Positions 1 to 64,000 of a stretch of 64,000 nt of DNA are shown piece by piece (within the stretch, counting starts at the first letter, position 1; every line of letters starts with the position of its first letter). The position numbers were made by a program, and so were the translations under genes. The notes under the pieces were generated by a model, which was not told the origin of the DNA, ran no database searches, and saw only the letters and a program-made list of their open reading frames with translations. Source of the stretch: an uncultured virus (IMG/VR IMGVR_UViG_3300032677_000021). Lineage: Duplodnaviria; Heunggongvirae; Uroviricota; Caudoviricetes. The stretch lies in the IMG/VR virus record IMGVR_UViG_3300032677_000021; one strand, written 5' to 3'.

Positions 1-112
1 TATTGGAAAAAACCGGTACACGTAGTATATGTCACCACCGTTAAAACGTACAGAGTTCCACTGTAGGGGTGTGCCTTTAAACCACGGCGCCCTATATAAA
101 CGGATGTCCATA

Positions 113-358
113 CTACCTCCTAAACTGTGGTGTTGGCTTACGTCTGCCGTATTGTAACCGAATCTTTAACGCCTGTATGCTGCCAAATACTTTGTTGCGC
201 CATCCTTGATGGGCGCGGCGGGTCATTTGCATCTTGGTGCGTGTTACTGGACGATGTTTAGTTTTTCTAGTAAACACAGTCCTGCGCCGACCAATACCAC
301 CGAAGACGGTGGTGAAGTCGTTACGCATGACGGTGCGGCGGAAGTTAAAATGCTTCAC
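113..358 (-). CDS. hypothetical Arg-rich protein
   Basis: 81 aa ORF overlapping the primase stop and co-oriented with it; no motif recognised. Confidence 0.45.
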   Translation of the reverse strand: MKHFNFRRTVMRNDFTTVFGGIGRRRTVFTRKTKHRPVTRTKMQMTRRAHQGWRNKVFGSIQALKIRLQYGRRKPTPQFRR

Positions 359-2651
359 TGTCTAAACTCTCCAAGCCGTCTACATACTTCTGAGCCTTTT
401 GATTCAAACGGATGCCCTTGTAGAAGTGCTGCCTCTGACCGCCTACTCGGGTGCTGTCTGACTCAACGTGGTGCTCCTGAATCGCCGCCAAGAATCTACG
501 CTTAAACGACAGCTCGTTTCCTGGGGTGATGCTCTTGTGCAGCGCCCAGCGTTTGTAGCAGGCAAAGATGTCGTCCTTGTTGACCGAGTAGCCTGCTCCA
601 ATTTCCAAGACGTCCTCAATGAACGCACCGATTGGATTGCCCAGCTCAGCCATCAACTCTAAGTACTCTACGCCGGACTTAGGCTGCAAGAAGTAACCGC
701 CGCGTGACAGTCTTCTGCGCTGACCCTCGATCACCCAGTTAAAAATACCTGAGAGCTCTTGCTTGAGCTTGACTGACAGCAGGGTGTCCTCCTTGTGCAT
801 AAAAGACTTTGACATCTTGAGCACCAGCATGCGGCCTGTCAACGCGTTAGAGTTTTCAGTTAGTTGTAGTACCTCGTTAGAATAAACAATGATCCTAGTA
901 GGTAGATAGCCGTTCCAAGACTCTTTGTTCTTACGGTTAACGGTGACAGTATCACCACCCACAATCCTAAGAAGCTGAGACACCACAGCACTTTTATTCC
1001 GTTCTGGTGCACGTGCGTCAGTAAAAGATGCCAAGAGTTTTCCCAGCCATGGTTGTAGCCCGAACGTGTCACAGAGTTCCTCCAGTTGTGGTGCCACTGT
1101 ATTGTGTTGGCCTAACAGGTCAACGAGCACCTTGTTAATCGTACCCTTACCGCTACGGCGCGGACCGATGATGTTTAAAAACTTCTGCTGCGTAGTGTCA
1201 CCGCTCAAGATGTACCCGAAGTACTCCTGCAGTAACTGCTTGCTCTCCTCGTCCTCACCCCACACGTCGTTCAAAAACTTCATCCACTCAGGGCAGTCCT
1301 TAGCAGGGTCGTACTCGAACGGCAGTGAGTTGTACGTAAAGAAGCCCAACGAGTGCGGGAAGAGCACCAGCTGATCCATCTGAAACAGTCCGTTGACCAT
1401 GCTGATTAACTTCTCAGCAGGCGGGTTGGATTGGGCATACCCGTCCAGCCATACCGGCGGCTTGGTGTTAGGATCGTTGGCTAAGTGCACGATCGACTTG
1501 ATCGCGTCCAAGCACGCGTTCACCACGGCAGGGTTGGCGTTGAACGGTACCAGCGCGCCCTTCTTGTCCACCTTCTGACACTTGTCCAAGAACTTATACA
1601 GCTGGGAGCGCACCGTGGCTTCCTCAATGTTGGTGTAGTGCGTGCCAGTGTACGTGAAAAACTCGTCAGCGTAGTGCACCAGCTTATAGCCATCTTCCAC
1701 CGTGTACATCGAGGACAAAAACTTCCTTGCGTGGTCTAGCGGGTTGGAAATCTCCAGCACGATCTCGCCGTTTGCTAGAGCCGCTTGCAGCTTTTTTTGG
1801 TTCACCTTAAATATCAGTGAGCGCAACGTGATGCCCTGACCCTTAAAGCTGTTCCACTTTGTCGTGCATGAATTCATGCCAGTCACGGTGTACTTGTCGG
1901 ACTGCGCACTCCAGCGCTCCCATGCCTCCAAGGCCTCAACGTCGCCGCTGAACTGGTGGTGCAGTGCCATGCCCGTATTCTTCCAGTCGTCGTACCCGCA
2001 CGATGGGTCGAGCTCGGACAGTAGCTCCGTTTCAACGCGGAGCAAGTCCCAGCCCTCGACTGGCGGCGTGTAGTTCGCAAAGTCGTCGTCCGACTTCCTC
2101 ATCGCCCGTGGTGGTACGTGAGCGGTGAGGTCTTGCGGCTCGCTCGGCACGTCGCCAGCAATCTTGTGCCCCGTCATCGTAAAGTAGCGGCTCTTTGGAT
2201 ACACCTCCAAGCCGATAGAGTGGTCAACGTGGGCTGAGTGGATGTCTGCACGGGTGAATATCTTGATGCCAGTCCCGCTGGGTGACACCTCGGCGTAGCC
2301 AGCCACCTTGTCCATGATGGACTGGGCTAGCTCGTTTAACTCGCCGCTATCAGGATCACGACAGTCATCAATATCAATGCCAATGATGTTGTCATCCCCA
2401 GTAAAAACAAATCCAATTCCGTCAAAGGTGCCATTCTCGTATGCCTTCTGAGCTGTGAAAAAATCCGTCCAAGTGTCGGGATTGGTTGAAGACGCAAACT
2501 TCCCAGTGCTCTGAACTGGTAGCTTGCTCCATTTTTGTGACTCACCGTCACCGACGAGCGTGTACTTCCACAGGCAAAACCGTGGAATGCGCTTCAAGTC
2601 GGACGGTATCGCATTAAAATCTACTGCTAATGCGGGTGGTTTTTGTAACAT
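345..2651 (-). CDS. primase-polymerase / PriCT-2 / D5-like SF3 helicase fusion
   Basis: N-terminal prim-pol motifs (GIDIDDC, EVSPSGTGIKI), PriCT-2-like YDDW..GMALH, Walker A GPRRSGKGT. Confidence 0.9.
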   Translation of the reverse strand: MLQKPPALAVDFNAIPSDLKRIPRFCLWKYTLVGDGESQKWSKLPVQSTGKFASSTNPDTWTDFFTAQKAYENGTFDGIGFVFTGDDNIIGIDIDDCRDPDSGELNELAQSIMDKVAGYAEVSPSGTGIKIFTRADIHSAHVDHSIGLEVYPKSRYFTMTGHKIAGDVPSEPQDLTAHVPPRAMRKSDDDFANYTPPVEGWDLLRVETELLSELDPSCGYDDWKNTGMALHHQFSGDVEALEAWERWSAQSDKYTVTGMNSCTTKWNSFKGQGITLRSLIFKVNQKKLQAALANGEIVLEISNPLDHARKFLSSMYTVEDGYKLVHYADEFFTYTGTHYTNIEEATVRSQLYKFLDKCQKVDKKGALVPFNANPAVVNACLDAIKSIVHLANDPNTKPPVWLDGYAQSNPPAEKLISMVNGLFQMDQLVLFPHSLGFFTYNSLPFEYDPAKDCPEWMKFLNDVWGEDEESKQLLQEYFGYILSGDTTQQKFLNIIGPRRSGKGTINKVLVDLLGQHNTVAPQLEELCDTFGLQPWLGKLLASFTDARAPERNKSAVVSQLLRIVGGDTVTVNRKNKESWNGYLPTRIIVYSNEVLQLTENSNALTGRMLVLKMSKSFMHKEDTLLSVKLKQELSGIFNWVIEGQRRRLSRGGYFLQPKSGVEYLELMAELGNPIGAFIEDVLEIGAGYSVNKDDIFACYKRWALHKSITPGNELSFKRRFLAAIQEHHVESDSTRVGGQRQHFYKGIRLNQKAQKYVDGLESLDSEAF

Positions 2652-2674
2652 GACTCTCCTCGTTTCTTGCCCTT

Positions 2675-2686
2675 ACTAATACGCAA
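2675..2686 (-). promoter_or_regulatory. phage promoter, TT-extended class (TTGCGTATTAGT), upstream of primase
   Basis: exact copy of the 15-fold repeated motif; predicted start A at 2668. Confidence 0.8.
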
Positions 2687-2700
2687 AATATCACCCCAAC

Positions 2701-2717
2701 ATTTCACCATGTGAAAT
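2701..2717. promoter_or_regulatory. palindromic operator-like site ATTTCAC-cat-GTGAAAT
   Basis: perfect 7-bp inverted repeat; near copies at 51050-51066, 54278-54294 and 8745-8781. Confidence 0.6.
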
Positions 2718-2780
2718 TAAATGTGGGCGCCAAAATACTATCTGTGAAGTTAACCGAAGTTAGCGACAATTAGGTATAGG

Positions 2781-3096
2781 ATCCACAGAAGTTAACTACA
2801 GATAATTGTAACCCCTTGATTTTAAAGGCACTATAAAAAATGCTGCACTGCATCCTGGATATTTGCCACCATACAAAATCGTATGGTGGCACGGTAACCC
2901 ATTGATTTGTATAGCTATTTTGTACTCGATCCACAGTATCCACAGTATATTCTACTTTTTTCTTTTTTTTAAAAAAATAAAATAAATAAATCTAGAGTAA
3001 AAGTGAAAACTACTGTGGATACTATGGATCGTAACTAAAATATCCTTTGGAATCAGTCACTTACCGTGCCACCATACAAAATCGTATGGTGGCACG
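2781..3096. repeat. origin-like symmetric element, copy 1
   Basis: 28-bp hairpin twice (2864-2891, 3067-3094), IHF consensus sites (2809-2821, 2895-2907, 3051-3063), inverted ATCCACAGT 9-mers around T/A tracts. Confidence 0.7.
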
Positions 3097-3264
3097 ATCC
3101 TGCCACTTTTTAAAACAGGCTCGTAGCGGCGTTTAAAACAACTGGGTAAGGGGGTAGCCTCACCTAGTCCTAGAAAACGCCTCTACGGGGCTATAATGCG
3201 GCTCTAATGAGGTGATACGCAATATACCCTAGTGCTACTAAAACTAACAGCCTTCCAGTCCAGT

Positions 3265-3462
3265 TCATGTCTTCACCTCGAATCCTAATCGTTTGACCAT
3301 GGTGGTTGCCCACTTCCTAAACCGCTCACGGTTCTCGCTGTTCTGCTCGTCCCGTTCGTCCCACTCTGCCTGAATCTCGAACTCACCCTCTAAGTTGTGG
3401 TACTCCACCCTGAGCAGGTTACCGTCTTTGTCGTACACGTCGGTTGGAATAATTTGAGTCAT
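3265..3462 (-). CDS. hypothetical protein
   Basis: ATG coupled to the upstream stop; last gene of the early operon. Confidence 0.6.
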   Translation of the reverse strand: MTQIIPTDVYDKDGNLLRVEYHNLEGEFEIQAEWDERDEQNSENRERFRKWATTMVKRLGFEVKT

Positions 3463-3782
3463 GCTATCTCCTTTACTGGACTGTTTTTCTCGCGCCACGA
3501 ATCTGCGTCGCCATAGTCGCCGCGGATCATGCTCATCCGCTCTGCCTTCCTAAAGTCAGGCTCGACTGCCCACCATGCCAGTGAGGCCTCCTTGTACTCC
3601 AGCCACTCGTCGTTTTCAATAAACATGGGGTGGTTTAGCCCAGCCACGTCCACGGTGCAAACCACGTCTGAGGTAGGTTGCCAAGACTTGTTGTACTTGC
3701 GGTATTGTCCCAGCGATACGTTGTTGCGTGCCTTGATGTAGCGTTGGTATGCCGCCTGCTGCTCTTTGCTTAGGTTAATCAT
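3459..3782 (-). CDS. hypothetical protein
   Basis: 107 aa, overlaps the sigma gene stop. Confidence 0.65.
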   Translation of the reverse strand: MINLSKEQQAAYQRYIKARNNVSLGQYRKYNKSWQPTSDVVCTVDVAGLNHPMFIENDEWLEYKEASLAWWAVEPDFRKAERMSMIRGDYGDADSWREKNSPVKEIA

Positions 3783-4341
3783 CGTTTTCGTCCTCCATTT
3801 TGTCGATGTTGAGTGAGTCTAGTGAAGATGGTTCTTGCATCATGTAAAACTTTAACTGGTTAATGCGGCGGGTTGGCTTTCCCAGTACGCTTGCCAGCTC
3901 GTACACCGTGGGGTTGCGTCCTAGCGTCTGAGTCAGTGCACGCTCTGTGTATGTCATCTTGCGTATTTCCTCACGCACCTTGATGGGAATGCGTACTAGG
4001 TTTTCCTCGTCGTCCTGACCACGCTCGATGCCACGCAGTATAAACCGCTTGGCGTACGTCGCAAACTTGGCGCCATTCTTTGGCACCCACTGGCGCGCGG
4101 CCTTGAGTAGTGCCTCGTTGCCCATGCCAATCAAGTCCTCCTGAGGCGTGCGTGAGTGGTTCCACGCGGTGAGCTTGCGCACGGTGTACACCACAAAGCG
4201 CAGGTTATGCCTCACCAGCTTTTCGAGTGCCAGCTCGTCTCCCTTCTGTATCTTGGTTGCGAGCTCGTACTCCTCAGCACTTTCGAGCACTGGTATGCCA
4301 TACAGTGACTTGAGGTAGTCAGTTAAAAAGTCGTTTGCCAT
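3775..4341 (-). CDS. sigma70-family factor, regions 1.2-2-3 only (no region 4)
   Basis: DYLKSL..IPVL (1.2), LVRHNLRFVV (2.1), DLIGMGNEAL (2.2), KFATYA (2.3), VRIP and LGRNPTVYELA (3); ends shortly after SLD; start set at the TAATG overlap. Confidence 0.9.
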   Translation of the reverse strand: MANDFLTDYLKSLYGIPVLESAEEYELATKIQKGDELALEKLVRHNLRFVVYTVRKLTAWNHSRTPQEDLIGMGNEALLKAARQWVPKNGAKFATYAKRFILRGIERGQDDEENLVRIPIKVREEIRKMTYTERALTQTLGRNPTVYELASVLGKPTRRINQLKFYMMQEPSSLDSLNIDKMEDENDD

Positions 4342-4595
4342 TATGAATTTATCCATATAAACATTAAAAGAAACCCAATGACTAGCACAAATCGCCACAG
4401 GACTGGAAATATAATGCATAGTAATATAAGCAAGCCAATTCCAATAAAACCGCGCCAGCCTATTTTAGAATACAGCACTGGCGCACTCATGCATAGTACA
4501 TAAAGCATTTGCGCCAATGAGATTAAGATTGCCGCTCCGACTAAGAATTGCACTTTATGCCCCCTCGATGGTCTACTACCATGGTGCCCGCTCAA
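4341..4595 (-). CDS. small membrane protein
   Basis: several hydrophobic segments; stop coupled to the sigma start. Confidence 0.5.
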   Translation of the reverse strand: MSGHHGSRPSRGHKVQFLVGAAILISLAQMLYVLCMSAPVLYSKIGWRGFIGIGLLILLCIIFPVLWRFVLVIGFLLMFIWINS

Positions 4596-4771
4596 AATGG
4601 CGCCCCTAATAGGGTTGATGCCGCGACAAAGTAAAGGTTGAGCTTAGGCTCACGTGGCAGGGTGACTAGGCGCATGCCCTCAGTCATGTAAGGGGTTGCC
4701 TCCACCTTGCTGACAAACTTCCTGCAAGCCCCGCCAAACTCGTCAATGAGTACGTATCTGTACTGGCTCAT
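4592..4771 (-). CDS. hypothetical early protein
   Basis: coupled start within the operon. Confidence 0.5.
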   Translation of the reverse strand: MSQYRYVLIDEFGGACRKFVSKVEATPYMTEGMRLVTLPREPKLNLYFVAASTLLGAPF

Positions 4772-4962
4772 GGTATGTACGTTTCTTTCTTGAGCTGACT
4801 GCCCAGCTTGTGTTGTAGGTACATTACTACGTCCCACTCGCCGTTGTCACGCCCACGCGAACGCTCTTGGTTGGTAATCTTATCGGCGTACCAGTGCAGG
4901 GCACGCATGATGGCTAAGAATTCCTCAGCGTCTAGGTTTACCTCAAATCGGTTGGTGTTCAT
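4768..4962 (-). CDS. hypothetical early protein
   Basis: ATGA-type overlaps at both ends. Confidence 0.6.
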   Translation of the reverse strand: MNTNRFEVNLDAEEFLAIMRALHWYADKITNQERSRGRDNGEWDVVMYLQHKLGSQLKKETYIP

Positions 4963-5228
4963 GCTTGCACCCGGCGCACTACCACTGCGTCCACTGCCTT
5001 GATAGATGTCACGCTGGACACAAAGTCTTCATTAGCCAGCTTGCGTACCAGCGTTGGGTCGATGGTTGCACGGTCGTAGTGTTGCACCTCGGCAATGAAG
5101 TCCATGCCCTCGTACTTACCAACGCCACGGGCAATGAGTGCCTGCTTGAGCTTACGAGCTGTAGCCTCGAGCTCTTGGATCTGCTGGTTGATAATGCCTA
5201 AGTCGTCAATCATGTTGTCTGTAATCAT
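4959..5228 (-). CDS. hypothetical early protein
   Basis: AGGAG RBS, coiled-coil N-terminus. Confidence 0.65.
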   Translation of the reverse strand: MITDNMIDDLGIINQQIQELEATARKLKQALIARGVGKYEGMDFIAEVQHYDRATIDPTLVRKLANEDFVSSVTSIKAVDAVVVRRVQA

Positions 5229-5238
5229 TTTAATGCTC

Positions 5239-5466
5239 CTATACGTGGTGTTTGAATACTAGTTCGTATTGTACGTCAAACTCGTCCTTGGCGTCAACAC
5301 TTATGTACGCGTCACTGCTACTCTGCTCCCAGTGAGCCCACGCCTCGGCTGGCCGGTCAAACTCCTTGACCTCGTCCACCCGATGGATGATAGCCATGGG
5401 GCTGGGATCGCGGCTGTCTACGTTAAACTCACCGAACTCAATGATGCCATAGTAGTACGTTGTCAT
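5239..5466 (-). CDS. hypothetical early protein
   Basis: GGAGG RBS, in operon. Confidence 0.6.
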   Translation of the reverse strand: MTTYYYGIIEFGEFNVDSRDPSPMAIIHRVDEVKEFDRPAEAWAHWEQSSSDAYISVDAKDEFDVQYELVFKHHV

Positions 5467-5467
5467 G

Positions 5468-5773
5468 TTAGCCTCCTACGTGAATAAATTGAAAGTGGTC
5501 TTCCATAAATTTAGTGTGCTGGGCGACTGCCTCCTTGTAAGCACTGTTTAACTCTTTGGCAATGTCGTCGCCGCCAATGTCCTTGATCCAGCCAGTGCCA
5601 AACCATTCTTTATAGCGTGGGTGCCAGTTGATGTCGATGACGTTCTCGCCCCAGCTTATCTCAAAGGCCTTGCAACCCTGCTTGAGGTACTCAGCTATTG
5701 TGCGCATGATGACTGCCTTGGATGGCTTGCGGTTTGCGTAGTTGATGTTGATCACTGGAAATAATTCGCTCAT
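5468..5773 (-). CDS. hypothetical early protein
   Basis: GAGGAG RBS. Confidence 0.65.
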   Translation of the reverse strand: MSELFPVININYANRKPSKAVIMRTIAEYLKQGCKAFEISWGENVIDINWHPRYKEWFGTGWIKDIGGDDIAKELNSAYKEAVAQHTKFMEDHFQFIHVGG

Positions 5774-5838
5774 GTTATTGCTCCTCGTTTAATGTTATAC
5801 GGTCTTGCTCAAGATGATTGTACCACCAATAGATTGTA

Positions 5839-6033
5839 TCACGCATTGTCCGTTTGCTCCAAGTCTTCTTCCCACCACGCCATCACGGTGCATATATCGC
5901 TCCACTCTGCGTCGTATTGGGGATCTTGACCCTCAGGTATGCAGTCCTCACGATACGCCTCTAAGGCACGCCAAATCAGTCCAAATTGGCTGTCACGGTC
6001 ATTGCTGGTTACGGGTTTAAATTTAGTCATCAT
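5839..6033 (-). CDS. hypothetical acidic early protein
   Basis: GAGGA RBS, in operon. Confidence 0.55.
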   Translation of the reverse strand: MMTKFKPVTSNDRDSQFGLIWRALEAYREDCIPEGQDPQYDAEWSDICTVMAWWEEDLEQTDNA

Positions 6034-6183
6034 AGTCCTCGTCGTCAAACTCAAAGTTAATTAGTCGGTTGCACTGTGTGCACTTCTCAACGTATAGCCA
6101 GCCATTCGAGCTGACTGGCTCAGTCCTTGCCCCGTCATAAGGGCAGGTAAACTGGGCGTCAGGGTCGGCAATAAAGATGTCTG

Positions 6184-6420
6184 TCATCTGCACACCTTTT
6201 CAAGAAACTGTTCTGCCTCTTGCCTTGTTTTAAATATAGGGCTGACTTCTATTTTCCAGCCCTTGTGATCTTCCATCACTTGAAAGGTGTAAAGGTATCT
6301 CTTTGCACGAGCCTCGAAGTCGTACTTGAGGTACATAGCGTCCTCTTTGATAAAGTACGTTGGCTTTTCAGCCCGTTGCTGGTTCCAAATTGCCGCGCAC
6401 TCTTCGTTGTATGTGCTCAT
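6184..6420 (-). CDS. hypothetical early protein
   Basis: GAGGAG RBS. Confidence 0.6.
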   Translation of the reverse strand: MSTYNEECAAIWNQQRAEKPTYFIKEDAMYLKYDFEARAKRYLYTFQVMEDHKGWKIEVSPIFKTRQEAEQFLEKVCR

Positions 6421-6571
6421 ACCATCTCCTCAAATTGTTCAACAGTGATGCCAATGGTATCACAAAAGTCCTTCAAGTAGCGGCCACTTTCTGCCGCCAC
6501 AATCAACATGTCTCCATTACCAATAAAGGCATGCTGTTCAATGTACTCCATGTATTGGTACTCTAATTCGC

Positions 6572-6982
6572 TCATTTTGATGCTCCTGTAAGTTGATAAG
6601 GTTTGTCCCAGTCGCCGATGTTTAAGTGCATGTAATACGCTGTATCAAAGTAGTCAACCATCGCGTCTGACTTGTCGTAATAGTCTGCGCTCTTGAGGGC
6701 GTCAATGACTTGGTTGATGATCTCACGCGGTTGGCCGGTGAAGTGCTCATTGTACCAATATGGGTTGACCTGCACGTATCCATGATCCGTGGTCAGTTTA
6801 AACTGGTCACCCTTGAGCATGTCACGCATGTTTTGGATAAAGTCAACTGAGCCCGATCTAATGGTGCAGTTGATTGCCATGTGGTTATCAACGCGCAGGC
6901 TGTACTTGATGCCCAGTGGTTTGAGCACCTTGTCTAGGTTAGCCTTGATGATCTTCTTTTTGTCTTGGTTCATGTATGCCAT
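6572..6982 (-). CDS. conserved phage early protein (resembles large-polyvalent-protein-associated domains)
   Basis: C-terminal YYDKSDAMVDYFDTAYY..IG.WDKPY motif; family assignment uncertain. Confidence 0.55.
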   Translation of the reverse strand: MAYMNQDKKKIIKANLDKVLKPLGIKYSLRVDNHMAINCTIRSGSVDFIQNMRDMLKGDQFKLTTDHGYVQVNPYWYNEHFTGQPREIINQVIDALKSADYYDKSDAMVDYFDTAYYMHLNIGDWDKPYQLTGASK

Positions 6983-6986
6983 TTTA

Positions 6987-7256
6987 TTAGTCCTCGTATA
7001 CGCCAATTTCACCTGCGTTAATCCACTCTGCGTGCAGGTTGTACTTGCGCAGGGTGTTGGTAATCAATGGGTTGATGCCGAACTCCCAGTCGGGAATGTT
7101 ACGCCCGTCGTAGTAGTCCGCCCAGCATGTGTCGCGGTCATAGTCACCATAAATACCCTCGGCACTGATTTGAAAGTTCTCGATGTCACTGCGCTCGTAC
7201 ACTGGGCACCCGATTTTCTTGAGCGCGTTAAATGCTAGTCTGTGGTTGCGTTTCAT
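6987..7256 (-). CDS. hypothetical early protein
   Basis: GGAG RBS, 89 aa. Confidence 0.65.
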   Translation of the reverse strand: MKRNHRLAFNALKKIGCPVYERSDIENFQISAEGIYGDYDRDTCWADYYDGRNIPDWEFGINPLITNTLRKYNLHAEWINAGEIGVYED

Positions 7257-7374
7257 TGGTTGTGCTCCATTTCGTTAATTAAGTTGAGATATTCTACCTC
7301 GTCGTCGGTCTGATCGTCAACGCCATACCTGCGCTCGAGCTCTTCGAGTACTTCGCTTAGTGGTAGGTCTTTAG

Positions 7375-7569
7375 TCATGTTAGCTCCTTGAATATGTAGT
7401 CAATTAAAACTGGCTCGAGGTCGTAGTATACGCCGCCTAGAAAATAGTAGTCAACCCCTTGGTGGTTAAACTCAGGGGCGTGCAGGGCGGTGGCACCGTC
7501 GCGTTGGGTGAATGCCAGCTTGTCACCCATGACCTTGGTCTGCACGCGTGTCATGGTGTGGTTGCCCAC
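7375..7569 (-). CDS. hypothetical early protein
   Basis: in operon; start uncertain. Confidence 0.5.
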   Translation of the reverse strand: MGNHTMTRVQTKVMGDKLAFTQRDGATALHAPEFNHQGVDYYFLGGVYYDLEPVLIDYIFKELT

Positions 7570-7754
7570 ACTGCTGGGATGTCGATCTCTTCGAGTAGCT
7601 CGTCGAGGTATTCTTCGTTGCCCTGCTCTACTTCAGTCTCGAGAAAAAATCTGCGATCCTCAAGCATCATTTCGTAGAGCTGATCCCTGCTCATGGTCTT
7701 CCACATTGCTAGGTCGTTGCGTAGGATTGTTTGGATTTTGAGTGTGTTGTTCAT
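7551..7754 (-). CDS. hypothetical acidic early protein
   Basis: GAGGA RBS before the ATG at 7754. Confidence 0.55.
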   Translation of the reverse strand: MNNTLKIQTILRNDLAMWKTMSRDQLYEMMLEDRRFFLETEVEQGNEEYLDELLEEIDIPAVWATTP

Positions 7755-7768
7755 GGTGGTTAGTCCTC

Positions 7769-8038
7769 TTAGTAAGTAAAGCCGATGTATACGATTGTTG
7801 TGCCCTTGAGCTGGATACCGTTGCCCCAAATGTCGTCGTGGTCGTCGCACTGGTATTTCTTGGTGTCGCGATAGTACTCGTTGCGAGTAAATACCTTGTG
7901 GGCGTCAGGCTTGCGTTTGAAGTACTCACCCTTGGGTAGGTCTTTGAGTTGCATTGCTTGGAGCTCTGCGCGCTCCTCAGCCAAGTAGTCAGCGTGGCGC
8001 TCGTCCACTAATTCTTGTAATTGCTTGTCGGTCATCAT
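7769..8038 (-). CDS. first gene of early operon, hypothetical
   Basis: AGGAG RBS, follows a long leader. Confidence 0.65.
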   Translation of the reverse strand: MMTDKQLQELVDERHADYLAEERAELQAMQLKDLPKGEYFKRKPDAHKVFTRNEYYRDTKKYQCDDHDDIWGNGIQLKGTTIVYIGFTY

Positions 8039-8039
8039 G

Positions 8040-8313
8040 GTGTGATTCTCCTGTGTGTTGTGTGGTTAGTAATCCCTCGAGCTCACTGCATGACAATGGG
8101 CTCTGAGTATTACTATCTGCCAGCTGTTGGGACATCCTACCCCGCTGGTACTTCTTCTCTCACGCATCCTGTCATGAGGTCTGCCACACGTTTTACTAGG
8201 CTGGTACTTAGTCACCTAGGGCACCGTATCGTGGCGCCATCCCGTGGTAATTGGTCTGCGTGTCGTTATCATCCCGATAACTCTGCACTGCGACTAGAAC
8301 TACCTTACTTCAT
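8040..8313 (-). ncRNA. structured ~270-nt early leader with four GGAUG motifs
   Basis: at least six hairpins visible by eye; no credible ORF on this strand. Confidence 0.45.
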
Positions 8314-8319
8314 GGCTCT

Positions 8320-8365
8320 ATTGTAATCACATTCTCAACAATTTTCTTGACCTAGATCAAGAAAA
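8320..8365 (-). promoter_or_regulatory. host-type early promoter: -10 TACAAT with FNR-like box
   Basis: TACAAT at 8325-8320; TTGAT-CTAG-GTCAA at 8360-8347 inside a 24-bp palindrome, centred near -41. Confidence 0.55.
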
Positions 8366-8916
8366 CAGAAAATAGTTTGGGGATGCTGTCAGTCTTTTAA
8401 CCTGCCATATTACGCCCACCCTCCAGCTCACCACCTCGCGTGCGCATCAACCCGCTAAGCCCCGTGGTTACTGGAAGACTAGAGATCGCACAGTGGTTGA
8501 TACCCAAGTAGCCTGGCAGAACAAAACGCCTCTATGCCCCCTTAAAACGCCTCCAATCCGTCAATCAGGAATTACCCCTAGATTGCTAGCGCCGAGCCTA
8601 AGTTAGTGCGCACTAACATAGTAGCACGCAGGCAATCTTCCAGTATACCACAGTGCCAGCGCCAGCTAGTAACCATGCTGGCAGTGTGGGTATCTCGCCC
8701 CACTCTGTCCCCATTACTAGCAGGCAGGGTGGCTGAGTGCTAGCGTTCCACATAGTGAGATGGCATCTCATAATGTGGAACGACCCTCCTTTGTGGCTGA
8801 GGGTCCCTTTTCCAATACGGCGACCACCCTTGACAGGTACCCTCCACCCCCCGGCGGTGGCCCCAGGCCAGACCTCAAGTTTTTGCAAATTTTTTATTTT
8901 TTTTTAGTAAACACAT

Positions 8917-9120
8917 AAAATGCTGCACTGCATCCTGGATTATAATCCACTGGGGTAAACCCTATGGTGGCACGGTAACTCGTTGATTTAAAAGAACATT
9001 TTAGTTACGATCCACAGTATCCACAGTAATTTTGATTTTTTTTTTTTTTTTTTTAAAAATAAAATAAAGATATAGGGTAAATGTCGTTTAGACCCTGGAT
9101 ACTATGGATACTGTGGATAG
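8917..9120. repeat. origin-like element, copy 2
   Basis: shares AAAATGCTGCACTGCATCCTGGAT, TATGGTGGCACGGTAAC, an IHF site (8976-8988), inverted 9-mers and T/A tracts with 2837-3030. Confidence 0.7.
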
Positions 9121-9170
9121 TGATTACTTTTAGTTATATAAAAATCTTTTAATATAACTTTTTGTAATAA

Positions 9171-9200
9171 AGGCTGCTTTAATGCAATCTGCGTATTAGT
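9171..9200 (+). promoter_or_regulatory. phage promoter AGGC-N16-GCGTATTAGT (leaderless)
   Basis: exact core; ATG at 9207 coincides with the predicted +1. Confidence 0.8.
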
Positions 9201-9206
9201 GGGTGT

Positions 9207-9515
9207 ATGAACAAGTACGTTTACCAAATTCAAGGCGCACTAGAAGACAAAAACCAAAAACTCGTTGGTTTGCGTGTACTAGTGTGCGACCTGTATAATT
9301 TTGACTCCGTTGACGTACCGATTGGAATTTTAGACAAAGAGACAGCTAAGTACTTAGCTTTCCGTCTAAAGCTAACAGACGGCGCCTTGGTAATCCAAAA
9401 ACTACCCAACGGCGTCATTAACAAGATTAGGCTGCTGTTGGGAAAATACCTAGACAAATGGGTATTGGAAAACTTTTATGGCGATACTAGCAACACAAAA
9501 GGTGTTAACCCTTGA
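9207..9515 (+). CDS. hypothetical protein, leaderless
   Basis: first gene of the plus-strand arm. Confidence 0.65.
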   Translation: MNKYVYQIQGALEDKNQKLVGLRVLVCDLYNFDSVDVPIGILDKETAKYLAFRLKLTDGALVIQKLPNGVINKIRLLLGKYLDKWVLENFYGDTSNTKGVNP

Positions 9516-10470
9516 CTATTGGAAAATAGCGCAAGACTTAAAGCAGGGTGACATTGTATTTGACAGACTTGGCCGCAAGGTCCGGATAAAACTCGTCCAA
9601 CACCTAGACAAACGGCCATGCTATCGTGTATGGTTTAAAGACGGCACGTCAGTTTGCGGGGACGGGAACCTAAAGCTACCAGTAGAAACACCAAAGTACC
9701 GCAAAAGAATCTTTGAATACAAAGGCGTTAAGAAGTTTAAGAGGCCCTTGGTACTAAAACCCCTGTCCGAACTGATTAACCTGGAGCTTTTAGACAAACG
9801 AAACCGTTTAGTGTACAGCGTACCGACAGCCGGCATGCTAGAATTCCCCATTATGGACCTGCCAGTCCCGCCGTTTGTGTTTGGCCTATGGTTTTTCTGC
9901 CGTAGAAAAGACGGAACCATGAAAATTCCAGCGCAATACATGGACGAAGTTATGGAACGGCTTAAAGATTATGGCTACTTGCAAACTTACTGGCGTGATC
10001 CAGCCAAGCGGTACAGAGTTTACAGCACAAAGCCTACGGTTATGTCACACTTGGCACCAAACATACCGTACAAAATACCAAACAACTACCTACTGGCGAG
10101 TTCTGAACAACGAATCGAGCTGCTTAGTGGGATTATGCACGCAAAACCAAATCAATATAACCAAAAGTTAGATACGTTTCGGTTTACATCAAAGCATTTA
10201 CCAACCGTCAAGCGAGTTCAAGGGCTTGCCGAATCGTTGGGATGTAAGACAGTGCTCGAAGGTCCGGACAAAATAAACGGATACACTGTTTTTATTAAAA
10301 CCAAGCTAAAACTTTTACCACAGCAAACGCCAAAGCCTGCTAAGGTGCGGCAAAACTGGAGACTGATTACTAAAGTTGAAGAGATAACACCGCAAGCCTG
10401 TGTTCACATCGAAATAGATGGAGAGGATAACAGCATGTTGGTCGAAGAAGGATTTATTGCATGTCTTTAA
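9478..10470 (+). CDS. free-standing degenerate intein-like protein (Hint + LAGLIDADG folds)
   Basis: AILATQKVLT..W...DLKQGDIVFD (Hint N), PVPPFVFGLWF and RIELLSGIM (LAGLIDADG helices), ITKVEE..CVHIEID..MLVEEGFI (Hint C); catalytic residues missing. Confidence 0.75.
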   Translation: MAILATQKVLTLDYWKIAQDLKQGDIVFDRLGRKVRIKLVQHLDKRPCYRVWFKDGTSVCGDGNLKLPVETPKYRKRIFEYKGVKKFKRPLVLKPLSELINLELLDKRNRLVYSVPTAGMLEFPIMDLPVPPFVFGLWFFCRRKDGTMKIPAQYMDEVMERLKDYGYLQTYWRDPAKRYRVYSTKPTVMSHLAPNIPYKIPNNYLLASSEQRIELLSGIMHAKPNQYNQKLDTFRFTSKHLPTVKRVQGLAESLGCKTVLEGPDKINGYTVFIKTKLKLLPQQTPKPAKVRQNWRLITKVEEITPQACVHIEIDGEDNSMLVEEGFIACL

Positions 10471-11906
10471 GTAAAGAAGAACAAAAAGAAATATCCGAAT
10501 TTATCAAGGCGCGTAAGCACTGGCCTAAACCGGAACTAGACGCAGCGGTCTGGAGAATGACCTGGGCCAAGTCTGCACTAGCGCATCAAAAGGAGCCACC
10601 AGATGGTGAGTACGATACCTTCCTTATGCTTGCCGGTCGTGGATCTGGTAAGACGCACACTGCTAGCCACTGGCTTGGCATACGTGCTTGGCGTTACCCA
10701 GGCACACGCTGGCTTGTCACAGCCCCTACCTCTAACGACATACGAGCAACTTGTTTTGAGGGAGATTCCGGTCTGCTTAACATCATACCAAAGTCCCTTA
10801 TCCGAGACTACAACAAGTCCCTCTTTGAAATCACACTCGTCAACGGCTCGATCATTCAAGGCATTCCAGCCTCAGAGCCTGAACGATACCGTGGTAAACA
10901 ATACCATGGAGCTTGGTTCGATGAGCTGTGTGCCTTTGACTACCTCGACGATGCCTACGACGGCGTGCAGTTTACTCTGCGTCTTAAAGACCCAAGAATA
11001 CCTCGAGTCCAGCAAATCATTACTACAACCCCTAAGCCTAGGGAATTGATTGTAGACCTTGCCGAAGGTAAAATCGGCGGCGACGTGTACATGGTCAACG
11101 CCTCGTCGTTTGACAACCGAGAGAACCTGTCTGAAACATTCTTCAAACAGCTTGAGACTTATGACGGAACAGATATTGGTAGACAGGAGATTTATGGAGA
11201 GATCCTAGACCCAGAGTCCGCTGGTATTATCAAACGCAAGCAGTTCAAGATGTGGCCAGCCGATAAGCCCACACCAGAGCTGGAATACGTTCTGGCCAGC
11301 TACGATCCAGCTACCTCAGAAAAAACACACAACGACCCAACAGCTTGTACGGTGTGGGGTATCTTCCAGCAACAAGACGGCGGTACCAGTGCGATATTGT
11401 TGGACGCTTGGGACAACCACCTCTCTTACCCAGAACTTCGCCGTAAAGTAATCAACGACTTTAAGGAAGTAGTTTACGGCGCAGACAACACCTTTGCCAA
11501 AGGCAAAAAAGCAGACCTCATCCTCATGGAGGATAAATCAGCCGGTATTAGCCTCATACAAGAGCTCAGAGGCGCCGGAGTGCCAGTGCAAGGGTACAAC
11601 CCTGGGCGAGCCGACAAAGTCCAGCGACTGAACATTGTAGCCCCTTTGGTAGCTAAGGGAAAGATATTTATCCCCGAAGATCCAAAACAAAAGGGTGAGT
11701 TTGCTGACTGGACCAAACGGTTTATTCGCCAAGTCTGCTCGTTCCCTGAAATGCAGGGGCATGACGACTACGTAGACTCACTATCCCAAGCGCTTCGTAT
11801 TCTGAGGGATGATGGTTGGCTGCAGCTAGACTACCTACCACCGCGCGATTATGACTACGCAGACGACGATGTACGTAAGCGATTTGCCAATCCTTACGCC
11901 CAGTAG
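10461..11906 (+). CDS. terL: terminase large subunit
   Basis: Walker A AGRGSGKT, Walker B AWFDE, nuclease DPA / EDKSAG / HDDYVDS. Confidence 0.95.
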   Translation: MSLSKEEQKEISEFIKARKHWPKPELDAAVWRMTWAKSALAHQKEPPDGEYDTFLMLAGRGSGKTHTASHWLGIRAWRYPGTRWLVTAPTSNDIRATCFEGDSGLLNIIPKSLIRDYNKSLFEITLVNGSIIQGIPASEPERYRGKQYHGAWFDELCAFDYLDDAYDGVQFTLRLKDPRIPRVQQIITTTPKPRELIVDLAEGKIGGDVYMVNASSFDNRENLSETFFKQLETYDGTDIGRQEIYGEILDPESAGIIKRKQFKMWPADKPTPELEYVLASYDPATSEKTHNDPTACTVWGIFQQQDGGTSAILLDAWDNHLSYPELRRKVINDFKEVVYGADNTFAKGKKADLILMEDKSAGISLIQELRGAGVPVQGYNPGRADKVQRLNIVAPLVAKGKIFIPEDPKQKGEFADWTKRFIRQVCSFPEMQGHDDYVDSLSQALRILRDDGWLQLDYLPPRDYDYADDDVRKRFANPYAQ

Positions 11907-11935
11907 GGCGGATTGGTCCAAAATAGCGTATTAGT
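11906..11935 (+). promoter_or_regulatory. phage late-class promoter GGGC-N16-GCGTATTAGT (portal)
   Basis: exact bipartite motif. Confidence 0.85.
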
Positions 11936-11984
11936 TAAAATAAGGGCACACTTTCCGCCCACCAAATTCCAAATCAAATAATCT

Positions 11985-14909
11985 ATGGCACAACCATCAT
12001 TACCTATGCAAGCAGGCGGCAATTTGCCCAGTCTCGACCGAGAGGACGAGATTAAGGACGCAAAACAGCAAGACGCTGACATGGAAGAGTATGAAGACGT
12101 ACTGGGATTAGACTCCGACGAAGTAGAGCAAGAAGTAATTGAACTGGACGATGGTTCAGTTGTGGTTAATTACGTCGAAAGATCGAGTCCCGCAAAGAAC
12201 CCAGAGTTTTATGCAAACCTTGCAGAAGAGTTTGATGAGCAGACACTCCAATCATTAGCGATTGAGTACCTTGACTACATTGACGTAGACAAAGAGGCTC
12301 GCAAACAAAGAGACAAGCAATATGAAGACGGACTTCGCAGGACCGGCCTTGGCAAGGACGCTCCTGGTGGTGCTACTTTCGACGGCGCTTCTAAAGTTGT
12401 TCATCCCGTCATGGCTGAGGCTTGCGTCGACTTCGCCGCTTCCGCAGCCAAAGAGTTATTACCAGCAGACGGTATTGTTAAGTCCGACATCAAAGGCGAC
12501 GACGACAAAACCAAACAAGAAACAGCAAACAGAAAAGTAAACTTCCTTAACTGGCAGTTAACACAACAAGTACCTGAGTTCCGCGACGAGATGGAACAGT
12601 TGTTCACACAACTACCCTTGGGCGGATCTCAGTACCTTAAATGGATGTACGACGAAGAGCAAGCTCGTCCAGCGTGCGAGTGGGTACCAATTGACAACGT
12701 TATCCTACCGTACGCCTCAACAAACTTCTACACAGCACAGCGTGTTACAGAGCAACAAGACATTACTGGCGACGAGTACATCAAGCGTATTGACTCTGGT
12801 CTATACCGAGACTACGACAACGAGATTTATACCTCTGACTCTCCATTAAACGACCAAACCCGTAGTAAGGCAGCAAACGATAAGATCGAGGGCATTGACA
12901 TGCCTTCTAAAAATATCGACGAGCTACGCAGAATTTATGAGATTTCTTGCTACATGCGTTTGGACGAAGATCCAGAAACAGAAGGCAAGCGTGCCCCATA
13001 CATCCTGACTATTGACGAAACAAGCGGCAGAGTGCTGGCACTGTACCGCAACTGGGATGCTAATGATGAAAAACGAACAAAACTCGACTGGATGGTTGAA
13101 TTCAAGTTCATTCCTTGGCGTGGCGCTTACGCGATTGGATTGCCTCATCTTATTGGCGGCCTCTCCGCTGCTCTTACTGGTGTTTTGCGCGCTCTGCTTG
13201 ACGCTGCCCATATCAATAATAGCCAGACCATGCTTAAGCTCAAAACTGGGCGCGTATCTGGACAATCTGATCGAATTGAACCTACTCAAGTAATCGAAGT
13301 AGAAGCCGGTGCTGGTGTAACTGACATCCGTCAGATTGCAATGCCAATGCCGTTCAATCCACCCTCTTCAGTTTTATACGACTTGCTAGGCTGGTTAACC
13401 AACGCAGCTAAAGGTGTGGTTACTACAGCTGAAGAGAAGATTGCTGACGCAAACAGCCAGATGCCAGTGGGTACAACCCAGGCTTTGATTGAGCAAGGTG
13501 CTAAAGTATTCTCAAGCATTCACGCTCGCCTGCATCGCAGCCAAGAAAAATCTTTACAAATCATCTCGCGTATCAATCATTGGTATTTGCAAGAGATGGA
13601 CAACCAATCCGGCGAAGAGATTGAGGTACGTGACTTTGCGTACAACTCAGACGTTCGTCCGGTATCTGATCCTAACATTTTTTCTGAAGCACAACGTGTT
13701 GCTCAGAATCAAGCACTGTTACAAATGGCTGGCACCGCGCCTCCAGGAATGTTTGACATGCGTGCAGTATACAAGCGTGTGTTACAGCAATTAAAAGTTC
13801 CTGAGCTCGAAGAAGTGCTGCCAAACCCACAAGGCGCCAACGAATCCAATCCGGCCTTAGAGAACGTTTCTATGACGATGGGACGACCCGCTGCCGCCTA
13901 CCCCGACCAAGACCACATTGCGCACCTTAAGATTCACTTAGAGTACGCAACAAATCCTGCGTACGGTGGTAACCCTATCATTGGCCCAGTATTTGCGCCG
14001 CATGCACTAGAGCACATTAAGCAACACTTAACACTGCACTACTTGCAGTCTATGCGCAGCTATGTTGCCAAAGCCTCGGGCGGAGAAGACGTACTCAAAC
14101 TGCACCAAGAGCTACCATTGGATCAAGAAGCCCAGCAAGCCTTGGCCCTTGCCTCACAATTGGTTGGTCAAGACTCACAACAAACACTTGGACCATTCCT
14201 ACAGCAAATCACTGGCTTGGCTCAGAAAGTATCACAGGCTCAACAGCAGCAGCAACAGTCTGCGCTCATGTCTGATCCAACTGCAGCTGCAATTGTTAAG
14301 ACTCAGACTGCAGAGACACAGCGCAAACTGCAAGAAGCTCAAGCTAAGATGCAACTTGATACTCAAGAGATTCAACAAAACTATCAGATTAAAGTTGCAG
14401 AGTTACAGGCTAAGGTTCAAGAACTCCAAGCTAAGTACAGCACGCAGACTAACATTGATAACCAACGCAACGCTACAGACATTGCAATGGCTAACATCAA
14501 CAACTCTGCTAAAGAGCGTGTTGCTATGATTACGGCTGGAGCACAGATGAGCCAAATTCAAGCTCAGTTAGAAGCTGACCAGGATCAGTCTGCTAGAGAA
14601 GCAATCCAAACCGCTGAACAAGACATTCGTCAGCACGGATTAGCAATTCAGCAACAAGCATTCGAGCAAAAAGCTCAGCAGGTTCAGCAACAAATTGAAG
14701 CCCAAAAGGCACAGCAACAAGCTGCTATGGAAGCCCAGCAACACCAACAAGGCTTAGCTCAGGCAGACCAGCAGCACCAGATGGAAATTGCACAAAACGC
14801 TCAACAACACCAGCAAGGCTTAGCACAAGCCCAGCAAATGCACGAGCAACAAATGCAACAGATGCAAGAACAACAAGCAGCACAACCACAACAACCCCCT
14901 GAAGGATAA
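11985..14909 (+). CDS. portal protein with long Gln-rich C-terminal coiled coil
   Basis: follows terL; HPVMAEACVDF, FIPWRGAYAIGLPHLIG and PVSDPNIFS motifs typical of podovirus-like portals. Confidence 0.85.
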   Translation: MAQPSLPMQAGGNLPSLDREDEIKDAKQQDADMEEYEDVLGLDSDEVEQEVIELDDGSVVVNYVERSSPAKNPEFYANLAEEFDEQTLQSLAIEYLDYIDVDKEARKQRDKQYEDGLRRTGLGKDAPGGATFDGASKVVHPVMAEACVDFAASAAKELLPADGIVKSDIKGDDDKTKQETANRKVNFLNWQLTQQVPEFRDEMEQLFTQLPLGGSQYLKWMYDEEQARPACEWVPIDNVILPYASTNFYTAQRVTEQQDITGDEYIKRIDSGLYRDYDNEIYTSDSPLNDQTRSKAANDKIEGIDMPSKNIDELRRIYEISCYMRLDEDPETEGKRAPYILTIDETSGRVLALYRNWDANDEKRTKLDWMVEFKFIPWRGAYAIGLPHLIGGLSAALTGVLRALLDAAHINNSQTMLKLKTGRVSGQSDRIEPTQVIEVEAGAGVTDIRQIAMPMPFNPPSSVLYDLLGWLTNAAKGVVTTAEEKIADANSQMPVGTTQALIEQGAKVFSSIHARLHRSQEKSLQIISRINHWYLQEMDNQSGEEIEVRDFAYNSDVRPVSDPNIFSEAQRVAQNQALLQMAGTAPPGMFDMRAVYKRVLQQLKVPELEEVLPNPQGANESNPALENVSMTMGRPAAAYPDQDHIAHLKIHLEYATNPAYGGNPIIGPVFAPHALEHIKQHLTLHYLQSMRSYVAKASGGEDVLKLHQELPLDQEAQQALALASQLVGQDSQQTLGPFLQQITGLAQKVSQAQQQQQQSALMSDPTAAAIVKTQTAETQRKLQEAQAKMQLDTQEIQQNYQIKVAELQAKVQELQAKYSTQTNIDNQRNATDIAMANINNSAKERVAMITAGAQMSQIQAQLEADQDQSAREAIQTAEQDIRQHGLAIQQQAFEQKAQQVQQQIEAQKAQQQAAMEAQQHQQGLAQADQQHQMEIAQNAQQHQQGLAQAQQMHEQQMQQMQEQQAAQPQQPPEG

Positions 14910-14911
14910 TA

Positions 14912-15139
14912 ATGGCAACTAAGAAAACTGGTGGCGACGAATTAGGTTTCCGCCACACATACAAACAAACCGGAGCTCAAGGCTATGCTGGCGGCCCTGG
15001 CGAGACAACAATCGACAAGGGTAATTCTGGCTCTAAGCGTGCTAACAACGCAGTACTTAACCAAAACAAAATGGCTAAAGACAGCAAAGTTGGTCCAGGT
15101 AAGAACCTCAAAGACATTGGCGGCGGTAACTTTTATTAA
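14912..15139 (+). CDS. small Gly/Lys-rich protein
   Basis: directly after the portal gene. Confidence 0.6.
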   Translation: MATKKTGGDELGFRHTYKQTGAQGYAGGPGETTIDKGNSGSKRANNAVLNQNKMAKDSKVGPGKNLKDIGGGNFY

Positions 15140-15145
15140 TATTTG

Positions 15146-15175
15146 GGGCGGATTTACTTCCGTCAGCGTATTAGT
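15146..15175 (+). promoter_or_regulatory. phage late-class promoter GGGC-N16-GCGTATTAGT (leaderless)
   Basis: exact bipartite motif; ATG at 15182 = predicted +1. Confidence 0.85.
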
Positions 15176-15181
15176 AAAAGT

Positions 15182-15376
15182 ATGAAGGACTTTATCAGTG
15201 AAATTATCGGTCGCGTAAGGACTGAAATAAAGGACCATGCAGAAGCCGTCACTGCGGGTACAAACATCAACACGTTTGATGATTACAAGCAACACATTGG
15301 CGTTATCCAAGGTTTGCAGTTAACTTTGGATATTGTCAATGAAATTTTGACGGAAGACGAAGAAGACGAATCGTAA
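15182..15376 (+). CDS. small head-module protein
   Basis: YKQHIGVIQGL helical motif, usual between portal and GroES in such phages. Confidence 0.65.
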   Translation: MKDFISEIIGRVRTEIKDHAEAVTAGTNINTFDDYKQHIGVIQGLQLTLDIVNEILTEDEEDES

Positions 15377-15397
15377 GATTCAGGAAAGGATTGCCGG

Positions 15398-15838
15398 ATG
15401 GCGATTGATTTTAAGGAGGGCGATGACCCGGATTTGCGCACTGAAGAAGAGTGCTTTCCTGACATTGACCCAGGTGTAGAAATTCTTGGTGACCGAGTAT
15501 TGGTGCAACTGCGCCGTGAAAAGGTAACAAGTAAAGGCGGAATCATCCTGGTGGATGAAACCAGGCAGACGTTGAAGTTTAATGAAACTGTAGCCAAAGT
15601 ACGTGGCATTGGACCCTTGGCATACAAGAGCCCAGACGACTTAACCCCATGGCCAGAAGGCAATTGGTGTAATGTTGGCGATTTAGTTCGCACAATTAAG
15701 TACGGCGGTGATCGTTTTGTTGTGGATCCTAACGACGGTGGTGCCGCAGTGGTATTTATTACGCTGCAAGCACGTGAAGTGATCTCCAAGATCAAATCGT
15801 TTGAGGCTGCACAGAAAATGAAAGCGTTTGTAGACTAA
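15398..15838 (+). CDS. groES: co-chaperonin GroES-like protein
   Basis: LGDRVLV...TSKGGIIL...V..IGP...VGDLV..KYGG. Confidence 0.9.
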   Translation: MAIDFKEGDDPDLRTEEECFPDIDPGVEILGDRVLVQLRREKVTSKGGIILVDETRQTLKFNETVAKVRGIGPLAYKSPDDLTPWPEGNWCNVGDLVRTIKYGGDRFVVDPNDGGAAVVFITLQAREVISKIKSFEAAQKMKAFVD

Positions 15839-15859
15839 TAACTTTGTAGAAAGTAGAGA

Positions 15860-16840
15860 ATGGCAAAGAAAGACAAGGATCAGGACGACCACGTCCCGAT
15901 GAAGGAAATGGAAGATGGCACTTTGGTCGCCAAATTGGATTTTCCAGAAGAAATTGAAGACCAAGAAGAAGTAAAGTCAGAAGTAGAAGACGAGCGCACA
16001 GAAGATGAGCGCGAAGAAGACGAAAATGACGAAGACAGTGATATTTCAGACGAAGAGCGTGAGAAAATCCGTGAAGCACGTCGTGAAGAGCGCAGACTTA
16101 AGAAAGATTTAAAGAAACAGCGCGAAATATCAGCAAAAAACAAGATTACAGCACTTGAGCGCCGCAATGCCGAGCTAGCAGAACGCTTAGCTAAGGTAGA
16201 AAACACTGCAGTATCGTATCAATTTGCACAAATCGACAAGGCTATCGAAGACGAAGCCACTCGTGTCGAGTACGCAAAGATGAAAATGATCCAAGCAGCA
16301 CAATCTGGCGACGCAGCAGCTCAGATGGAGTATTTGGAACAGTTGACAGACGCTAAGCAGCGTTTAAAACAAGCCGAACACTATAAAAAACAACAAGTCG
16401 AGCAAGCTAAGGCACCAAAAGAAAACGTTCCGAACCCAGTAACAACAGAGGTTCAAGCCAATGCAACAAAATGGCTTAAAAAGAACTCTTGGTATGACCC
16501 ACAAGCTCGAGATACCGATAGTAGAATTGCCAAAGTAATTGACCAAGAACTAGCCGCCGATGGTTGGGATCCAGCTGATCCTGAGTATTGGGAAGAGCTA
16601 GACAGTCGTCTACAATCCCGCTTACCACACAGATATACTTCAAAGGGAGGCTCTGTGAAACGAGCAAACGCATCGACATCCGGACGCACAGCTGCAGTAA
16701 ACAGTGCAAAACCCGGAACTATTACGCTAAGTCGTGATCGTGTCCAAGCAATTAAGGACGCAGGTGCTTGGGATGACGTAGAAAAACGAAACAAAATGAT
16801 CCGCGCTTATGCGCAGTATGATCGTGCAAATAAAGGTTAA
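15860..16840 (+). CDS. capsid scaffolding protein
   Basis: acidic N-terminus, long coiled coil, upstream of capsid genes. Confidence 0.65.
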   Translation: MAKKDKDQDDHVPMKEMEDGTLVAKLDFPEEIEDQEEVKSEVEDERTEDEREEDENDEDSDISDEEREKIREARREERRLKKDLKKQREISAKNKITALERRNAELAERLAKVENTAVSYQFAQIDKAIEDEATRVEYAKMKMIQAAQSGDAAAQMEYLEQLTDAKQRLKQAEHYKKQQVEQAKAPKENVPNPVTTEVQANATKWLKKNSWYDPQARDTDSRIAKVIDQELAADGWDPADPEYWEELDSRLQSRLPHRYTSKGGSVKRANASTSGRTAAVNSAKPGTITLSRDRVQAIKDAGAWDDVEKRNKMIRAYAQYDRANKG

Positions 16841-16845
16841 TTATC

Positions 16846-17400
16846 ATGGCAAACAACAGAATTAAACGTGACTTAGATGATCGCTTAGCCGATCGAGTTG
16901 CTGAAACAAAAGAACGGATCTCTAACGACGATCCAGACGCAATAGCAAAAAAGGAGCGTGTAGCTGCGTTCCGCGATAAATGGCAAAATTCGGCATTGCC
17001 GGACTTGCCAAACGGGGTTATCCCTGGGTTTCACCTGTGTTGGTTATCCACCACAAACAATTATGACAGTATCGACAAACGATTAGCGTTGGGCTATGAG
17101 CCAGTTAAAACTTCGGAGTTAGGAAGAGGTTTTGAAAACTTAGGCAAGATGAACTCGGGCAAGTTTGAAGGCTGTGTTAGCTGTAACGAAATGGTTCTCT
17201 TCAAGTTACCAGAAGAAATCTACCAAGAAGTGATGAAGATGTTGCACCTTGAGGATCCTCTCGAGCACCAACGTAATATCACCGCTGCTGTTCGGGGCCA
17301 AGCCCAAGAAGGCAAAGGTGGTCGTTCAATTCTTGAAGGTGGAATTCTGGAAATGGAAAAAGAGGCCTCCAAAGCAAATAGTAATATTCGCTTTTCATAA
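16846..17400 (+). CDS. head-module protein, unknown function
   Basis: synteny; PGFHLCW...GYEPV motif. Confidence 0.6.
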   Translation: MANNRIKRDLDDRLADRVAETKERISNDDPDAIAKKERVAAFRDKWQNSALPDLPNGVIPGFHLCWLSTTNNYDSIDKRLALGYEPVKTSELGRGFENLGKMNSGKFEGCVSCNEMVLFKLPEEIYQEVMKMLHLEDPLEHQRNITAAVRGQAQEGKGGRSILEGGILEMEKEASKANSNIRFS

Positions 17401-17429
17401 CATTCTTCAAAAATAACAAAGGAAAATAA

Positions 17430-18092
17430 ATGTCCGCAACATTTCAACCCTTTGGTCTGAAGCCTGTATATCACCCAAGCGGATTAGACCGTGCAGTACC
17501 ATTCGTTGGTACTAACAGTTTTGTCCCAGGTACATCATACAGTGCTCCTTACTCGTTGACTTCTGGCCAGTCTTTCTGGCAGTTTCAGCCTGTAGCGATC
17601 AACTCTTCTGGCCAATTAACAATCGCTAACCAAACTGCATCAAGCGGTAAGGTTTACGGTGTATTTGACGGTCTTGAGTATACAAACTCTGACGGTCGTC
17701 GCTCTTTAGCTAAGTATGCTTCTTTGACATCATTGAATTCATATACAAACATCGTTTTCTGGATCTTCACAGACCCAGCACTCGTATATGAAATCCAGTG
17801 CAATGGCTCAGTAACTTCTGCAGCTATCGGTACCGAATACAACTTTGACACAACTTCTGGTTCTACTGTATCTGACGGCTATGCTATCGGTAACGGTGGT
17901 GCAGGTTTCTCTACCACAGCATTGCTTGCAACTGCTGTTGGTTCTGGTAACCAAGGTCAAGTTCGTGTAGTTGGTCTTGGACGTGAAGTAGCCTACCCAG
18001 CTGGTAACACAAACCAGTGGGGCGACGCTTACACAATCGTTCAAGTTCAGTTGTCTAATAACCAGTTCGCGGCCCCATCGGTCTCGGTCTAA
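17430..18092 (+). CDS. capsid cement/decoration protein
   Basis: PFGLKPV N-terminus, immediately before the major capsid gene. Confidence 0.6.
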   Translation: MSATFQPFGLKPVYHPSGLDRAVPFVGTNSFVPGTSYSAPYSLTSGQSFWQFQPVAINSSGQLTIANQTASSGKVYGVFDGLEYTNSDGRRSLAKYASLTSLNSYTNIVFWIFTDPALVYEIQCNGSVTSAAIGTEYNFDTTSGSTVSDGYAIGNGGAGFSTTALLATAVGSGNQGQVRVVGLGREVAYPAGNTNQWGDAYTIVQVQLSNNQFAAPSVSV

Positions 18093-18109
18093 TAACGAAA
18101 GGATAAGCA

Positions 18110-19027
18110 ATGGCAACCCCAATGCGCAGTACTGACTTTCGTGCGGTAGTCGAGCCGATTATCAACGAAGTCTTTGATGGCGTTTATGAACAACGCTCTG
18201 ACGAGTGGAAGGGATTTGTAGAACAGATCCAAGGTATTCCACGTAACTACCATGAAGAAGTAATGCTTTATGGTATGAACGCCGCTCCTGCAATGCCTGA
18301 CGGCACTCCAGTTAGCTACGATCAAGGTGGTACACTGTACATCACCCGTTTCATCTACCAAATCTATGGCTTGGCATACGCCTTGACCAAAGTTTTGATG
18401 GAAGACGGCGATCACATCCGTATCGGTAGCACTTTCGCTAAGCACTTGGCTCAGTCTATGATTGAAACCAAAGAAACTCTTTGCGCTAACATCCTTAACT
18501 TTGCTTTCACAAGCGGTTATGTTGGTGGCGACGGCGTTACTTTGATCAACACAGCTCACCCAATCGCTAACGGTGCTTCATACTCTAACCAGTTATCTAC
18601 AGCTGCTTCTTTGAGCCAAACTTCTGTTGAACAGATGTTAATTCAAATTCGCTCTGCTGTTGACAACAACGGTAAGCGTATCCGCTTGAAAGCAGAACAG
18701 TTAGTTGTTCCTCCAGCACTCGAGTTCCAATCAGAAGTAATTCTGAAGTCTGTTCTCCGTTCTGGTACAGCTGACAACGATTTGAACCCAATCAAATCAA
18801 CAGGTATGTTGCCTAAAGGTACACACGTGGTTACACGTTTGTCCTCTAGCAAAGCCTGGTGGGTTCAGACCGATGCTGAGAATGGTCTCATGCTCGTTAT
18901 GCGTCGTCCAATGGAGAAATCCATGGAAGGTGACTTCGAGACTGATTCTATGCGCTACAAGGCCACTGAGCGTTATGCTACAGGTTGGCATGATGCCCGT
19001 AACATCTACGGTACAGCTGGTTTGTAA
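18110..19027 (+). CDS. major capsid protein (HK97 fold)
   Basis: 305 aa, GGDGV.L...HP, LVVPPALE, YKATERY..GW; strong RBS, biased codons, terminator follows. Confidence 0.85.
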   Translation: MATPMRSTDFRAVVEPIINEVFDGVYEQRSDEWKGFVEQIQGIPRNYHEEVMLYGMNAAPAMPDGTPVSYDQGGTLYITRFIYQIYGLAYALTKVLMEDGDHIRIGSTFAKHLAQSMIETKETLCANILNFAFTSGYVGGDGVTLINTAHPIANGASYSNQLSTAASLSQTSVEQMLIQIRSAVDNNGKRIRLKAEQLVVPPALEFQSEVILKSVLRSGTADNDLNPIKSTGMLPKGTHVVTRLSSSKAWWVQTDAENGLMLVMRRPMEKSMEGDFETDSMRYKATERYATGWHDARNIYGTAGL

Positions 19028-19052
19028 TCAAAACCTCGCAGTAAGTCAAAAA

Positions 19053-19076
19053 AGCCACCCACAAGGTGGCTTTTTT
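19053..19076 (+). terminator. intrinsic terminator after the capsid gene
   Basis: AGCCACC-cacaa-GGTGGCT followed by a T-run. Confidence 0.8.
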
Positions 19077-19084
19077 GCTATTTA

Positions 19085-19114
19085 GGGCGTTTTATAAGAA
19101 TTTAGCGTATTAGT
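19085..19114 (+). promoter_or_regulatory. phage late-class promoter GGGC-N16-GCGTATTAGT
   Basis: exact bipartite motif. Confidence 0.85.
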
Positions 19115-19210
19115 AAATATAGGTAGAATAGTCCACATATAGCTCCCGTAATCTACCCGGTGAGATAGTCAAGTATCTAGTGTGGATGCCCTCTTGATAG
19201 GAAATCAAAA

Positions 19211-19777
19211 ATGTCAGTATCATACACCGGCCCAGTCCGAATCTACAAATACAACAACCCAACAAACAACGGCGTAATCGCTCCAGATAACACTGGCGCA
19301 GCCCGCACAACTCAGCAAGCTGTAATTACCCCAATTACCGCAACAGCTAGTGCAGCTACTAACGTACCTACTTTTGCAGTTGGCCAAACTACAGCAACCC
19401 CATTAGTATTACCAGCTGGCGCAATTATTGAGAACATTAAGTTCTACCAAACAACTACACCTTCAGCTTTAACTGGTGGTGCTTACACAGTTCAATTGGC
19501 TGTTACAAACCCAACAACTGGTGCGGTAACCAACACAACAATCGGTACAATTACTCCTTCTACCACTCCTGGTATCGACACAATCAGCTTTGCAGCTACT
19601 GACGCAGCTACAGCTTTGTTGGCAAACATCGGTACATTGGACGCAACTATTGTATTTAACCAAGCTGCTATCAGTGCAATTACTGGTACATTGGCTGGTA
19701 CATTCAACGTAGAATATACACCACGTAACTACACTGGTTCGATCATCAACGTTGGCCAAGGTTACACAAACCAATAA
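19211..19777 (+). CDS. virion structural protein
   Basis: Thr/Ala-rich beta protein, LPAGAII motif. Confidence 0.6.
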   Translation: MSVSYTGPVRIYKYNNPTNNGVIAPDNTGAARTTQQAVITPITATASAATNVPTFAVGQTTATPLVLPAGAIIENIKFYQTTTPSALTGGAYTVQLAVTNPTTGAVTNTTIGTITPSTTPGIDTISFAATDAATALLANIGTLDATIVFNQAAISAITGTLAGTFNVEYTPRNYTGSIINVGQGYTNQ

Positions 19778-19829
19778 TAATTGCCTCGGGGGCTAACCGC
19801 CCCCGTACTAACTTTTAAAGGAAATTATT

Positions 19830-20627
19830 ATGGCACTCGTAACAAATCTACAAAATATCCCAGCAGCAGTTGAATCTGTTACCAAAGTCGGTCGTACAGA
19901 ACCATTTGATTTACAAGTTTCTCGTGGCCAAATCATGGGCCACTCTTTGGTCAACATTAATGGTTACAATGCAGCAGTGGCAGGCACATCAATCCCATTG
20001 TGGGAAAATGCAACAGCGTATACTTTCCCTAGCACTGCTTTAACTATGACTGTTGTAAGCTCATCTACAAGTGATGTAAGCCCCGCAAAAGTAACTATCA
20101 ACGGTCTTGACGCAAACTACAACCAATTAACTGAAGTAGTATCTCTAAACGGTACAACCGGTGTAACCACAGTTAACCAATTTTTACGCATTAACAGCAT
20201 TGTTATGACTGCAGTAGCTTCCGGTCAAACCAGCAATGCAGGCACAATTACCGTAAAAAATGGAAGCACAACTTATGCACAAATTAACCCCGGTTTAGGT
20301 CGTAGCCAAATGACAGTGTACACTGTCCCAAATGGATACACATTTTACCTTAATCGCATTAATGCTTGGTCTGGTAGTAGCTTGTCTAGCAACGTATACA
20401 TTTTTTACAATCTGACTAATACCACAAATGGCATCAATCTTTCTACCGCACAAATTAGCTTCACATTGTTTATGGATGTGCACCGTTATGCGCCAAATGT
20501 GTTTCAACAAAAAGCCGATTTGACTTTTGCTTTTTCAACGAGTGATAGTTCTTCTCAGCACGTTGCAGCATATATTGAAGGATTTTTGGTTCAAAACGAC
20601 GGTCAAGCGTTAGCATCAGCAATCTAA
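19830..20627 (+). CDS. virion structural protein
   Basis: Ser/Thr-rich, YTVPNGYTFY motif. Confidence 0.6.
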   Translation: MALVTNLQNIPAAVESVTKVGRTEPFDLQVSRGQIMGHSLVNINGYNAAVAGTSIPLWENATAYTFPSTALTMTVVSSSTSDVSPAKVTINGLDANYNQLTEVVSLNGTTGVTTVNQFLRINSIVMTAVASGQTSNAGTITVKNGSTTYAQINPGLGRSQMTVYTVPNGYTFYLNRINAWSGSSLSSNVYIFYNLTNTTNGINLSTAQISFTLFMDVHRYAPNVFQQKADLTFAFSTSDSSSQHVAAYIEGFLVQNDGQALASAI

Positions 20628-20636
20628 GGCGCTTAA

Positions 20637-21263
20637 ATGCCTGTCTACATTGATACAAGAGGTAATTCTGTCCTATCTGTAGCGGTCTGTGACCGCTGCA
20701 ATAGGAAGTTCGCCTATGTTGACCTCATGCCAGATCCAAACTTCCCTGGCATGCGGGTGTGCAAGGACGACCTGGATAACTTTGACCCATGGCGTTTGCC
20801 AGCACGTCAAACTGAAAACATTGCGTTACGTTTTCCGCGCCCAGACGTGGACATTGCCACTGGCCCAATTGGTGGTAACAATCTCTTAACAGAGACAGGC
20901 TTTACAGCTCAGAACGACATCTTTATTGAAGGCACTGACGGTACTTACGCAAATGGTACCGGCGACTTAAACAAAGCAAGTAACGTTGTACCATCACCAA
21001 TGGTATTAAACCCATACGTGTACGGTGTTTCACCAAACACAGGTCCAAAAGCTGGAAATACATTCGTAATTATCACCGGCGCAAACTTCACAGATGTAAA
21101 CACGGTTACATTCGGTGGTGTAATAACACCATTTGAATTAATTAACTCTACTCAAATAAACGCAATGACACCAGCATACCCAATTACCGGTTTGGTGGAC
21201 GTTGCTGTAATTTCTCCATTTGGCACTGGCACCTCTCACGGTGCTTTCACATATACAACATAA
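20637..21263 (+). CDS. Cys-motif protein with C-terminal IPT/TIG Ig-like domain
   Basis: CDRC...VC; VSPNTGPKAGNT.V.ITGANF..V.FG. Confidence 0.7.
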   Translation: MPVYIDTRGNSVLSVAVCDRCNRKFAYVDLMPDPNFPGMRVCKDDLDNFDPWRLPARQTENIALRFPRPDVDIATGPIGGNNLLTETGFTAQNDIFIEGTDGTYANGTGDLNKASNVVPSPMVLNPYVYGVSPNTGPKAGNTFVIITGANFTDVNTVTFGGVITPFELINSTQINAMTPAYPITGLVDVAVISPFGTGTSHGAFTYTT

Positions 21264-21266
21264 TAA

Positions 21267-22838
21267 ATGGCCGATCAGTCGATAACCCAGCTACCCATAG
21301 CCACCACGTTAACTGGTGACGAACAGGTACCTGTAGTACAACGAGGTGTTACCAAGCAGGCTTCTGTATCCCAGATTGCCAACGCAGCTTCGCCTGGTAA
21401 ACTGATTACCAACATTGTTTACAACCCGTCAAACGGCGATTTAATTATCTACTACAGCGACGGCTCGACCGAAGTTGTTGGTCCAGTATCCGGCTGGTCT
21501 GGATATAGTGGTTTTTCTGGATATAGTGGCTTTAGCGGATTTAGCGGCTATAGTGGTATCAGTGGCTACAGTGGCAAATCAGGATTTAGCGGCTACAGCG
21601 GTTACAGTGGCTCCGGCATATCTGGTTATAGTGGTTCAGGCATTTCCGGTTACAGCGGAGCATCAGGCTACAGCGGTATATCTGGTTACAGTGGTTACTC
21701 TAGCTTTAGTGGCTATAGTGGTATATCAGGCTATAGTGGTATATCAGGCTATAGTGGTTCAGGTATATCTGGGTATAGCGGTTCGGGTATTTCTGGGTAT
21801 TCGGGGTATAGTGGTTTAGGTATATCTGGTTACAGCGGTATTTCGGGATATAGTGGTATCTCAGGCTATAGTGGTGTATCTGGCTATAGTGGTATATCTG
21901 GCTATAGTGGTATATCTGGCTATAGTGGTATATCTGGCTATAGTGGTATATCTGGCTATAGTGGTATATCTGGCTATAGTGGTATATCTGGCTATAGTGG
22001 TATATCTGGCTATAGTGGTTCGGGTGTATCTGGCTACAGCGGTTCGGGTATTTCGGGATATTCTGGATATAGTGGTTTAGGATTATCAGGCTATAGTGGA
22101 ATTTCAGGATATAGCGGCGTATCTGGATATAGTGGATTTAGTGGTATTTCTGGCTACAGTGGTTCTGGTATTTCTGGCTATAGTGGATTCAGTGGATTCA
22201 GTGGATTCAGTGGTATTTCTGGCTATAGTGGATTCAGTGGTATTTCTGGCTATAGTGGATTCAGTGGTATTTCTGGCTATAGTGGATTCAGTGGTATTTC
22301 TGGCTATAGTGGTATCTCAGGCTATAGTGGCTCCGGTATTTCTGGTTACAGTGGTTCTGGTATATCGGGCTATTCTGGTATCTCTGGCTATAGCGGTTCT
22401 GGTATTTCTGGCTATAGTGGAATATCGGGCTATAGCGGTTCTGGTATCTCTGGCTATAGCGGTTCTGGTATATCAGGCTACTCTGGTTATTCTGGTTACT
22501 CTGGCGCAAACACCTATGTTGCACCTAGGGTTACTTCAACAACCAGCGCGTCATCCATCACACCAAACGCCGGAACAACAGACCAGTACGAAGTTACCGC
22601 GTTGGCTACTGGCCTTACTATCAATGCGCCAAGTGGCAGCCCAGTGGACGCTCAAAAACTAATTATCCGTATTTTGGATAACGGCACATCACAAACTTTA
22701 TCTTGGAACTCAATTTACAGAATTGTGGGAACAACCTTGCCAACTTCAACAACAATCAATAAAATATTGTATGTTGGATGTATTTACAATACGGCTTCCA
22801 CAACTTGGGACGTAATTGCTTTAGCACAACAAGCTTAA
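21267..22838 (+). CDS. tail fibre with (Ser-Gly-X)n collagen-like repeat
   Basis: ITQLP..anchor, ~340 aa of SG[Y/I/F/S] triplets, distinct C-terminal domain. Confidence 0.75.
   Translation: MADQSITQLPIATTLTGDEQVPVVQRGVTKQASVSQIANAASPGKLITNIVYNPSNGDLIIYYSDGSTEVVGPVSGWSGYSGFSGYSGFSGFSGYSGISGYSGKSGFSGYSGYSGSGISGYSGSGISGYSGASGYSGISGYSGYSSFSGYSGISGYSGISGYSGSGISGYSGSGISGYSGYSGLGISGYSGISGYSGISGYSGVSGYSGISGYSGISGYSGISGYSGISGYSGISGYSGISGYSGISGYSGSGVSGYSGSGISGYSGYSGLGLSGYSGISGYSGVSGYSGFSGISGYSGSGISGYSGFSGFSGFSGISGYSGFSGISGYSGFSGISGYSGFSGISGYSGISGYSGSGISGYSGSGISGYSGISGYSGSGISGYSGISGYSGSGISGYSGSGISGYSGYSGYSGANTYVAPRVTSTTSASSITPNAGTTDQYEVTALATGLTINAPSGSPVDAQKLIIRILDNGTSQTLSWNSIYRIVGTTLPTSTTINKILYVGCIYNTASTTWDVIALAQQA
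21889..22019 (+). repeat. perfect 18-bp tandem repeat (SGYSGI) inside the fibre gene
   Basis: TCTGGCTATAGTGGTATA about seven times. Confidence 0.85.
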
Positions 22839-22839
22839 T

Positions 22840-23040
22840 ATGACTACTTGCGCTGTCTGCCAACTCTCGGATGGTTTAGTAATTAACATAATTATTGCTG
22901 AACCAACTGACCCATGTCCGTATCCTGATTGCCAGCTTATCGTTACCCCTGACGCAGATGGGAATGACGCACAAATAGGCTGGATATGGAACGGCACAGA
23001 TTTTATCGACCCTAATGCACCAATTGAGGTAGCGCAATAA
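22840..23040 (+). CDS. small tail-fibre-associated protein
   Basis: V.NII...IGW.W.G..F motif, between fibre genes. Confidence 0.6.
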   Translation: MTTCAVCQLSDGLVINIIIAEPTDPCPYPDCQLIVTPDADGNDAQIGWIWNGTDFIDPNAPIEVAQ

Positions 23041-25031
23041 TGGCTACTTACTATTGGGTTGGTGGAACAGGCACCTGGAATACGTCTAGCAATACTAACT
23101 GGGCATTAACTTCAGGGGGAGTAGGTGGATTAGTAGGGCCTCCAACTTCTTCCGATGATGCTGTAATTGATACAAACTCAGGAACAGGAACAATTTTTTG
23201 CACAGGAGCAGTTTGTAATAACTTAACTGTTACTGCTTCTCAAGCTATTAATTTAGGAACAACAGCATCAACATATTCTGTATATGGAAATTTAACTTTT
23301 CCATCAGGCGGTTCATTTAATGCGTCTACCAGTAATGCCACAGTTACTTTTGCGGCTACTACAACAGGAAAAACCATTACTACAAATGGTAAATCTTTGG
23401 CAATAGTTATTTTTAATGGTGTTGGAGGTGGTTGGACTTTAGGAAGTGCTTTAACAACAACAGGAGCAATAACCTTAACCAATGGTAGTTTAAATACTGG
23501 AAATTACAATATTTCTTGCGCCAGTTTTGTTTATAGCGCAACAGGAACAGCAACTTTAACACTTGGCACTTCTACAATTACATTAAGTAACTCAGGAACA
23601 ATGTGGTCATTTGCTACAACCACAGGTCTTACATTTAGCGGTGCCTCTTCTACTATTGTTTTATCTAGCACATCAACAGCAACTAGGACATTTGCTGGTG
23701 GTGGGTTAACTTATGGAACATTAACCATAGGTGGTGCTACTGGAATTTCCAACCTTACTATTTCAGGTTCAAATACATTTTCTACATTAAATAGTCAAAA
23801 AACAGTAGCAAACACTATTATTTTTCCATCTGCTACTACAACAACTATTGGAACTTGGTCTGTCAGTGGTTCTTCTGGTAATCCAGTAACAGTTGTTAGT
23901 AATTCTTCAGGAGCATCTGCGACATTAACAATTACCAATCAAACATCAGGAGTTGATTATCTAATTGTTCAGGATATAACCTCTAACCTTGCTCCAGTTA
24001 CTTTTTACGCTGGAACTCATACCCAATTAAATTCAAATGTGCTTGGTGTTGCAGCTACTACACCTACGGCAAACCAATATGTTTATGTATTAACTGGCGG
24101 AACCTCTTGGACGGTTCCTGCAAACTGGAATAACTCTAACAATGCTATTCACCTTTTTGGTGGCGGCGGCGGCGGCGCAGGTTCTTACTATTCTGCTCCC
24201 AACGGAGCTGGCGGAGCTGGCGGTGGTGGTGGTGGGTATACAAAAGCAACCAATTTAACCTTATCTGGCAGTGTTTCTTATGCTGTAGGCGCAGGTGGCA
24301 CTGCCGCATTTGTTGGTTCAAATGGTGGTGCTGGTGGCTCTACTACCTTTAACTCAGGCGCTTATTCTGCTGGAGGCGGGGGTGGCGGGGTTTCAACCAC
24401 AACATCTTCAACTGGCGGAAGTGGTGGAGCAGGCTCCACTTATAATGGCGGTTCTGGCGGTTCCGGCGCACTAATCACTGTTGCAGGAAACGGAGTTGGC
24501 GGTGGCGGTGGTGGTGGTGCTGGTGGCCCATTAGGGGTTGGAGGAACTGGCGGTAATGGTTCATTTAGTACAGGTTCGGCTAGTTATGGCGGTGGCGGTG
24601 GTGGTGGTAATGGAGGAGGATCTGCTGGTGGAAATGCTATCGTAGCCACTTCTTCGGGTGCTGGGGGTAATAACAACGCGGGTTCCGGCGGCGGCGCAGC
24701 CGTAACTTCTGCAGGAAAAGGTAACCCTGGATTTAGTGGCGGCGGCGGTTCTGGTGGTCTTGGAAATTCAATCTCAACCGGCGGCATAGGCGGCGTCGGA
24801 ACTGATGTTGTTGGTATGGGTGGTGGTGGTGGTGAAGGTGGAACATCAGGTAACACAGTCCCCGCATCAAATACATCTTACTTTGGCGGCGGTGGCGGTG
24901 GCGGAGGTTTACCGCTTTCCGATGCAACGGGTAGGGGTGGTGCTGGCGCACAAGGCGGTATTATTATTGTTTATAAACTTGTTGGGGCAATTACTAATTT
25001 CAACTTCTTTGCCTTTTTTAACGGCGCTTAA
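23040..25031 (+). CDS. Gly-rich tail fibre / receptor-binding protein
   Basis: YWVGGTGTW beta-helix-like N-terminus, poly-Gly C-terminal domain ending GGIIIVY. Confidence 0.7.
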   Translation: MATYYWVGGTGTWNTSSNTNWALTSGGVGGLVGPPTSSDDAVIDTNSGTGTIFCTGAVCNNLTVTASQAINLGTTASTYSVYGNLTFPSGGSFNASTSNATVTFAATTTGKTITTNGKSLAIVIFNGVGGGWTLGSALTTTGAITLTNGSLNTGNYNISCASFVYSATGTATLTLGTSTITLSNSGTMWSFATTTGLTFSGASSTIVLSSTSTATRTFAGGGLTYGTLTIGGATGISNLTISGSNTFSTLNSQKTVANTIIFPSATTTTIGTWSVSGSSGNPVTVVSNSSGASATLTITNQTSGVDYLIVQDITSNLAPVTFYAGTHTQLNSNVLGVAATTPTANQYVYVLTGGTSWTVPANWNNSNNAIHLFGGGGGGAGSYYSAPNGAGGAGGGGGGYTKATNLTLSGSVSYAVGAGGTAAFVGSNGGAGGSTTFNSGAYSAGGGGGGVSTTTSSTGGSGGAGSTYNGGSGGSGALITVAGNGVGGGGGGGAGGPLGVGGTGGNGSFSTGSASYGGGGGGGNGGGSAGGNAIVATSSGAGGNNNAGSGGGAAVTSAGKGNPGFSGGGGSGGLGNSISTGGIGGVGTDVVGMGGGGGEGGTSGNTVPASNTSYFGGGGGGGGLPLSDATGRGGAGAQGGIIIVYKLVGAITNFNFFAFFNGA

Positions 25032-25051
25032 AAGCCTTTTTGCGTATTAGT
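25022..25051 (+). promoter_or_regulatory. phage promoter CGGC-N14-TT-GCGTATTAGT (glycosyltransferase cassette)
   Basis: exact core with the TT extension and a near-GGGC box. Confidence 0.8.
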
Positions 25052-25099
25052 GGTAGTAGGACGATATAATATAGGTTCGTACGAACTTGACAGGAATAC

Positions 25100-26326
25100 A
25101 TGAAATATAGCATTGTAATACCAACTTACAATAACTGCGAGAAGTACTTAAAGCCGTGTATTGATTCAATAATTAAATACACTAACATGGACGACGTAGA
25201 GCTGATTATATCGGCCAACGGGTGTACAGACAATACAGAAGCGTATTTACGCTACTTAACAACAGCAGTACCGCACTTTAGAATGTGTTGGAGTGATACT
25301 CCACTTGGGTTTGCTAAGGCTACAAACGCAGGAATTAAAAAGGCGAGAGCCCGTAAAATTGTACTGCTAAACAACGACACCGTAATATTAGGACCCAACT
25401 GGCTGGAAAAGCTAGACGCTAATACAGACATCGCAGCAGTTTGGACACAGTTTTCTCAAATTACACAGAGCCGTTTTGTTGTATTTTTCTGTGTAATGAT
25501 TGACCGCAAAGTGTTTGATGAGGTTGGTTTACTGAACGAATCTTATGGTGTTGGCGGCTGTGAGGACATTGAGTTTTGCTACAAGGCTGAAAAGTTAGGC
25601 TTCAAAATTGCAGCCAACTGGGACGATGGAACGTTCCCAATCTACCACAAGGCTGAGGGTACAGTACACGACACAGAGCTAGTACAAAATTGGGATAATA
25701 TCTTTTTGCTAAATGAGCTCAAGTTAGCAAAGAAATACAATCCTGAGTGGTATAGATGGCGCTTGTCAAATAACTACGAGCGCGCTGTGTTCCTAAAAGG
25801 CGATCCAGTGTTTCCAAGAGAAACGCAAAGATACGAATGGGCAGCACAAAATATTACAGGCAATAGCGTATTTGAAATTGGTTGCTCGACTGGCTATGGT
25901 AGGCAGTTTTTTAATAACTACATTAACTACCTTGGGTTAGACTATGACCCAATTATTGTTGATGTTGCCAAAGAGCAAAACTGGGACGGACCTAATAACC
26001 TATTTGTTAGCGGGGACATTAACCAGTTTATTTTAGGCGATTATGACACCATAATTGCGTTTGAGGTAGTGGAGCATATAGACAATGGTTTGGAGGTCGT
26101 AGATAGGCTAAAAAGCCACTGCAAACGTCTTTTAATCACGGTACCTCATAATGAGCCAAAAGGCTTTTGGGGTGAGCATCATAAGCTGCACGGTTTAACT
26201 GAAAAAGACTTTCCTGGCTTTAAGTTTGCGTACATCAACCACGCAGGCAACATATCAGATGTAATGGAGCCAGTGTCAGAAAGCAACCTTAGCAATTTAA
26301 TGATTTGCAGGTGGGACAATGAGTAA
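25100..26326 (+). CDS. GT2 glycosyltransferase fused to a SAM-dependent methyltransferase
   Basis: SIVIPTYN, LLNNDT, EDIEF; then EIGCSTGYG, FEVVEH, ITVP. Confidence 0.85.
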   Translation: MKYSIVIPTYNNCEKYLKPCIDSIIKYTNMDDVELIISANGCTDNTEAYLRYLTTAVPHFRMCWSDTPLGFAKATNAGIKKARARKIVLLNNDTVILGPNWLEKLDANTDIAAVWTQFSQITQSRFVVFFCVMIDRKVFDEVGLLNESYGVGGCEDIEFCYKAEKLGFKIAANWDDGTFPIYHKAEGTVHDTELVQNWDNIFLLNELKLAKKYNPEWYRWRLSNNYERAVFLKGDPVFPRETQRYEWAAQNITGNSVFEIGCSTGYGRQFFNNYINYLGLDYDPIIVDVAKEQNWDGPNNLFVSGDINQFILGDYDTIIAFEVVEHIDNGLEVVDRLKSHCKRLLITVPHNEPKGFWGEHHKLHGLTEKDFPGFKFAYINHAGNISDVMEPVSESNLSNLMICRWDNE

Positions 26327-27296
26327 AGTACTGTGCTCTATAGCAACACGGGGGCGGTACTTCACAACACTGCCACTAGTATTAAACGCTATTATCAACC
26401 AAACAAAATTACCTGACGCATTGGTAATCTTTGACGATAATGACGAACCACAAGACATGCGAAAAGAGATGATATATTCATACTTTTTTCAGATGTTAGA
26501 CGCAAAAGGTGTTAAGTGGGAATGGAATTTTGCTGGTAAAAAAGGTCAGCACCACATACACCAAACAGCAAACTTGTCAGGATACGAATGGGTGTGGCGC
26601 GTCGACGATGACGCTATTCCAGAACCCAATGTATTAGCTGAATTGTATGATTGGGCAACAGGTACTGTTTATAACGTGGGTGCAGTAGGTGGTTCGATAT
26701 TAACGCCACCGTACATGCCAGACACTAGTAAAGTAACCGGGTTAATTGACAACATTGATAACGAACCCAATATCCAATGGGGCAAGATTGAAAGGCATAA
26801 AGAAGTTGAGCATCTACACTGTTCTTTCTTATATCGTGCTGGGATCGCTGATTATAATCTGGGCCTTTCACGAGTAGCGCATCGAGAAGAGACGCTGTTT
26901 ACCTATCAGCTGCAACAAAAAGGATACAGCATTTTAGCAGTACCGAACGCAGTAACTTGGCACATGAAGAATCCTCAAGGTGGGATTCGTAGCGAAACAA
27001 GCGAGGAGATGTATAAGCATGACGAACAAATTTTTAGAAATATTATTAGATTTCGTGATCGCACCGTTGTGGTTCTTAATTGTGGTCTTGGCGACCATAT
27101 TGTATTCAGCCACATACTTCCTTCAATACCTCGCGCTGAAGTTTTTAGCTGTTACCCTGAAGTTATTCCCGGAAAACCTATAGCAGAAGCTATACAACTG
27201 TTTGGGGACATTGACCAGTGGAACATCTACAAAAAGATGGACCAATGGAAATGGAAAGATAGTTTAGAAAATGCGTATAGGAAGATGTATTTATGA
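26319..27296 (+). CDS. GT2 glycosyltransferase with a C-terminal GT9-like N-lobe
   Basis: VIFDD, RVDDD, HREET; tail VLNCGLGDHIVF. Confidence 0.75.
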   Translation: MSKVLCSIATRGRYFTTLPLVLNAIINQTKLPDALVIFDDNDEPQDMRKEMIYSYFFQMLDAKGVKWEWNFAGKKGQHHIHQTANLSGYEWVWRVDDDAIPEPNVLAELYDWATGTVYNVGAVGGSILTPPYMPDTSKVTGLIDNIDNEPNIQWGKIERHKEVEHLHCSFLYRAGIADYNLGLSRVAHREETLFTYQLQQKGYSILAVPNAVTWHMKNPQGGIRSETSEEMYKHDEQIFRNIIRFRDRTVVVLNCGLGDHIVFSHILPSIPRAEVFSCYPEVIPGKPIAEAIQLFGDIDQWNIYKKMDQWKWKDSLENAYRKMYL

Positions 27297-27733
27297 TAAT
27301 CATAGCTCCGTACGCACAAAAGTTAAGAACAGGTAAAGAAAACCCAAAAAACTATCCACATTGGGAAGAACTTGTACAAGAATTGCAAAAAACTATGCAC
27401 GTTGTGCAAGTTGGTGTAAAAGGTGAAAAACAACTAGTGCCAGACTTTAGGACTAACTTACCGATTACATCTTTGCGAGAATTATTAAGACAGTGTAAAA
27501 CCTGGATTGGGGTTGATAGCTTTTTTCAACACCTAGCTTGGGATGAAGGCAAGCCAGGAATTGTACTGTGGGGTCCATCGGATCCACTAATATTTGGGCA
27601 CCCTGAAAACATTAATCTACTAAAAGACCGATCACATTTAATAGAAAATCAATTTGTATGGTGGGAAGCCACCGAGCACCAAAACGATCGCTTTGTAAAA
27701 CCACAAGAAATATTAGAGCATCTAAAGGAATAA
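27293..27733 (+). CDS. GT9 (heptosyltransferase-like) C-terminal lobe
   Basis: KNYPHW, VQVG, IGVDSFFQHLA, VLWGPSDP. Confidence 0.8.
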   Translation: MIIIAPYAQKLRTGKENPKNYPHWEELVQELQKTMHVVQVGVKGEKQLVPDFRTNLPITSLRELLRQCKTWIGVDSFFQHLAWDEGKPGIVLWGPSDPLIFGHPENINLLKDRSHLIENQFVWWEATEHQNDRFVKPQEILEHLKE

Positions 27734-27736
27734 ACC

Positions 27737-29296
27737 ATGGCCCAATCAGGCTACACACCGATTTCAATATACCACAGTACTACCCCTGGTAATGCACCAA
27801 CCACAGCCCAATTGGTTAGTGGTGAGCTTGCGTTAAATATTCCAGACGGTAAGCTGTACTACCTCAGTACTTCTGGTACTGTAAATTCGTTTGTTGGTGG
27901 GTCTGGTATTTCGGGTGTGAGCGGCTACAGTGGCTACAGTGGCGCAACTGGTATGGGGACAAGCGGCTACAGTGGTTACAGTGGCTACAGTGGTGGCACT
28001 GGATCAAACGGTGCTTCAGGATACAGTGGTTTTAGTGGGTTCTCTGGCTACAGTGGTTCTGGTATTTCTGGCTACAGCGGTTCTGGTGTTTCTGGCTACA
28101 GCGGCTACTCTGGATACTCAGGTGCAACCGGCGCCAATGGAGCTTCAGGTGCTAGCGGCTATAGCGGTTCTGGCTTTTCAGGATACTCTGGCTTTAGTGG
28201 CTTTAATGGCGCAACGGGACCTACAGGTAATTCAGGAACCAGCGGTTATAGCGGCTACAGCGGAGTTAACGGCATTTCAGGTTACAGCGGCTACAGTGGC
28301 TACAGTGGATTTAGTGGCTCTGGTATTTCTGGATTCTCTGGTTACTCAGGTCAACCTGGTGCCGCAGCAGCTAGCGGATACTCTGGATACAGCGGCGCAC
28401 AAGGCGCATCTGGATACAGTGGTACTGCAGGGGCTTCCGGATTCTCTGGTATTTCAGGATACAGCGGTTCTGGTATTTCTGGTTACAGTGGCTTCTCAGG
28501 ATATTCCGGCCTTCCAGCAGCTTCTACAGCTAACTCCATAACGTTTAACTCAAGTGGTACCGGCGGTACGTCCCCCGTTGTATTTAACGGTAGTTCAGCT
28601 CAAACAATTTCCTACAATACTATTGGCGCAGCCTCCATTTCAGGTTCAAATGCAACCGGTACTTGGCCTATTGGTATTAGTGGAACCGCTACTACTGCAA
28701 CAAATCAGTCTGGCGGTACTGTAAACGCAACAAGCATTCAGTACAGCACAACACTAACTGGTGGTACTGGTGTAATTACAATTGGTTCGGGTCAATTGTA
28801 CAAAGATACTAGTGGTAACTTCGGTGTTAATACTGGCTATACTTCTGGCACCTTACCAGGCACTTTATATGTTAAAGGCGGCAACGGCAATACATTGTTG
28901 CTAGACGCATCTAGTGGTAGCATATTTACCGCACTTGGGCTTTACAACAACGGTACAGCAGAAGCCCAAATGTACTGGACACAAAACGGTTCAAGCTCGA
29001 ATTTAGCTTTAGAGACTGAAGGTAGCTGGCCAATTCTGTTTAAGATTGGTACCGTTGAGCGTGTACGTGTGACTCCTTTTGGTGGACTATCTGTTGGTAC
29101 CACAACGGATCCTGGAACAGGTAATTTATTAGTTAATGGTACTGCGCAAGCAACTAGCTTTAATACAACTAACTTCTCTATTAAACAAGTTGGTAGCAAA
29201 CTGTATTTCTATTATGGTTCTACAGCAATCGCTTCCATGGACTCATCTGGTAACTTTGTAGCATTGGCTAACGTAACTGCTTACGGAACACCATAA
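27737..29296 (+). CDS. second (Ser-Gly-X)n tail fibre
   Basis: GELALN..DGKLY anchor, SG triplets, ERVRVT..G.L.VGTT, ANVTAY C-terminus. Confidence 0.75.
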   Translation: MAQSGYTPISIYHSTTPGNAPTTAQLVSGELALNIPDGKLYYLSTSGTVNSFVGGSGISGVSGYSGYSGATGMGTSGYSGYSGYSGGTGSNGASGYSGFSGFSGYSGSGISGYSGSGVSGYSGYSGYSGATGANGASGASGYSGSGFSGYSGFSGFNGATGPTGNSGTSGYSGYSGVNGISGYSGYSGYSGFSGSGISGFSGYSGQPGAAAASGYSGYSGAQGASGYSGTAGASGFSGISGYSGSGISGYSGFSGYSGLPAASTANSITFNSSGTGGTSPVVFNGSSAQTISYNTIGAASISGSNATGTWPIGISGTATTATNQSGGTVNATSIQYSTTLTGGTGVITIGSGQLYKDTSGNFGVNTGYTSGTLPGTLYVKGGNGNTLLLDASSGSIFTALGLYNNGTAEAQMYWTQNGSSSNLALETEGSWPILFKIGTVERVRVTPFGGLSVGTTTDPGTGNLLVNGTAQATSFNTTNFSIKQVGSKLYFYYGSTAIASMDSSGNFVALANVTAYGTP

Positions 29297-30516
29297 TGGC
29301 AGTAATGAACTCCACAGGCCCAATTAGTTTAGCTGGTGCTACTGCGGGTCAATCTATTGAAATTGCTGTTTCCAATACCTCTTCAGGAACTATTAGCCTT
29401 AATGACTATAAGGTTAGAAATTTAGCCGGCGTTAGTTCTGGCACAATCGCAATGCCAACAAACTTTTATGGAAAAGCGTATGCGCTGCCATTTAATGGAT
29501 TTGGTTCTGCCACACCGTTTCCTTCCGCTTGGAGCGGATACACATTAAATGGATTGGCAGTTAACTCAAGCGGTACTTATGTAGCGGTTCTTGATAAATT
29601 TAATGTTTCACCTCCAAGCGTATCAACCTCAACAGACGGAGTTACTTGGGGTACTGTAACGGCAATGGGTTCAGCAACATCCGTTATGATTATGGGTGCC
29701 ATAGCACCAACTGCTGCAGGCGGATTTGTTTCGGTTGGCTTTAATTTTTCGTCTAATTTGCCTCTGTTTTCATATTCATCAAACGGGACAACTTGGGCTA
29801 CACCGGCGGTAATGGGCGGTACAACACAAATAAGCAATCCTGTAGCTGTTGTATGTGGTACAACTGGTACAACATGCGTGGCCGTTGGAAACAATATTTC
29901 GTCTTCAACTGGTTTACCAACAGATCCAGTAGTATACTACTCTACAAATTCAGGATCTACTTGGTCGGGACCAACAATTTTAGGAAGCGCTGGTTCTGGA
30001 ATAACAATGACCGGTGTGTCAGTTAATTCTTCAGGTTTATTTGTTGCTGTAGGATACGGCTCTTCATACCAGCCATACTACGCCACATCAACTAATGGAA
30101 CAACTTGGTCAGCTTTCTCAACGATGGGCGGCTCGACTTCAAATTACCGTATTAACGCAATTGCAGTTAATCCATCCGGATTGTTTGTTGCTGTTGGTGT
30201 TAGCAATTATGGCAGCTCACCCAACTACCCAATTTATGCTACTTCTTCAAACGGCACAACTTGGAGCGTTCCAACCACAATAGGAAGTACTACAGGGCTA
30301 GGCCTCGGTAGTATTGCTTGCAATGTCGGCGGAACATTCGTAGCGGCTGGTAATTCTCAAGCCTCTAGTGCAATATATACGTCGTCTATTGACGGGTCAA
30401 CTTGGGTAACACCAACTGCAATTTCAGGTAGTACAAGTAATATTCCGCTGATAGTATCTAATTCTTCCGGAACATTTACCGCAGCTAACTCAACTGCGTT
30501 CTACACATCAAATTAA
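29296..30516 (+). CDS. fibre tip / beta-propeller protein with Asp-box repeats
   Basis: repeated FVAVG...S.NG.TW blades. Confidence 0.7.
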   Translation: MAVMNSTGPISLAGATAGQSIEIAVSNTSSGTISLNDYKVRNLAGVSSGTIAMPTNFYGKAYALPFNGFGSATPFPSAWSGYTLNGLAVNSSGTYVAVLDKFNVSPPSVSTSTDGVTWGTVTAMGSATSVMIMGAIAPTAAGGFVSVGFNFSSNLPLFSYSSNGTTWATPAVMGGTTQISNPVAVVCGTTGTTCVAVGNNISSSTGLPTDPVVYYSTNSGSTWSGPTILGSAGSGITMTGVSVNSSGLFVAVGYGSSYQPYYATSTNGTTWSAFSTMGGSTSNYRINAIAVNPSGLFVAVGVSNYGSSPNYPIYATSSNGTTWSVPTTIGSTTGLGLGSIACNVGGTFVAAGNSQASSAIYTSSIDGSTWVTPTAISGSTSNIPLIVSNSSGTFTAANSTAFYTSN

Positions 30517-30539
30517 TTTTAACCACAAAAGGAACCACC

Positions 30540-30761
30540 ATGTCTTTGTTAGAAACCATCGAAGAGAAATTAGAAGCATTAGAAGCCGAAATCAAAGCTG
30601 AAATTGCTCCTACCGTTGCAGAAGTTGAAACCACTGTAGAAGCAGCTCCAGCAGAAGTTGAAGCTGCTGTAGTAACTGAAATTGCTAAACACCCAAACCC
30701 AATCATTCAGATGGCTATTAACCAGGCTGCTGAGCGCTTAGCAAGAGAGACTGGAAAATAA
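30540..30761 (+). CDS. hypothetical acidic protein
   Basis: AGGA RBS. Confidence 0.6.
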   Translation: MSLLETIEEKLEALEAEIKAEIAPTVAEVETTVEAAPAEVEAAVVTEIAKHPNPIIQMAINQAAERLARETGK

Positions 30762-30762
30762 G

Positions 30763-30999
30763 ATGGATTTGCAGACACTAATCAATACGGTTCTTCCGCT
30801 GATTTGTGTGGCAATTGGCTGGTTCTGTAAAGAGCTTTGGACAGCTGTTCAACTATTACAAGATAATGTGCATGAGCTTCGTGCGCATCTAGCTGAAAAC
30901 TACATGCACAAAGACGACTTTGCTTCCCGCTGGGACGAAGTTCTGAAAGCGGTTCATCGCATCGAAGATAAATTAGACTCATTGCGCGAGCATAAATGA
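30763..30999 (+). CDS. holin/antiholin-like single-TM protein
   Basis: N-terminal TM plus RIEDKLD coiled coil, lysis context. Confidence 0.55.
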   Translation: MDLQTLINTVLPLICVAIGWFCKELWTAVQLLQDNVHELRAHLAENYMHKDDFASRWDEVLKAVHRIEDKLDSLREHK

Positions 31000-31253
31000 T
31001 TCAGAAGGTTTTTAACGATCTAGTAACCGGAGCAGACAACAAGACCAACGACATTGCACGTTGGTCTTGGTTGCTTTCGTTTATTGCGGTTGTTATTGGT
31101 GCTGGGTATGAAATGTTTCATGGTAACATGCCAGTACTAAAAGACTTTGCGGAAGCAGTTGGTATTATCGCTGGCGCACATGGCGCAGCTGTGATGCTTA
31201 AAAAAGACGCAGAACCAAAGGAGCACGAAGATGTGGAAAAACCTACTGAGTAG
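30996..31253 (+). CDS. holin-like two-TM protein
   Basis: two hydrophobic helices, charged C-terminus. Confidence 0.55.
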   Translation: MIQKVFNDLVTGADNKTNDIARWSWLLSFIAVVIGAGYEMFHGNMPVLKDFAEAVGIIAGAHGAAVMLKKDAEPKEHEDVEKPTE

Positions 31254-31728
31254 TATTGCCAGTGTTGGCAGCGCAATTTATATTTATCTTATAGTAGCTG
31301 CCGTTTCTGGTGCGGTAGTGGGGTATTCAGCATATAGCTGGACTTCAGACTACTATATTGCTAAAATAGAAAAATCAAACATTCAAGCAGAACAAAAAGT
31401 AAACGATATACAACGAAAAGGAGACCAAATTGTCGCAACATACATACAACAAATCGGAAAGCTCAGCGACACAAATGTCAGCCTCCAACGCCAAATTTCT
31501 AAAGCTGTACGTCCTCTGGACAATAGCTCTTGTAGTATTACTAATGGCTATGTGCGGCTGTACAACGCAAGTGCAACTGGTCAAACCTCAAGCCCCAGCA
31601 GCTCTGATGGTGCCACCACCTCCCTTGACCTTGCTACCGTCCTCAGCGTCGCAGCAGAAAACAACGCAAAATACCTCAAAGTAGCCCAACAGCTAGAAGA
31701 CCTTCAGGCGTACGAAAACGCAAAATAA
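31231..31728 (+). CDS. rz: inner-membrane spanin
   Basis: N-terminal TM, coiled coil, C...GYVRLYN. Confidence 0.75.
   Translation: MWKNLLSSIASVGSAIYIYLIVAAVSGAVVGYSAYSWTSDYYIAKIEKSNIQAEQKVNDIQRKGDQIVATYIQQIGKLSDTNVSLQRQISKAVRPLDNSSCSITNGYVRLYNASATGQTSSPSSSDGATTSLDLATVLSVAAENNAKYLKVAQQLEDLQAYENAK
31475..31684 (+). CDS. rz1: outer-membrane spanin lipoprotein embedded in rz
   Basis: +1 frame, signal peptide, lipobox AMCGC, Pro-rich PAALMVPPPPL. Confidence 0.7.
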   Translation: MSASNAKFLKLYVLWTIALVVLLMAMCGCTTQVQLVKPQAPAALMVPPPPLTLLPSSASQQKTTQNTSK

Positions 31729-31739
31729 ATCCCCAAAGT

Positions 31740-31749
31740 GCGTATTAGT
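31740..31749 (+). promoter_or_regulatory. phage promoter core GCGTATTAGT before the endolysin
   Basis: exact core, lacking both the GGGC box and the TT extension. Confidence 0.7.
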
Positions 31750-31774
31750 AGTGCTACGCAAAAAAGGAGTTAGT

Positions 31775-32296
31775 ATGAACAAAAGGCTATTTTTAGCTAT
31801 TTGGTTGTGCACCCTCATCTGGGTGCTACAGAGCTTTCAATTTATTAAAACAGTAGAAAAAGACATCGTGGCAATTACAGAATCAACTTTTGAGTTAATT
31901 TCTGGCTTTGAGGGCAAGCGCCATAAAGCCTATAAAGACTCACGCGGATTGTGGACCATTGGCGTTGGGCATCTTATTAAGCCAACAGAGCAGTGGATGC
32001 TCCACACGGTATTAACAGACCAGCAAGTAGAAGACCTGTTTAAAGACGATTTAAAGTGGTGTGACGAGGCCGTAGCGACTTCAGTAAGGGTACCCCTTAA
32101 CCAGAACCAAATGGACGCCTTATACAGCCTCTGCTTCAATATTGGAGCGGATCACTTTAAGCAGTCTGAGGTAGTGCTGCACCTTAATAATAATGACTAC
32201 AATCGGGCTGCAAACGCCTTTATGAATTGGGTCACACCACCAGTATTAAAACCCCGCCGAGAAAAGGAACGGGAGCTATTTTTAAGGGCGATTTAG
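31775..32296 (+). CDS. GH24 lysozyme endolysin with hydrophobic N-terminus (SAR/signal-like)
   Basis: FEG....Y.D..G.WTIGVGH catalytic triad, NQMDAL.SL.FNIG, RREKE. Confidence 0.9.
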   Translation: MNKRLFLAIWLCTLIWVLQSFQFIKTVEKDIVAITESTFELISGFEGKRHKAYKDSRGLWTIGVGHLIKPTEQWMLHTVLTDQQVEDLFKDDLKWCDEAVATSVRVPLNQNQMDALYSLCFNIGADHFKQSEVVLHLNNNDYNRAANAFMNWVTPPVLKPRREKERELFLRAI

Positions 32297-32315
32297 TCCT
32301 TTTTAGCGTATTAGT
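32286..32315 (+). promoter_or_regulatory. phage late-class promoter GGGC-N16-GCGTATTAGT
   Basis: exact bipartite motif. Confidence 0.85.
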
Positions 32316-32361
32316 AGATATAAGGGCTGATCACCCGTTAACCAACAACCTCGAGGACATA

Positions 32362-33168
32362 ATGGACGATTTCAAAAAACTACCTAAGATGCAGCACTTT
32401 AAAGAAGGTGGATCTGTACAACGCGAAGTAAAGAATTTTACAAAACGCGACCGTAAAACTGTTGATGAAGCTGATACGGCACAAGACAAGAAAATTGTTA
32501 AAAAAGCCATTGGCATGCATGACGTGCAACAGCACGAAGAAAAGACGGATTTGTCTGGACTTAAAAAAGGTGGACGTGCTAAAAAAGAAAAAGGCACTGT
32601 TAAGAAGTTTTGTGGCGGCGGTAACGCCTACAAAGAAGGTGGTTCTGTAACCAACGTTTACGAAGCCAAGAAATCTGCTGGTGACAAAGACAATATTAAA
32701 AAAGTAAAAGACATCAAGCCTGGTAAAGCCGACGCTCCTAATGCAGCAACCAAGCGCCCAGCAATGAAAGGCAGCGACGTAGCTAAAGAGAAAAGCAAAC
32801 CAGCTGGTGATGTTGATGGCTTAAAGAAAAGCAAAGAATCTGGTAAATCAGCTTCTGCGACTTCTGGTGCCAAAGGCGGCCCAAACAAGTACAAAACTGG
32901 CGGCGAAGTTAAGAAGATGGCAGTTGGTGGCTCTACATTACAGGATTTAATGGCGGCCAAAGAGCTTGCTCGTTTATCTAATGCTCGTAAATATTTAAAC
33001 AAAGGCCAACAAGGCCAATTTGCTGCTGATGAGATGCAACAGACCCCGGCAATGACTGGTATGGGTCAGCAAGCTCCTGCTCCAGCACCACAAGCTGCTC
33101 CAGTTGGCCCAACAAGCCCAATGATCCCTGCTCAAAAACGCGGTGGTAAAGCTGGGAAATACATGTAA
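32362..33168 (+). CDS. Lys-rich low-complexity protein with repeated xxxGG motifs
   Basis: GAGGA RBS at this start; FKEGG, YKEGG, YKTGG, MAVGG. Confidence 0.7.
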
Positions 33169-33335
33169 TGCCTATTAAGTCAAAAGCTCAACAAGGCGCT
33201 ATGTACGCCGCAGCTGCTGGCAAATCAACCCTTGGCATCCCCAAAAAGGTTGCCAAGGAGTTTATCAAAGCTGGTCCAGCCAGCAACAAACTACCCAATA
33301 AAGTAACTAAGCGAGCCGCCGGCCGCGGAAGGTAA
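33168..33335 (+). CDS. small basic protein (55 aa, not in ORF track)
   Basis: TAATG coupling; [27 protein letters not shown]. Confidence 0.7.
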
Positions 33336-33337
33336 AA

Positions 33338-33688
33338 ATGACATTCAAACAAAACACCAAAATGAAAGCTGAGGGCAATCATTATGAAGCTGGTGGTAAA
33401 GTTAAAAAAATGGCTGGTGGGGGGCATGCGCTTCCTGATACATCGGGTAATGCTGCAAGAGACTCATCAAAAACATCAGATGATTACGCATTTACACAAT
33501 TAGCTACAAAAGCCAATAACCCAATTGGTGGGTACGCCCGAGATAAATCTATTGAATCTGATTGGGGCAATAAAAAATTAGGTGTAAGCGATATTGTAGA
33601 GCGCGCTAATAAAGCTAAAACAGATGCTGAATCCTGGGATGATGCTCCAAAGAAAAAACGTGGTGGTTCTGTAAGAAGAAAGAAGTAA
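33338..33688 (+). CDS. basic protein with xxxGG motifs
   Basis: YEAGG, MAGGG, KRGG. Confidence 0.6.
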   Translation: MTFKQNTKMKAEGNHYEAGGKVKKMAGGGHALPDTSGNAARDSSKTSDDYAFTQLATKANNPIGGYARDKSIESDWGNKKLGVSDIVERANKAKTDAESWDDAPKKKRGGSVRRKK

Positions 33689-33691
33689 TCC

Positions 33692-34762
33692 ATGGCTTAT
33701 AGCAACACCACTGGCCAAACAACAATCAATGTTGACCAGTTAATTTCCTATGCATTTCGTGATGCTGGTAAGACAGCAGAAGAGATGACGCCTGAGTATG
33801 TTGGTGCTGCTAAGCAAGCGCTGTTTTACAACCTACAAAACCTATCTAACCTGGGCGTTAATCTTTGGCTGTTAGAAAACCAGCTGTATGGTGCTCTTAC
33901 GCAGCAGCAACAGTTAGTCCTGCCAAAGACTACTATTGACGTGCGTGAAGCAAACTGGGTATACATTCAGAACATTCAAGCGTCCGAATACCTTCCTGCA
34001 GACAATCCAGAGTCTCCAGCGGCGTTTGATTTAAGCCCAACCCTCTCTACCCCAGCTTCTACTTTAGGATACGAGAACTATTTTGGCTCTACGTATCAGC
34101 AATCACAGAGCGTGTACTATGTTGGTTGGAACTGCTACGCACCAAACTCAACACAAACATATAACCTAGCGTTTGAATACAGTGATGACGGCATTAACTG
34201 GTTCTTAAAAGAACAGTTCCCAGAAATCACAATGACAGACTATCAGTGGCAATACTACAACATCTCTACCACTGAGCCACATCTTTACTGGCGCTTGCGT
34301 GAGACCGTAGCGTCTCACTATTCAGTACGCCAAGTTGTGTTTTCAACTAGCCAACAAGTTATTCCGCTCGCACGTCTAAATCGTGACGATTACTGGAATC
34401 TTCCAAACAAACAATTCCCATCTGTACGTTCTTTGCAATACTGGTTCGACCGCACAATTGAACCTTCAATGTATCTGTGGCCAGTACCAAACAACCCGTA
34501 CCAAATGTTCCAGTTAATTGTTGAGAAGCAAATGGAAGACGTTGGTTCGTTGACAAATCAAATCTACGTACCAGATCGTTGGATTGCTTCCGTACAAGCT
34601 AGCCTATCACACAAATTGGCGCTGCAACTCCCTAGCGTTGACATGGCCCGCATTCAGTATTTAGAACAACAGGCCGATAAGTTGTTCATGCAAGCATCTA
34701 ACGAAGAGCGTGATAAGTCACCAATCTATTTCCAACCTAACATAAGTTACTACACACGATGA
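33692..34762 (+). CDS. head-tail connector-type virion protein
   Basis: GVNLW, LPNK...P...QYWFDR, LWPVP; central discoidin-like insert. Confidence 0.6.
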   Translation: MAYSNTTGQTTINVDQLISYAFRDAGKTAEEMTPEYVGAAKQALFYNLQNLSNLGVNLWLLENQLYGALTQQQQLVLPKTTIDVREANWVYIQNIQASEYLPADNPESPAAFDLSPTLSTPASTLGYENYFGSTYQQSQSVYYVGWNCYAPNSTQTYNLAFEYSDDGINWFLKEQFPEITMTDYQWQYYNISTTEPHLYWRLRETVASHYSVRQVVFSTSQQVIPLARLNRDDYWNLPNKQFPSVRSLQYWFDRTIEPSMYLWPVPNNPYQMFQLIVEKQMEDVGSLTNQIYVPDRWIASVQASLSHKLALQLPSVDMARIQYLEQQADKLFMQASNEERDKSPIYFQPNISYYTR

Positions 34763-35373
34763 GCGTAATAATGACATACGACTCGCTGGTGTTGAATATC
34801 CAGCAATACATGGAGCGTGATGACGCAGACTTTATTGCGCAGATTCCTAATTTAATTGCGTTGGCAGAGTCTTCAATCGCTGCTGAGTTAAAAACCTACA
34901 TGCAGCTTATTGTGGTAGAAACCAATTTGACATCTAATGTGGCGGTGCTGAACAAGCCTGCTCGTTGGCGTAAAACAGTTTCTATGAAAATCAATGGGCA
35001 ACCAGTGTTGTTGCGCAGCCAGGACTACATAGCTCAGTATCAATCTGAGTCTTCAACAGGTCAGCCAATATACTACGCCGACTATGACTACAACAACTGG
35101 AATTTTGCCCCCGTACCAGACCAAAGCTATCCAGCAGAAATTATTTACTACGCCGAAATCCAGCCTTTGGACGAGTCTAATCAACAAAACCTATGGACAG
35201 CTATTGCACCACAGGCAATGCTTTACGGTGCTTTATTACAAGCACAAGGCTATTTAAAAGCGTTAGATAAGCTAGATATGTGGAAAAAATACTACACTGA
35301 CGCAATTGCAGCGCTTAAGAAAGAAGACAATTCACGTCGTGTGGATCGCAACACTTCGGTTCAGGAACCATAA
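34759..35373 (+). CDS. head-to-tail adaptor protein
   Basis: IP.LI.LAE, G.P.YYA, APVPD..Y, LYGAL. Confidence 0.65.
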   Translation: MSVIMTYDSLVLNIQQYMERDDADFIAQIPNLIALAESSIAAELKTYMQLIVVETNLTSNVAVLNKPARWRKTVSMKINGQPVLLRSQDYIAQYQSESSTGQPIYYADYDYNNWNFAPVPDQSYPAEIIYYAEIQPLDESNQQNLWTAIAPQAMLYGALLQAQGYLKALDKLDMWKKYYTDAIAALKKEDNSRRVDRNTSVQEP

Positions 35374-35376
35374 TAA

Positions 35377-36660
35377 ATGAGTACACCAGTTTATACCTCT
35401 CCCTTTACAGGCACCGTTGTCACACCAACAGACGTCTCTTATTCAGCGATAACATTAAGCGCTAATACTCCGCTATTTTGGCCGTCGACAGTTAACCAAA
35501 CCATTGGTGAAACTCCTGCTACCCGTATCATTGACGTTATGCCAACTGGCTCGGGCTTTTCTATTGCCCTTCCAGAGGGTTCCCAAGGCACTGTTGGTGC
35601 CGACATCTTGTTTCGTAACCTGGGTTCTTACTCGTTTTTAGTAACTGATTATTTAGGCGCAAATGGCGTAACAATTGCAACAGGTATTTCACAGTATTAC
35701 TACTTAACAAATAACAGCACTACCGCTGGAACTTGGCACAATTTAACCTTTGGTGCTGGCACGTCAACAGCCAACGCAACATCGCTTATTGGCCCAAGTC
35801 CATTAGGCTTAACTACTGTTAACGGGTACTTAGCAACAACTCAAAACATTATTGATGTGTCTGTTGTACCAACCATAACAGATGCAAGCCGTGCTGCAAC
35901 ATATAACTGGACTGGTGGTAACGCAACAATTAACCTACCAAATATTTCTAGCCTTTCAAGGGGTTGGTTTATTGCGTTTAGAAACAGCGGAACTGGTGCG
36001 TTAATTTTCTCTCCAGTGTCTCCGCAGGTAATTAACGGCGCAAGCACAATCACTACCAATCCCGGTGATTCTGGCTTTATATTCTTTGACATTAGTACAG
36101 GATCGTTTATTACTGTTGGCTGGGTTACGCCAAACAATGTGGTGTTTACATCTGCAACATACGACGTTGACGCTATCGTTGGTAATACACTAAACCTTAC
36201 AGCTAATGCACCAATCATTCAAACCTATGTAGCGCAATCTGGCACAAGAGCCGCTAACTTAGCCGTTACTCTGCCTGCCATTACTCAGCTGTACGTATTT
36301 GTAAACAATACCAATCAGTCTGGCTACGACATTACTTTCCAAAACGCTGGAAGCAGTCAAGCTCCTTTGGCCTTAGCAACTGGCAATACTTATACGCTGC
36401 TCAGTGACGGTGAGTTTTTATACATTCTTAACTCTTCGTCTTCTGCTACGTTTAAAGCAGTTAACGGTAACGCAGGTGCTCCATCGTATGCTTTCCTAAA
36501 CGACAACGCTACTGGCATGTACTTGGCTGGTACCAGTATTTTAGGCTTAGCAGCAAACGGCACTGAAATTATTGACATTAACGCAACCAACTTAAGTGCA
36601 CCGATAGTTACTGTTAATGCACAACTAAACGCAAAATTAATTAGTGGTGGAACGTTCTAA
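35377..36660 (+). CDS. tail structural protein
   Basis: Thr/Ser-rich beta repeats, APSYAF.ND.TGMY. Confidence 0.6.
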   Translation: MSTPVYTSPFTGTVVTPTDVSYSAITLSANTPLFWPSTVNQTIGETPATRIIDVMPTGSGFSIALPEGSQGTVGADILFRNLGSYSFLVTDYLGANGVTIATGISQYYYLTNNSTTAGTWHNLTFGAGTSTANATSLIGPSPLGLTTVNGYLATTQNIIDVSVVPTITDASRAATYNWTGGNATINLPNISSLSRGWFIAFRNSGTGALIFSPVSPQVINGASTITTNPGDSGFIFFDISTGSFITVGWVTPNNVVFTSATYDVDAIVGNTLNLTANAPIIQTYVAQSGTRAANLAVTLPAITQLYVFVNNTNQSGYDITFQNAGSSQAPLALATGNTYTLLSDGEFLYILNSSSSATFKAVNGNAGAPSYAFLNDNATGMYLAGTSILGLAANGTEIIDINATNLSAPIVTVNAQLNAKLISGGTF

Positions 36661-38829
36661 ATGGCGGCTGATAATCAGCAACAAGACAATTCGCAATATA
36701 CATCAATCTACAGCCTAGCAATACCGGCTGGGATTAAACGCGACGGTACTCAGTTCCAAAACGATCAATACACCGACGGTGTGTGGTGCCGTTTTCAGCG
36801 TGGTGATCCTAAAAAGATTGGCGGCTATCGCACATTGTTTACCAGTAACATTGGTATTTATCGTGGCTTGGTGTCACAGCCATATAACGGCGTAAACTAC
36901 ATTTTTGCAGGCACTTACCAAGAGTTAGACGTGTTTACTTGCGGCATTAACTACGGCGTAGGTTCTGGCCCCTTTACAGCAAATATTTTACCCGGTACTG
37001 TGCAGTTTACTGTGCACTCAGTACCCACCACCACAACCTTTACCGTCCCTGGTAACGTGGTGTCATCTTTCCCTAGCGGAACAAACGTAATATTTAATCA
37101 AACAACTCCGGTTAATTATGTGACAACTGGTACACCAACTTATGCAGCGTCGTACACAACTGTCACGGTAACAACTGCAATTAGTGGTACTCCTACAAGC
37201 GTTTGGTTAAACAACACCCCAGTATTTACAGAAGACCCACAAAGCGGTCCGTACCGTATTACTTGGCAGTTTGACGCTCAGTTTAGCCCAGCGGGTGGTG
37301 CGTTGTCTTTATTTGCCCATCCGGGATACAACTTAATTGACATTGATAACGGAGTGCCATCGCAGGTTTTAGTTGGTAACGTTCAGCCTAGCACAGGCAA
37401 TACTTGGACTTTTACAGGGCTATCAGATTCTCAAGGCCAAAACCCAACGTACACACCTATTAGCGTAGACGGCGGCGTATGCGTTTTGTACCCATTTATT
37501 TTTGTGTACGGCTCTCATGGCTTTATTGCAAACAACAACGTAAGCAGCACCTATACACAACAAAACTTTTACGACTGGAACGGTCCTTTAGCCAACCAAA
37601 ACAACGTGTCGTCTTCTAAAATTGTTAAGGGCATGCCAATGCGTGGTGGTACTAACTCACCAGCTGGCTTGTTTTGGGCGACAGACTCATTGATTCGGGT
37701 TTCATTTAACTCGTCGGCTTCTGCTACAACGACTACAAACCAGTTTTGGAACTACGATATTATTTCTAGCCAAATCTCAATCATGTCATCCAACGCTATT
37801 GTAGAGATGGATGGCGTGTATTGGTGGATGGGTGTTGATCGTTTCTATGCTTATAACGGTAGCGTACAAGTGCTTGCTAACGATAAGAACGTAAACTACT
37901 TGTTCGACAACATCAACTACACACAACGCCAAAAAGTATGGGCCACTAAGGTACCACGCTACAATGAGATTTGGTTCTTTTATCCTCGCGGTACAGCGAC
38001 AGAATGCACCGACGCTGTTATTTACAACGTAAAAGATAAGCTATGGTATGACGTTGGTCAAGCAGTTGGAGCACAACGCTCTTGTGGATATACCACAGAG
38101 ATTTTCCCAACACCTATTTGGGCTGACTGGAATTATACCCCAACATTTAGCCGCGCTTACACTGTAATTACCCATCCAGCAAGTTTACCAGCGCCTACAG
38201 CAAACCAGATGTACTTCTCTGGTGACGTTAGCTCTGTCTTTACACCTGGTACTATCTTTACATTTGACAAAACTGCAGACTATAACTCAACGTACCAAGT
38301 CACTTCTGCGGTGTTTACGTACAATACCACGATCGGCACACCGGGCGTTACTTTAGTTTCGTTTGACGAAGAAAGCCCCATTACAGTGGCTCCGGGCTCT
38401 TTGGTTTACCAACAAGTTGGTGGCTTCACTATTTGGCAGCATGAGTATGGCCAAAACCAAGTGAACTTAAACACAGAAACCGCGGTGTATTCTAGCATCA
38501 CAACCAGCGACATTAGTTGGTTAACTGGTAATCCAAGTCAGGATGCTTTAGTCGGCATTAACCGCCGCATGCACTTACGTCGTGTAGAGCCAAACTTCTT
38601 GCAAACCGGACCAATGTCTATGACTATATTGGGTCGTAAGTTTGCTAATGGAACCGATGCAGACATGGAAGTGTACGGGCCGTACTATTTTGATCCAGAT
38701 ACTGACAAGATTGACCTACGTGTTGAAGCACGTTTAATCCGCTTAAAGTTTGAATCTAACACCATTGACGGTAACTTTGAAATGGGTCGTTTAATGATTA
38801 CCGCAGAGTACGGCGACGAGCGTCCATGA
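36661..38829 (+). CDS. tail nozzle / stabilisation protein
   Basis: D..W.RF..G.PKKIGG N-terminus, YWWMG...FYAYNG.V, EIWFFYP. Confidence 0.7.
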   Translation: MAADNQQQDNSQYTSIYSLAIPAGIKRDGTQFQNDQYTDGVWCRFQRGDPKKIGGYRTLFTSNIGIYRGLVSQPYNGVNYIFAGTYQELDVFTCGINYGVGSGPFTANILPGTVQFTVHSVPTTTTFTVPGNVVSSFPSGTNVIFNQTTPVNYVTTGTPTYAASYTTVTVTTAISGTPTSVWLNNTPVFTEDPQSGPYRITWQFDAQFSPAGGALSLFAHPGYNLIDIDNGVPSQVLVGNVQPSTGNTWTFTGLSDSQGQNPTYTPISVDGGVCVLYPFIFVYGSHGFIANNNVSSTYTQQNFYDWNGPLANQNNVSSSKIVKGMPMRGGTNSPAGLFWATDSLIRVSFNSSASATTTTNQFWNYDIISSQISIMSSNAIVEMDGVYWWMGVDRFYAYNGSVQVLANDKNVNYLFDNINYTQRQKVWATKVPRYNEIWFFYPRGTATECTDAVIYNVKDKLWYDVGQAVGAQRSCGYTTEIFPTPIWADWNYTPTFSRAYTVITHPASLPAPTANQMYFSGDVSSVFTPGTIFTFDKTADYNSTYQVTSAVFTYNTTIGTPGVTLVSFDEESPITVAPGSLVYQQVGGFTIWQHEYGQNQVNLNTETAVYSSITTSDISWLTGNPSQDALVGINRRMHLRRVEPNFLQTGPMSMTILGRKFANGTDADMEVYGPYYFDPDTDKIDLRVEARLIRLKFESNTIDGNFEMGRLMITAEYGDERP

Positions 38830-39095
38830 CAATTTATGTCAATAAGAATAACCAGCAGTTCTTTCCATTTCTACCAGAGCAATCTAGCTGGGAAGACTGG
38901 AACGGTAACTTTATAATTTACTACGGTCAGCTTAATATCCCGTACAATCCCGAAGAAAATTGGAGGGATACTGCGGATGTAATTGCTAGTACCTTTACGT
39001 TTTCAGCCTTTCCAGTTCCAAGCTCTGAAGGATTTGGTTCTTGGCAAGATTGGGCAAAAGAAGTATCGCTAATAATCAACGGCAAATCCCACTAA
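38826..39095 (+). CDS. hypothetical tail-module protein
   Basis: ATGA coupling. Confidence 0.6.
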   Translation: MTIYVNKNNQQFFPFLPEQSSWEDWNGNFIIYYGQLNIPYNPEENWRDTADVIASTFTFSAFPVPSSEGFGSWQDWAKEVSLIINGKSH

Positions 39096-39099
39096 ACTG

Positions 39100-39129
39100 G
39101 GGCAAAAAGCGCAAAAAATGCGTATTAGT
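39100..39129 (+). promoter_or_regulatory. phage late-class promoter GGGC-N16-GCGTATTAGT
   Basis: exact bipartite motif. Confidence 0.85.
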
Positions 39130-39155
39130 GTATATAGAAGCATACTGGATATAAA

Positions 39156-39518
39156 ATGACCCCATCGCAGATCATAACCCAAGAAGCACAAAGCCAAGGA
39201 GCAAACCCTCAACAGGTTTTGCAGTCTGTGCTTGCTCAGGTGCAAAGTGGTCATACCGTAATGGTTCAAGAAAACAATTCGATTTTGCTAATTACTCGTT
39301 TGGGCGACAAACGTGCTATGTTACACATGTCTACTGTTGACAGCCCAATTACTTTGGCAAAGTCGTTAAAAGGTTTTTTACAAAAACTAAAAGACTCAGA
39401 AGTCGATACGGTTTATGGCGACACCACTAACCAACAACTCTTAGCTTTAATGAAGCGAGTTGGTTGGAAGGTGGAGAAATCTAACCTGCCTAAATTTACT
39501 TGGATGGCTAAAGTATAA
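39156..39518 (+). CDS. hypothetical protein (possible degenerate GNAT fold)
   Basis: lies before the ejection genes; LMKRVGW-type C-terminus. Confidence 0.5.
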   Translation: MTPSQIITQEAQSQGANPQQVLQSVLAQVQSGHTVMVQENNSILLITRLGDKRAMLHMSTVDSPITLAKSLKGFLQKLKDSEVDTVYGDTTNQQLLALMKRVGWKVEKSNLPKFTWMAKV

Positions 39519-42500
39519 TGGGCATTCTTAATTGGGCAGAAAACCAGCTAACTAATCTTAGCAACTCTGTTGGGTTGTCTAAGGTTGTTCAACAGATTGG
39601 TAGCGTTGGTGCCCAGTTAGACAATACAGTACGTACAGCAATCCCCGGTGGTTGGGCCACTTTGGGCACAGCTGCTTTAGCTATTGCGGCGCCGTACTTG
39701 GCTCCAGAAGTGTTTGCTGCGTCTACCCCAGCAGATTTAGGCGTAACTGAAGGCTCGGCTTTAACCGGAACTGGAAGCGCCTCATTAACGCCAGCGGCAG
39801 ATAGCATTTTAGCTGGCGGTGCTGGTACAACCGCTGGAACAGGAACTGCTACAAGTATTGGTTTAGGTGCTGGAGCGGGTGCTGTAGCTCCTATGACCGG
39901 TGTTGCAGGTTTAGGCGGTGCGTTAGGCACCGGACTAACAGCTGAAGGAGTTGGTGCAAGCGCACTGTCGCCAGCGGTTCAGTCAATGCTAAGCGCTGCA
40001 GGAAGTGGTGCATTGACTGGTGGTGCATTAGGCGGAATTAAAAGTGTTGCGACGGGTAAGGACCCGTTAACCGGCATTTTATCCGGCGCTTTAATGGGTG
40101 GTTTAACTGGCGCCTCAATAGCCGACGTAACAAACCTATTAACAGCAAACGGCGTGACGTCTGCAGTAGCTACTCCAATGGCCTCAGCCTTGGTTGGGGC
40201 TTCAAAGTCAATTGCTGCCGGAGCAGATCCGGTAACAGTACTTGAAAATACAGCAATCAGTAGTGGTTTGGGTCAGCTATCGAGCGCGGCTAAGTCATTA
40301 ATTTCGCCAGACGTTGGTACAACCGCCGCAAATATTGCTAGCAGTGCTGGTACTGGTGCCTTATCTGCCGCAATAAAAGGCGGTAACGCAGAAACCGGAG
40401 CATTGTCTGGCGCAGCAGGCGCTGTAGCAGGAGACATTGGTAACGCCATTAACCCAACAATTCAGGCTGGGTTAAGCAGCTTATCAGCTCCTTTTTCAAA
40501 CATAAACCCCTCGTCTTCGCCAGATGCCACTACGGTTGCGGACACCAATCCTGCAAACTCAGCACAGGCACAAGAGCTGCAACAAGAAGCACAAACAATC
40601 GGCAGTTCAGCTTCTGCTTTAGAGCCAACGATTGCGCAACAAAATGCTGCTTTAGCCGCAGATACTACGTCATTAAACAGTGTATATACACAAGCAAGCG
40701 CAGCACAAGCGGCGCTAAACGACGCAATTACTAACCAGTATACACCGGTTTATAACCAGGCTCAAGCTGATCAAACTGCGTATAACAACTTAGAGTCACA
40801 GTATACGTCTCAGTACAATACCCTTACAAATCAGCAAAATAGCATAAATAGTTTTTATAACCAGATTCAATCTGTGCAGCAGCAGTATCAAACTGCACTC
40901 GCGCAGTACAATAGTGACCCAACTAATCCGGCTTACGCTTCTAGTGTTAATTCTGCTGTAGACACTTTAAACGGAATGATACCGCAGTACAACAGTGAGT
41001 ACTCTGCGTTTACTGCTGCAAGTAGTCAATTGAATGACCTATACAATCAGGTAGCACAGGCTCAGCAAACTGCGCAAGCTAGTACAACTGCGGTAAACGA
41101 TTTATACACAAATACAATTCAGCCGTTACAAACAGCGTATCAAAATAGTAATACAGCGTTGCAGACTCAACTGGGCACGTATACAACAGATCAGACTGCG
41201 CTACAAAATACAGCAAGTCAGTTCAGCACAGACTTAAGCAACTTAAACCAGATTGCTAGTGGTAACTTAGTACCCGATACAACAACGGCGTCAAATGGGC
41301 CGATACAGTCCGCTCCTACTGCAACAATTTCTCCTGATAGCTCAGCGAGTACTGCTGCTTTGCAAGCTCCAATAGCTAATATTACCCCAGCAGACAATGC
41401 TACGCAGCAAGCTCCGTCTTCTAATCCAATTGCGGATGCGGCTAGCGCGGTGCTTAATGCAATTATACCGAGCGCAAATGCTTCAGAATTGCCCGCAAAC
41501 ACACCGGATAGCTCTGTTACTGTAACTGGTACTTCTGAATCAGGAAACGCGCTACCAGCTCCTGTTGACGCGTTTGCAGATTCAAACAGCCCCTCTGGGT
41601 TTAGTAATAACGCAGGCGATCCAGTAAATTCTGACGGCACTCCTTATGTAGCGCCAAGTGATACTGCTCCAGCAGATACTACACCAGTAGTGCCTCCAGC
41701 AGATACTACACCAGTAGTGCCTCCAGCAGATACTACACCAGTAGTGCCTCCAGCAGATACTACACCAGTAGTGCCTCCAGCAGATACTACACCAGTAGTG
41801 CCTCCAGCAGATAACACTCCGGTAGTGCCGCCTGTAGATAACACTCCGGTAGTACCACCTGTAGATAACACTCCGGTAGTACCACCTGCAGATAACACTC
41901 CGGTAGTACCACCTGTAGATAACACTCCGGTAGTACCACCTGTAGATAACACTCCGGTAGTACCACCTGTAGATAACACTCCGGTAGATAATATAGCTGC
42001 GCAAGCGTCGACGAGCATTATCGCGGACTCAAAAAGTCCAACTGGATTTAGTAACGCATACGGCGATCCAGTAAATCAGGATGGAAGTCCGTACACAGCG
42101 CCAGCACCAGCGTCGTCAGATAGTAGTTCTAATCCAACAGATCAGTCAAGCGCATTAGGCAGCGCTCTTGCTGCTTTGGCGTCTGGCGCTGTTACAACAG
42201 CTACAAGCAGCACACCAACTACAACTACAAGCAGCACACCGGCTAAAACTACAACTACAAGCAGCACACCGGCTAAAACTACAAGCAACACACCAACCAC
42301 AACATCGGGATTAGGCAGTTTAAGCAGTGGAACAGCAGCAGCAAATACTTTAGGAGGCATCACATTACCCGTGGCTACAACAGTTAAAGGCACTCAGATT
42401 GCCGATCCGTTATCATCTACATACACTGCGCCTGTTTATACATACCAGCAGCCTTCGTATAATCCACAACAGCTAACTGAAATTCAGCAAGCTAAAGGCG

Positions 42501-42985
42501 GTGGTATTATGCATAAGGCCATGGGCGGCTCAGCTGACTTTCCAGCGGTTCCTGGACTATCGCATGGCTCACCAGTTCAACACGCCAGTTTGTTTGGTAT
42601 GCACGGCGCTCCTTTAACTGCTATGCCGCACATGCAAGACGGCGGTCCTACTTCTTACGAAGACAGAGTTCTTCCAGAAACCCATAACCCTCAGTTCTTT
42701 AGCGAAGGTGGTTTGAACTCAATACACCACCGCTATGTAACTGGTCAAGGCGACGGTACCAGCGATTCTATTCCGGCGATGCTAGCAAACGGTGAGTTTG
42801 TTATTCCCGCGGATGTGGTGTCGTCTTTAGGTAATGGCAGTAACGATAGCGGTGCTAAAGTACTAGACGAGTTTTTAAAGACAATTAGAGAGCACAAGCG
42901 TAAAGCAGACGCTAAACACTTACCACCTGACAGCAAGGGCGCATTAGGTTATCTATTAGAAGCAAAACACAAGGCGAAAGTATAA
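39518..42985 (+). CDS. large ejection/internal virion protein
   Basis: Gly/Ala amphipathic N-terminus, coiled coil, Pro/Thr repeat, GDGTSDSIPAMLANGEFVIPADVV. Confidence 0.7.
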   Translation: MGILNWAENQLTNLSNSVGLSKVVQQIGSVGAQLDNTVRTAIPGGWATLGTAALAIAAPYLAPEVFAASTPADLGVTEGSALTGTGSASLTPAADSILAGGAGTTAGTGTATSIGLGAGAGAVAPMTGVAGLGGALGTGLTAEGVGASALSPAVQSMLSAAGSGALTGGALGGIKSVATGKDPLTGILSGALMGGLTGASIADVTNLLTANGVTSAVATPMASALVGASKSIAAGADPVTVLENTAISSGLGQLSSAAKSLISPDVGTTAANIASSAGTGALSAAIKGGNAETGALSGAAGAVAGDIGNAINPTIQAGLSSLSAPFSNINPSSSPDATTVADTNPANSAQAQELQQEAQTIGSSASALEPTIAQQNAALAADTTSLNSVYTQASAAQAALNDAITNQYTPVYNQAQADQTAYNNLESQYTSQYNTLTNQQNSINSFYNQIQSVQQQYQTALAQYNSDPTNPAYASSVNSAVDTLNGMIPQYNSEYSAFTAASSQLNDLYNQVAQAQQTAQASTTAVNDLYTNTIQPLQTAYQNSNTALQTQLGTYTTDQTALQNTASQFSTDLSNLNQIASGNLVPDTTTASNGPIQSAPTATISPDSSASTAALQAPIANITPADNATQQAPSSNPIADAASAVLNAIIPSANASELPANTPDSSVTVTGTSESGNALPAPVDAFADSNSPSGFSNNAGDPVNSDGTPYVAPSDTAPADTTPVVPPADTTPVVPPADTTPVVPPADTTPVVPPADTTPVVPPADNTPVVPPVDNTPVVPPVDNTPVVPPADNTPVVPPVDNTPVVPPVDNTPVVPPVDNTPVDNIAAQASTSIIADSKSPTGFSNAYGDPVNQDGSPYTAPAPASSDSSSNPTDQSSALGSALAALASGAVTTATSSTPTTTTSSTPAKTTTTSSTPAKTTSNTPTTTSGLGSLSSGTAAANTLGGITLPVATTVKGTQIADPLSSTYTAPVYTYQQPSYNPQQLTEIQQAKGGGIMHKAMGGSADFPAVPGLSHGSPVQHASLFGMHGAPLTAMPHMQDGGPTSYEDRVLPETHNPQFFSEGGLNSIHHRYVTGQGDGTSDSIPAMLANGEFVIPADVVSSLGNGSNDSGAKVLDEFLKTIREHKRKADAKHLPPDSKGALGYLLEAKHKAKV
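41668..41991 (+). repeat. 27-bp coding tandem repeat (P[A/V]D[T/N]TPVVP), about 12 copies
   Basis: direct reading. Confidence 0.85.
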
Positions 42986-44004
42986 TGGCAACAACAGGCT
43001 CAACCGGACTAAATAACGCGCTGCAAAGTACTGCAGTAACGCAGACCACAATGCCGAGCTGGTATGATACAGCTCAGCAAAATATTATCAACCAGGCCGG
43101 TACGGCGCAGCAAGCGGCCCCGCAGTTTCAAAATACTGCAGCTCAGGGCGCGGTCAATACGCTGCAAGGGGCAAACAACCCGTTTACCCAAGCTCAGGGT
43201 ACGCTAAATACAATCGCTCAAGGTGCTGCTAATCCTTGGATTGTTGACCCCAATACTGGTGCAGTTACTCCAAACACGAGTACTGCTATGGGTGGCCTGT
43301 TCCAAGCGCAAGATCAACAGCTAAACCAATTATTACCCACAATGACAGCTGGTACAGAAGCTGGCGCAATTGGGTCTGGTAACTTTGGTAGCTTACGTGG
43401 GCAAACAGCTGTAGATACTTCTAAAGCAAACGCGCTGGCCAACTTACAGGCACAACAGATGACTTCAGCGATACAAAACCAACAGCAGGGTGTATCTGCT
43501 GCTACTGGTTTAGGCAACGTAGGCGCACAGGGCATTACAGAAGGCTTGACTACTGGTGCTGCTCAAATGAACGCGCCGTTCCAAACCACCACAAACTACG
43601 CCAACTTGGTAAACTCAGTAAACGCACCACAAACCGCGTCACAACAAACTCAAGACTCTGCATTACAGGCTGCGACTCAGATTGGTTCTGCATTAAGTGG
43701 TGGATTAGGTGGACTATCATCACTATACGGAACTGCTGCTGGAAAAAATATTCTTAATAGTTTGGGGTTGGGTGGCCTATTTAGCAGCTCTTCCGGCAGT
43801 ACTTCTGCAACCCCAATTGATACGTCTGGCGGGATTACTGGATCAAACGGATCTACATTAAGTTATGGGTCACCAGTAACCGGAACTGGCGCGAATGGTG
43901 GCGCAGGTGCTGGTCAAGTTTTAGGAACCGACGGGAATGTTTATAATGATCCAACTTACGGAACTGGTGCGTTAAATCCTGTTGACCCTAACAACATAAC
44001 TTAA
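42985..44004 (+). CDS. ejection/pilot protein
   Basis: Gln/Ala/Gly-rich, AIGSGNFGSLRG. Confidence 0.65.
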   Translation: MATTGSTGLNNALQSTAVTQTTMPSWYDTAQQNIINQAGTAQQAAPQFQNTAAQGAVNTLQGANNPFTQAQGTLNTIAQGAANPWIVDPNTGAVTPNTSTAMGGLFQAQDQQLNQLLPTMTAGTEAGAIGSGNFGSLRGQTAVDTSKANALANLQAQQMTSAIQNQQQGVSAATGLGNVGAQGITEGLTTGAAQMNAPFQTTTNYANLVNSVNAPQTASQQTQDSALQAATQIGSALSGGLGGLSSLYGTAAGKNILNSLGLGGLFSSSSGSTSATPIDTSGGITGSNGSTLSYGSPVTGTGANGGAGAGQVLGTDGNVYNDPTYGTGALNPVDPNNIT

Positions 44005-44013
44005 GGATAAATC

Positions 44014-46296
44014 ATGGGATTAGAAGCACTAAACACAGATAGCGACGGAACAGTTGCCGTAACGCCAGGTAAAATAGCTGGCCAACCAACTATTTCAGGT
44101 AAGGTTCCATTAGACCCAACTCAAACTACAGAGCTGCTTAAGAATATGCAGCAGCAAATTGACCAGCGTACCGGGTTTTTGCCAACCGTTTTAGGTGGCC
44201 TTAAAGACGCTTTGGCTGTTGGCCAAGGTGCTGGCGCAACTGCAGAGCGTGATCGTGTTAAGAATGCTGAAGAGCAGCAAATAGATGCTATGCGAGCTCA
44301 AATGGCTTCTTACCGCAGCGCTCAAGCAGCAAACGAAAATGCTAAAGCTCAATTGGCTGCACTGGCTGGTGGTAACAGCCTTATTCCAGGTGCTGCTGGA
44401 ACAGCGTCTCAACATTCTGCTCTACTCAATGATCCTAATGTACAAATACGTATGGCCGCATTGCCCGCTTGGGATGCACAAGGACGTTTGGATATTCTTG
44501 GAGATGCTGCAAAAACTCAATTTGGCGCAACTGCAACAGGACGAGCTTCTGCGGCTTCAAGTACTCCTGTAGATTACATGATCCCTGGTGTTGGTCCAGT
44601 AAGAATGACACCAAATCAATTTAATGACCTTCCTGAAGATGTAAAGCAAAGAATTAATGTAGCAACATTAAAACAATTTGGATCTTTACCCGGTGCTACT
44701 ACAACAGCACCAAGCACAACAGCACCAAGCACAACAGCACCAAGCACAACAGCACCAAGCACAGCTGCAGCTCCTGCTACTGGTGATGCTTCTCGTATTG
44801 CTACAAATGAATCTGGAGCCAACCCAAATGTCGGCTATCACGATTTATCAAAGAGTTCAGCTTATGGCACTTATGGAATTACAAAAGCAGCTTATCAAGA
44901 CATTCAAGCTGCTAATCCTAAATTCAAAGACCGCCCAATTACTTCGCTTACTCCAGCTGAGCAAACTGAAGCGTTTAATACATACCGTCAGTTATCTGGA
45001 AATCGTTTATCCCAATTAGGAATTGATACCACAGCACCAAATTTAGATTTAGCACATTTCTTAGGTGCCGATGGTGCAGCTAGATTCCTTAAAACCGGAC
45101 AAGTTAGTGATGCGGCTGCAAATGCAAACGGCGGCAGAGAAAAAACAATTGCAATCGCTCAAAAACTTTTAGGTGGCCAGCCAGTTACTACATCCCCTGC
45201 CGCAGCAAACCAAACGGCTCCGTTGCCCCCACACCCATCTACAATTGCACCTGTTAAGCCTTTGAGTGAGTGGGATGACAATACTAAGCCATTGCCGGTT
45301 AATGAGTGGGATGACAACACTAAAATGTTACCAGGCCAAGCTGCTCCTGCCGCTGCTGCTCCTGCCGCTGCTGCTCCTGCCGCTGCTGCTCCTGCCGTTG
45401 CTGCTCCTGCCGCTGCTGCTCCTGCCGCTGCTGCTCCTGCCGCTGCTGCTCCTGCCGCTCCAACAGGCCCTTCAGCAGCTTCTCTTAGAGCCACTACCGG
45501 AGAGCAAAAGCCAAATGCTGCAAACTATGGTAGCAACTATGAAGCCTATAAAGCTGATTTAGCTGCGTATGAAGACCGTATGAAGCGTGCTGCAGAGGGC
45601 ATTGGTACTGAGTCTGTTGAGACGGCTAAACAAGATACAGAAAAGAAAAATGAATATCGTAATAGTGTTGGTACGGCCCAGCAAACTTATGATGATTATG
45701 ATCGCTTGTTTAACTCAGCTAAAGGTCATGCTAACGTATTTAACTTAGCTGGTAGCCATTGGTATGGTCCAATTCAAGCAAAAATAACCCCTAAATTAGC
45801 GCAAGATCCTTCAGAAAATCATGCTATTGCTAGAAGTTGGTTGGGTAATGAGGACCAAACACATTTCCACAACGTGGACCAAGGCGCCGCTGTTGCGCAA
45901 GCATCATGGGCTAAAAATTTAGTACAGGGTGCTGGTGGTCGTTTAACTAACGCAGATTTACAATTGGGTAAACCTGCCAAAGGTGTGAGTGTAGATTCAA
46001 CTTACGAATCCAGTATGAAAAACTTGGCTCAGAATATGCAAGACATTCGTACTGCGTATTATCGAGGAGTTGAATTTACTAAATGGGAAAAAGAACATCC
46101 GGGTGGTACTGCCGCTCAATTTGAGCAAACTCCGTACTATCAAGTTTATTCTAAAGTAGATGCGGCTAGAGATGTAGCCAAGAAATTTGCTGATGTACCT
46201 GAAGTTATTGGTAAAGAGCAGGATAAATACATTCACGTTGACCCGAAAGGGAACCATTATATTGTTGTTAACGGACAGGCGTACCCAGTAAAATGA
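44014..46296 (+). CDS. ejection protein with lysozyme-like/transglycosylase domain
   Basis: IATNESG...SSAYGTYGI...LAHFLGADGA; 15-bp TTAPS and AAPAA linker repeats. Confidence 0.7.
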   Translation: MGLEALNTDSDGTVAVTPGKIAGQPTISGKVPLDPTQTTELLKNMQQQIDQRTGFLPTVLGGLKDALAVGQGAGATAERDRVKNAEEQQIDAMRAQMASYRSAQAANENAKAQLAALAGGNSLIPGAAGTASQHSALLNDPNVQIRMAALPAWDAQGRLDILGDAAKTQFGATATGRASAASSTPVDYMIPGVGPVRMTPNQFNDLPEDVKQRINVATLKQFGSLPGATTTAPSTTAPSTTAPSTTAPSTAAAPATGDASRIATNESGANPNVGYHDLSKSSAYGTYGITKAAYQDIQAANPKFKDRPITSLTPAEQTEAFNTYRQLSGNRLSQLGIDTTAPNLDLAHFLGADGAARFLKTGQVSDAAANANGGREKTIAIAQKLLGGQPVTTSPAAANQTAPLPPHPSTIAPVKPLSEWDDNTKPLPVNEWDDNTKMLPGQAAPAAAAPAAAAPAAAAPAVAAPAAAAPAAAAPAAAAPAAPTGPSAASLRATTGEQKPNAANYGSNYEAYKADLAAYEDRMKRAAEGIGTESVETAKQDTEKKNEYRNSVGTAQQTYDDYDRLFNSAKGHANVFNLAGSHWYGPIQAKITPKLAQDPSENHAIARSWLGNEDQTHFHNVDQGAAVAQASWAKNLVQGAGGRLTNADLQLGKPAKGVSVDSTYESSMKNLAQNMQDIRTAYYRGVEFTKWEKEHPGGTAAQFEQTPYYQVYSKVDAARDVAKKFADVPEVIGKEQDKYIHVDPKGNHYIVVNGQAYPVK

Positions 46297-48551
46297 CCGA
46301 ACCAGTTAAAGATTATACCCCGCTATCAATAGACCAGCAAACCCATGATGGCGCTGGTCAAAGCTATACGCCGCCAAGTATTGTTGTGGCTACACCATCT
46401 GCTAACCCAAATTACAATGGCACGCCATATAATCCGCAGGATTTTTCTCCTAGCCCCCCACCAACACGGGTCGATACAATGACACCGAATCAGCAGGGTT
46501 TAGTTGGTGCTGGTACAGGAATAGCAGCTAACAAGGCGCTAACAACCGGAAACATGGGCTATAAAATATTAAATAATTTAGCAGGTGGGGTAAAGCCAGC
46601 AGGGCCCGGTGCGGTTCAAAATTATGCAGATACCGTCCTTGCCGAATTGTCTGGAAGAAATTTACACATTCCGTTGGAAGACATGGCTAAGCTATCAGGT
46701 TTTCCTGAAATTAGGAACTATGAACAGGCAGCACAAGCTGGTAGAAAAATTGTTGGTGCTCCAGCACAGCCTGATACTGTTCAACATGTGTACGCAAGAG
46801 ATCCACAAACCGGGCAGACGTATCACTCACACTCAACAGTAACGCCCGGCACACCGGAAATACAAGGTATAGATCCTGCTAAATTAACACCTTACGAAAA
46901 AAATCTGGCGTTCCACGTTAAAAAAATAGGAGCACCTTTAGCAAGAAGCGCCATAGCTGGTTACGATATTGGTAGAGGGCTAAGTGATCCTGCTTCCGTT
47001 GGTGGTATTGCTGATATTGGTGCGGGTATTTCTGCAGCTGCAGCCCCACTAATTAAAAATAAATGGGCGAAAGTTGGTGCTAATATTGTTGGTGGGTTGC
47101 CTGTTGTTGGCGCGATGATTCCAGGGGCTAGTGCAGCGCCGTTAAAGCCGCACGAAGTTGCTGGTACTGCTGTTGACTTAGCTACTGGTTGGATGTCACC
47201 TACTGAACTGGGTAAGGCAACTACTCAGCCTAAAAATGAGATGTACTATCCAGGTATGCATGTACTGCAAGGATCCACACTTCCACCCGGCCATGCCGAA
47301 GGGGGTGACATAAAAAAGTCTCCGGCCAGTATAGCTGGCACCCTACAAGAGGTTGGTACCGTACAGGGACCTAGCCTGGCATCAAAGTGGTCTGAGCATT
47401 TAGCCTCCTTGCCACAAACTACAGCACAAAATATGGCCCGCCAAACCGGCGCGCTCTCTTTAGGTAAAAACGGGATTGAGGTAAGCGATCCAGCTGCTTG
47501 GAACGAGTTTATGAATCAGATGCCCAACATGATGGGCTCTGTTTCTAAATCGCCGGTCGAGCACGCTATGGCTGAGCTATTTGATCCGATTAAGAAGTCT
47601 GGCGCGCAGTTAGCACGCGAAGCTGAATACGTTCATAATGTAGTGCCGACGCATAATTTTTCAGAACCAAATAAGATTAGTATTCAAGATTTGCAAGGTG
47701 GTGTTTTAGTTGGCGTGCCTGGAGATCGTTCACTAGCGGGGCACTCTTTATTATCAGTTAACGGTGTGCCGCTCAGCCGCGCAGCAGAGTTGCATGGTGG
47801 CCCACGCTACGGCCAACGTAAAGCTGATCTTGGTAAAGACGCATTTTGGGCATCACAAAAGGGCGCAGCTTCTGCTTTACAAAATAAAGCTGCAAATGCT
47901 GCTGAGACTGCCAAAGGTAATCCGGTATTTGGTATGTATACCGCCATGGCTCCAGATGCTTCCAATTATGCGCTACACCACACTGAAGCATTAGTAAACC
48001 AATTGGATGCACTCAACCCAAATAAAGCTAAGTTGCGTGCGTTTGATAATATGATTCGCGATACTTATCCAGACTTTTTGGGTATGAACCATCCTGAAGT
48101 AATCAATCAGTTTGCTGCTAACTCTGATTTAAGAAAACACGTAGCTGACCGATTAAACAAAACTAAAATTGCAGCTCAGTACGATATGCCAAGTGGTGAA
48201 GCAACCATACACGCTATCACCGATCCAAACTTAAGAAATGTTAAGACCGGTACAACCGGCTATTCTGTTGGTGAGTTAAATCCTTTTAAAGAGCTAACCC
48301 CTGAAACAGAACACCCAACTTATGACACCCAAATTCCAGGGTCATTCAAAGGTCAGATGATAGCCCAATTGCCTTGGGAACATTACTTCCCAGATGCAGC
48401 TAAGCAAATTGCTGCCAACCCTAGTCAGGCACCGTACGCTTGGGGCACATTTAAGATGGGTGACTTCCACCAACCCGTAACACAAGAGTTGGTGGACAAG
48501 ATTGCCCCAATTGAAGAGATGGTTAAGTCTGCTACTAAAGACTTTCAGTAA
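46293..48551 (+). CDS. large internal virion protein, unknown function
   Basis: last gene of the structural arm. Confidence 0.6.
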   Translation: MTEPVKDYTPLSIDQQTHDGAGQSYTPPSIVVATPSANPNYNGTPYNPQDFSPSPPPTRVDTMTPNQQGLVGAGTGIAANKALTTGNMGYKILNNLAGGVKPAGPGAVQNYADTVLAELSGRNLHIPLEDMAKLSGFPEIRNYEQAAQAGRKIVGAPAQPDTVQHVYARDPQTGQTYHSHSTVTPGTPEIQGIDPAKLTPYEKNLAFHVKKIGAPLARSAIAGYDIGRGLSDPASVGGIADIGAGISAAAAPLIKNKWAKVGANIVGGLPVVGAMIPGASAAPLKPHEVAGTAVDLATGWMSPTELGKATTQPKNEMYYPGMHVLQGSTLPPGHAEGGDIKKSPASIAGTLQEVGTVQGPSLASKWSEHLASLPQTTAQNMARQTGALSLGKNGIEVSDPAAWNEFMNQMPNMMGSVSKSPVEHAMAELFDPIKKSGAQLAREAEYVHNVVPTHNFSEPNKISIQDLQGGVLVGVPGDRSLAGHSLLSVNGVPLSRAAELHGGPRYGQRKADLGKDAFWASQKGAASALQNKAANAAETAKGNPVFGMYTAMAPDASNYALHHTEALVNQLDALNPNKAKLRAFDNMIRDTYPDFLGMNHPEVINQFAANSDLRKHVADRLNKTKIAAQYDMPSGEATIHAITDPNLRNVKTGTTGYSVGELNPFKELTPETEHPTYDTQIPGSFKGQMIAQLPWEHYFPDAAKQIAANPSQAPYAWGTFKMGDFHQPVTQELVDKIAPIEEMVKSATKDFQ

Positions 48552-48918
48552 TCCAATTAGCAAACTGTTTCAATTGTTCTTTTGTAGCTTTGTTTTTCAT
48601 AGCGTTTGCTAAATTAGAAAGCCACTGAACATTGCCCATTACATAACCTTTATTTGGGTCAATTCGGTCTAAAGAAGGGCTGGTTGGTAATATCTTTCCG
48701 GTTTGGTGCCCCCAAGATAACTCGGTTTTAAATACTGGACATTTATCTGGAAAAATAGATAGTAAATCCTCTAGTGTTAAATCAAATTTTAAGTTTAACT
48801 TTTTGGCTCGATATTTAGTTTCAAATAATCTTCGCTTTATACAACCCTCTTTGGTTGACATTAATTTATCTTGATGCTTTTTTGAACGTATTTTTTGCTT
48901 TTCTTTTTGAGATAGCAT
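48535..48918 (-). CDS. HNH-type endonuclease
   Basis: CPVF...PSLDRIDPNKGYVMGNVQWLS..AN..K. Confidence 0.85.
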   Translation of the reverse strand: MLSQKEKQKIRSKKHQDKLMSTKEGCIKRRLFETKYRAKKLNLKFDLTLEDLLSIFPDKCPVFKTELSWGHQTGKILPTSPSLDRIDPNKGYVMGNVQWLSNLANAMKNKATKEQLKQFANWITESL

Positions 48919-49011
48919 TTTGATACCCCTGAATAGTAGTTTGAAAGCGATAGGTGAGTCTTAGATTCAGGCTAAGACAACGTTGTCGACACGCTGTCCC
49001 TATCTACTTTT

Positions 49012-49041
49012 ACTAATACGCGTATTTGAAACTAAATGCCC
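49012..49041 (-). promoter_or_regulatory. phage late-class promoter GGGC-N16-GCGTATTAGT (HNH gene)
   Basis: exact bipartite motif. Confidence 0.8.
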
Positions 49042-50975
49042 TATTTGCGGTATCTTTTTGAGATCCATCCTTCTGCAGCTAAAGGAAAATCCGGAGCCCA
49101 TGTTGGCGGGGTTGTCATTATTTTTATGACGTCTTGCAAAACGGCCTCCGAATTTTCTTCTTTTACCAATAAAAGGATTTCGTCGTGGATCAGATTAATC
49201 ATTTCATAACCGGCTTGCTCAAGGTTAAGCATAGCCACGGCAAGACAGTCCCTAGCGGTACCCTGTACAGCGGACTGAAAGATACTACTACCAATCAAAG
49301 CGTTTCTACTCCACTGCCTGCTAAAAGTGTTAAGGCTGTGAACTGTGACGCCCAGCTTAGTAGAACCCCAAGGAGTTGGCAACAACTCGAGCTCTGGCCT
49401 CTGCCAGCAGATGAGACGACCGCTTGGAAGTTTCATCCATAATGCATTCTTGGCAACTTTTAGCACAATCTTACTACCCGCAGCAAACGCAGTACCGGGA
49501 TTCTGTACTGCATCAATCGACGCAGCTTCGCATGCTGCCCAAAGAGCTTTCACTTTCGAGTATGAACTGCGGTAGTTATCTACTGCGTTCTTGGCTTGCG
49601 ACTCCGTGAGCTTTACACCCATTCCTTCAGCGTACTTAACCAACCCCTTAGCACCCTGACCAAACATCGCACCAAGGACCGCAGACTTGCTAATCTGGCG
49701 TTGGTCCTTCGTGACCGCATCGTATGGTACGTGGTAAAGGCTTTGTGAAGCGAATACTTTGTACTCATCTAATCCCTTTCTAAAGAGTTCGACTTTGTCG
49801 TTTTGCCCCGCCAAATAGACGCCAACTCGGTTTTCAATTGAGCTAAAATCCACGTCAACGAAGGTTTTTCCGTGCGGTGCAACGATTGCGCTACGGACCA
49901 GACTGGTGAGTTGTTGCATTGTGCCTCTTGCCTCACCAAATACTCTCGGTATTGCAGATTCAATCTCTCCATCTTCCAACGTGGGCCTTGCAATATTCTG
50001 TAAATTAAGGCCCCCACGGCTCGCCCAGCGGCCAGTACTAGCCCCATGATATACCAATGTATTCCTAATTCTTCCTTCACGTTGTATCTCCAACATTTTA
50101 GCGTACTTAGCCACGCTAGTTTGGCTTCCTTCTTGGCGTAATTCTAACGCCTTTCTTACTAATGGATCTAAGTTAGTGTTCACTAACATAGCTGAAACGG
50201 TTTTTGCCGTCATGTCTTCCATTGGCGCCATCCCAATACACTTTAGCCGCGCATTTAACCATCCCAGCAATTTAGCCCGCTCAGAGGGCTTAAAACCGGT
50301 CAAGGAGACGAGTTCATGGTCTAGTTGGGCCTGTGCCCCTTGGACTGCTTTTACGGCGTTCTGGAGCTCTTTAGGATCGACCGGTACGCCTCTCAAATTG
50401 ATCCGCTGGGTCATGGTCCAAACTTCCTGTTCCGCGGCTGATAGGGGCCTTAAATTGGCTACAATCGACATTTCTGTGCGTACGTCCTGTGCGCAGTAAT
50501 CAAACAACTCACGCATCAATTCAGGGTCTTCGTTAAATACGCCCTTGGTTGGCTTACATAGCTTTTGGATCAAATAGCGGCCACGGGTGTCTTTTTGATG
50601 TGCGCTATCCATAAAGATAGCCGCATCGCCAAGAGACTGCGGCACGTTATTGGCTGCTGCTATGGCCATAGAGTCAATGCACTGCTCGAGTTTTAGTGGT
50701 GGCCAGCCGTACTTGGGCACACAGACGCAGTTCCAGATGGCGTACTCGAACATGGCGTTCCATGCTTGTATTTTGCCACCTTTGCTGACGTGGTTCATCA
50801 AAGGCCATAACTCCGAGGTTTCTGGAATTTGTGGGGATTTGACTTTAACAGTCTCGGGGTGGGTGCCGAACGCAATACACAACACTTCTGTTGTGGGGTC
50901 GTTGGCGTATACATCAAGGCCACGATCGGTGAGGTCAATGGTGCTGCGTGTTTCAAAGTCGATTGAGTAAATCAT
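49041..50975 (-). CDS. polA: DNA polymerase family A with 3'-5' exonuclease
   Basis: IDFET, NAMFE, TGRW, NLQN, DFSSIENR, RQISKSAVLG, IHDE. Confidence 0.95.
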   Translation of the reverse strand: MIYSIDFETRSTIDLTDRGLDVYANDPTTEVLCIAFGTHPETVKVKSPQIPETSELWPLMNHVSKGGKIQAWNAMFEYAIWNCVCVPKYGWPPLKLEQCIDSMAIAAANNVPQSLGDAAIFMDSAHQKDTRGRYLIQKLCKPTKGVFNEDPELMRELFDYCAQDVRTEMSIVANLRPLSAAEQEVWTMTQRINLRGVPVDPKELQNAVKAVQGAQAQLDHELVSLTGFKPSERAKLLGWLNARLKCIGMAPMEDMTAKTVSAMLVNTNLDPLVRKALELRQEGSQTSVAKYAKMLEIQREGRIRNTLVYHGASTGRWASRGGLNLQNIARPTLEDGEIESAIPRVFGEARGTMQQLTSLVRSAIVAPHGKTFVDVDFSSIENRVGVYLAGQNDKVELFRKGLDEYKVFASQSLYHVPYDAVTKDQRQISKSAVLGAMFGQGAKGLVKYAEGMGVKLTESQAKNAVDNYRSSYSKVKALWAACEAASIDAVQNPGTAFAAGSKIVLKVAKNALWMKLPSGRLICWQRPELELLPTPWGSTKLGVTVHSLNTFSRQWSRNALIGSSIFQSAVQGTARDCLAVAMLNLEQAGYEMINLIHDEILLLVKEENSEAVLQDVIKIMTTPPTWAPDFPLAAEGWISKRYRK

Positions 50976-51012
50976 ATATGCTCCTTAGGCTAACAGACGT
51001 ATCTGTACGTAT

Positions 51013-51024
51013 ACTAATACGCAA
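51013..51024 (-). promoter_or_regulatory. phage promoter, TT-extended class (polA)
   Basis: TTGCGTATTAGT. Confidence 0.8.
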
Positions 51025-51046
51025 AAAAGGGGCCCCGAAGGGCCCC
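51023..51046 (-). terminator. intrinsic terminator
   Basis: GGGGCCC-TTCG-GGGCCCC followed by TTTTTT. Confidence 0.85.
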
Positions 51047-51068
51047 GAAATACCACCATGTGAAATAG

Positions 51069-51260
51069 TTACTTAAATCTATTCAGTATTGCTAACTTCT
51101 CTTCGTTGGACATAACATACCATTTAGAAATCTCCTCCCTGGTTCGTTGGCACCCTCGACATGTGTCCGTAACGTCGAGGGTACAGATACCGTTGCATGG
51201 AGATTTGACCATCTCCACGCTAGGTTCCAGTTCCACAGGTTGAGTGGAGGACAGTCCCAT
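51069..51260 (-). CDS. DUF1289-like small Cys protein
   Basis: SPCNGIC.....C.GC.RT.EEI..W; start uncertain. Confidence 0.7.
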   Translation of the reverse strand: MGLSSTQPVELEPSVEMVKSPCNGICTLDVTDTCRGCQRTREEISKWYVMSNEEKLAILNRFK

Positions 51261-51263
51261 GGA

Positions 51264-53162
51264 TCAGATTTCACAGACGCCGGCAGCACACGCTAACATC
51301 TGTGCACCCTCCACGTTATCTGTATTTTCTGATAGTTCTGACCAATTGATCTTAGGCATCTTTGCTTTTAACGCCTCGTACTCTTCCTTAGTGCAGGTTT
51401 CGTACGGAGCCTGACGGTATGTACCACCGTCATACGGCAGATAAGACACGCCACTGATCTCGTCAAAATGATCCCATGTCCACGCACCAACGCTTGGCCA
51501 ATCCTTCTCCTCTACTGAGATGGTAACGGAGGGCTTGTGCTCGCACCAGTGTCGCTGGTAGGTGAGCCAGAGGGCGAGGTGGTCTCTTGGGGTGACTTCG
51601 TCTCTGGTGATTCCGTCTGGGGCTTTGATTGGGAAGCTAAACACAGTTGTCTGAGTCGGCTTGTAGACACAGTCTTCCGCTGGAACTCCTTGGCTAACCA
51701 AGAATTGGCTGAGAGGATCTTTCTTATCTCCTCGTACTCGGCGGATGTAGTACTTAGCGTGTCGTGGGTGGATTCCCGAAGCTGAGTCAACAAGCTGCGA
51801 TACTGTGCCACTTGGCTTAACACATGTAATTGCAGCTGATTTAGGGATTCCAAGGATTGCAGCAAACTGCTCATTTGCCTCTCTTGCTGCCAAGCGGAGC
51901 TCTGCGAGGAATTCATTTAGTTCTGGTCCTTCTGTGGTGAGGAGTGGGTTGTCGTAGATGCCGGTGAGCGAAACGCCAAGTAAGCGCTCCTCTTCAGTAT
52001 TACGTTGCCACACTTTACGCAAGTAAGGGAATTTTGTGAAGGTGGCTTGGATTGTACCAAGGATGGCGGCAAGCCGCACTTTTCGCAAAAGGGTTTCTTT
52101 GGTGTCGTCATGGCGTACTACACATTCACTAAGATTACAGAATTGATATGGTCGAAGGATAATTTCCGAGCAAGGATTAGTTCCGAACTCATAATTCGGA
52201 TCTCGATGCCCGTATTTTTCAACCGTCTTTTTAGCAGCCTCCCGATTAAAAATGCCTCGTTCACCGGAATGGGAGTTGTAAAGTGATAACCATTCTTCCA
52301 TGAACTTTCCGACAGTAGGTGTTTCGTTATACACCGCACTGTTGTTCGCAAGAGCGCGGTGTGGAGCTGTGTCCCACCATGGTCCAGCTTTTGCATGTCG
52401 AATCCTTTCATCATCAAGATCAGATAGCGAAATCATTGCAGAGCGACGCACGCCACCCACTACAACCACCTCACCAATTTTGCACATCAAGTCGTGGCAC
52501 TCTAAGCTGTTTAGCTTGCGGCCCTGTGCGTGTTTAAAAGTATTAACAGTGAACTTAAATAGGTCTACTAATGGTTCCGGCCCAGAAGCACGTCCTCCAA
52601 AAGTTTTGAGTCGTGCTCCGGCAGGTCTAACGGTTGATACGTCCCACTTGGGAATTTCTCCGGCGTATAAGTGTGCGATGAGAAGACGCAATGACTTGGC
52701 CCATCCTTCCTTAGAGTCGTGGACAATAATTGTCCCCCCAGATTCATAGAGCTTTTCTGGCACTTCGGGCAATTTATTAATATATTTAGATTCAACCGAG
52801 AAGCCCACGCCAGTTCCGCACAACAAGATAAACATAGCTTCGTCGAACGACTTAACATCATCGACAGGTAAATACGAACAGTTGTAAACGCATGTGTTAT
52901 CACGATCTGCACTCTTTCCAGCCGTCATCATGGCTCGCATGGACGGCATTAGTTCTAGGTTCTTGATTGCGGTGAATAGCTCTTCTTTTAACGCAGAATC
53001 TGCGGTGATTGCTGGTGTACGGCTAAAAATATAGTCTACAAAACGGCCTACTGTTTCATCCCAAGTCTCTCTACGACCTTTGTCGTCTTGGTAACGGGCA
53101 TATCTACTCATTCCGATATATTCTTGATAGCTATCCATCTCGTTATATTTTTTATTACTCAT
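51264..53162 (-). CDS. nrdJ: class II (adenosylcobalamin-dependent) ribonucleotide reductase
   Basis: YNC, VGGVRRSA, TNPCSEI, CNLSE, VKPSGTVS, C-terminal CAAGVC; no beta subunit gene. Confidence 0.9.
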   Translation of the reverse strand: MSNKKYNEMDSYQEYIGMSRYARYQDDKGRRETWDETVGRFVDYIFSRTPAITADSALKEELFTAIKNLELMPSMRAMMTAGKSADRDNTCVYNCSYLPVDDVKSFDEAMFILLCGTGVGFSVESKYINKLPEVPEKLYESGGTIIVHDSKEGWAKSLRLLIAHLYAGEIPKWDVSTVRPAGARLKTFGGRASGPEPLVDLFKFTVNTFKHAQGRKLNSLECHDLMCKIGEVVVVGGVRRSAMISLSDLDDERIRHAKAGPWWDTAPHRALANNSAVYNETPTVGKFMEEWLSLYNSHSGERGIFNREAAKKTVEKYGHRDPNYEFGTNPCSEIILRPYQFCNLSECVVRHDDTKETLLRKVRLAAILGTIQATFTKFPYLRKVWQRNTEEERLLGVSLTGIYDNPLLTTEGPELNEFLAELRLAAREANEQFAAILGIPKSAAITCVKPSGTVSQLVDSASGIHPRHAKYYIRRVRGDKKDPLSQFLVSQGVPAEDCVYKPTQTTVFSFPIKAPDGITRDEVTPRDHLALWLTYQRHWCEHKPSVTISVEEKDWPSVGAWTWDHFDEISGVSYLPYDGGTYRQAPYETCTKEEYEALKAKMPKINWSELSENTDNVEGAQMLACAAGVCEI

Positions 53163-53577
53163 TCACCATTCTCCACATAGTCATTGCGTTTTTGTTTTTA
53201 TCACCACCCATAATCCATGCTGTATTTTGAGGACCATAACCCATTTGTTTTAGAGCTTTTACCATGGAAACAACTTCCTCAGAAAACTTTTTAGGATACG
53301 ACCATTTTTCTGTTTGTTGCTTATTAAAAACGGGTTGTATCTTTTGAATTAACTTAGATTCTAGATTTTCAGCTTCGGTATTTGTCAGCCCTTTATGTAG
53401 TATTGTTACAATGTCAAATAAAGTATATCCATTATCTAAAAAATGATTCAAATACTTTGTGTATTCAGGATCCCTATTATTTCGTCGGCACAGCCAAGCC
53501 CTTTCGTAAGACCCTTTACCGATATATAAAATCTCTCCGGTTTCAGGATCAGCATGTTGGTATACATAATACTTCAT
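53155..53577 (-). CDS. GIY-YIG-type endonuclease
   Basis: YVY...YIGKG...R...E..LI....P.FN; AT-rich. Confidence 0.75.
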   Translation of the reverse strand: MKYYVYQHADPETGEILYIGKGSYERAWLCRRNNRDPEYTKYLNHFLDNGYTLFDIVTILHKGLTNTEAENLESKLIQKIQPVFNKQQTEKWSYPKKFSEEVVSMVKALKQMGYGPQNTAWIMGGDKNKNAMTMWRMVNE

Positions 53578-53611
53578 GGTGTCTTTCTTATTATTGGTTG
53601 GTCATAAGGGC

Positions 53612-53642
53612 AAAAAAGCCCGACGCAGTTTCTACGCCGGGC
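53612..53642 (-). terminator. intrinsic terminator after the SSB gene
   Basis: GCCCGGCGTAG-AAA-CTGCGTCGGGC followed by TTTTTT. Confidence 0.75.
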
Positions 53643-53664
53643 CGCCCACTTCTATGGGTACTAC

Positions 53665-54183
53665 TTAGATAGCAAAGTCTGCAGCGGCAGATGTTGCACC
53701 GCCTAACTTTTCTCCATCTTCTAACTTCTGGACGTTATTCAAACCACATGCAATGCCTTTAGAGCCTTGTGCGTTGTATGGGTAGAACGTAATCGAAGCA
53801 CGGCCATAGCAGCCACTGTAGAACTCATTCATGTCCATGATTGGGTTCAAGTCAGCGTCTACAACGCCAGGCTTTTGTGCTGAGTTTGCATTGATAAAGT
53901 AAGAGCCTGCGTATGCTGGATCGTCTTTCTCTTCGTCGCCGTCACGTAAGCCACCTTTAAGACCTTTAGGCACTGAACCACCAAAGTAAGCAGCTGCGCC
54001 AGCCTTAGTGTCTTCGTATGCCTTTTGAATCTTGGCAATGGTTTCCTTGTCAGACTTAGGAATGATGATTGATACTGAATACTTTGGTGTACCACCCTCT
54101 ACTGATGCTTTTGGTTGGAACACGTTAGCGTATGAGAAACGAACTTTACCAGTTACGATTTTTACTTTAGCTGCTTGAGTCAT
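53665..54183 (-). CDS. ssDNA-binding protein (DUF2815 / T7 gp2.5-like)
   Basis: VRFSYANVF.P, LRDGD, FYSGCY.R, GIACGLNNVQK..DGE. Confidence 0.9.
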   Translation of the reverse strand: MTQAAKVKIVTGKVRFSYANVFQPKASVEGGTPKYSVSIIIPKSDKETIAKIQKAYEDTKAGAAAYFGGSVPKGLKGGLRDGDEEKDDPAYAGSYFINANSAQKPGVVDADLNPIMDMNEFYSGCYGRASITFYPYNAQGSKGIACGLNNVQKLEDGEKLGGATSAAADFAI

Positions 54184-54251
54184 ATATTACCTTTTTAACA
54201 TTAGTACTGGACTTCAATAGGTGCCAGCACGTCTAACCTTTTACTGATGTT

Positions 54252-54263
54252 ACTAATACGCAA
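54252..54263 (-). promoter_or_regulatory. phage promoter, TT-extended class (SSB)
   Basis: TTGCGTATTAGT; palindrome at 54278-54294. Confidence 0.8.
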
Positions 54264-54297
54264 ATCTACTGCTTTAAATTTCACAATGTGAGAAAGT

Positions 54298-54555
54298 TTA
54301 AGCGTCGTACAAAATGCCCAACTTCTCCATTGCGTGCTTCATTGCTAGAGCCTTGATAAAGTCTGAACGGTATTCAAACTCTTCTAATAAATCCGGCTCT
54401 TCGCCAATAACGTCAACTACTTCGTAGATTGCGGCTCTTAATTGCTCCACACCCTCTCTGTGCCTGCTTCCCGGTAGAACTTCAAAATCAGATAAATACT
54501 TATTTACCAATATGTCCGGAACTTCAAACTCCGAACCATAACATTCTACCATCAT
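54298..54555 (-). CDS. hypothetical acidic protein
   Basis: GAGG RBS before the ATG at 54555. Confidence 0.6.
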   Translation of the reverse strand: MMVECYGSEFEVPDILVNKYLSDFEVLPGSRHREGVEQLRAAIYEVVDVIGEEPDLLEEFEYRSDFIKALAMKHAMEKLGILYDA

Positions 54556-54566
54556 AGGCGCCTCTT

Positions 54567-54716
54567 TTATAATTGTAATGTCACCATAACCAGACCCACA
54601 TTTCCAAGGGCGTACCCTAAAAATGAGATCCCCATGCCTACTTGGCCTTTCATAAAAAATTGAATTGCTACAAACATATACACACAACCAATAAAACCAA
54701 TCAACCATGCGTTCAT
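54567..54716 (-). CDS. 49-aa two-TM membrane protein (not in ORF track)
   Basis: ATGA coupling with the upstream gene, GGAGG RBS; MNAWLIGFIGCVY...GYALGNVGL. Confidence 0.65.
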   Translation of the reverse strand: MNAWLIGFIGCVYMFVAIQFFMKGQVGMGISFLGYALGNVGLVMVTLQL

Positions 54717-55846
54717 GCAAAGTCCTCCTTAGCGTCTTCTTTGGCCTTAACTAGCTTTGGCGAACCTTCTGGGCGTTGGATTAGCGCCCCTAGCCAAGCT
54801 GTTACTTGCCCTTTTGGTCCTAGCTTTTCCAGAGCTGCTATGGATTTGAGCTTAGGTGGTTCCCATATAGCTTGTGGGTCCATACCCTTTTCAACTAAGA
54901 CCGTAGCGGCCATTGCTGAGTCTGAAATCTTACGGTGTGTTGTCGTCGTTGCTAGCTTGTATCCAGAGGGTACAATGTTCTTTTCTACTGCTCGGTTTAG
55001 TGCAAACTCTTCTACGTCATTGACCCAAGTACGTAGCTGCTGCGCCTTAACTAAGACTTGACTGACTTCTTCTTCGTCGAGGAGCGGGGCTTCTTTGAAC
55101 TCGAGCTTGGCGAGCTCGGTGTTGAAGTCGCTGCGGGCGCGGCACGTCGCTTTGGCGCGGCAGAACTGGCACCACTCACCTGGGAGGAACTCCCCGCTGC
55201 CTGCCCACGCTTTCTTGGCTTTGGGTTTGACGTAGTAGTTTGCCCAATCGAGCAACTTACTGATGCTTGTCCCGTCGGTACTGATAGAGTCAAGCCTTGG
55301 TTGGTGAATGGTGTAGCTGACTTCCTTGATTTCTGGCCATTCTTCTTTGAACTTAGCGTATGCTCCGAGGGCATAGAGGCGGAGCTGAGTGTTATCTTGC
55401 GCGTGAACGGGCACTCCTTTTCCAAACTTAAGGTCGATGACTCGAATGGAGTGCTTAGAAAGTATAACCACATCGGCCGTACCAAAGCCGTCAGGAACCC
55501 AGTCACTGAAGTCGACACGCTGTTCAAAAAGCGGCGTGTCCCCTTCACCAATTTGAGAACGAACGTACAGTACATAATTGTCAACGTGAGCTTCAAAATC
55601 TTCATTGAAATAAGGTGTGTTTCTAATGATCTCGTATTCTTTTTCATACTCTTCAATTCCTATCTGTCCAAAATAATGTCGTAGTTTAATCTCTCCAAGG
55701 GAGTGGGCCATAGTGCCTTCTTGACTGAAGTCAAAAGAACCTGCGGCGCGTTTTTGTTCTGGGAGTGTTGCCTCTAATCTAGCTGACGGTGTACAGGATA
55801 GCCATCGTTTGGATCCTGATGCAGATAGTATGGCGTGTGCGGTCAT
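54713..55846 (-). CDS. DUF2800 Cas4-like PD-(D/E)xK exonuclease
   Basis: HAILSAS...W..C, EGT.AH, FGTAD, DLKFGKG, QL..YA, CQFC.....C. Confidence 0.9.
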   Translation of the reverse strand: MTAHAILSASGSKRWLSCTPSARLEATLPEQKRAAGSFDFSQEGTMAHSLGEIKLRHYFGQIGIEEYEKEYEIIRNTPYFNEDFEAHVDNYVLYVRSQIGEGDTPLFEQRVDFSDWVPDGFGTADVVILSKHSIRVIDLKFGKGVPVHAQDNTQLRLYALGAYAKFKEEWPEIKEVSYTIHQPRLDSISTDGTSISKLLDWANYYVKPKAKKAWAGSGEFLPGEWCQFCRAKATCRARSDFNTELAKLEFKEAPLLDEEEVSQVLVKAQQLRTWVNDVEEFALNRAVEKNIVPSGYKLATTTTHRKISDSAMAATVLVEKGMDPQAIWEPPKLKSIAALEKLGPKGQVTAWLGALIQRPEGSPKLVKAKEDAKEDFA

Positions 55847-55878
55847 ATTATTCTCTTATTCGGGTTAATCGTATATTT

Positions 55879-55890
55879 ACTAATACGCAA
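55879..55890 (-). promoter_or_regulatory. phage promoter, TT-extended class (exonuclease)
   Basis: TTGCGTATTAGT. Confidence 0.8.
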
Positions 55891-55892
55891 AT

Positions 55893-56294
55893 TCAGTCAT
55901 TTTGCGCAGTATATTTTTTAATATATTCTTGGGCGGATTCTAAATTTTCTAGTGATTCTTTAAAGTGCCCCAAACCGGAGTTGCAGTGTGTGCAAAGTAT
56001 TCCACGCACAGCCAACGTAGTGTGGTCATGGTCTACGCAAGGGTTTTTGTCTGGCACAAACGGCAGCTTACAAATCTCGCAGGCGTTTCCTTGATCGGCT
56101 ATCTTTTGGCGATACTCTTCAGAAGTAATGCCGTAGTTGTTCATCCGCATTCTATCCAAGCGTCTGTCCCGGTTGTCCTTGTAGTCTTGATTCTTACAGG
56201 AACGACACCAACTTTGCAGTCCGTCTTTTGAGTTTTTGCTTTTACTAAACTGGATAAGCGGCTGTGTTTCGTCGCATTTAGAGCACTTCTTCAT
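55893..56294 (-). CDS. endonuclease VII family protein
   Basis: CEIC...VDHDH....VRGILC..CN.GLG.F. Confidence 0.85.
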   Translation of the reverse strand: MKKCSKCDETQPLIQFSKSKNSKDGLQSWCRSCKNQDYKDNRDRRLDRMRMNNYGITSEEYRQKIADQGNACEICKLPFVPDKNPCVDHDHTTLAVRGILCTHCNSGLGHFKESLENLESAQEYIKKYTAQND

Positions 56295-56372
56295 GGAACC
56301 CTCACTGGTTATTTGGTGGGTAGCCAGTGAGTGAGCACTGGCAGGGCCGCTAAGCCGATTCCCCTTTGAGTT

Positions 56373-56762
56373 TTATGTGTTAAGTTTTGCTATTAAATCA
56401 GAAACTTCTTTGTCGTAGTCCACTACGATTTCTTGCTTAATGTTTGCTTTGATCTCTTGACGGTCTTTGTAATCGTCTGGGTATTGTCCACGTAGGGCGA
56501 TCTCGGCTACGCGGCTATTAAAACCCCGGTTGTCAATGTTGGCAAGCATCATGTTTTCCCAGTACGCTTGGCCGTAGGTAGTGGCCATTGACATGGTTTC
56601 AACAAAGAACTCGTCGTCTTTTTTCCACTTTGCCGCGGTGTCTTTGCTGATATGAATTGCTGCGTACATCGCCTTTTGGGACGCGCCTTGTTTACCCAGT
56701 TCTAAAATGGTCTCAGCCATCTCTGGGGTAAATACTTTTTTGGTTGGTTTTTTAGCTGCCAC
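56373..56762 (-). CDS. terS: terminase small subunit
   Basis: PE.AE.ILELG..G.S.....I.IS..T...W....EF......A....QAYWE HTH pattern. Confidence 0.7.
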   Translation of the reverse strand: MAAKKPTKKVFTPEMAETILELGKQGASQKAMYAAIHISKDTAAKWKKDDEFFVETMSMATTYGQAYWENMMLANIDNRGFNSRVAEIALRGQYPDDYKDRQEIKANIKQEIVVDYDKEVSDLIAKLNT

Positions 56763-57018
56763 ACTTCCACCTTTTTAATGCCGCTGCTTTGCGGGTTGGT
56801 TTTCCACTTTCGTCCTTCATAGGACCTTTTACGCCACTCATACGAGCGCAGAATGAATCTTTACGAGAGCCACCCTCTGGTTGGGGTGCCTTTAAATTTG
56901 AGCCAGTAGCCGCGTTATACTTAGCACGACCTTTGGCGGTAAGCCCAGCACCTTGCGATGCTGGTAGCTTTTCACCACGACCAATAGCTAGGGATACAGA
57001 CTTCTTTTTAGTTGCCAT
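56752..57018 (-). CDS. small basic conserved phage protein
   Basis: GLTAKGRAKYN..TGSNLKAP...RKDSFCARM...AL.RW.C. Confidence 0.7.
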   Translation of the reverse strand: MATKKKSVSLAIGRGEKLPASQGAGLTAKGRAKYNAATGSNLKAPQPEGGSRKDSFCARMSGVKGPMKDESGKPTRKAAALKRWKCGS

Positions 57019-57170
57019 TATTTGTTCTTAGCTGTCTTTGCAGCCTCTTTAAATTGTTTTGCTGTAGGGGCGCCTTTGGTACCCGGCTTGCGCATCTTTT
57101 CGCCTGAGCCAGCTTTAATGCGCTCTTGCTTAGCGTGGATGTTTGCGTATAAACCGGGTTTAGTTGCCAT
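57018..57170 (-). CDS. 50-aa basic protein (not in ORF track)
   Basis: TAATG coupling; MATKPGLYANIHAKQERIKAGSGEKMRKPG. Confidence 0.7.
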   Translation of the reverse strand: MATKPGLYANIHAKQERIKAGSGEKMRKPGTKGAPTAKQFKEAAKTAKNK

Positions 57171-57266
57171 TTTTGTTACTTAATGTATAGTTATGTGTAT
57201 AGTTGTTGACAAAAAGTATATGTATCAACAGTTTTGTTGACATTTTTGTAAAGTTTTGCAGGCTAA

Positions 57267-57320
57267 TTGTAAAGTTAAAAAGCAGTGATTGTAAAGTTAA
57301 AAAGCAGTGATTGTAAAGTT
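57267..57320. repeat. 22-bp non-coding tandem repeat
   Basis: TTGTAAAGTTAAAAAGCAGTGA about 2.4 times. Confidence 0.75.
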
Positions 57321-57423
57321 ATTGACATTGGGCAGGAAATCCCAATCTTGGAGTTGGTTACCTGTGGGTCTGGTGATATTAAGTGCCGATGCCTCCGGTC
57401 ACACCTTGCCTAATCTCAAAAAT

Positions 57424-57669
57424 TTAAAAGCCTGTTACTTTCTTTGCAGCTTTTACTAACTCTTTTTCAGTGCTCTCGCTGACGAACTTATTGATCTGCA
57501 TTGCTGCGTCAATGATTTCGGTCATTGTAGGGAACTTTGGAGCTGCTTCAGCTAATTGTTTGGATGTCTTGTCCATTAGATCCCACGCAGCCATCTGGGC
57601 TTTGTAGGTGTTCTCTAATAGCTCTTTTGCTTGGTAAAACGCTGCATAGCGCAATTCGAATGGGTTCAT
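57424..57669 (-). CDS. conserved small phage protein
   Basis: NPFELR...AKELL...FPT..EII..A...N.FV. Confidence 0.7.
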   Translation of the reverse strand: MNPFELRYAAFYQAKELLENTYKAQMAAWDLMDKTSKQLAEAAPKFPTMTEIIDAAMQINKFVSESTEKELVKAAKKVTGF

Positions 57670-57778
57670 TTTGTTTCTTTCTGTGTGTGTGATGTGTGTA
57701 AGGGTGCTGGTCTTTCCCAGCGGTCAGGAGTCCAGTCACCTCTCGCTTACTGGTTCGGAGCGCTTCACAGCGTGTCCT
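57670..57778 (-). ncRNA. structured 5' leader with CA tract
   Basis: three hairpins between the promoter and the ATG. Confidence 0.45.
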
Positions 57779-57784
57779 ATATTA

Positions 57785-57814
57785 ACTAATACGCATTTTC
57801 GTACTAAATCGCCC
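57785..57814 (-). promoter_or_regulatory. phage late-class promoter GGGC-N16-GCGTATTAGT (terS operon)
   Basis: exact bipartite motif. Confidence 0.85.
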
Positions 57815-58056
57815 TAGTCTGGAATAATGATCTTGCGGACTGGCTTTTCTTTCGCCTTTTGTTCCTGCTCTATCATCTTGCGAAAGGTTGGCATCATTTC
57901 GTTGACAATGCCCTTAGTCATTGCTTCTGCCAGCATACGGTGCTCCATCTCTTGCTCTGCTGTTGTCTTTCGTGTCTTTTCGTCCACGTTGTCTGCAATC
58001 TTGGTGCTGAACTTACGATGCTTTAAAAATTGCCGGATAAAATTATCATCACTCAT
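57814..58056 (-). CDS. hypothetical protein
   Basis: coupled in operon. Confidence 0.6.
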   Translation of the reverse strand: MSDDNFIRQFLKHRKFSTKIADNVDEKTRKTTAEQEMEHRMLAEAMTKGIVNEMMPTFRKMIEQEQKAKEKPVRKIIIPD

Positions 58057-58267
58057 CTTTAATCGCCTTTAATGCTGCCTCCATGCTGGCCTTGGCCTTT
58101 TGAAACTGAGGGCCAACTTGTGCGTGGATCGAGTTAATTGGGCCGTATGCGTACTCGTACGGGGCTTTAGATAGTGTAACTAGCATTGCGTTGATTTCAC
58201 GAATAGTGTACTCTAATGTTACTACTACATCATCTAATGGGTCCGGTTGTTTTACTTCGTCTGTCAT
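58049..58267 (-). CDS. hypothetical protein
   Basis: coupled in operon. Confidence 0.6.
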   Translation of the reverse strand: MTDEVKQPDPLDDVVVTLEYTIREINAMLVTLSKAPYEYAYGPINSIHAQVGPQFQKAKASMEAALKAIKDE

Positions 58268-58560
58268 TTCTTTTTACCTTTTTGTTTAATTGGAAAATCG
58301 GGATACATCAGTCTTTCTCTTGCTGCTAATTTTTCTGGATCAACACAATACTGGTTTAACTCAAACTTTTGACAGTATGTGTCCATCAACTTCTCCATAC
58401 GCATCTCATGAAGTGCCTTGATACCGAGCAGTGCATTTAATACATCGTCCTCGGTCATTGGTGTTGGATGGTCTCCGTAGTGCTTAAACAGCAATTCAAT
58501 GTCGTCGGCTGTTTGCCACGCCGTCATGATGGCGGACTCTAAATCAATTCGTGTGTTCAT
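58264..58560 (-). CDS. hypothetical protein
   Basis: coupled in operon. Confidence 0.6.
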   Translation of the reverse strand: MNTRIDLESAIMTAWQTADDIELLFKHYGDHPTPMTEDDVLNALLGIKALHEMRMEKLMDTYCQKFELNQYCVDPEKLAARERLMYPDFPIKQKGKKK

Positions 58561-58787
58561 TTCTTTTTCTTTCTGGCAGCCTTTACTTTGCCCTCAAAAT
58601 CAAAACAGTACCATCTACCAACAATAATCAACGCAGGAAGGAGTTCTTTCCATGCTTCAACGTCATCTTCATGCCATTTGTTGGACTGCTTTAAGCTCTC
58701 ACTTATGCTGACATAGCTGTCAATAAGACTTTTACCAATGAGCTCGTCTGCAAAGTCGTCGTCAATTTCAATCTTCATTTTCCACAA
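58557..58787 (-). CDS. hypothetical protein
   Basis: coupled in operon; start uncertain. Confidence 0.55.
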   Translation of the reverse strand: MWKMKIEIDDDFADELIGKSLIDSYVSISESLKQSNKWHEDDVEAWKELLPALIIVGRWYCFDFEGKVKAARKKKK

Positions 58788-59065
58788 TCTCCTGTGCCAG
58801 TGTTAGGTGCGTTTGTAAAGCTGCCTGTGTAGTGTTGTATCGAGTCCTTGCGAACTTCTTTTGGGTTGACTCGCTTTTCAATCTCACGCTGGATGTACCA
58901 CATTGCCTTGCGTAAGTCCTCTACTGCGTCCTTCTTTAAGTCACAGCGCCAGATGTACTTGAGCGCGTTGCCAAGATTAAAACTCATGTGCTCAGTGATC
59001 TGAATGCACTCAATGCCTGATGGGTGCTCTGTGTAGTGCTTAGGATGATTGACCGGATCTTGCAT
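58775..59065 (-). CDS. DUF3310 protein (T7 gp1.7-like)
   Basis: DPVNHPKHY....IECI....F.LGNA.KYIWR...K...EDL.KA.WY. Confidence 0.85.
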   Translation of the reverse strand: MQDPVNHPKHYTEHPSGIECIQITEHMSFNLGNALKYIWRCDLKKDAVEDLRKAMWYIQREIEKRVNPKEVRKDSIQHYTGSFTNAPNTGTGDCGK

Positions 59066-59231
59066 GCTTTCTCCTTAGTTCGTTTTCAACCGCTTCAATT
59101 TCTTCTGGTGTGTCACATACCCACAGTGTCTGAATGTTTTTAAACATAGTGGGGTCAATGTCTTCCACGCCTTGAACCGTGTCAAACATTGCGTGACCGT
59201 TGTGTAAATGCTCTACAATAAACGTCGTCAT
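59040..59231 (-). CDS. hypothetical protein
   Basis: coupled in operon. Confidence 0.55.
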   Translation of the reverse strand: MTTFIVEHLHNGHAMFDTVQGVEDIDPTMFKNIQTLWVCDTPEEIEAVENELRRKHARSGQSS

Positions 59232-59542
59232 AGCTTCAGTTCCTTTTTAATAAACTCCACACCCTTGTTAAAGTGATAGCGCCAGTACTTCTCCGTTATG
59301 TCCAAGTCGACGTGGTTTAGGCCCTCCAAAAAAGCAGTCATTACTTCACGCTCCTTCGGCGGGACCTTGGTGTTGATGAGGCGCTTAATGTCTGCCACGT
59401 CCTCAGCACTCCAGGGTAGGTAGGCCTCTACCAACTCAGTAGAAATACCGTCCCCGTCGTCTTGTTCGATTGGGTCTAGCTCCTCGTCGGACAGCCTCGG
59501 AGTCGCAGCGCTTACTTTGTGTCGGGTAAATGTTTTCTTCAT
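59228..59542 (-). CDS. stand-alone sigma70 region-4-like HTH protein, leaderless
   Basis: acidic linker, then IKRLINTKVPPKEREVMTAFLEGL...IT......H....V..IKKEL, matching the ECF sigma4 pattern with a short deletion. Confidence 0.6.
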   Translation of the reverse strand: MKKTFTRHKVSAATPRLSDEELDPIEQDDGDGISTELVEAYLPWSAEDVADIKRLINTKVPPKEREVMTAFLEGLNHVDLDITEKYWRYHFNKGVEFIKKELKL

Positions 59543-59544
59543 AG

Positions 59545-60885
59545 CTACACTAATACGCAATTTAGGTCGTCTAACAGGGCTTCTTGCAAATTTATTTTGC
59601 CTTCGAGCACCTTTACCACGTGCTGGTCGATGGTATTATGCGCCGTTAGGTGGTGTATGATAACCGGCTTCGTTTGCCCTTGGCGGTAGATCCTAGCATT
59701 CGCTTGGATGTAGTTCTCTGAGCTCCATGGTAGATCGAACCAGACCGTTTGTGCTGTGTCTCCAACGTTGCACTGTAGATTAAGCCCGATTCCGCCGCTT
59801 TGCGGGTGGGCAAGGAGCATACGAATCTCGCCACGACGCCACGCCGCAATGTTGTCATCGTCCAGCACCACCGCCTCTGGGAACTGAAGACGTATTCGTT
59901 GGAGCGAATGCTTGAAATGATAGAAGACAAGCGTGGGACTTGAAGATTCTTCCATGATCGACTCAAGACGTTCCAGTTTAGCGCGGTGTACTTCTTGTGT
60001 GTCTCCCTCTTCGTTGTAAACCGCTCCTGATGTGAATTGCAGTAGCTTGTTCGCCAGTGCCGCCGCTGTCGGAGCTGTGATTTTTTCTTTCTTGATGTCA
60101 ACGACCATCTCTTTTCTAAGTTCGTCATACTTTGCCTTTACGTTTTTATCTAATTGAATAGAGTGGTATAGCTTAGTGCATTCGGGCAGCTCTAGGTAGT
60201 CTTCCGCCTTGAGCGAGTAGCAGATGTCTGAAATCTTTTCTTGGATCTGCATGTCTGCGCCCAGCTTGAGCTTCCAGCTGTACACCACGTGCGTGTGCCT
60301 GTTAATCTGATCCGGCAGCATGTACTTGTCACGAAAGCGGGTGAGCGATGTCTCCAAGCGCTCGCCTAAGTCTAATATGCCTACCTGTGACCAGAGATCA
60401 GCGATACCCTGAGGGGTAGGTGTACCAGTGAGGATAATACGCCGTGAGAAGCCCTTTAAATGCTTTTTAAGCGCCTTAAAGCGCTTGGTGCTGGGATCCT
60501 TAAACCGGCTGGACTCATCAATCACTAAGTTAGTGAACACTAACATATTTGCAGCCTCGCATAGCCACGCTACGTTCTCAAGGTTTATCAGATAGATGTC
60601 TGCTTCCGAATTCAAGGCGGACGATCTCTGCGTCGGGCTGCCCATGATCTTGGCTACTTTGAGGTGCGACAGGTGGTCCCACTTCTTTACCTCTGCGTCC
60701 CACACGGTTTCCGCCACCCTTTTTGGCGCGATGATCAAGGTCTTCCCCTGAAACTGTTCCGCAATGATGGTGAGTGTTGTCGTCGTCTTCCCCAGTCCCG
60801 GTGGCAGAAAAAGTCCCATGTTCGGGACCGTACGGGACAAATTGATAAGATGCTGCTGGTACTGGTGCAGGTCGGAGCGCTTCAC
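59545..60885 (-). CDS. SNF2-family helicase
   Basis: PGLGKT, IDES, LTGTP, QANARIYRQGQ. Confidence 0.9.
   Translation of the reverse strand: MKRSDLHQYQQHLINLSRTVPNMGLFLPPGLGKTTTTLTIIAEQFQGKTLIIAPKRVAETVWDAEVKKWDHLSHLKVAKIMGSPTQRSSALNSEADIYLINLENVAWLCEAANMLVFTNLVIDESSRFKDPSTKRFKALKKHLKGFSRRIILTGTPTPQGIADLWSQVGILDLGERLETSLTRFRDKYMLPDQINRHTHVVYSWKLKLGADMQIQEKISDICYSLKAEDYLELPECTKLYHSIQLDKNVKAKYDELRKEMVVDIKKEKITAPTAAALANKLLQFTSGAVYNEEGDTQEVHRAKLERLESIMEESSSPTLVFYHFKHSLQRIRLQFPEAVVLDDDNIAAWRRGEIRMLLAHPQSGGIGLNLQCNVGDTAQTVWFDLPWSSENYIQANARIYRQGQTKPVIIHHLTAHNTIDQHVVKVLEGKINLQEALLDDLNCVLV
59549..59560 (-). promoter_or_regulatory. phage promoter, TT-extended class (sigma4-like gene)
   Basis: TTGCGTATTAGT; ATG at 59542 = predicted +1. 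Confidence 0.8.
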
Positions 60886-61141
60886 AAATAAAATCCTCTA
60901 TGTCGTCGTATGTTCTAAGTATGTGTACTGGGTGGCCTTGCTCGCCGAATTGGTCAAACACTATCTCTTGGCGCTTGCTGATCCTGCCGCTCGTCGTCTT
61001 CAGCTCCACGAATAATACTTTGGAGTTCAGTAAGACTATGCGATCCGGAACGCCCGAGATACTCGATATGAATTTGAGGCTCATTCCCCCGTTTTGTTTG
61101 ACTAGTTTGTTTAGTCTTTGCTCTACTTGTTTTTCTAGCAT
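60578..61141 (-). CDS. VRR-NUC nuclease
   Basis: E..VE...GVPDRIV....FVELK...G..S..Q in the first ~90 aa; the rest overlaps the helicase gene. Confidence 0.8.
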   Translation of the reverse strand: MLEKQVEQRLNKLVKQNGGMSLKFISSISGVPDRIVLLNSKVLFVELKTTSGRISKRQEIVFDQFGEQGHPVHILRTYDDIEDFICEALRPAPVPAASYQFVPYGPEHGTFSATGTGEDDDNTHHHCGTVSGEDLDHRAKKGGGNRVGRRGKEVGPPVAPQSSQDHGQPDAEIVRLEFGSRHLSDKP

Positions 61142-61532
61142 ACTTTTCCTTTTCGTGCATGCAAATTTTAAATACCTGCTTGGCTAGGTGGCCTGTGAGG
61201 TAGGCTCTGGTCTCACCAACAAAGCCATCGTCCTCACCAATGTGCTCGGCCAAGCTGTCTACCGCGTGGCACAGCTCATGGGCGATCGTGTCCACCAGCT
61301 CGCTGATGTCGTCGTTGACTAGGCTCATGTCGAAGACGAGCACGATGATCGCGTCCTTGCCGTCGCCAATCACGTGCGTCTCCGCAATGCCGTAGTCTAG
61401 CGCGTTGGCTTTGAGCGAGACGTTGTGGTCTTTGAGGATCTGCTGGAATACCTTGTCGTCAAAGCACAACTTAATCACGTCAGGATAGAAACCAACGTCC
61501 AGCTTGTAGTAGTCGTATTTCTTCTTCATCAT
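60954..61532 (-). CDS. putative zincin metallopeptidase-like protein
   Basis: TIAHELCH (HExxH) and a downstream ETRAY. Confidence 0.6.
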   Translation of the reverse strand: MMKKKYDYYKLDVGFYPDVIKLCFDDKVFQQILKDHNVSLKANALDYGIAETHVIGDGKDAIIVLVFDMSLVNDDISELVDTIAHELCHAVDSLAEHIGEDDGFVGETRAYLTGHLAKQVFKICMHEKEKYARKTSRAKTKQTSQTKRGNEPQIHIEYLGRSGSHSLTELQSIIRGAEDDERQDQQAPRDSV

Positions 61533-61714
61533 CGTCCAAAGGGTATGGTTGCCAGTATTTCTATGTGGTCGTTGTCAGCCTCAATGTGTAATTGCGTCTC
61601 ATTCTCATCTGGCTTAGACTTGTTGAAGATGTCATCCCAGCGTTTGTCAAAGGTTTCCTTGTCGACACTGAGCGGGCGTGGGGTGTCACCCTTACCACCG
61701 TCGCGTGTTGTCAT
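61529..61714 (-). CDS. small conserved phage protein
   Basis: GGKGD.PRP....F...WD.IF. Confidence 0.6.
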   Translation of the reverse strand: MTTRDGGKGDTPRPLSVDKETFDKRWDDIFNKSKPDENETQLHIEADNDHIEILATIPFGR

Positions 61715-61893
61715 TTGCGAGCCTCCATCATTGCATCAGCCGTTTCATAGCACCATTTTGCAAATGCGGTTTCATCATCATGAAAACCACCAAATGCTAT
61801 AGACCCTTGCATAGCTTTAGCTGCAAAGTAATCCCGCAAATCCATACCATTGAATTCATCGTTATATCTGCTTGATGCTGGAAATGCTTTCAT
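61711..61893 (-). CDS. small conserved phage protein
   Basis: AFP...GMDLRDYFAAKAMQ...Y..ADAM..AR. Confidence 0.75.
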   Translation of the reverse strand: MKAFPASSRYNDEFNGMDLRDYFAAKAMQGSIAFGGFHDDETAFAKWCYETADAMMEARK

Positions 61894-62171
61894 TTTGGCT
61901 CCTTGGCTTTTTTGATTTTGAGACCGGCGCGTAGTTCGTGGCTGTGTAGCTTCTTGCCCGGGTCTTTGACCTCACCGGCCGCTTTGGCCACCTTGGCAGC
62001 TTCCTTGCGGTTTGCAAAGGTGCCGTTTGATAGCAAGAAGCCGCGCTTGTCTTCGTTCTTCTTGCGGCCCGCTTTCTTCTCAATCTCGGTGTGGCTAAAT
62101 GCGTCGGTGTCTGAGATGACTTTGCCGCTTTTTTCTTTTACTGCTGGTTTAATTACTTTTAGTTTGCTCAT
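61890..62171 (-). CDS. basic hypothetical protein
   Basis: GGAG RBS; GFL.S.G.F.NRKEA. Confidence 0.6.
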   Translation of the reverse strand: MSKLKVIKPAVKEKSGKVISDTDAFSHTEIEKKAGRKKNEDKRGFLLSNGTFANRKEAAKVAKAAGEVKDPGKKLHSHELRAGLKIKKAKEPK

Positions 62172-62404
62172 TCTAACTCCTTTACCATTTGTTTTATAGT
62201 TTCCCAATCTGTTTTTCGTTCGAGATTGCCTTTATGATCTGCGCACCAAAATCCGTTAAGAAACTTATTGGTGTCTTTCATGCGCTCCCACTCACGCACT
62301 CTATACTTATACAGCTTAGTCCAAGGCATGCGGTTTGCTTGCAGCTTAATCCACCATACGTATATTTTGGTTTTCATAGTTTCACCTGATTCTCTTCTGC
62401 CCAC
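62168..62404 (-). CDS. hypothetical protein
   Basis: in operon; start uncertain. Confidence 0.5.
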   Translation of the reverse strand: MGRRESGETMKTKIYVWWIKLQANRMPWTKLYKYRVREWERMKDTNKFLNGFWCADHKGNLERKTDWETIKQMVKELE

Positions 62405-62562
62405 AGTAATGCCTCGGCCAGCTCTTTGTATTGGCTGGGGTCTACCACCTCACACTTGCCGTCTGCTGTAAAGCGCAAGAAGCCTTGGCCGTAGACCAGT
62501 GCGTTGTGCATGACGTGGTTGTATAATTGTTTGGCGTCTTGTTCGTTCATACATTTCTCCAA
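62374..62562 (-). CDS. hypothetical protein
   Basis: in operon. Confidence 0.5.
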   Translation of the reverse strand: MEKCMNEQDAKQLYNHVMHNALVYGQGFLRFTADGKCEVVDPSQYKELAEALLWAEENQVKL

Positions 62563-62839
62563 TATGTATCGTTAGGGTTGGCCAGCATGCTGGCAATAAG
62601 GGCGTCGATGGTTGGAAACCACTGGATGACTTTGAGCCCGTCTGCTTGGTAGATGGTGAAGCTCATTGTTTCACACAAATAAATTTAGCGGTGTACGTGT
62701 TGTTATTCGCCATATTAACAAACGCTTTTCCAGCGGCTACGCAGTTTGCTTCATTACCAAATTGGGCATGATTAACTGATGCTGTTCTACCGTCCATAAT
62801 ACCTACATAATAAACAAAAGTAATTAAAAGCCACATAAC

Positions 62840-63094
62840 CTATTCTCCTATTCCGTGGGCTCGTTCGATGGCGCGGGCGAACTCAATTGGTTCGACACCC
62901 AATCCATCTTTAAACTCAGGATGTCTGTACCAAATGTCTCTAATTTGCTCGTCAGTCAATGGCAACACTTTTTTGCAAGTGCATTTTGGAACCAATGGGT
63001 GCCCAATTGCATGTCCACAGGTACATTTAAACGTGGCACGTTGCGCATCTTGCCGGTCTTGTGTGGTGAAGGTGGTCATTTTTGTACCATCCAT
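62840..63094 (-). CDS. hypothetical protein
   Basis: PLTDEQI...FARAIERAHGI motif common in proteobacterial phages. Confidence 0.55.
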   Translation of the reverse strand: MDGTKMTTFTTQDRQDAQRATFKCTCGHAIGHPLVPKCTCKKVLPLTDEQIRDIWYRHPEFKDGLGVEPIEFARAIERAHGIGE

Positions 63095-63328
63095 TCAATT
63101 TTTAAATTGCCAATACGGACCCAGCAATACCCGCCACCGATGTTATACGTTATAAAACCTTTGAGCTTAATTGCGTTCATTCTACCTCCAACTCATAATA
63201 GTCGTAGCCATCACACCATTCCAATGATTTAGTGGCTATATACTCTTTTGCTTTTTCTGCTGAATCGAAGGCTTTTTGTGGGTCACCATTTCCTTCGTAA
63301 GCATACCACGCACAAACAACATATACTT

Positions 63329-63538
63329 TCATTTGTCTTGTTCCTTTAATGGTTCAATGGTTACTTTTTCCCACTTCACTTCTCCAGTTTTAGGGTTCTT
63401 CCAACCATGTTGCGTATAGATTGCTGGATAAGCGCAAGATGGATGCCAATCAATCCTAGACTTTTGTACTGCAACCACTTCTAAGTCGGTTTGCATATCT
63501 CTCATATATCTTTGCACTCTATTATCAAAGCTATACAC
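63329..63538 (-). CDS. hypothetical protein
   Basis: in the minus-strand run; start uncertain. Confidence 0.45.
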   Translation of the reverse strand: MYSFDNRVQRYMRDMQTDLEVVAVQKSRIDWHPSCAYPAIYTQHGWKNPKTGEVKWEKVTIEPLKEQDK

Positions 63539-63586
63539 ATCACAGCAATTAGCAAAGCCAATAAACGAATTGCAATAATTAAATAA

Positions 63587-63901
63587 TCAGCCATTCTCTT
63601 GTGCCTTTCTTAATATTGCTCTAGCAAAATCTTCCATGTAAAGCTCACCAACACCATTCTTTTTCCAAGCATGGCAAACACTATCGGCACATTCTTTTAT
63701 TTCGTCTTCGGTTAATGTTTTATTTTTTAACGATTCTATTTCAGATTGTTGTTGATAATATTCCTCTGCAATCAATTCCCTTGCACAAAACCCATTTGCA
63801 GTTGGCGAAAGTGTTGCGTAAAAATGGTATTTGTTTGATGGGAGCATTACTTCTTTAAGTTTTTGATTAAATAGTTTGTCCCACATTTTATTTTCACTCA
63901 T
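63587..63901 (-). CDS. hypothetical protein
   Basis: TLTEDEI...FARAILRKA motif. Confidence 0.55.
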   Translation of the reverse strand: MSENKMWDKLFNQKLKEVMLPSNKYHFYATLSPTANGFCARELIAEEYYQQQSEIESLKNKTLTEDEIKECADSVCHAWKKNGVGELYMEDFARAILRKAQENG

Positions 63902-64000
63902 TTCTCATTAGCCTTTCTTAGTATTGCTCTAGCAAACTTGTTGTAATGAATTGCGCTTATGCTTCCATCAGTCCATTCTTCATAAAACTCATCGCTATGC

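What the first reader, a model, noticed from the sequence alone, without database searches (positions are those of the whole stretch)
9171..57814. Two mutually exclusive promoter classes that track gene function
Seen: seven promoters have GGGC exactly 16 bp upstream of the core (11906, 15146, 19085, 32286, 39100, and minus-strand 49038 and 57811), and none of them has TT directly before the core. The five promoters for primase, polA, SSB, exonuclease and the sigma4-like gene all read TT-GCGTATTAGT, and none has GGGC at that spacing. The rest are intermediate: 9171 has AGGC, 25022 has CGGC plus TT, and the endolysin promoter has neither. Inference: TT is an extended -10 read by sigma3, and GGGC is a -35 read by the separate sigma4-like protein.
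Basis: partly seen in the sequence, partly recalled or inferred. Interest (0 to 1): 0.78.

Follow-up and report, generated by a model that had tools for sequence, protein, structure and literature searches.

The report
Two promoter classes, split phage sigma
A phage genome carries 15 copies of its own promoter, about half with an extra upstream GGGCG box that probably needs a separately encoded piece of the phage's sigma factor, which would give a simple middle-to-late gene switch.

Summary
There are 15 exact GCGTATTAGT sites. Seven have GGGC exactly 16 bp upstream and none of these has TT. Six of the other eight have TT.

The window is a phage genome. Its sigma factor has regions 1.2, 2 and 3 but no region 4. 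A separate 104-aa protein (59228-59542, minus strand) folds like sigma region 4, and 11 of 33 relatives match Pfam Sigma70_r4_2.

In relatives the 10-bp core changes together with the sigma. The GGGCG box and the sigma4-like recognition helix stay invariant, and the box keeps a fixed spacing. So GGGCG is most likely a -35-type element read by the sigma4-like protein.

TT is a real, conserved feature of box-less promoters: 97 of 115 and 60 of 74 unique sites. Exclusivity is only a tendency, because box promoters carry TT in 6 of 67 and 30 of 102 relatives' sites. The extended -10 is more likely GCG inside the core.

A third architecture exists: a palindrome at about -41 on replication-gene promoters. 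Timing and factor dependence are untested.

Verdict: a new variant of split-sigma control.

The parts
3775..4341 (-). Phage sigma factor, 188 aa from the ATG at 4341. It has regions 1.2, 2 and 3 and no region 4.
   Evidence: Pfam finds Sigma70_r1_2, r2 and r3 only. The RpoS profile is matched over positions 12-187 of 285. All 120 of 120 listed relatives are 171-207 aa and none has an r4 domain. No phage-type core lies upstream, so the gene is presumably read by host RNA polymerase.
59228..59542 (-). Sigma region-4-like protein, 104 aa (P0003). Its ATG lies at +7..+9 after the core of promoter 59549, so it is probably translated from a leaderless mRNA.
   Evidence: AF2 model with pLDDT 87-91 over residues 44-104. 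VIA-align gives Z 7.5 (rmsd 2.0, 57 residues aligned) to SigR region 4, and the top 18 rows of the unbiased search are all sigma factors. Pfam Sigma70_r4_2 hits 11 of 33 family members, but not this member.
11906..11942 (+). Box-class promoter: GGGCGG, 14 nt, TA, core, predicted start A at 11942. It precedes the portal gene.
   Evidence: The box is kept in 14 of 14 unique orthologous sites.
15146..15182 (+). Box-class promoter. It precedes a leaderless 64-aa ORF (15182-15376), a GroES-like gene, a scaffold-like gene and the head genes.
   Evidence: The box is kept in 8 of 9 unique orthologs.
19085..19121 (+). Box-class promoter behind a terminator hairpin. It precedes the tail and tail-fibre module.
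   Evidence: Orthologs L114, L156 and L163 carry the box together with TT.
32286..32322 (+). Box-class promoter. It precedes virion structural genes.
39100..39136 (+). Box-class promoter (GGGCAA). It precedes large proteins of the late arm that match no family.
49005..49041 (-). Box-class promoter. It precedes an HNH/endonuclease VII-like gene (48535-48918).
57778..57814 (-). Box-class promoter. It precedes small ORFs, a small-terminase-like gene and endonuclease VII.
   Evidence: All 25 unique group-A orthologs keep GGGCG and none has TT.
9171..9207 (+). Promoter with a degenerate box (AGGC) and CT. The leaderless ORF 9207-9515 follows, then the terminase large-subunit ORFs.
   Evidence: AGGC is kept in 6 of 10 unique orthologs.
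25022..25058 (+). Promoter with CGGC and TT. It precedes glycosyltransferase-like genes, a tail fibre and lysis genes.
   Evidence: In orthologs TT is kept in 5 of 5 while CGGC is not kept.
31720..31756 (+). Promoter with neither element (GT before the core). It precedes the endolysin.
2668..2717 (-). Box-less promoter with TT and the palindrome TCACATGGTGA (2704-2714), about 30 nt upstream of the core. It precedes the primase.
   Evidence: The palindrome region is recognisable in 12 of 12 and TT is kept in 11 of 12 unique orthologs, by my reading.
51006..51065 (-). Box-less promoter. The order is half-palindrome TCACATGGTGG (51053-51063), a G+C-rich terminator-like hairpin, a T-run that runs into the core, then the core. 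It precedes polA.
54245..54294 (-). Box-less promoter with TT and the palindrome TCACATTGTGA (54281-54291). It precedes the gp2.5-type SSB and the ribonucleotide reductase.
   Evidence: TT is kept in 17 of 17 unique orthologs.
55872..55908 (-). Box-less promoter with TT. It precedes the exonuclease.
   Evidence: By my reading, 18 of 22 unique orthologs have TT and 4 have AT. Most orthologs have a terminator hairpin whose T-run abuts the core.
59542..59578 (-). Box-less promoter with TT, embedded in the last codons of the helicase gene. It precedes the sigma4-like gene.
   Evidence: None of the 34 unique orthologs has the box; 30 have TT and 4 have AT (my reading).

Best explanation
The 15 sites are promoters for host RNA polymerase carrying the phage's own sigma, which has regions 1.2-3 and no region 4.

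The 10-bp core is the -10 element plus its upstream extension. It spans about -16 to -7 if transcription starts at the invariant A that lies 7 nt after the core.

Seven promoters carry GGGCG(G) at about -36 to -31, and two more carry degenerate versions. This is a -35-type element most likely read by the separately encoded sigma4-like protein P0003. P0003 would sit on the polymerase in the place of sigma region 4, so the phage sigma is split into two genes.

P0003 itself is made from a box-less promoter. The inferred order is:
1. Host polymerase makes the sigma.
2. Sigma alone fires the box-less promoters (replication genes and the P0003 gene).
3. Sigma plus P0003 fires the box promoters (virion and packaging genes).

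Box-less promoters compensate for the missing -35 contact with a T-tract directly upstream of the core (TT at about -18/-17). Three of them also have a palindromic site centred near -41 for an unidentified dimeric factor. The anticorrelation between TT and GGGC is a compensation tendency, not a rule.

Shown here: the motifs, their spacing and their conservation; the domain content of the sigma; and the predicted fold of P0003. Inferred: the start site, which protein reads which element, and the timing.
For: Motifs and spacing:
- 7 of 15 cores have GGGC at offset 16.
- Among relatives' unique sites, GGGC falls at offset 16 in 67 of 182 (same core) and 102 of 229 (other cores). No other offset exceeds 7.

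Start site: A at +7 in 15 of 15 and a pyrimidine at +6 in 15 of 15. ATG sits exactly at +7..+9 at three promoters (9191, 15166, 59549), and this is kept in relatives.

Sigma without region 4: (120 of 120 listed). The sigma is present in 5 of 5 complete relatives.

P0003 is sigma4-like: (11 of 33).

Co-variation:
- All 15 sequences whose sigma is at least 73% identical use GCGTATTAGT. All 9 with sigma at most 52% identical use TTGCAT-type cores.
- Sigma regions 2.4/3.0 differ between the groups, while P0003's C-terminal helix (consensus VTEKYWRYHF.KG, with conservative changes in the two most distant genomes, G005 and G006) and the GGGCG box are kept in every clade.

Cascade logic: none of the 34 unique orthologs of the P0003 promoter has the box, and no phage core lies upstream of the sigma gene.

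TT: 97 of 115 and 60 of 74 box-less unique sites have it, against 6 of 67 and 30 of 102 box sites.

Gene functions follow the classes.

Precedent for split sigmas and for phage sigmas with single or bipartite promoter elements comes from passages read.
Against: - No transcript data exist: no RNA run was listed. The start site, the timing and the factor dependence are all inference.
- P0003 itself has no Pfam, NCBIfam or PDB sequence hit. The Foldseek E-values are weak (0.26 and worse). Z of 7.5 is in the range the tool calls middling for small helical domains.
- A sigma4-type HTH also fits a free activator.
- Counts in relatives are of related, not independent, sequences, and the loci were sampled around only two genes.
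- Promoter 25042, which is box-less and has TT, drives tail-fibre and lysis genes. So the classes do not track function perfectly.
Confidence: 0.55

Rival explanations
1. P0003 is not a sigma subunit. It is a free late activator (a sigma4-type HTH protein, as in the RinA/ArpU-type phage late regulators) that binds GGGCG and recruits the sigma holoenzyme. Alternatively, another phage protein binds the box, and P0003 is a flap-binding mimic used for host shut-off.
For: The fold evidence identifies only an HTH of the sigma4 type. LuxR/NarL-type regulators appear lower in the same list at Z 4.3-5.3. The RinA paper was seen in search listings and abstract only. phiEco32 gp79 shows that small phage proteins can act at the sigma4 / RNA-channel site (abstract).
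Against: The box sits where a -35 element sits, at a spacing fixed to the base pair in 169 unique sites. This is typical of an element read from within the holoenzyme. The partner sigma lacks exactly the domain that P0003 resembles. The top 18 structural matches are sigma factors, not regulators.
Confidence: 0.2
2. The box only sets promoter strength, since virion genes need more transcript, and there is no temporal switch. Both classes would fire together once the sigma is made.
For: Nothing in the sequence gives timing. Degenerate boxes (AGGC at 9171, CGGC at 25022) suggest a graded series. Promoter 25042, which is box-less, drives late-type genes.
Against: The sigma4-like gene lies behind a box-less promoter in all 34 unique orthologs. 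Box promoters also drive packaging genes inside the replication arm (57785, 49012). A functional split of this kind is what a temporal class predicts.
Confidence: 0.15
3. TT is not a contacted element. It is a by-product of neighbouring features: terminator T-runs that abut the core, coding constraints, and AT-rich spacers. The anticorrelation with GGGC in this genome would then be lineage chance.
For: - At polA, and in most exonuclease orthologs, the T-run belongs to a terminator hairpin.
- The P0003 promoter lies inside helicase codons.
- 0 TT in 7 has chance probability 0.30.
- In four complete relatives box promoters have TT in 2 of 5, 4 of 6, 3 of 6 and 4 of 7 cases.
Against: T directly before the core occurs in 99% of 115 box-less unique sites, against 27% of 67 box sites. 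TT occurs in 84% and 81% of box-less sites in two clades, including SSB and primase promoters that have no hairpin.
Confidence: 0.25
4. The motif is the promoter of a phage single-subunit (T7-type) RNA polymerase, with a conserved upstream block and a TA just before the start.
For: The layout recalls such promoters: a conserved block of about 10 bp, 5 variable bases, then TA and G. This resemblance is recalled, not tested.
Against: No RNA polymerase family was found in the 57 ORFs scanned with PHROGs or in 12 ORFs scanned with Pfam, including the unassigned large ones. A sigma factor is present, and the core changes with it.
Confidence: 0.03

Closest known systems
T4 gp55 + gp33, and SPO1 gp33 + gp34 (two-protein phage late sigmas)
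   Same: A phage supplies the promoter-recognition function of sigma as two separate polypeptides that act on host core polymerase for late genes. This is described in passages of bioRxiv 10.64898/2026.10.01.756105. The T4 review PMC2988020 was seen as a listing and abstract only.
   Different: By my recollection, T4 gp33 does not read DNA, T4 late promoters have no -35 element, and activation needs the sliding clamp. Here the second protein looks like a DNA-reading region 4, and a conserved box sits at -35. Here also the sigma2-3 piece seems to work alone on a second promoter class.
B. subtilis SigO-RsoA and Tn916 Sig7-Sig8 (cellular/ICE split sigma factors)
   Same: Two proteins together provide regions 2 and 4 and read the -10 and -35 elements (passages).
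   Different: By my recollection those pairs are encoded side by side, and per the passages read they act together on one promoter type. Here the two genes are separated by the primase gene, the part of the genome outside the window and the helicase gene (about 9 kb apart in the complete relative G003). They are under different control, and the large piece is of the RpoD/RpoS type with region 3. Sequence relatedness to RsoA or Sig8 was not tested.
phiEco32 gp36 with gp79
   Same: A phage sigma of about 200 aa on host core. It has a highly conserved single element 6-8 bp upstream of the start at middle and late promoters, an opposed early/middle versus late gene arrangement, and a small accessory phage protein acting at the sigma4 / RNA-channel site (PMC8948821 passages; PMC12276001 abstract and sections 21-22).
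   Different: gp36 contains both a sigma2-like and a sigma4-like domain in one chain and contacts the -35 region itself. gp79 is not sigma4-like. The sigma here has no room for a fourth domain.
Salmonella phage 7-11 gp47 late promoters
   Same: A bipartite phage-sigma promoter with a fixed 16-bp gap between an upstream element and a -10-type element, mapped experimentally.
   Different: It has one sigma with its own region 4, one promoter class and no middle class.
Extended -10 and 'mix and match' bacterial promoters
   Same: Promoters without a usable -35 element compensate with extra contacts just upstream of the -10 element. This is established knowledge; PMC2613000 was seen as a listing and abstract only.
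   Different: The canonical TG motif is absent in this clade. The invariant bases are GCG, with TT further upstream. The reading domain is unknown.

Membership tests
Sigma-70 family sigma factor (3775-4341, minus strand) | Region 2 (core binding and -10 recognition) | tested here: met
   Pfam Sigma70_r2, E 4e-07, 30.2 bits against a cut-off of 24.
Sigma-70 family sigma factor (3775-4341, minus strand) | Regions 1.2 and 3 (group 1-3 type) | tested here: met
   Pfam r1_2 E 1.6e-06 and r3 E 1.4e-06, both above their cut-offs. Best NCBIfam matches are RpoS and RpoD.
Sigma-70 family sigma factor (3775-4341, minus strand) | Region 4 (-35 recognition, flap binding) | tested here: not met
   No r4 hit. 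The protein ends at RpoS profile position 187 of 285. None of the 120 listed relatives has r4.
Sigma-70 region 4 domain (P0003, 59228-59542, minus strand) | Sequence match to the r4 profiles | tested here: inconclusive
   P0003 itself matches 0 families at E up to 10. 11 of 33 aligned relatives match Sigma70_r4_2, best E 5.1e-05. The profile search against PDB sequences found no sigma. hhalign against one full-length sigma gave probability 1.7%.
Sigma-70 region 4 domain (P0003, 59228-59542, minus strand) | Region-4 fold (helical domain ending in an HTH) | tested here: met
   Residues 43-104 align to whole region-4 domains with Z 5.7-7.5 (for example SigR r4: rmsd 2.0 over 57 of 65 residues). 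Ranks 1-18 of 48,161 chains are sigma factors. Caveat: Z under 8 is rated middling by the tool.
Sigma-70 region 4 domain (P0003, 59228-59542, minus strand) | Binds the beta-flap tip and reads a -35 element | not testable with these tools
   Only indirect evidence: the box lies at -36..-31 with fixed spacing, and the helix and the box are both invariant.
[quoted passage not shown]
   Both genes are present in the window and in 5 of 5 complete relatives.
Two-subunit (split) sigma factor | [quoted passage not shown] | not testable with these tools
   No experiment was possible. The one co-fold of the two proteins is recorded under Tried and rejected.
Extended -10 promoter (TGn type) | TG one base upstream of the -10 hexamer | tested here: not met
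   The core reads GCG-TATTAG-T in 15 of 15 sites. Other clades read TTG-CATTAT-T. In neither reading does TG sit at the canonical offset. TT lies further upstream.

The most novel reading that the evidence does not exclude
A widespread family of uncultured phages times its late genes by supplying sigma region 4 in trans. One sigma2-3 subunit forms a holoenzyme that does not need a -35 element and serves the replication genes. That same holoenzyme transcribes a leaderless mRNA for a free-standing region-4 subunit. When this subunit arrives, it converts the holoenzyme into a form that reads the -35-type box and serves the GGGCG-box virion promoters. The -10 specificity has drifted with the sigma between clades, while the -35 reader and its box have stayed frozen. 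The family is large: 398 viral contigs encode the sigma4-like protein and 499 protein clusters match it.
Probability: 0.4. Interest if true: 0.75.

Novelty: new variant of a known kind. Interest (0 to 1): 0.6.

Why it matters
Split sigma factors are known, but in the described cases both pieces act together on one promoter type. Here a modular sigma would give two holoenzyme forms and two promoter classes from one -10 reader, which is a very economical middle-to-late switch. It is also directly testable with two small proteins and two short promoters, and would make a compact orthogonal regulatory part. In addition, it gives a promoter grammar (core, box, start site, leaderless genes) for annotating a large group of uncultured phage genomes.

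Tried and rejected
- Co-fold of the sigma (A2) with the sigma4-like protein (A1): no verdict, score 0.01. In a holoenzyme the two need not touch each other.
- RNA runs holding window 53000-60000: none was listed, so no start sites or timing could be read.
- Sequence routes to name P0003 gave no sigma hit: Pfam and NCBIfam on P0003 itself, PHROGs, a profile search against PDB sequences, tblastn against deposited phages (no match), and hhalign against one 807-aa sigma (probability 1.7%).
- Foldseek alone gave no match at E <= 0.001, although its list was dominated by sigma region 4.
- The protein atlas gave only unnamed viral clusters. One cluster, at score 0.92, has Sigma70_r4 on 20% of its members.
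- A search for longer, fused forms of the sigma found one unrelated-looking 807-aa protein at E 1e-9. Typical 250-370-aa sigmas fell within the 'near' search, and none of the 120 listed had region 4.
- Host-type sigma70 promoter scan of 2600-9300: 12 sites against 8.0 +/- 2.8 expected, which is not an enrichment. Three 10-of-12 matches on the minus strand (7454, 7320, 5297) remain candidate early promoters.
- Single-subunit RNA polymerase reading: rejected.
- I first read the upstream GCGATTTAGT at 32288 and 57803 as a second copy of the core. Relatives do not keep it beyond GGGCG(G), so I dropped that reading.
- The earlier-findings index held nothing for this genome.
- Literature: searches found no paper on this motif or this phage group. 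The 8 papers holding the 10-mer are unrelated.
- Supplements of PMC8948821 (promoter tables) were not opened.

Full report
WHAT THE WINDOW IS.
PHROGs and Pfam scans of 57 ORFs show a tailed-phage genome.
- A rightward arm (about 9200-48550) holds terminase, portal, head, collagen-like tail fibres, glycosyltransferases, lysis genes and large proteins that match no family.
- A leftward arm holds small early ORFs (about 8900-4400), a sigma factor (3775-4341), primase, helicase, a gp2.5-type SSB, exonuclease, endonuclease VII, class II ribonucleotide reductase and DNA polymerase A.
- No deposited phage is close. The portal is at best 50% identical to a spring-water contig and to Caulobacter phages.
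- The window's own assembly is not held. A near-identical 43.6-kb viral record carries 10 copies of the core.

THE OBSERVATION.
- The window holds 15 exact copies of GCGTATTAGT, all pointing at downstream genes.
The expectation is 0.01 per shuffle and 0 of 100 shuffles reach 7.
- None of the seven has TT before the core. Six of the other eight do.
- Fisher's test gives p = 0.007 (post hoc). At the TT frequency of these spacers (0.16), 0 TT in 7 has probability 0.30, whereas 6 or more in 8 has probability 3e-4. The box and the TT enrichment are the signals. The absence of TT from box sites, taken alone, is not.

ANATOMY BEYOND THE FINDING.
(a) Start site. A at +7 and a pyrimidine at +6 after the core are invariant, 15 of 15. 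At 9191, 15166 and 59549 an ATG sits exactly at +7..+9 and opens a conserved ORF (9207-9515; 15182-15376; the sigma4-like gene) with no room for a ribosome-binding site. This ATG is kept in relatives. I take the A as the transcription start, which makes these three mRNAs leaderless. With that numbering the core spans -16..-7, TT is at -18/-17 and the box is at -36..-31.
(b) The box. It is longer than GGGC: the consensus is t(A/G)GGGCG(g). Box promoters also share ATA(G)G around the start.
(c) A third architecture. The primase and SSB promoters carry the palindrome TCACA-NN-GTGA 30 nt upstream of the core, centred near -41. The polA promoter has a half-site 11 bp further up, followed by a terminator-like hairpin whose T-run runs into the core.

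THE PROTEINS.
The sigma:
- It has Pfam regions 1.2, 2 and 3 only.
- It matches the RpoS model over positions 12-187 of 285.
- It belongs to a family in which all 120 listed members (of 268 hits) are 171-207 aa and none has a region-4 domain.

The 104-aa product of 59228-59542 (P0003):
- It has no family hit of its own.
- Its family is large: 499 clusters and 398 viral contigs.
- 11 of 33 aligned members match Sigma70_r4_2, best E 5.1e-05.
- An AlphaFold model is confident over residues 44-104.
- In an unbiased structural search of 48,161 representative chains, ranks 1-18 are all sigma factors, aligned through their region 4 (Z 6.1-7.5). LuxR/NarL-type regulators come lower.
- The tool warns that Z below 8 is middling, so I treat the fold as sigma4-type HTH and not as proof of function.
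- The N-terminal 40 residues are predicted disordered but contain a nearly invariant acidic motif. Its role is unknown.

COMPARATIVE EVIDENCE.
I fetched 160 related viral loci around two genes and five complete relatives.

First, spacing. Among unique promoter sequences of relatives, GGGC falls at offset 16 in 67 of 182 sites with the same core, and in 102 of 229 sites with other cores. No other offset exceeds 7.

Second, orthologous promoters keep their class while the spacers diverge.
- Portal: 14 of 14 unique orthologs keep the box.
- 15166: 8 of 9 keep the box.
- 57785: all 25 group-A orthologs keep the box.
- The sigma4-like gene promoter is box-less in 34 of 34.
- SSB keeps TT in 17 of 17.

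Third, more distant clades use a different 10-mer in the same register: TTGCATTATT, TTGCATTAAT or TTGCATAAGT. Their late promoters keep the same GGGCG(G) box at the same distance.
- The core type follows the sigma. All 15 sequences with a sigma at least 73% identical use GCGTATTAGT, and all 9 with at most 52% identity use the TTGCAT types.
- The two sigma groups differ in the stretch that, by my recollection of sigma-70 structure, forms regions 2.4 and 3.0. These regions read the upstream end of the -10 element and the extended -10.
- The last helix of P0003 is almost invariant in every clade.
- This pairing is the strongest argument for who reads what: variable core with variable sigma, frozen box with frozen helix. 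It remains a correlation.

TT AND THE CLAIM OF EXCLUSIVITY.
- TT is a real feature of box-less promoters. It occurs in 97 of 115 unique sites with this core and 60 of 74 with other cores. T directly before the core occurs in 99% of the 115.
- It is much rarer in box promoters, at 6 of 67 and 30 of 102, but it is not excluded. At least 2 of the 6 are terminator-hairpin coincidences at the polA promoter. Three are true box promoters (L114, L156, L163).
- By genome, from my count of the listings, box promoters with TT number 0 of 7 (window), 0 of 6 (G002), 2 of 5 (G004), 4 of 6 (G003), 3 of 6 (G005) and 4 of 7 (G006).
- Strict exclusivity therefore holds only in the window and its nearest relative. 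It is best read as compensation: promoters without the -35-type contact need the T-tract, and those with it do not.
- Several T-runs double as terminator tails (polA, and most exonuclease orthologs).
- All these counts are of related sequences and are not independent events.

THE PALINDROME.
- In relatives it is found only in box-less promoters: 30 of 115 and 14 of 77, against 0 of 70 and 0 of 104 box promoters. Apart from two sites (offsets 20 and 41), it lies at offset 30-31.
- It marks the primase and SSB promoters, with a half-site at polA.
- Its centre near -41 is where a factor would overlap the -35 position. I cannot tell whether that factor activates or represses, nor which protein it is.

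MECHANISM PROPOSED.
1. Host polymerase transcribes the early leftward genes, including the sigma. No phage core lies upstream of the sigma gene. Candidate host-type promoters are not enriched.
2. Sigma holoenzyme, lacking region 4, fires the box-less promoters through the long -10-type core plus the T-tract. These make the replication proteins and, from a leaderless mRNA, the sigma4-like protein.
3. That protein takes the region-4 place on the polymerase and reads GGGCG, turning on virion and packaging genes. These include two box promoters inside the replication arm, 57785 (small-terminase-like gene and endonuclease VII) and 49012 (HNH-type endonuclease).
The steps from 'who reads what' onward are inference.

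COMPARISON WITH WHAT IS KNOWN.
- Two-protein sigmas are established: T4 gp55/gp33, SPO1 gp33/gp34, SigO-RsoA and Tn916 Sig7-8 (passages).
- phiEco32 gp36 was thought to lack region 4 and to use single-element promoters (passages). Its cryo-EM structure shows a sigma4-like C-terminal domain contacting the -35 region, helped by gp79 (abstract and sections 21-22).
- Phage 7-11 uses a bipartite element with a 16-bp gap.
- The present case differs in three ways. It combines box-less and bipartite promoters in one genome. It uses an RpoD/RpoS-type sigma cut after region 3. And it places the region-4 module under control of the box-less class.
- I found no paper on this motif or this phage group.

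VERDICT.
It is a new variant of split-sigma control, and a testable one.

Noticed in passing
window 2702-2717, 54279-54294, 51053-51063 (minus-strand promoters): The palindrome TTTCACA-NN-GTGAAA is centred near -41 of the primase and SSB promoters, and a half-site lies one helical turn further up at polA. In relatives it occurs only in box-less promoters (30 of 115 and 14 of 77, against 0 of 174 box promoters), almost always at a fixed offset. It probably binds an unidentified dimeric regulator of the replication genes.
   Followed up: partly
window 9207-9515, 15182-15376, 59228-59542: Three ORFs start with an ATG exactly 7 nt after a promoter core and have no ribosome-binding site. This is conserved in relatives. 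They are probably leaderless mRNAs, and one of them encodes the sigma4-like protein.
   Followed up: partly
window 2770-3260: A non-coding stretch between the early genes and the primase promoter. It has two identical 30-nt hairpin units (2864-2893, 3067-3096), 96-nt inverted arms around an A/T-rich centre, and repeated ATCCACAG units. It looks like a replication origin or another regulatory region.
   Followed up: no
window 9478-10470 and 10461-11906: The terminase large subunit is spread over two overlapping ORFs (N-terminal and C-terminal parts by PHROGs). This could be a frameshift, a true split or a sequencing error.
   Followed up: no
G003, G005, G006 (loci L177-L192) against the window: The 10-bp promoter core differs between clades (GCGTATTAGT, TTGCATTATT, TTGCATTAAT, TTGCATAAGT) in step with a jump in sigma identity from at least 73% to at most 52%. 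This is a natural series for studying how -10 specificity evolves.
   Followed up: partly
window 51023-51046; orthologs of the 55879 promoter in L027-L068: G+C-rich terminator hairpins stand directly against promoter cores, so the terminator T-run is also the promoter T-tract. These form compact terminator-promoter units between replication genes.
   Followed up: no
P0003 residues 14-32: The N-terminal segment of the sigma4-like protein carries a nearly invariant acidic motif (TPRLSDEELDPIEQDD) in a region predicted to be disordered. It might contact the polymerase or the sigma. Its function is unknown.
   Followed up: no
G005 positions 1-170 and 65960-66080; G006: The complete relative G005 has tandem 18-nt repeats at both ends. 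G006 holds a 10-mer repeated 91 times, probably in a repetitive fibre gene.
   Followed up: no
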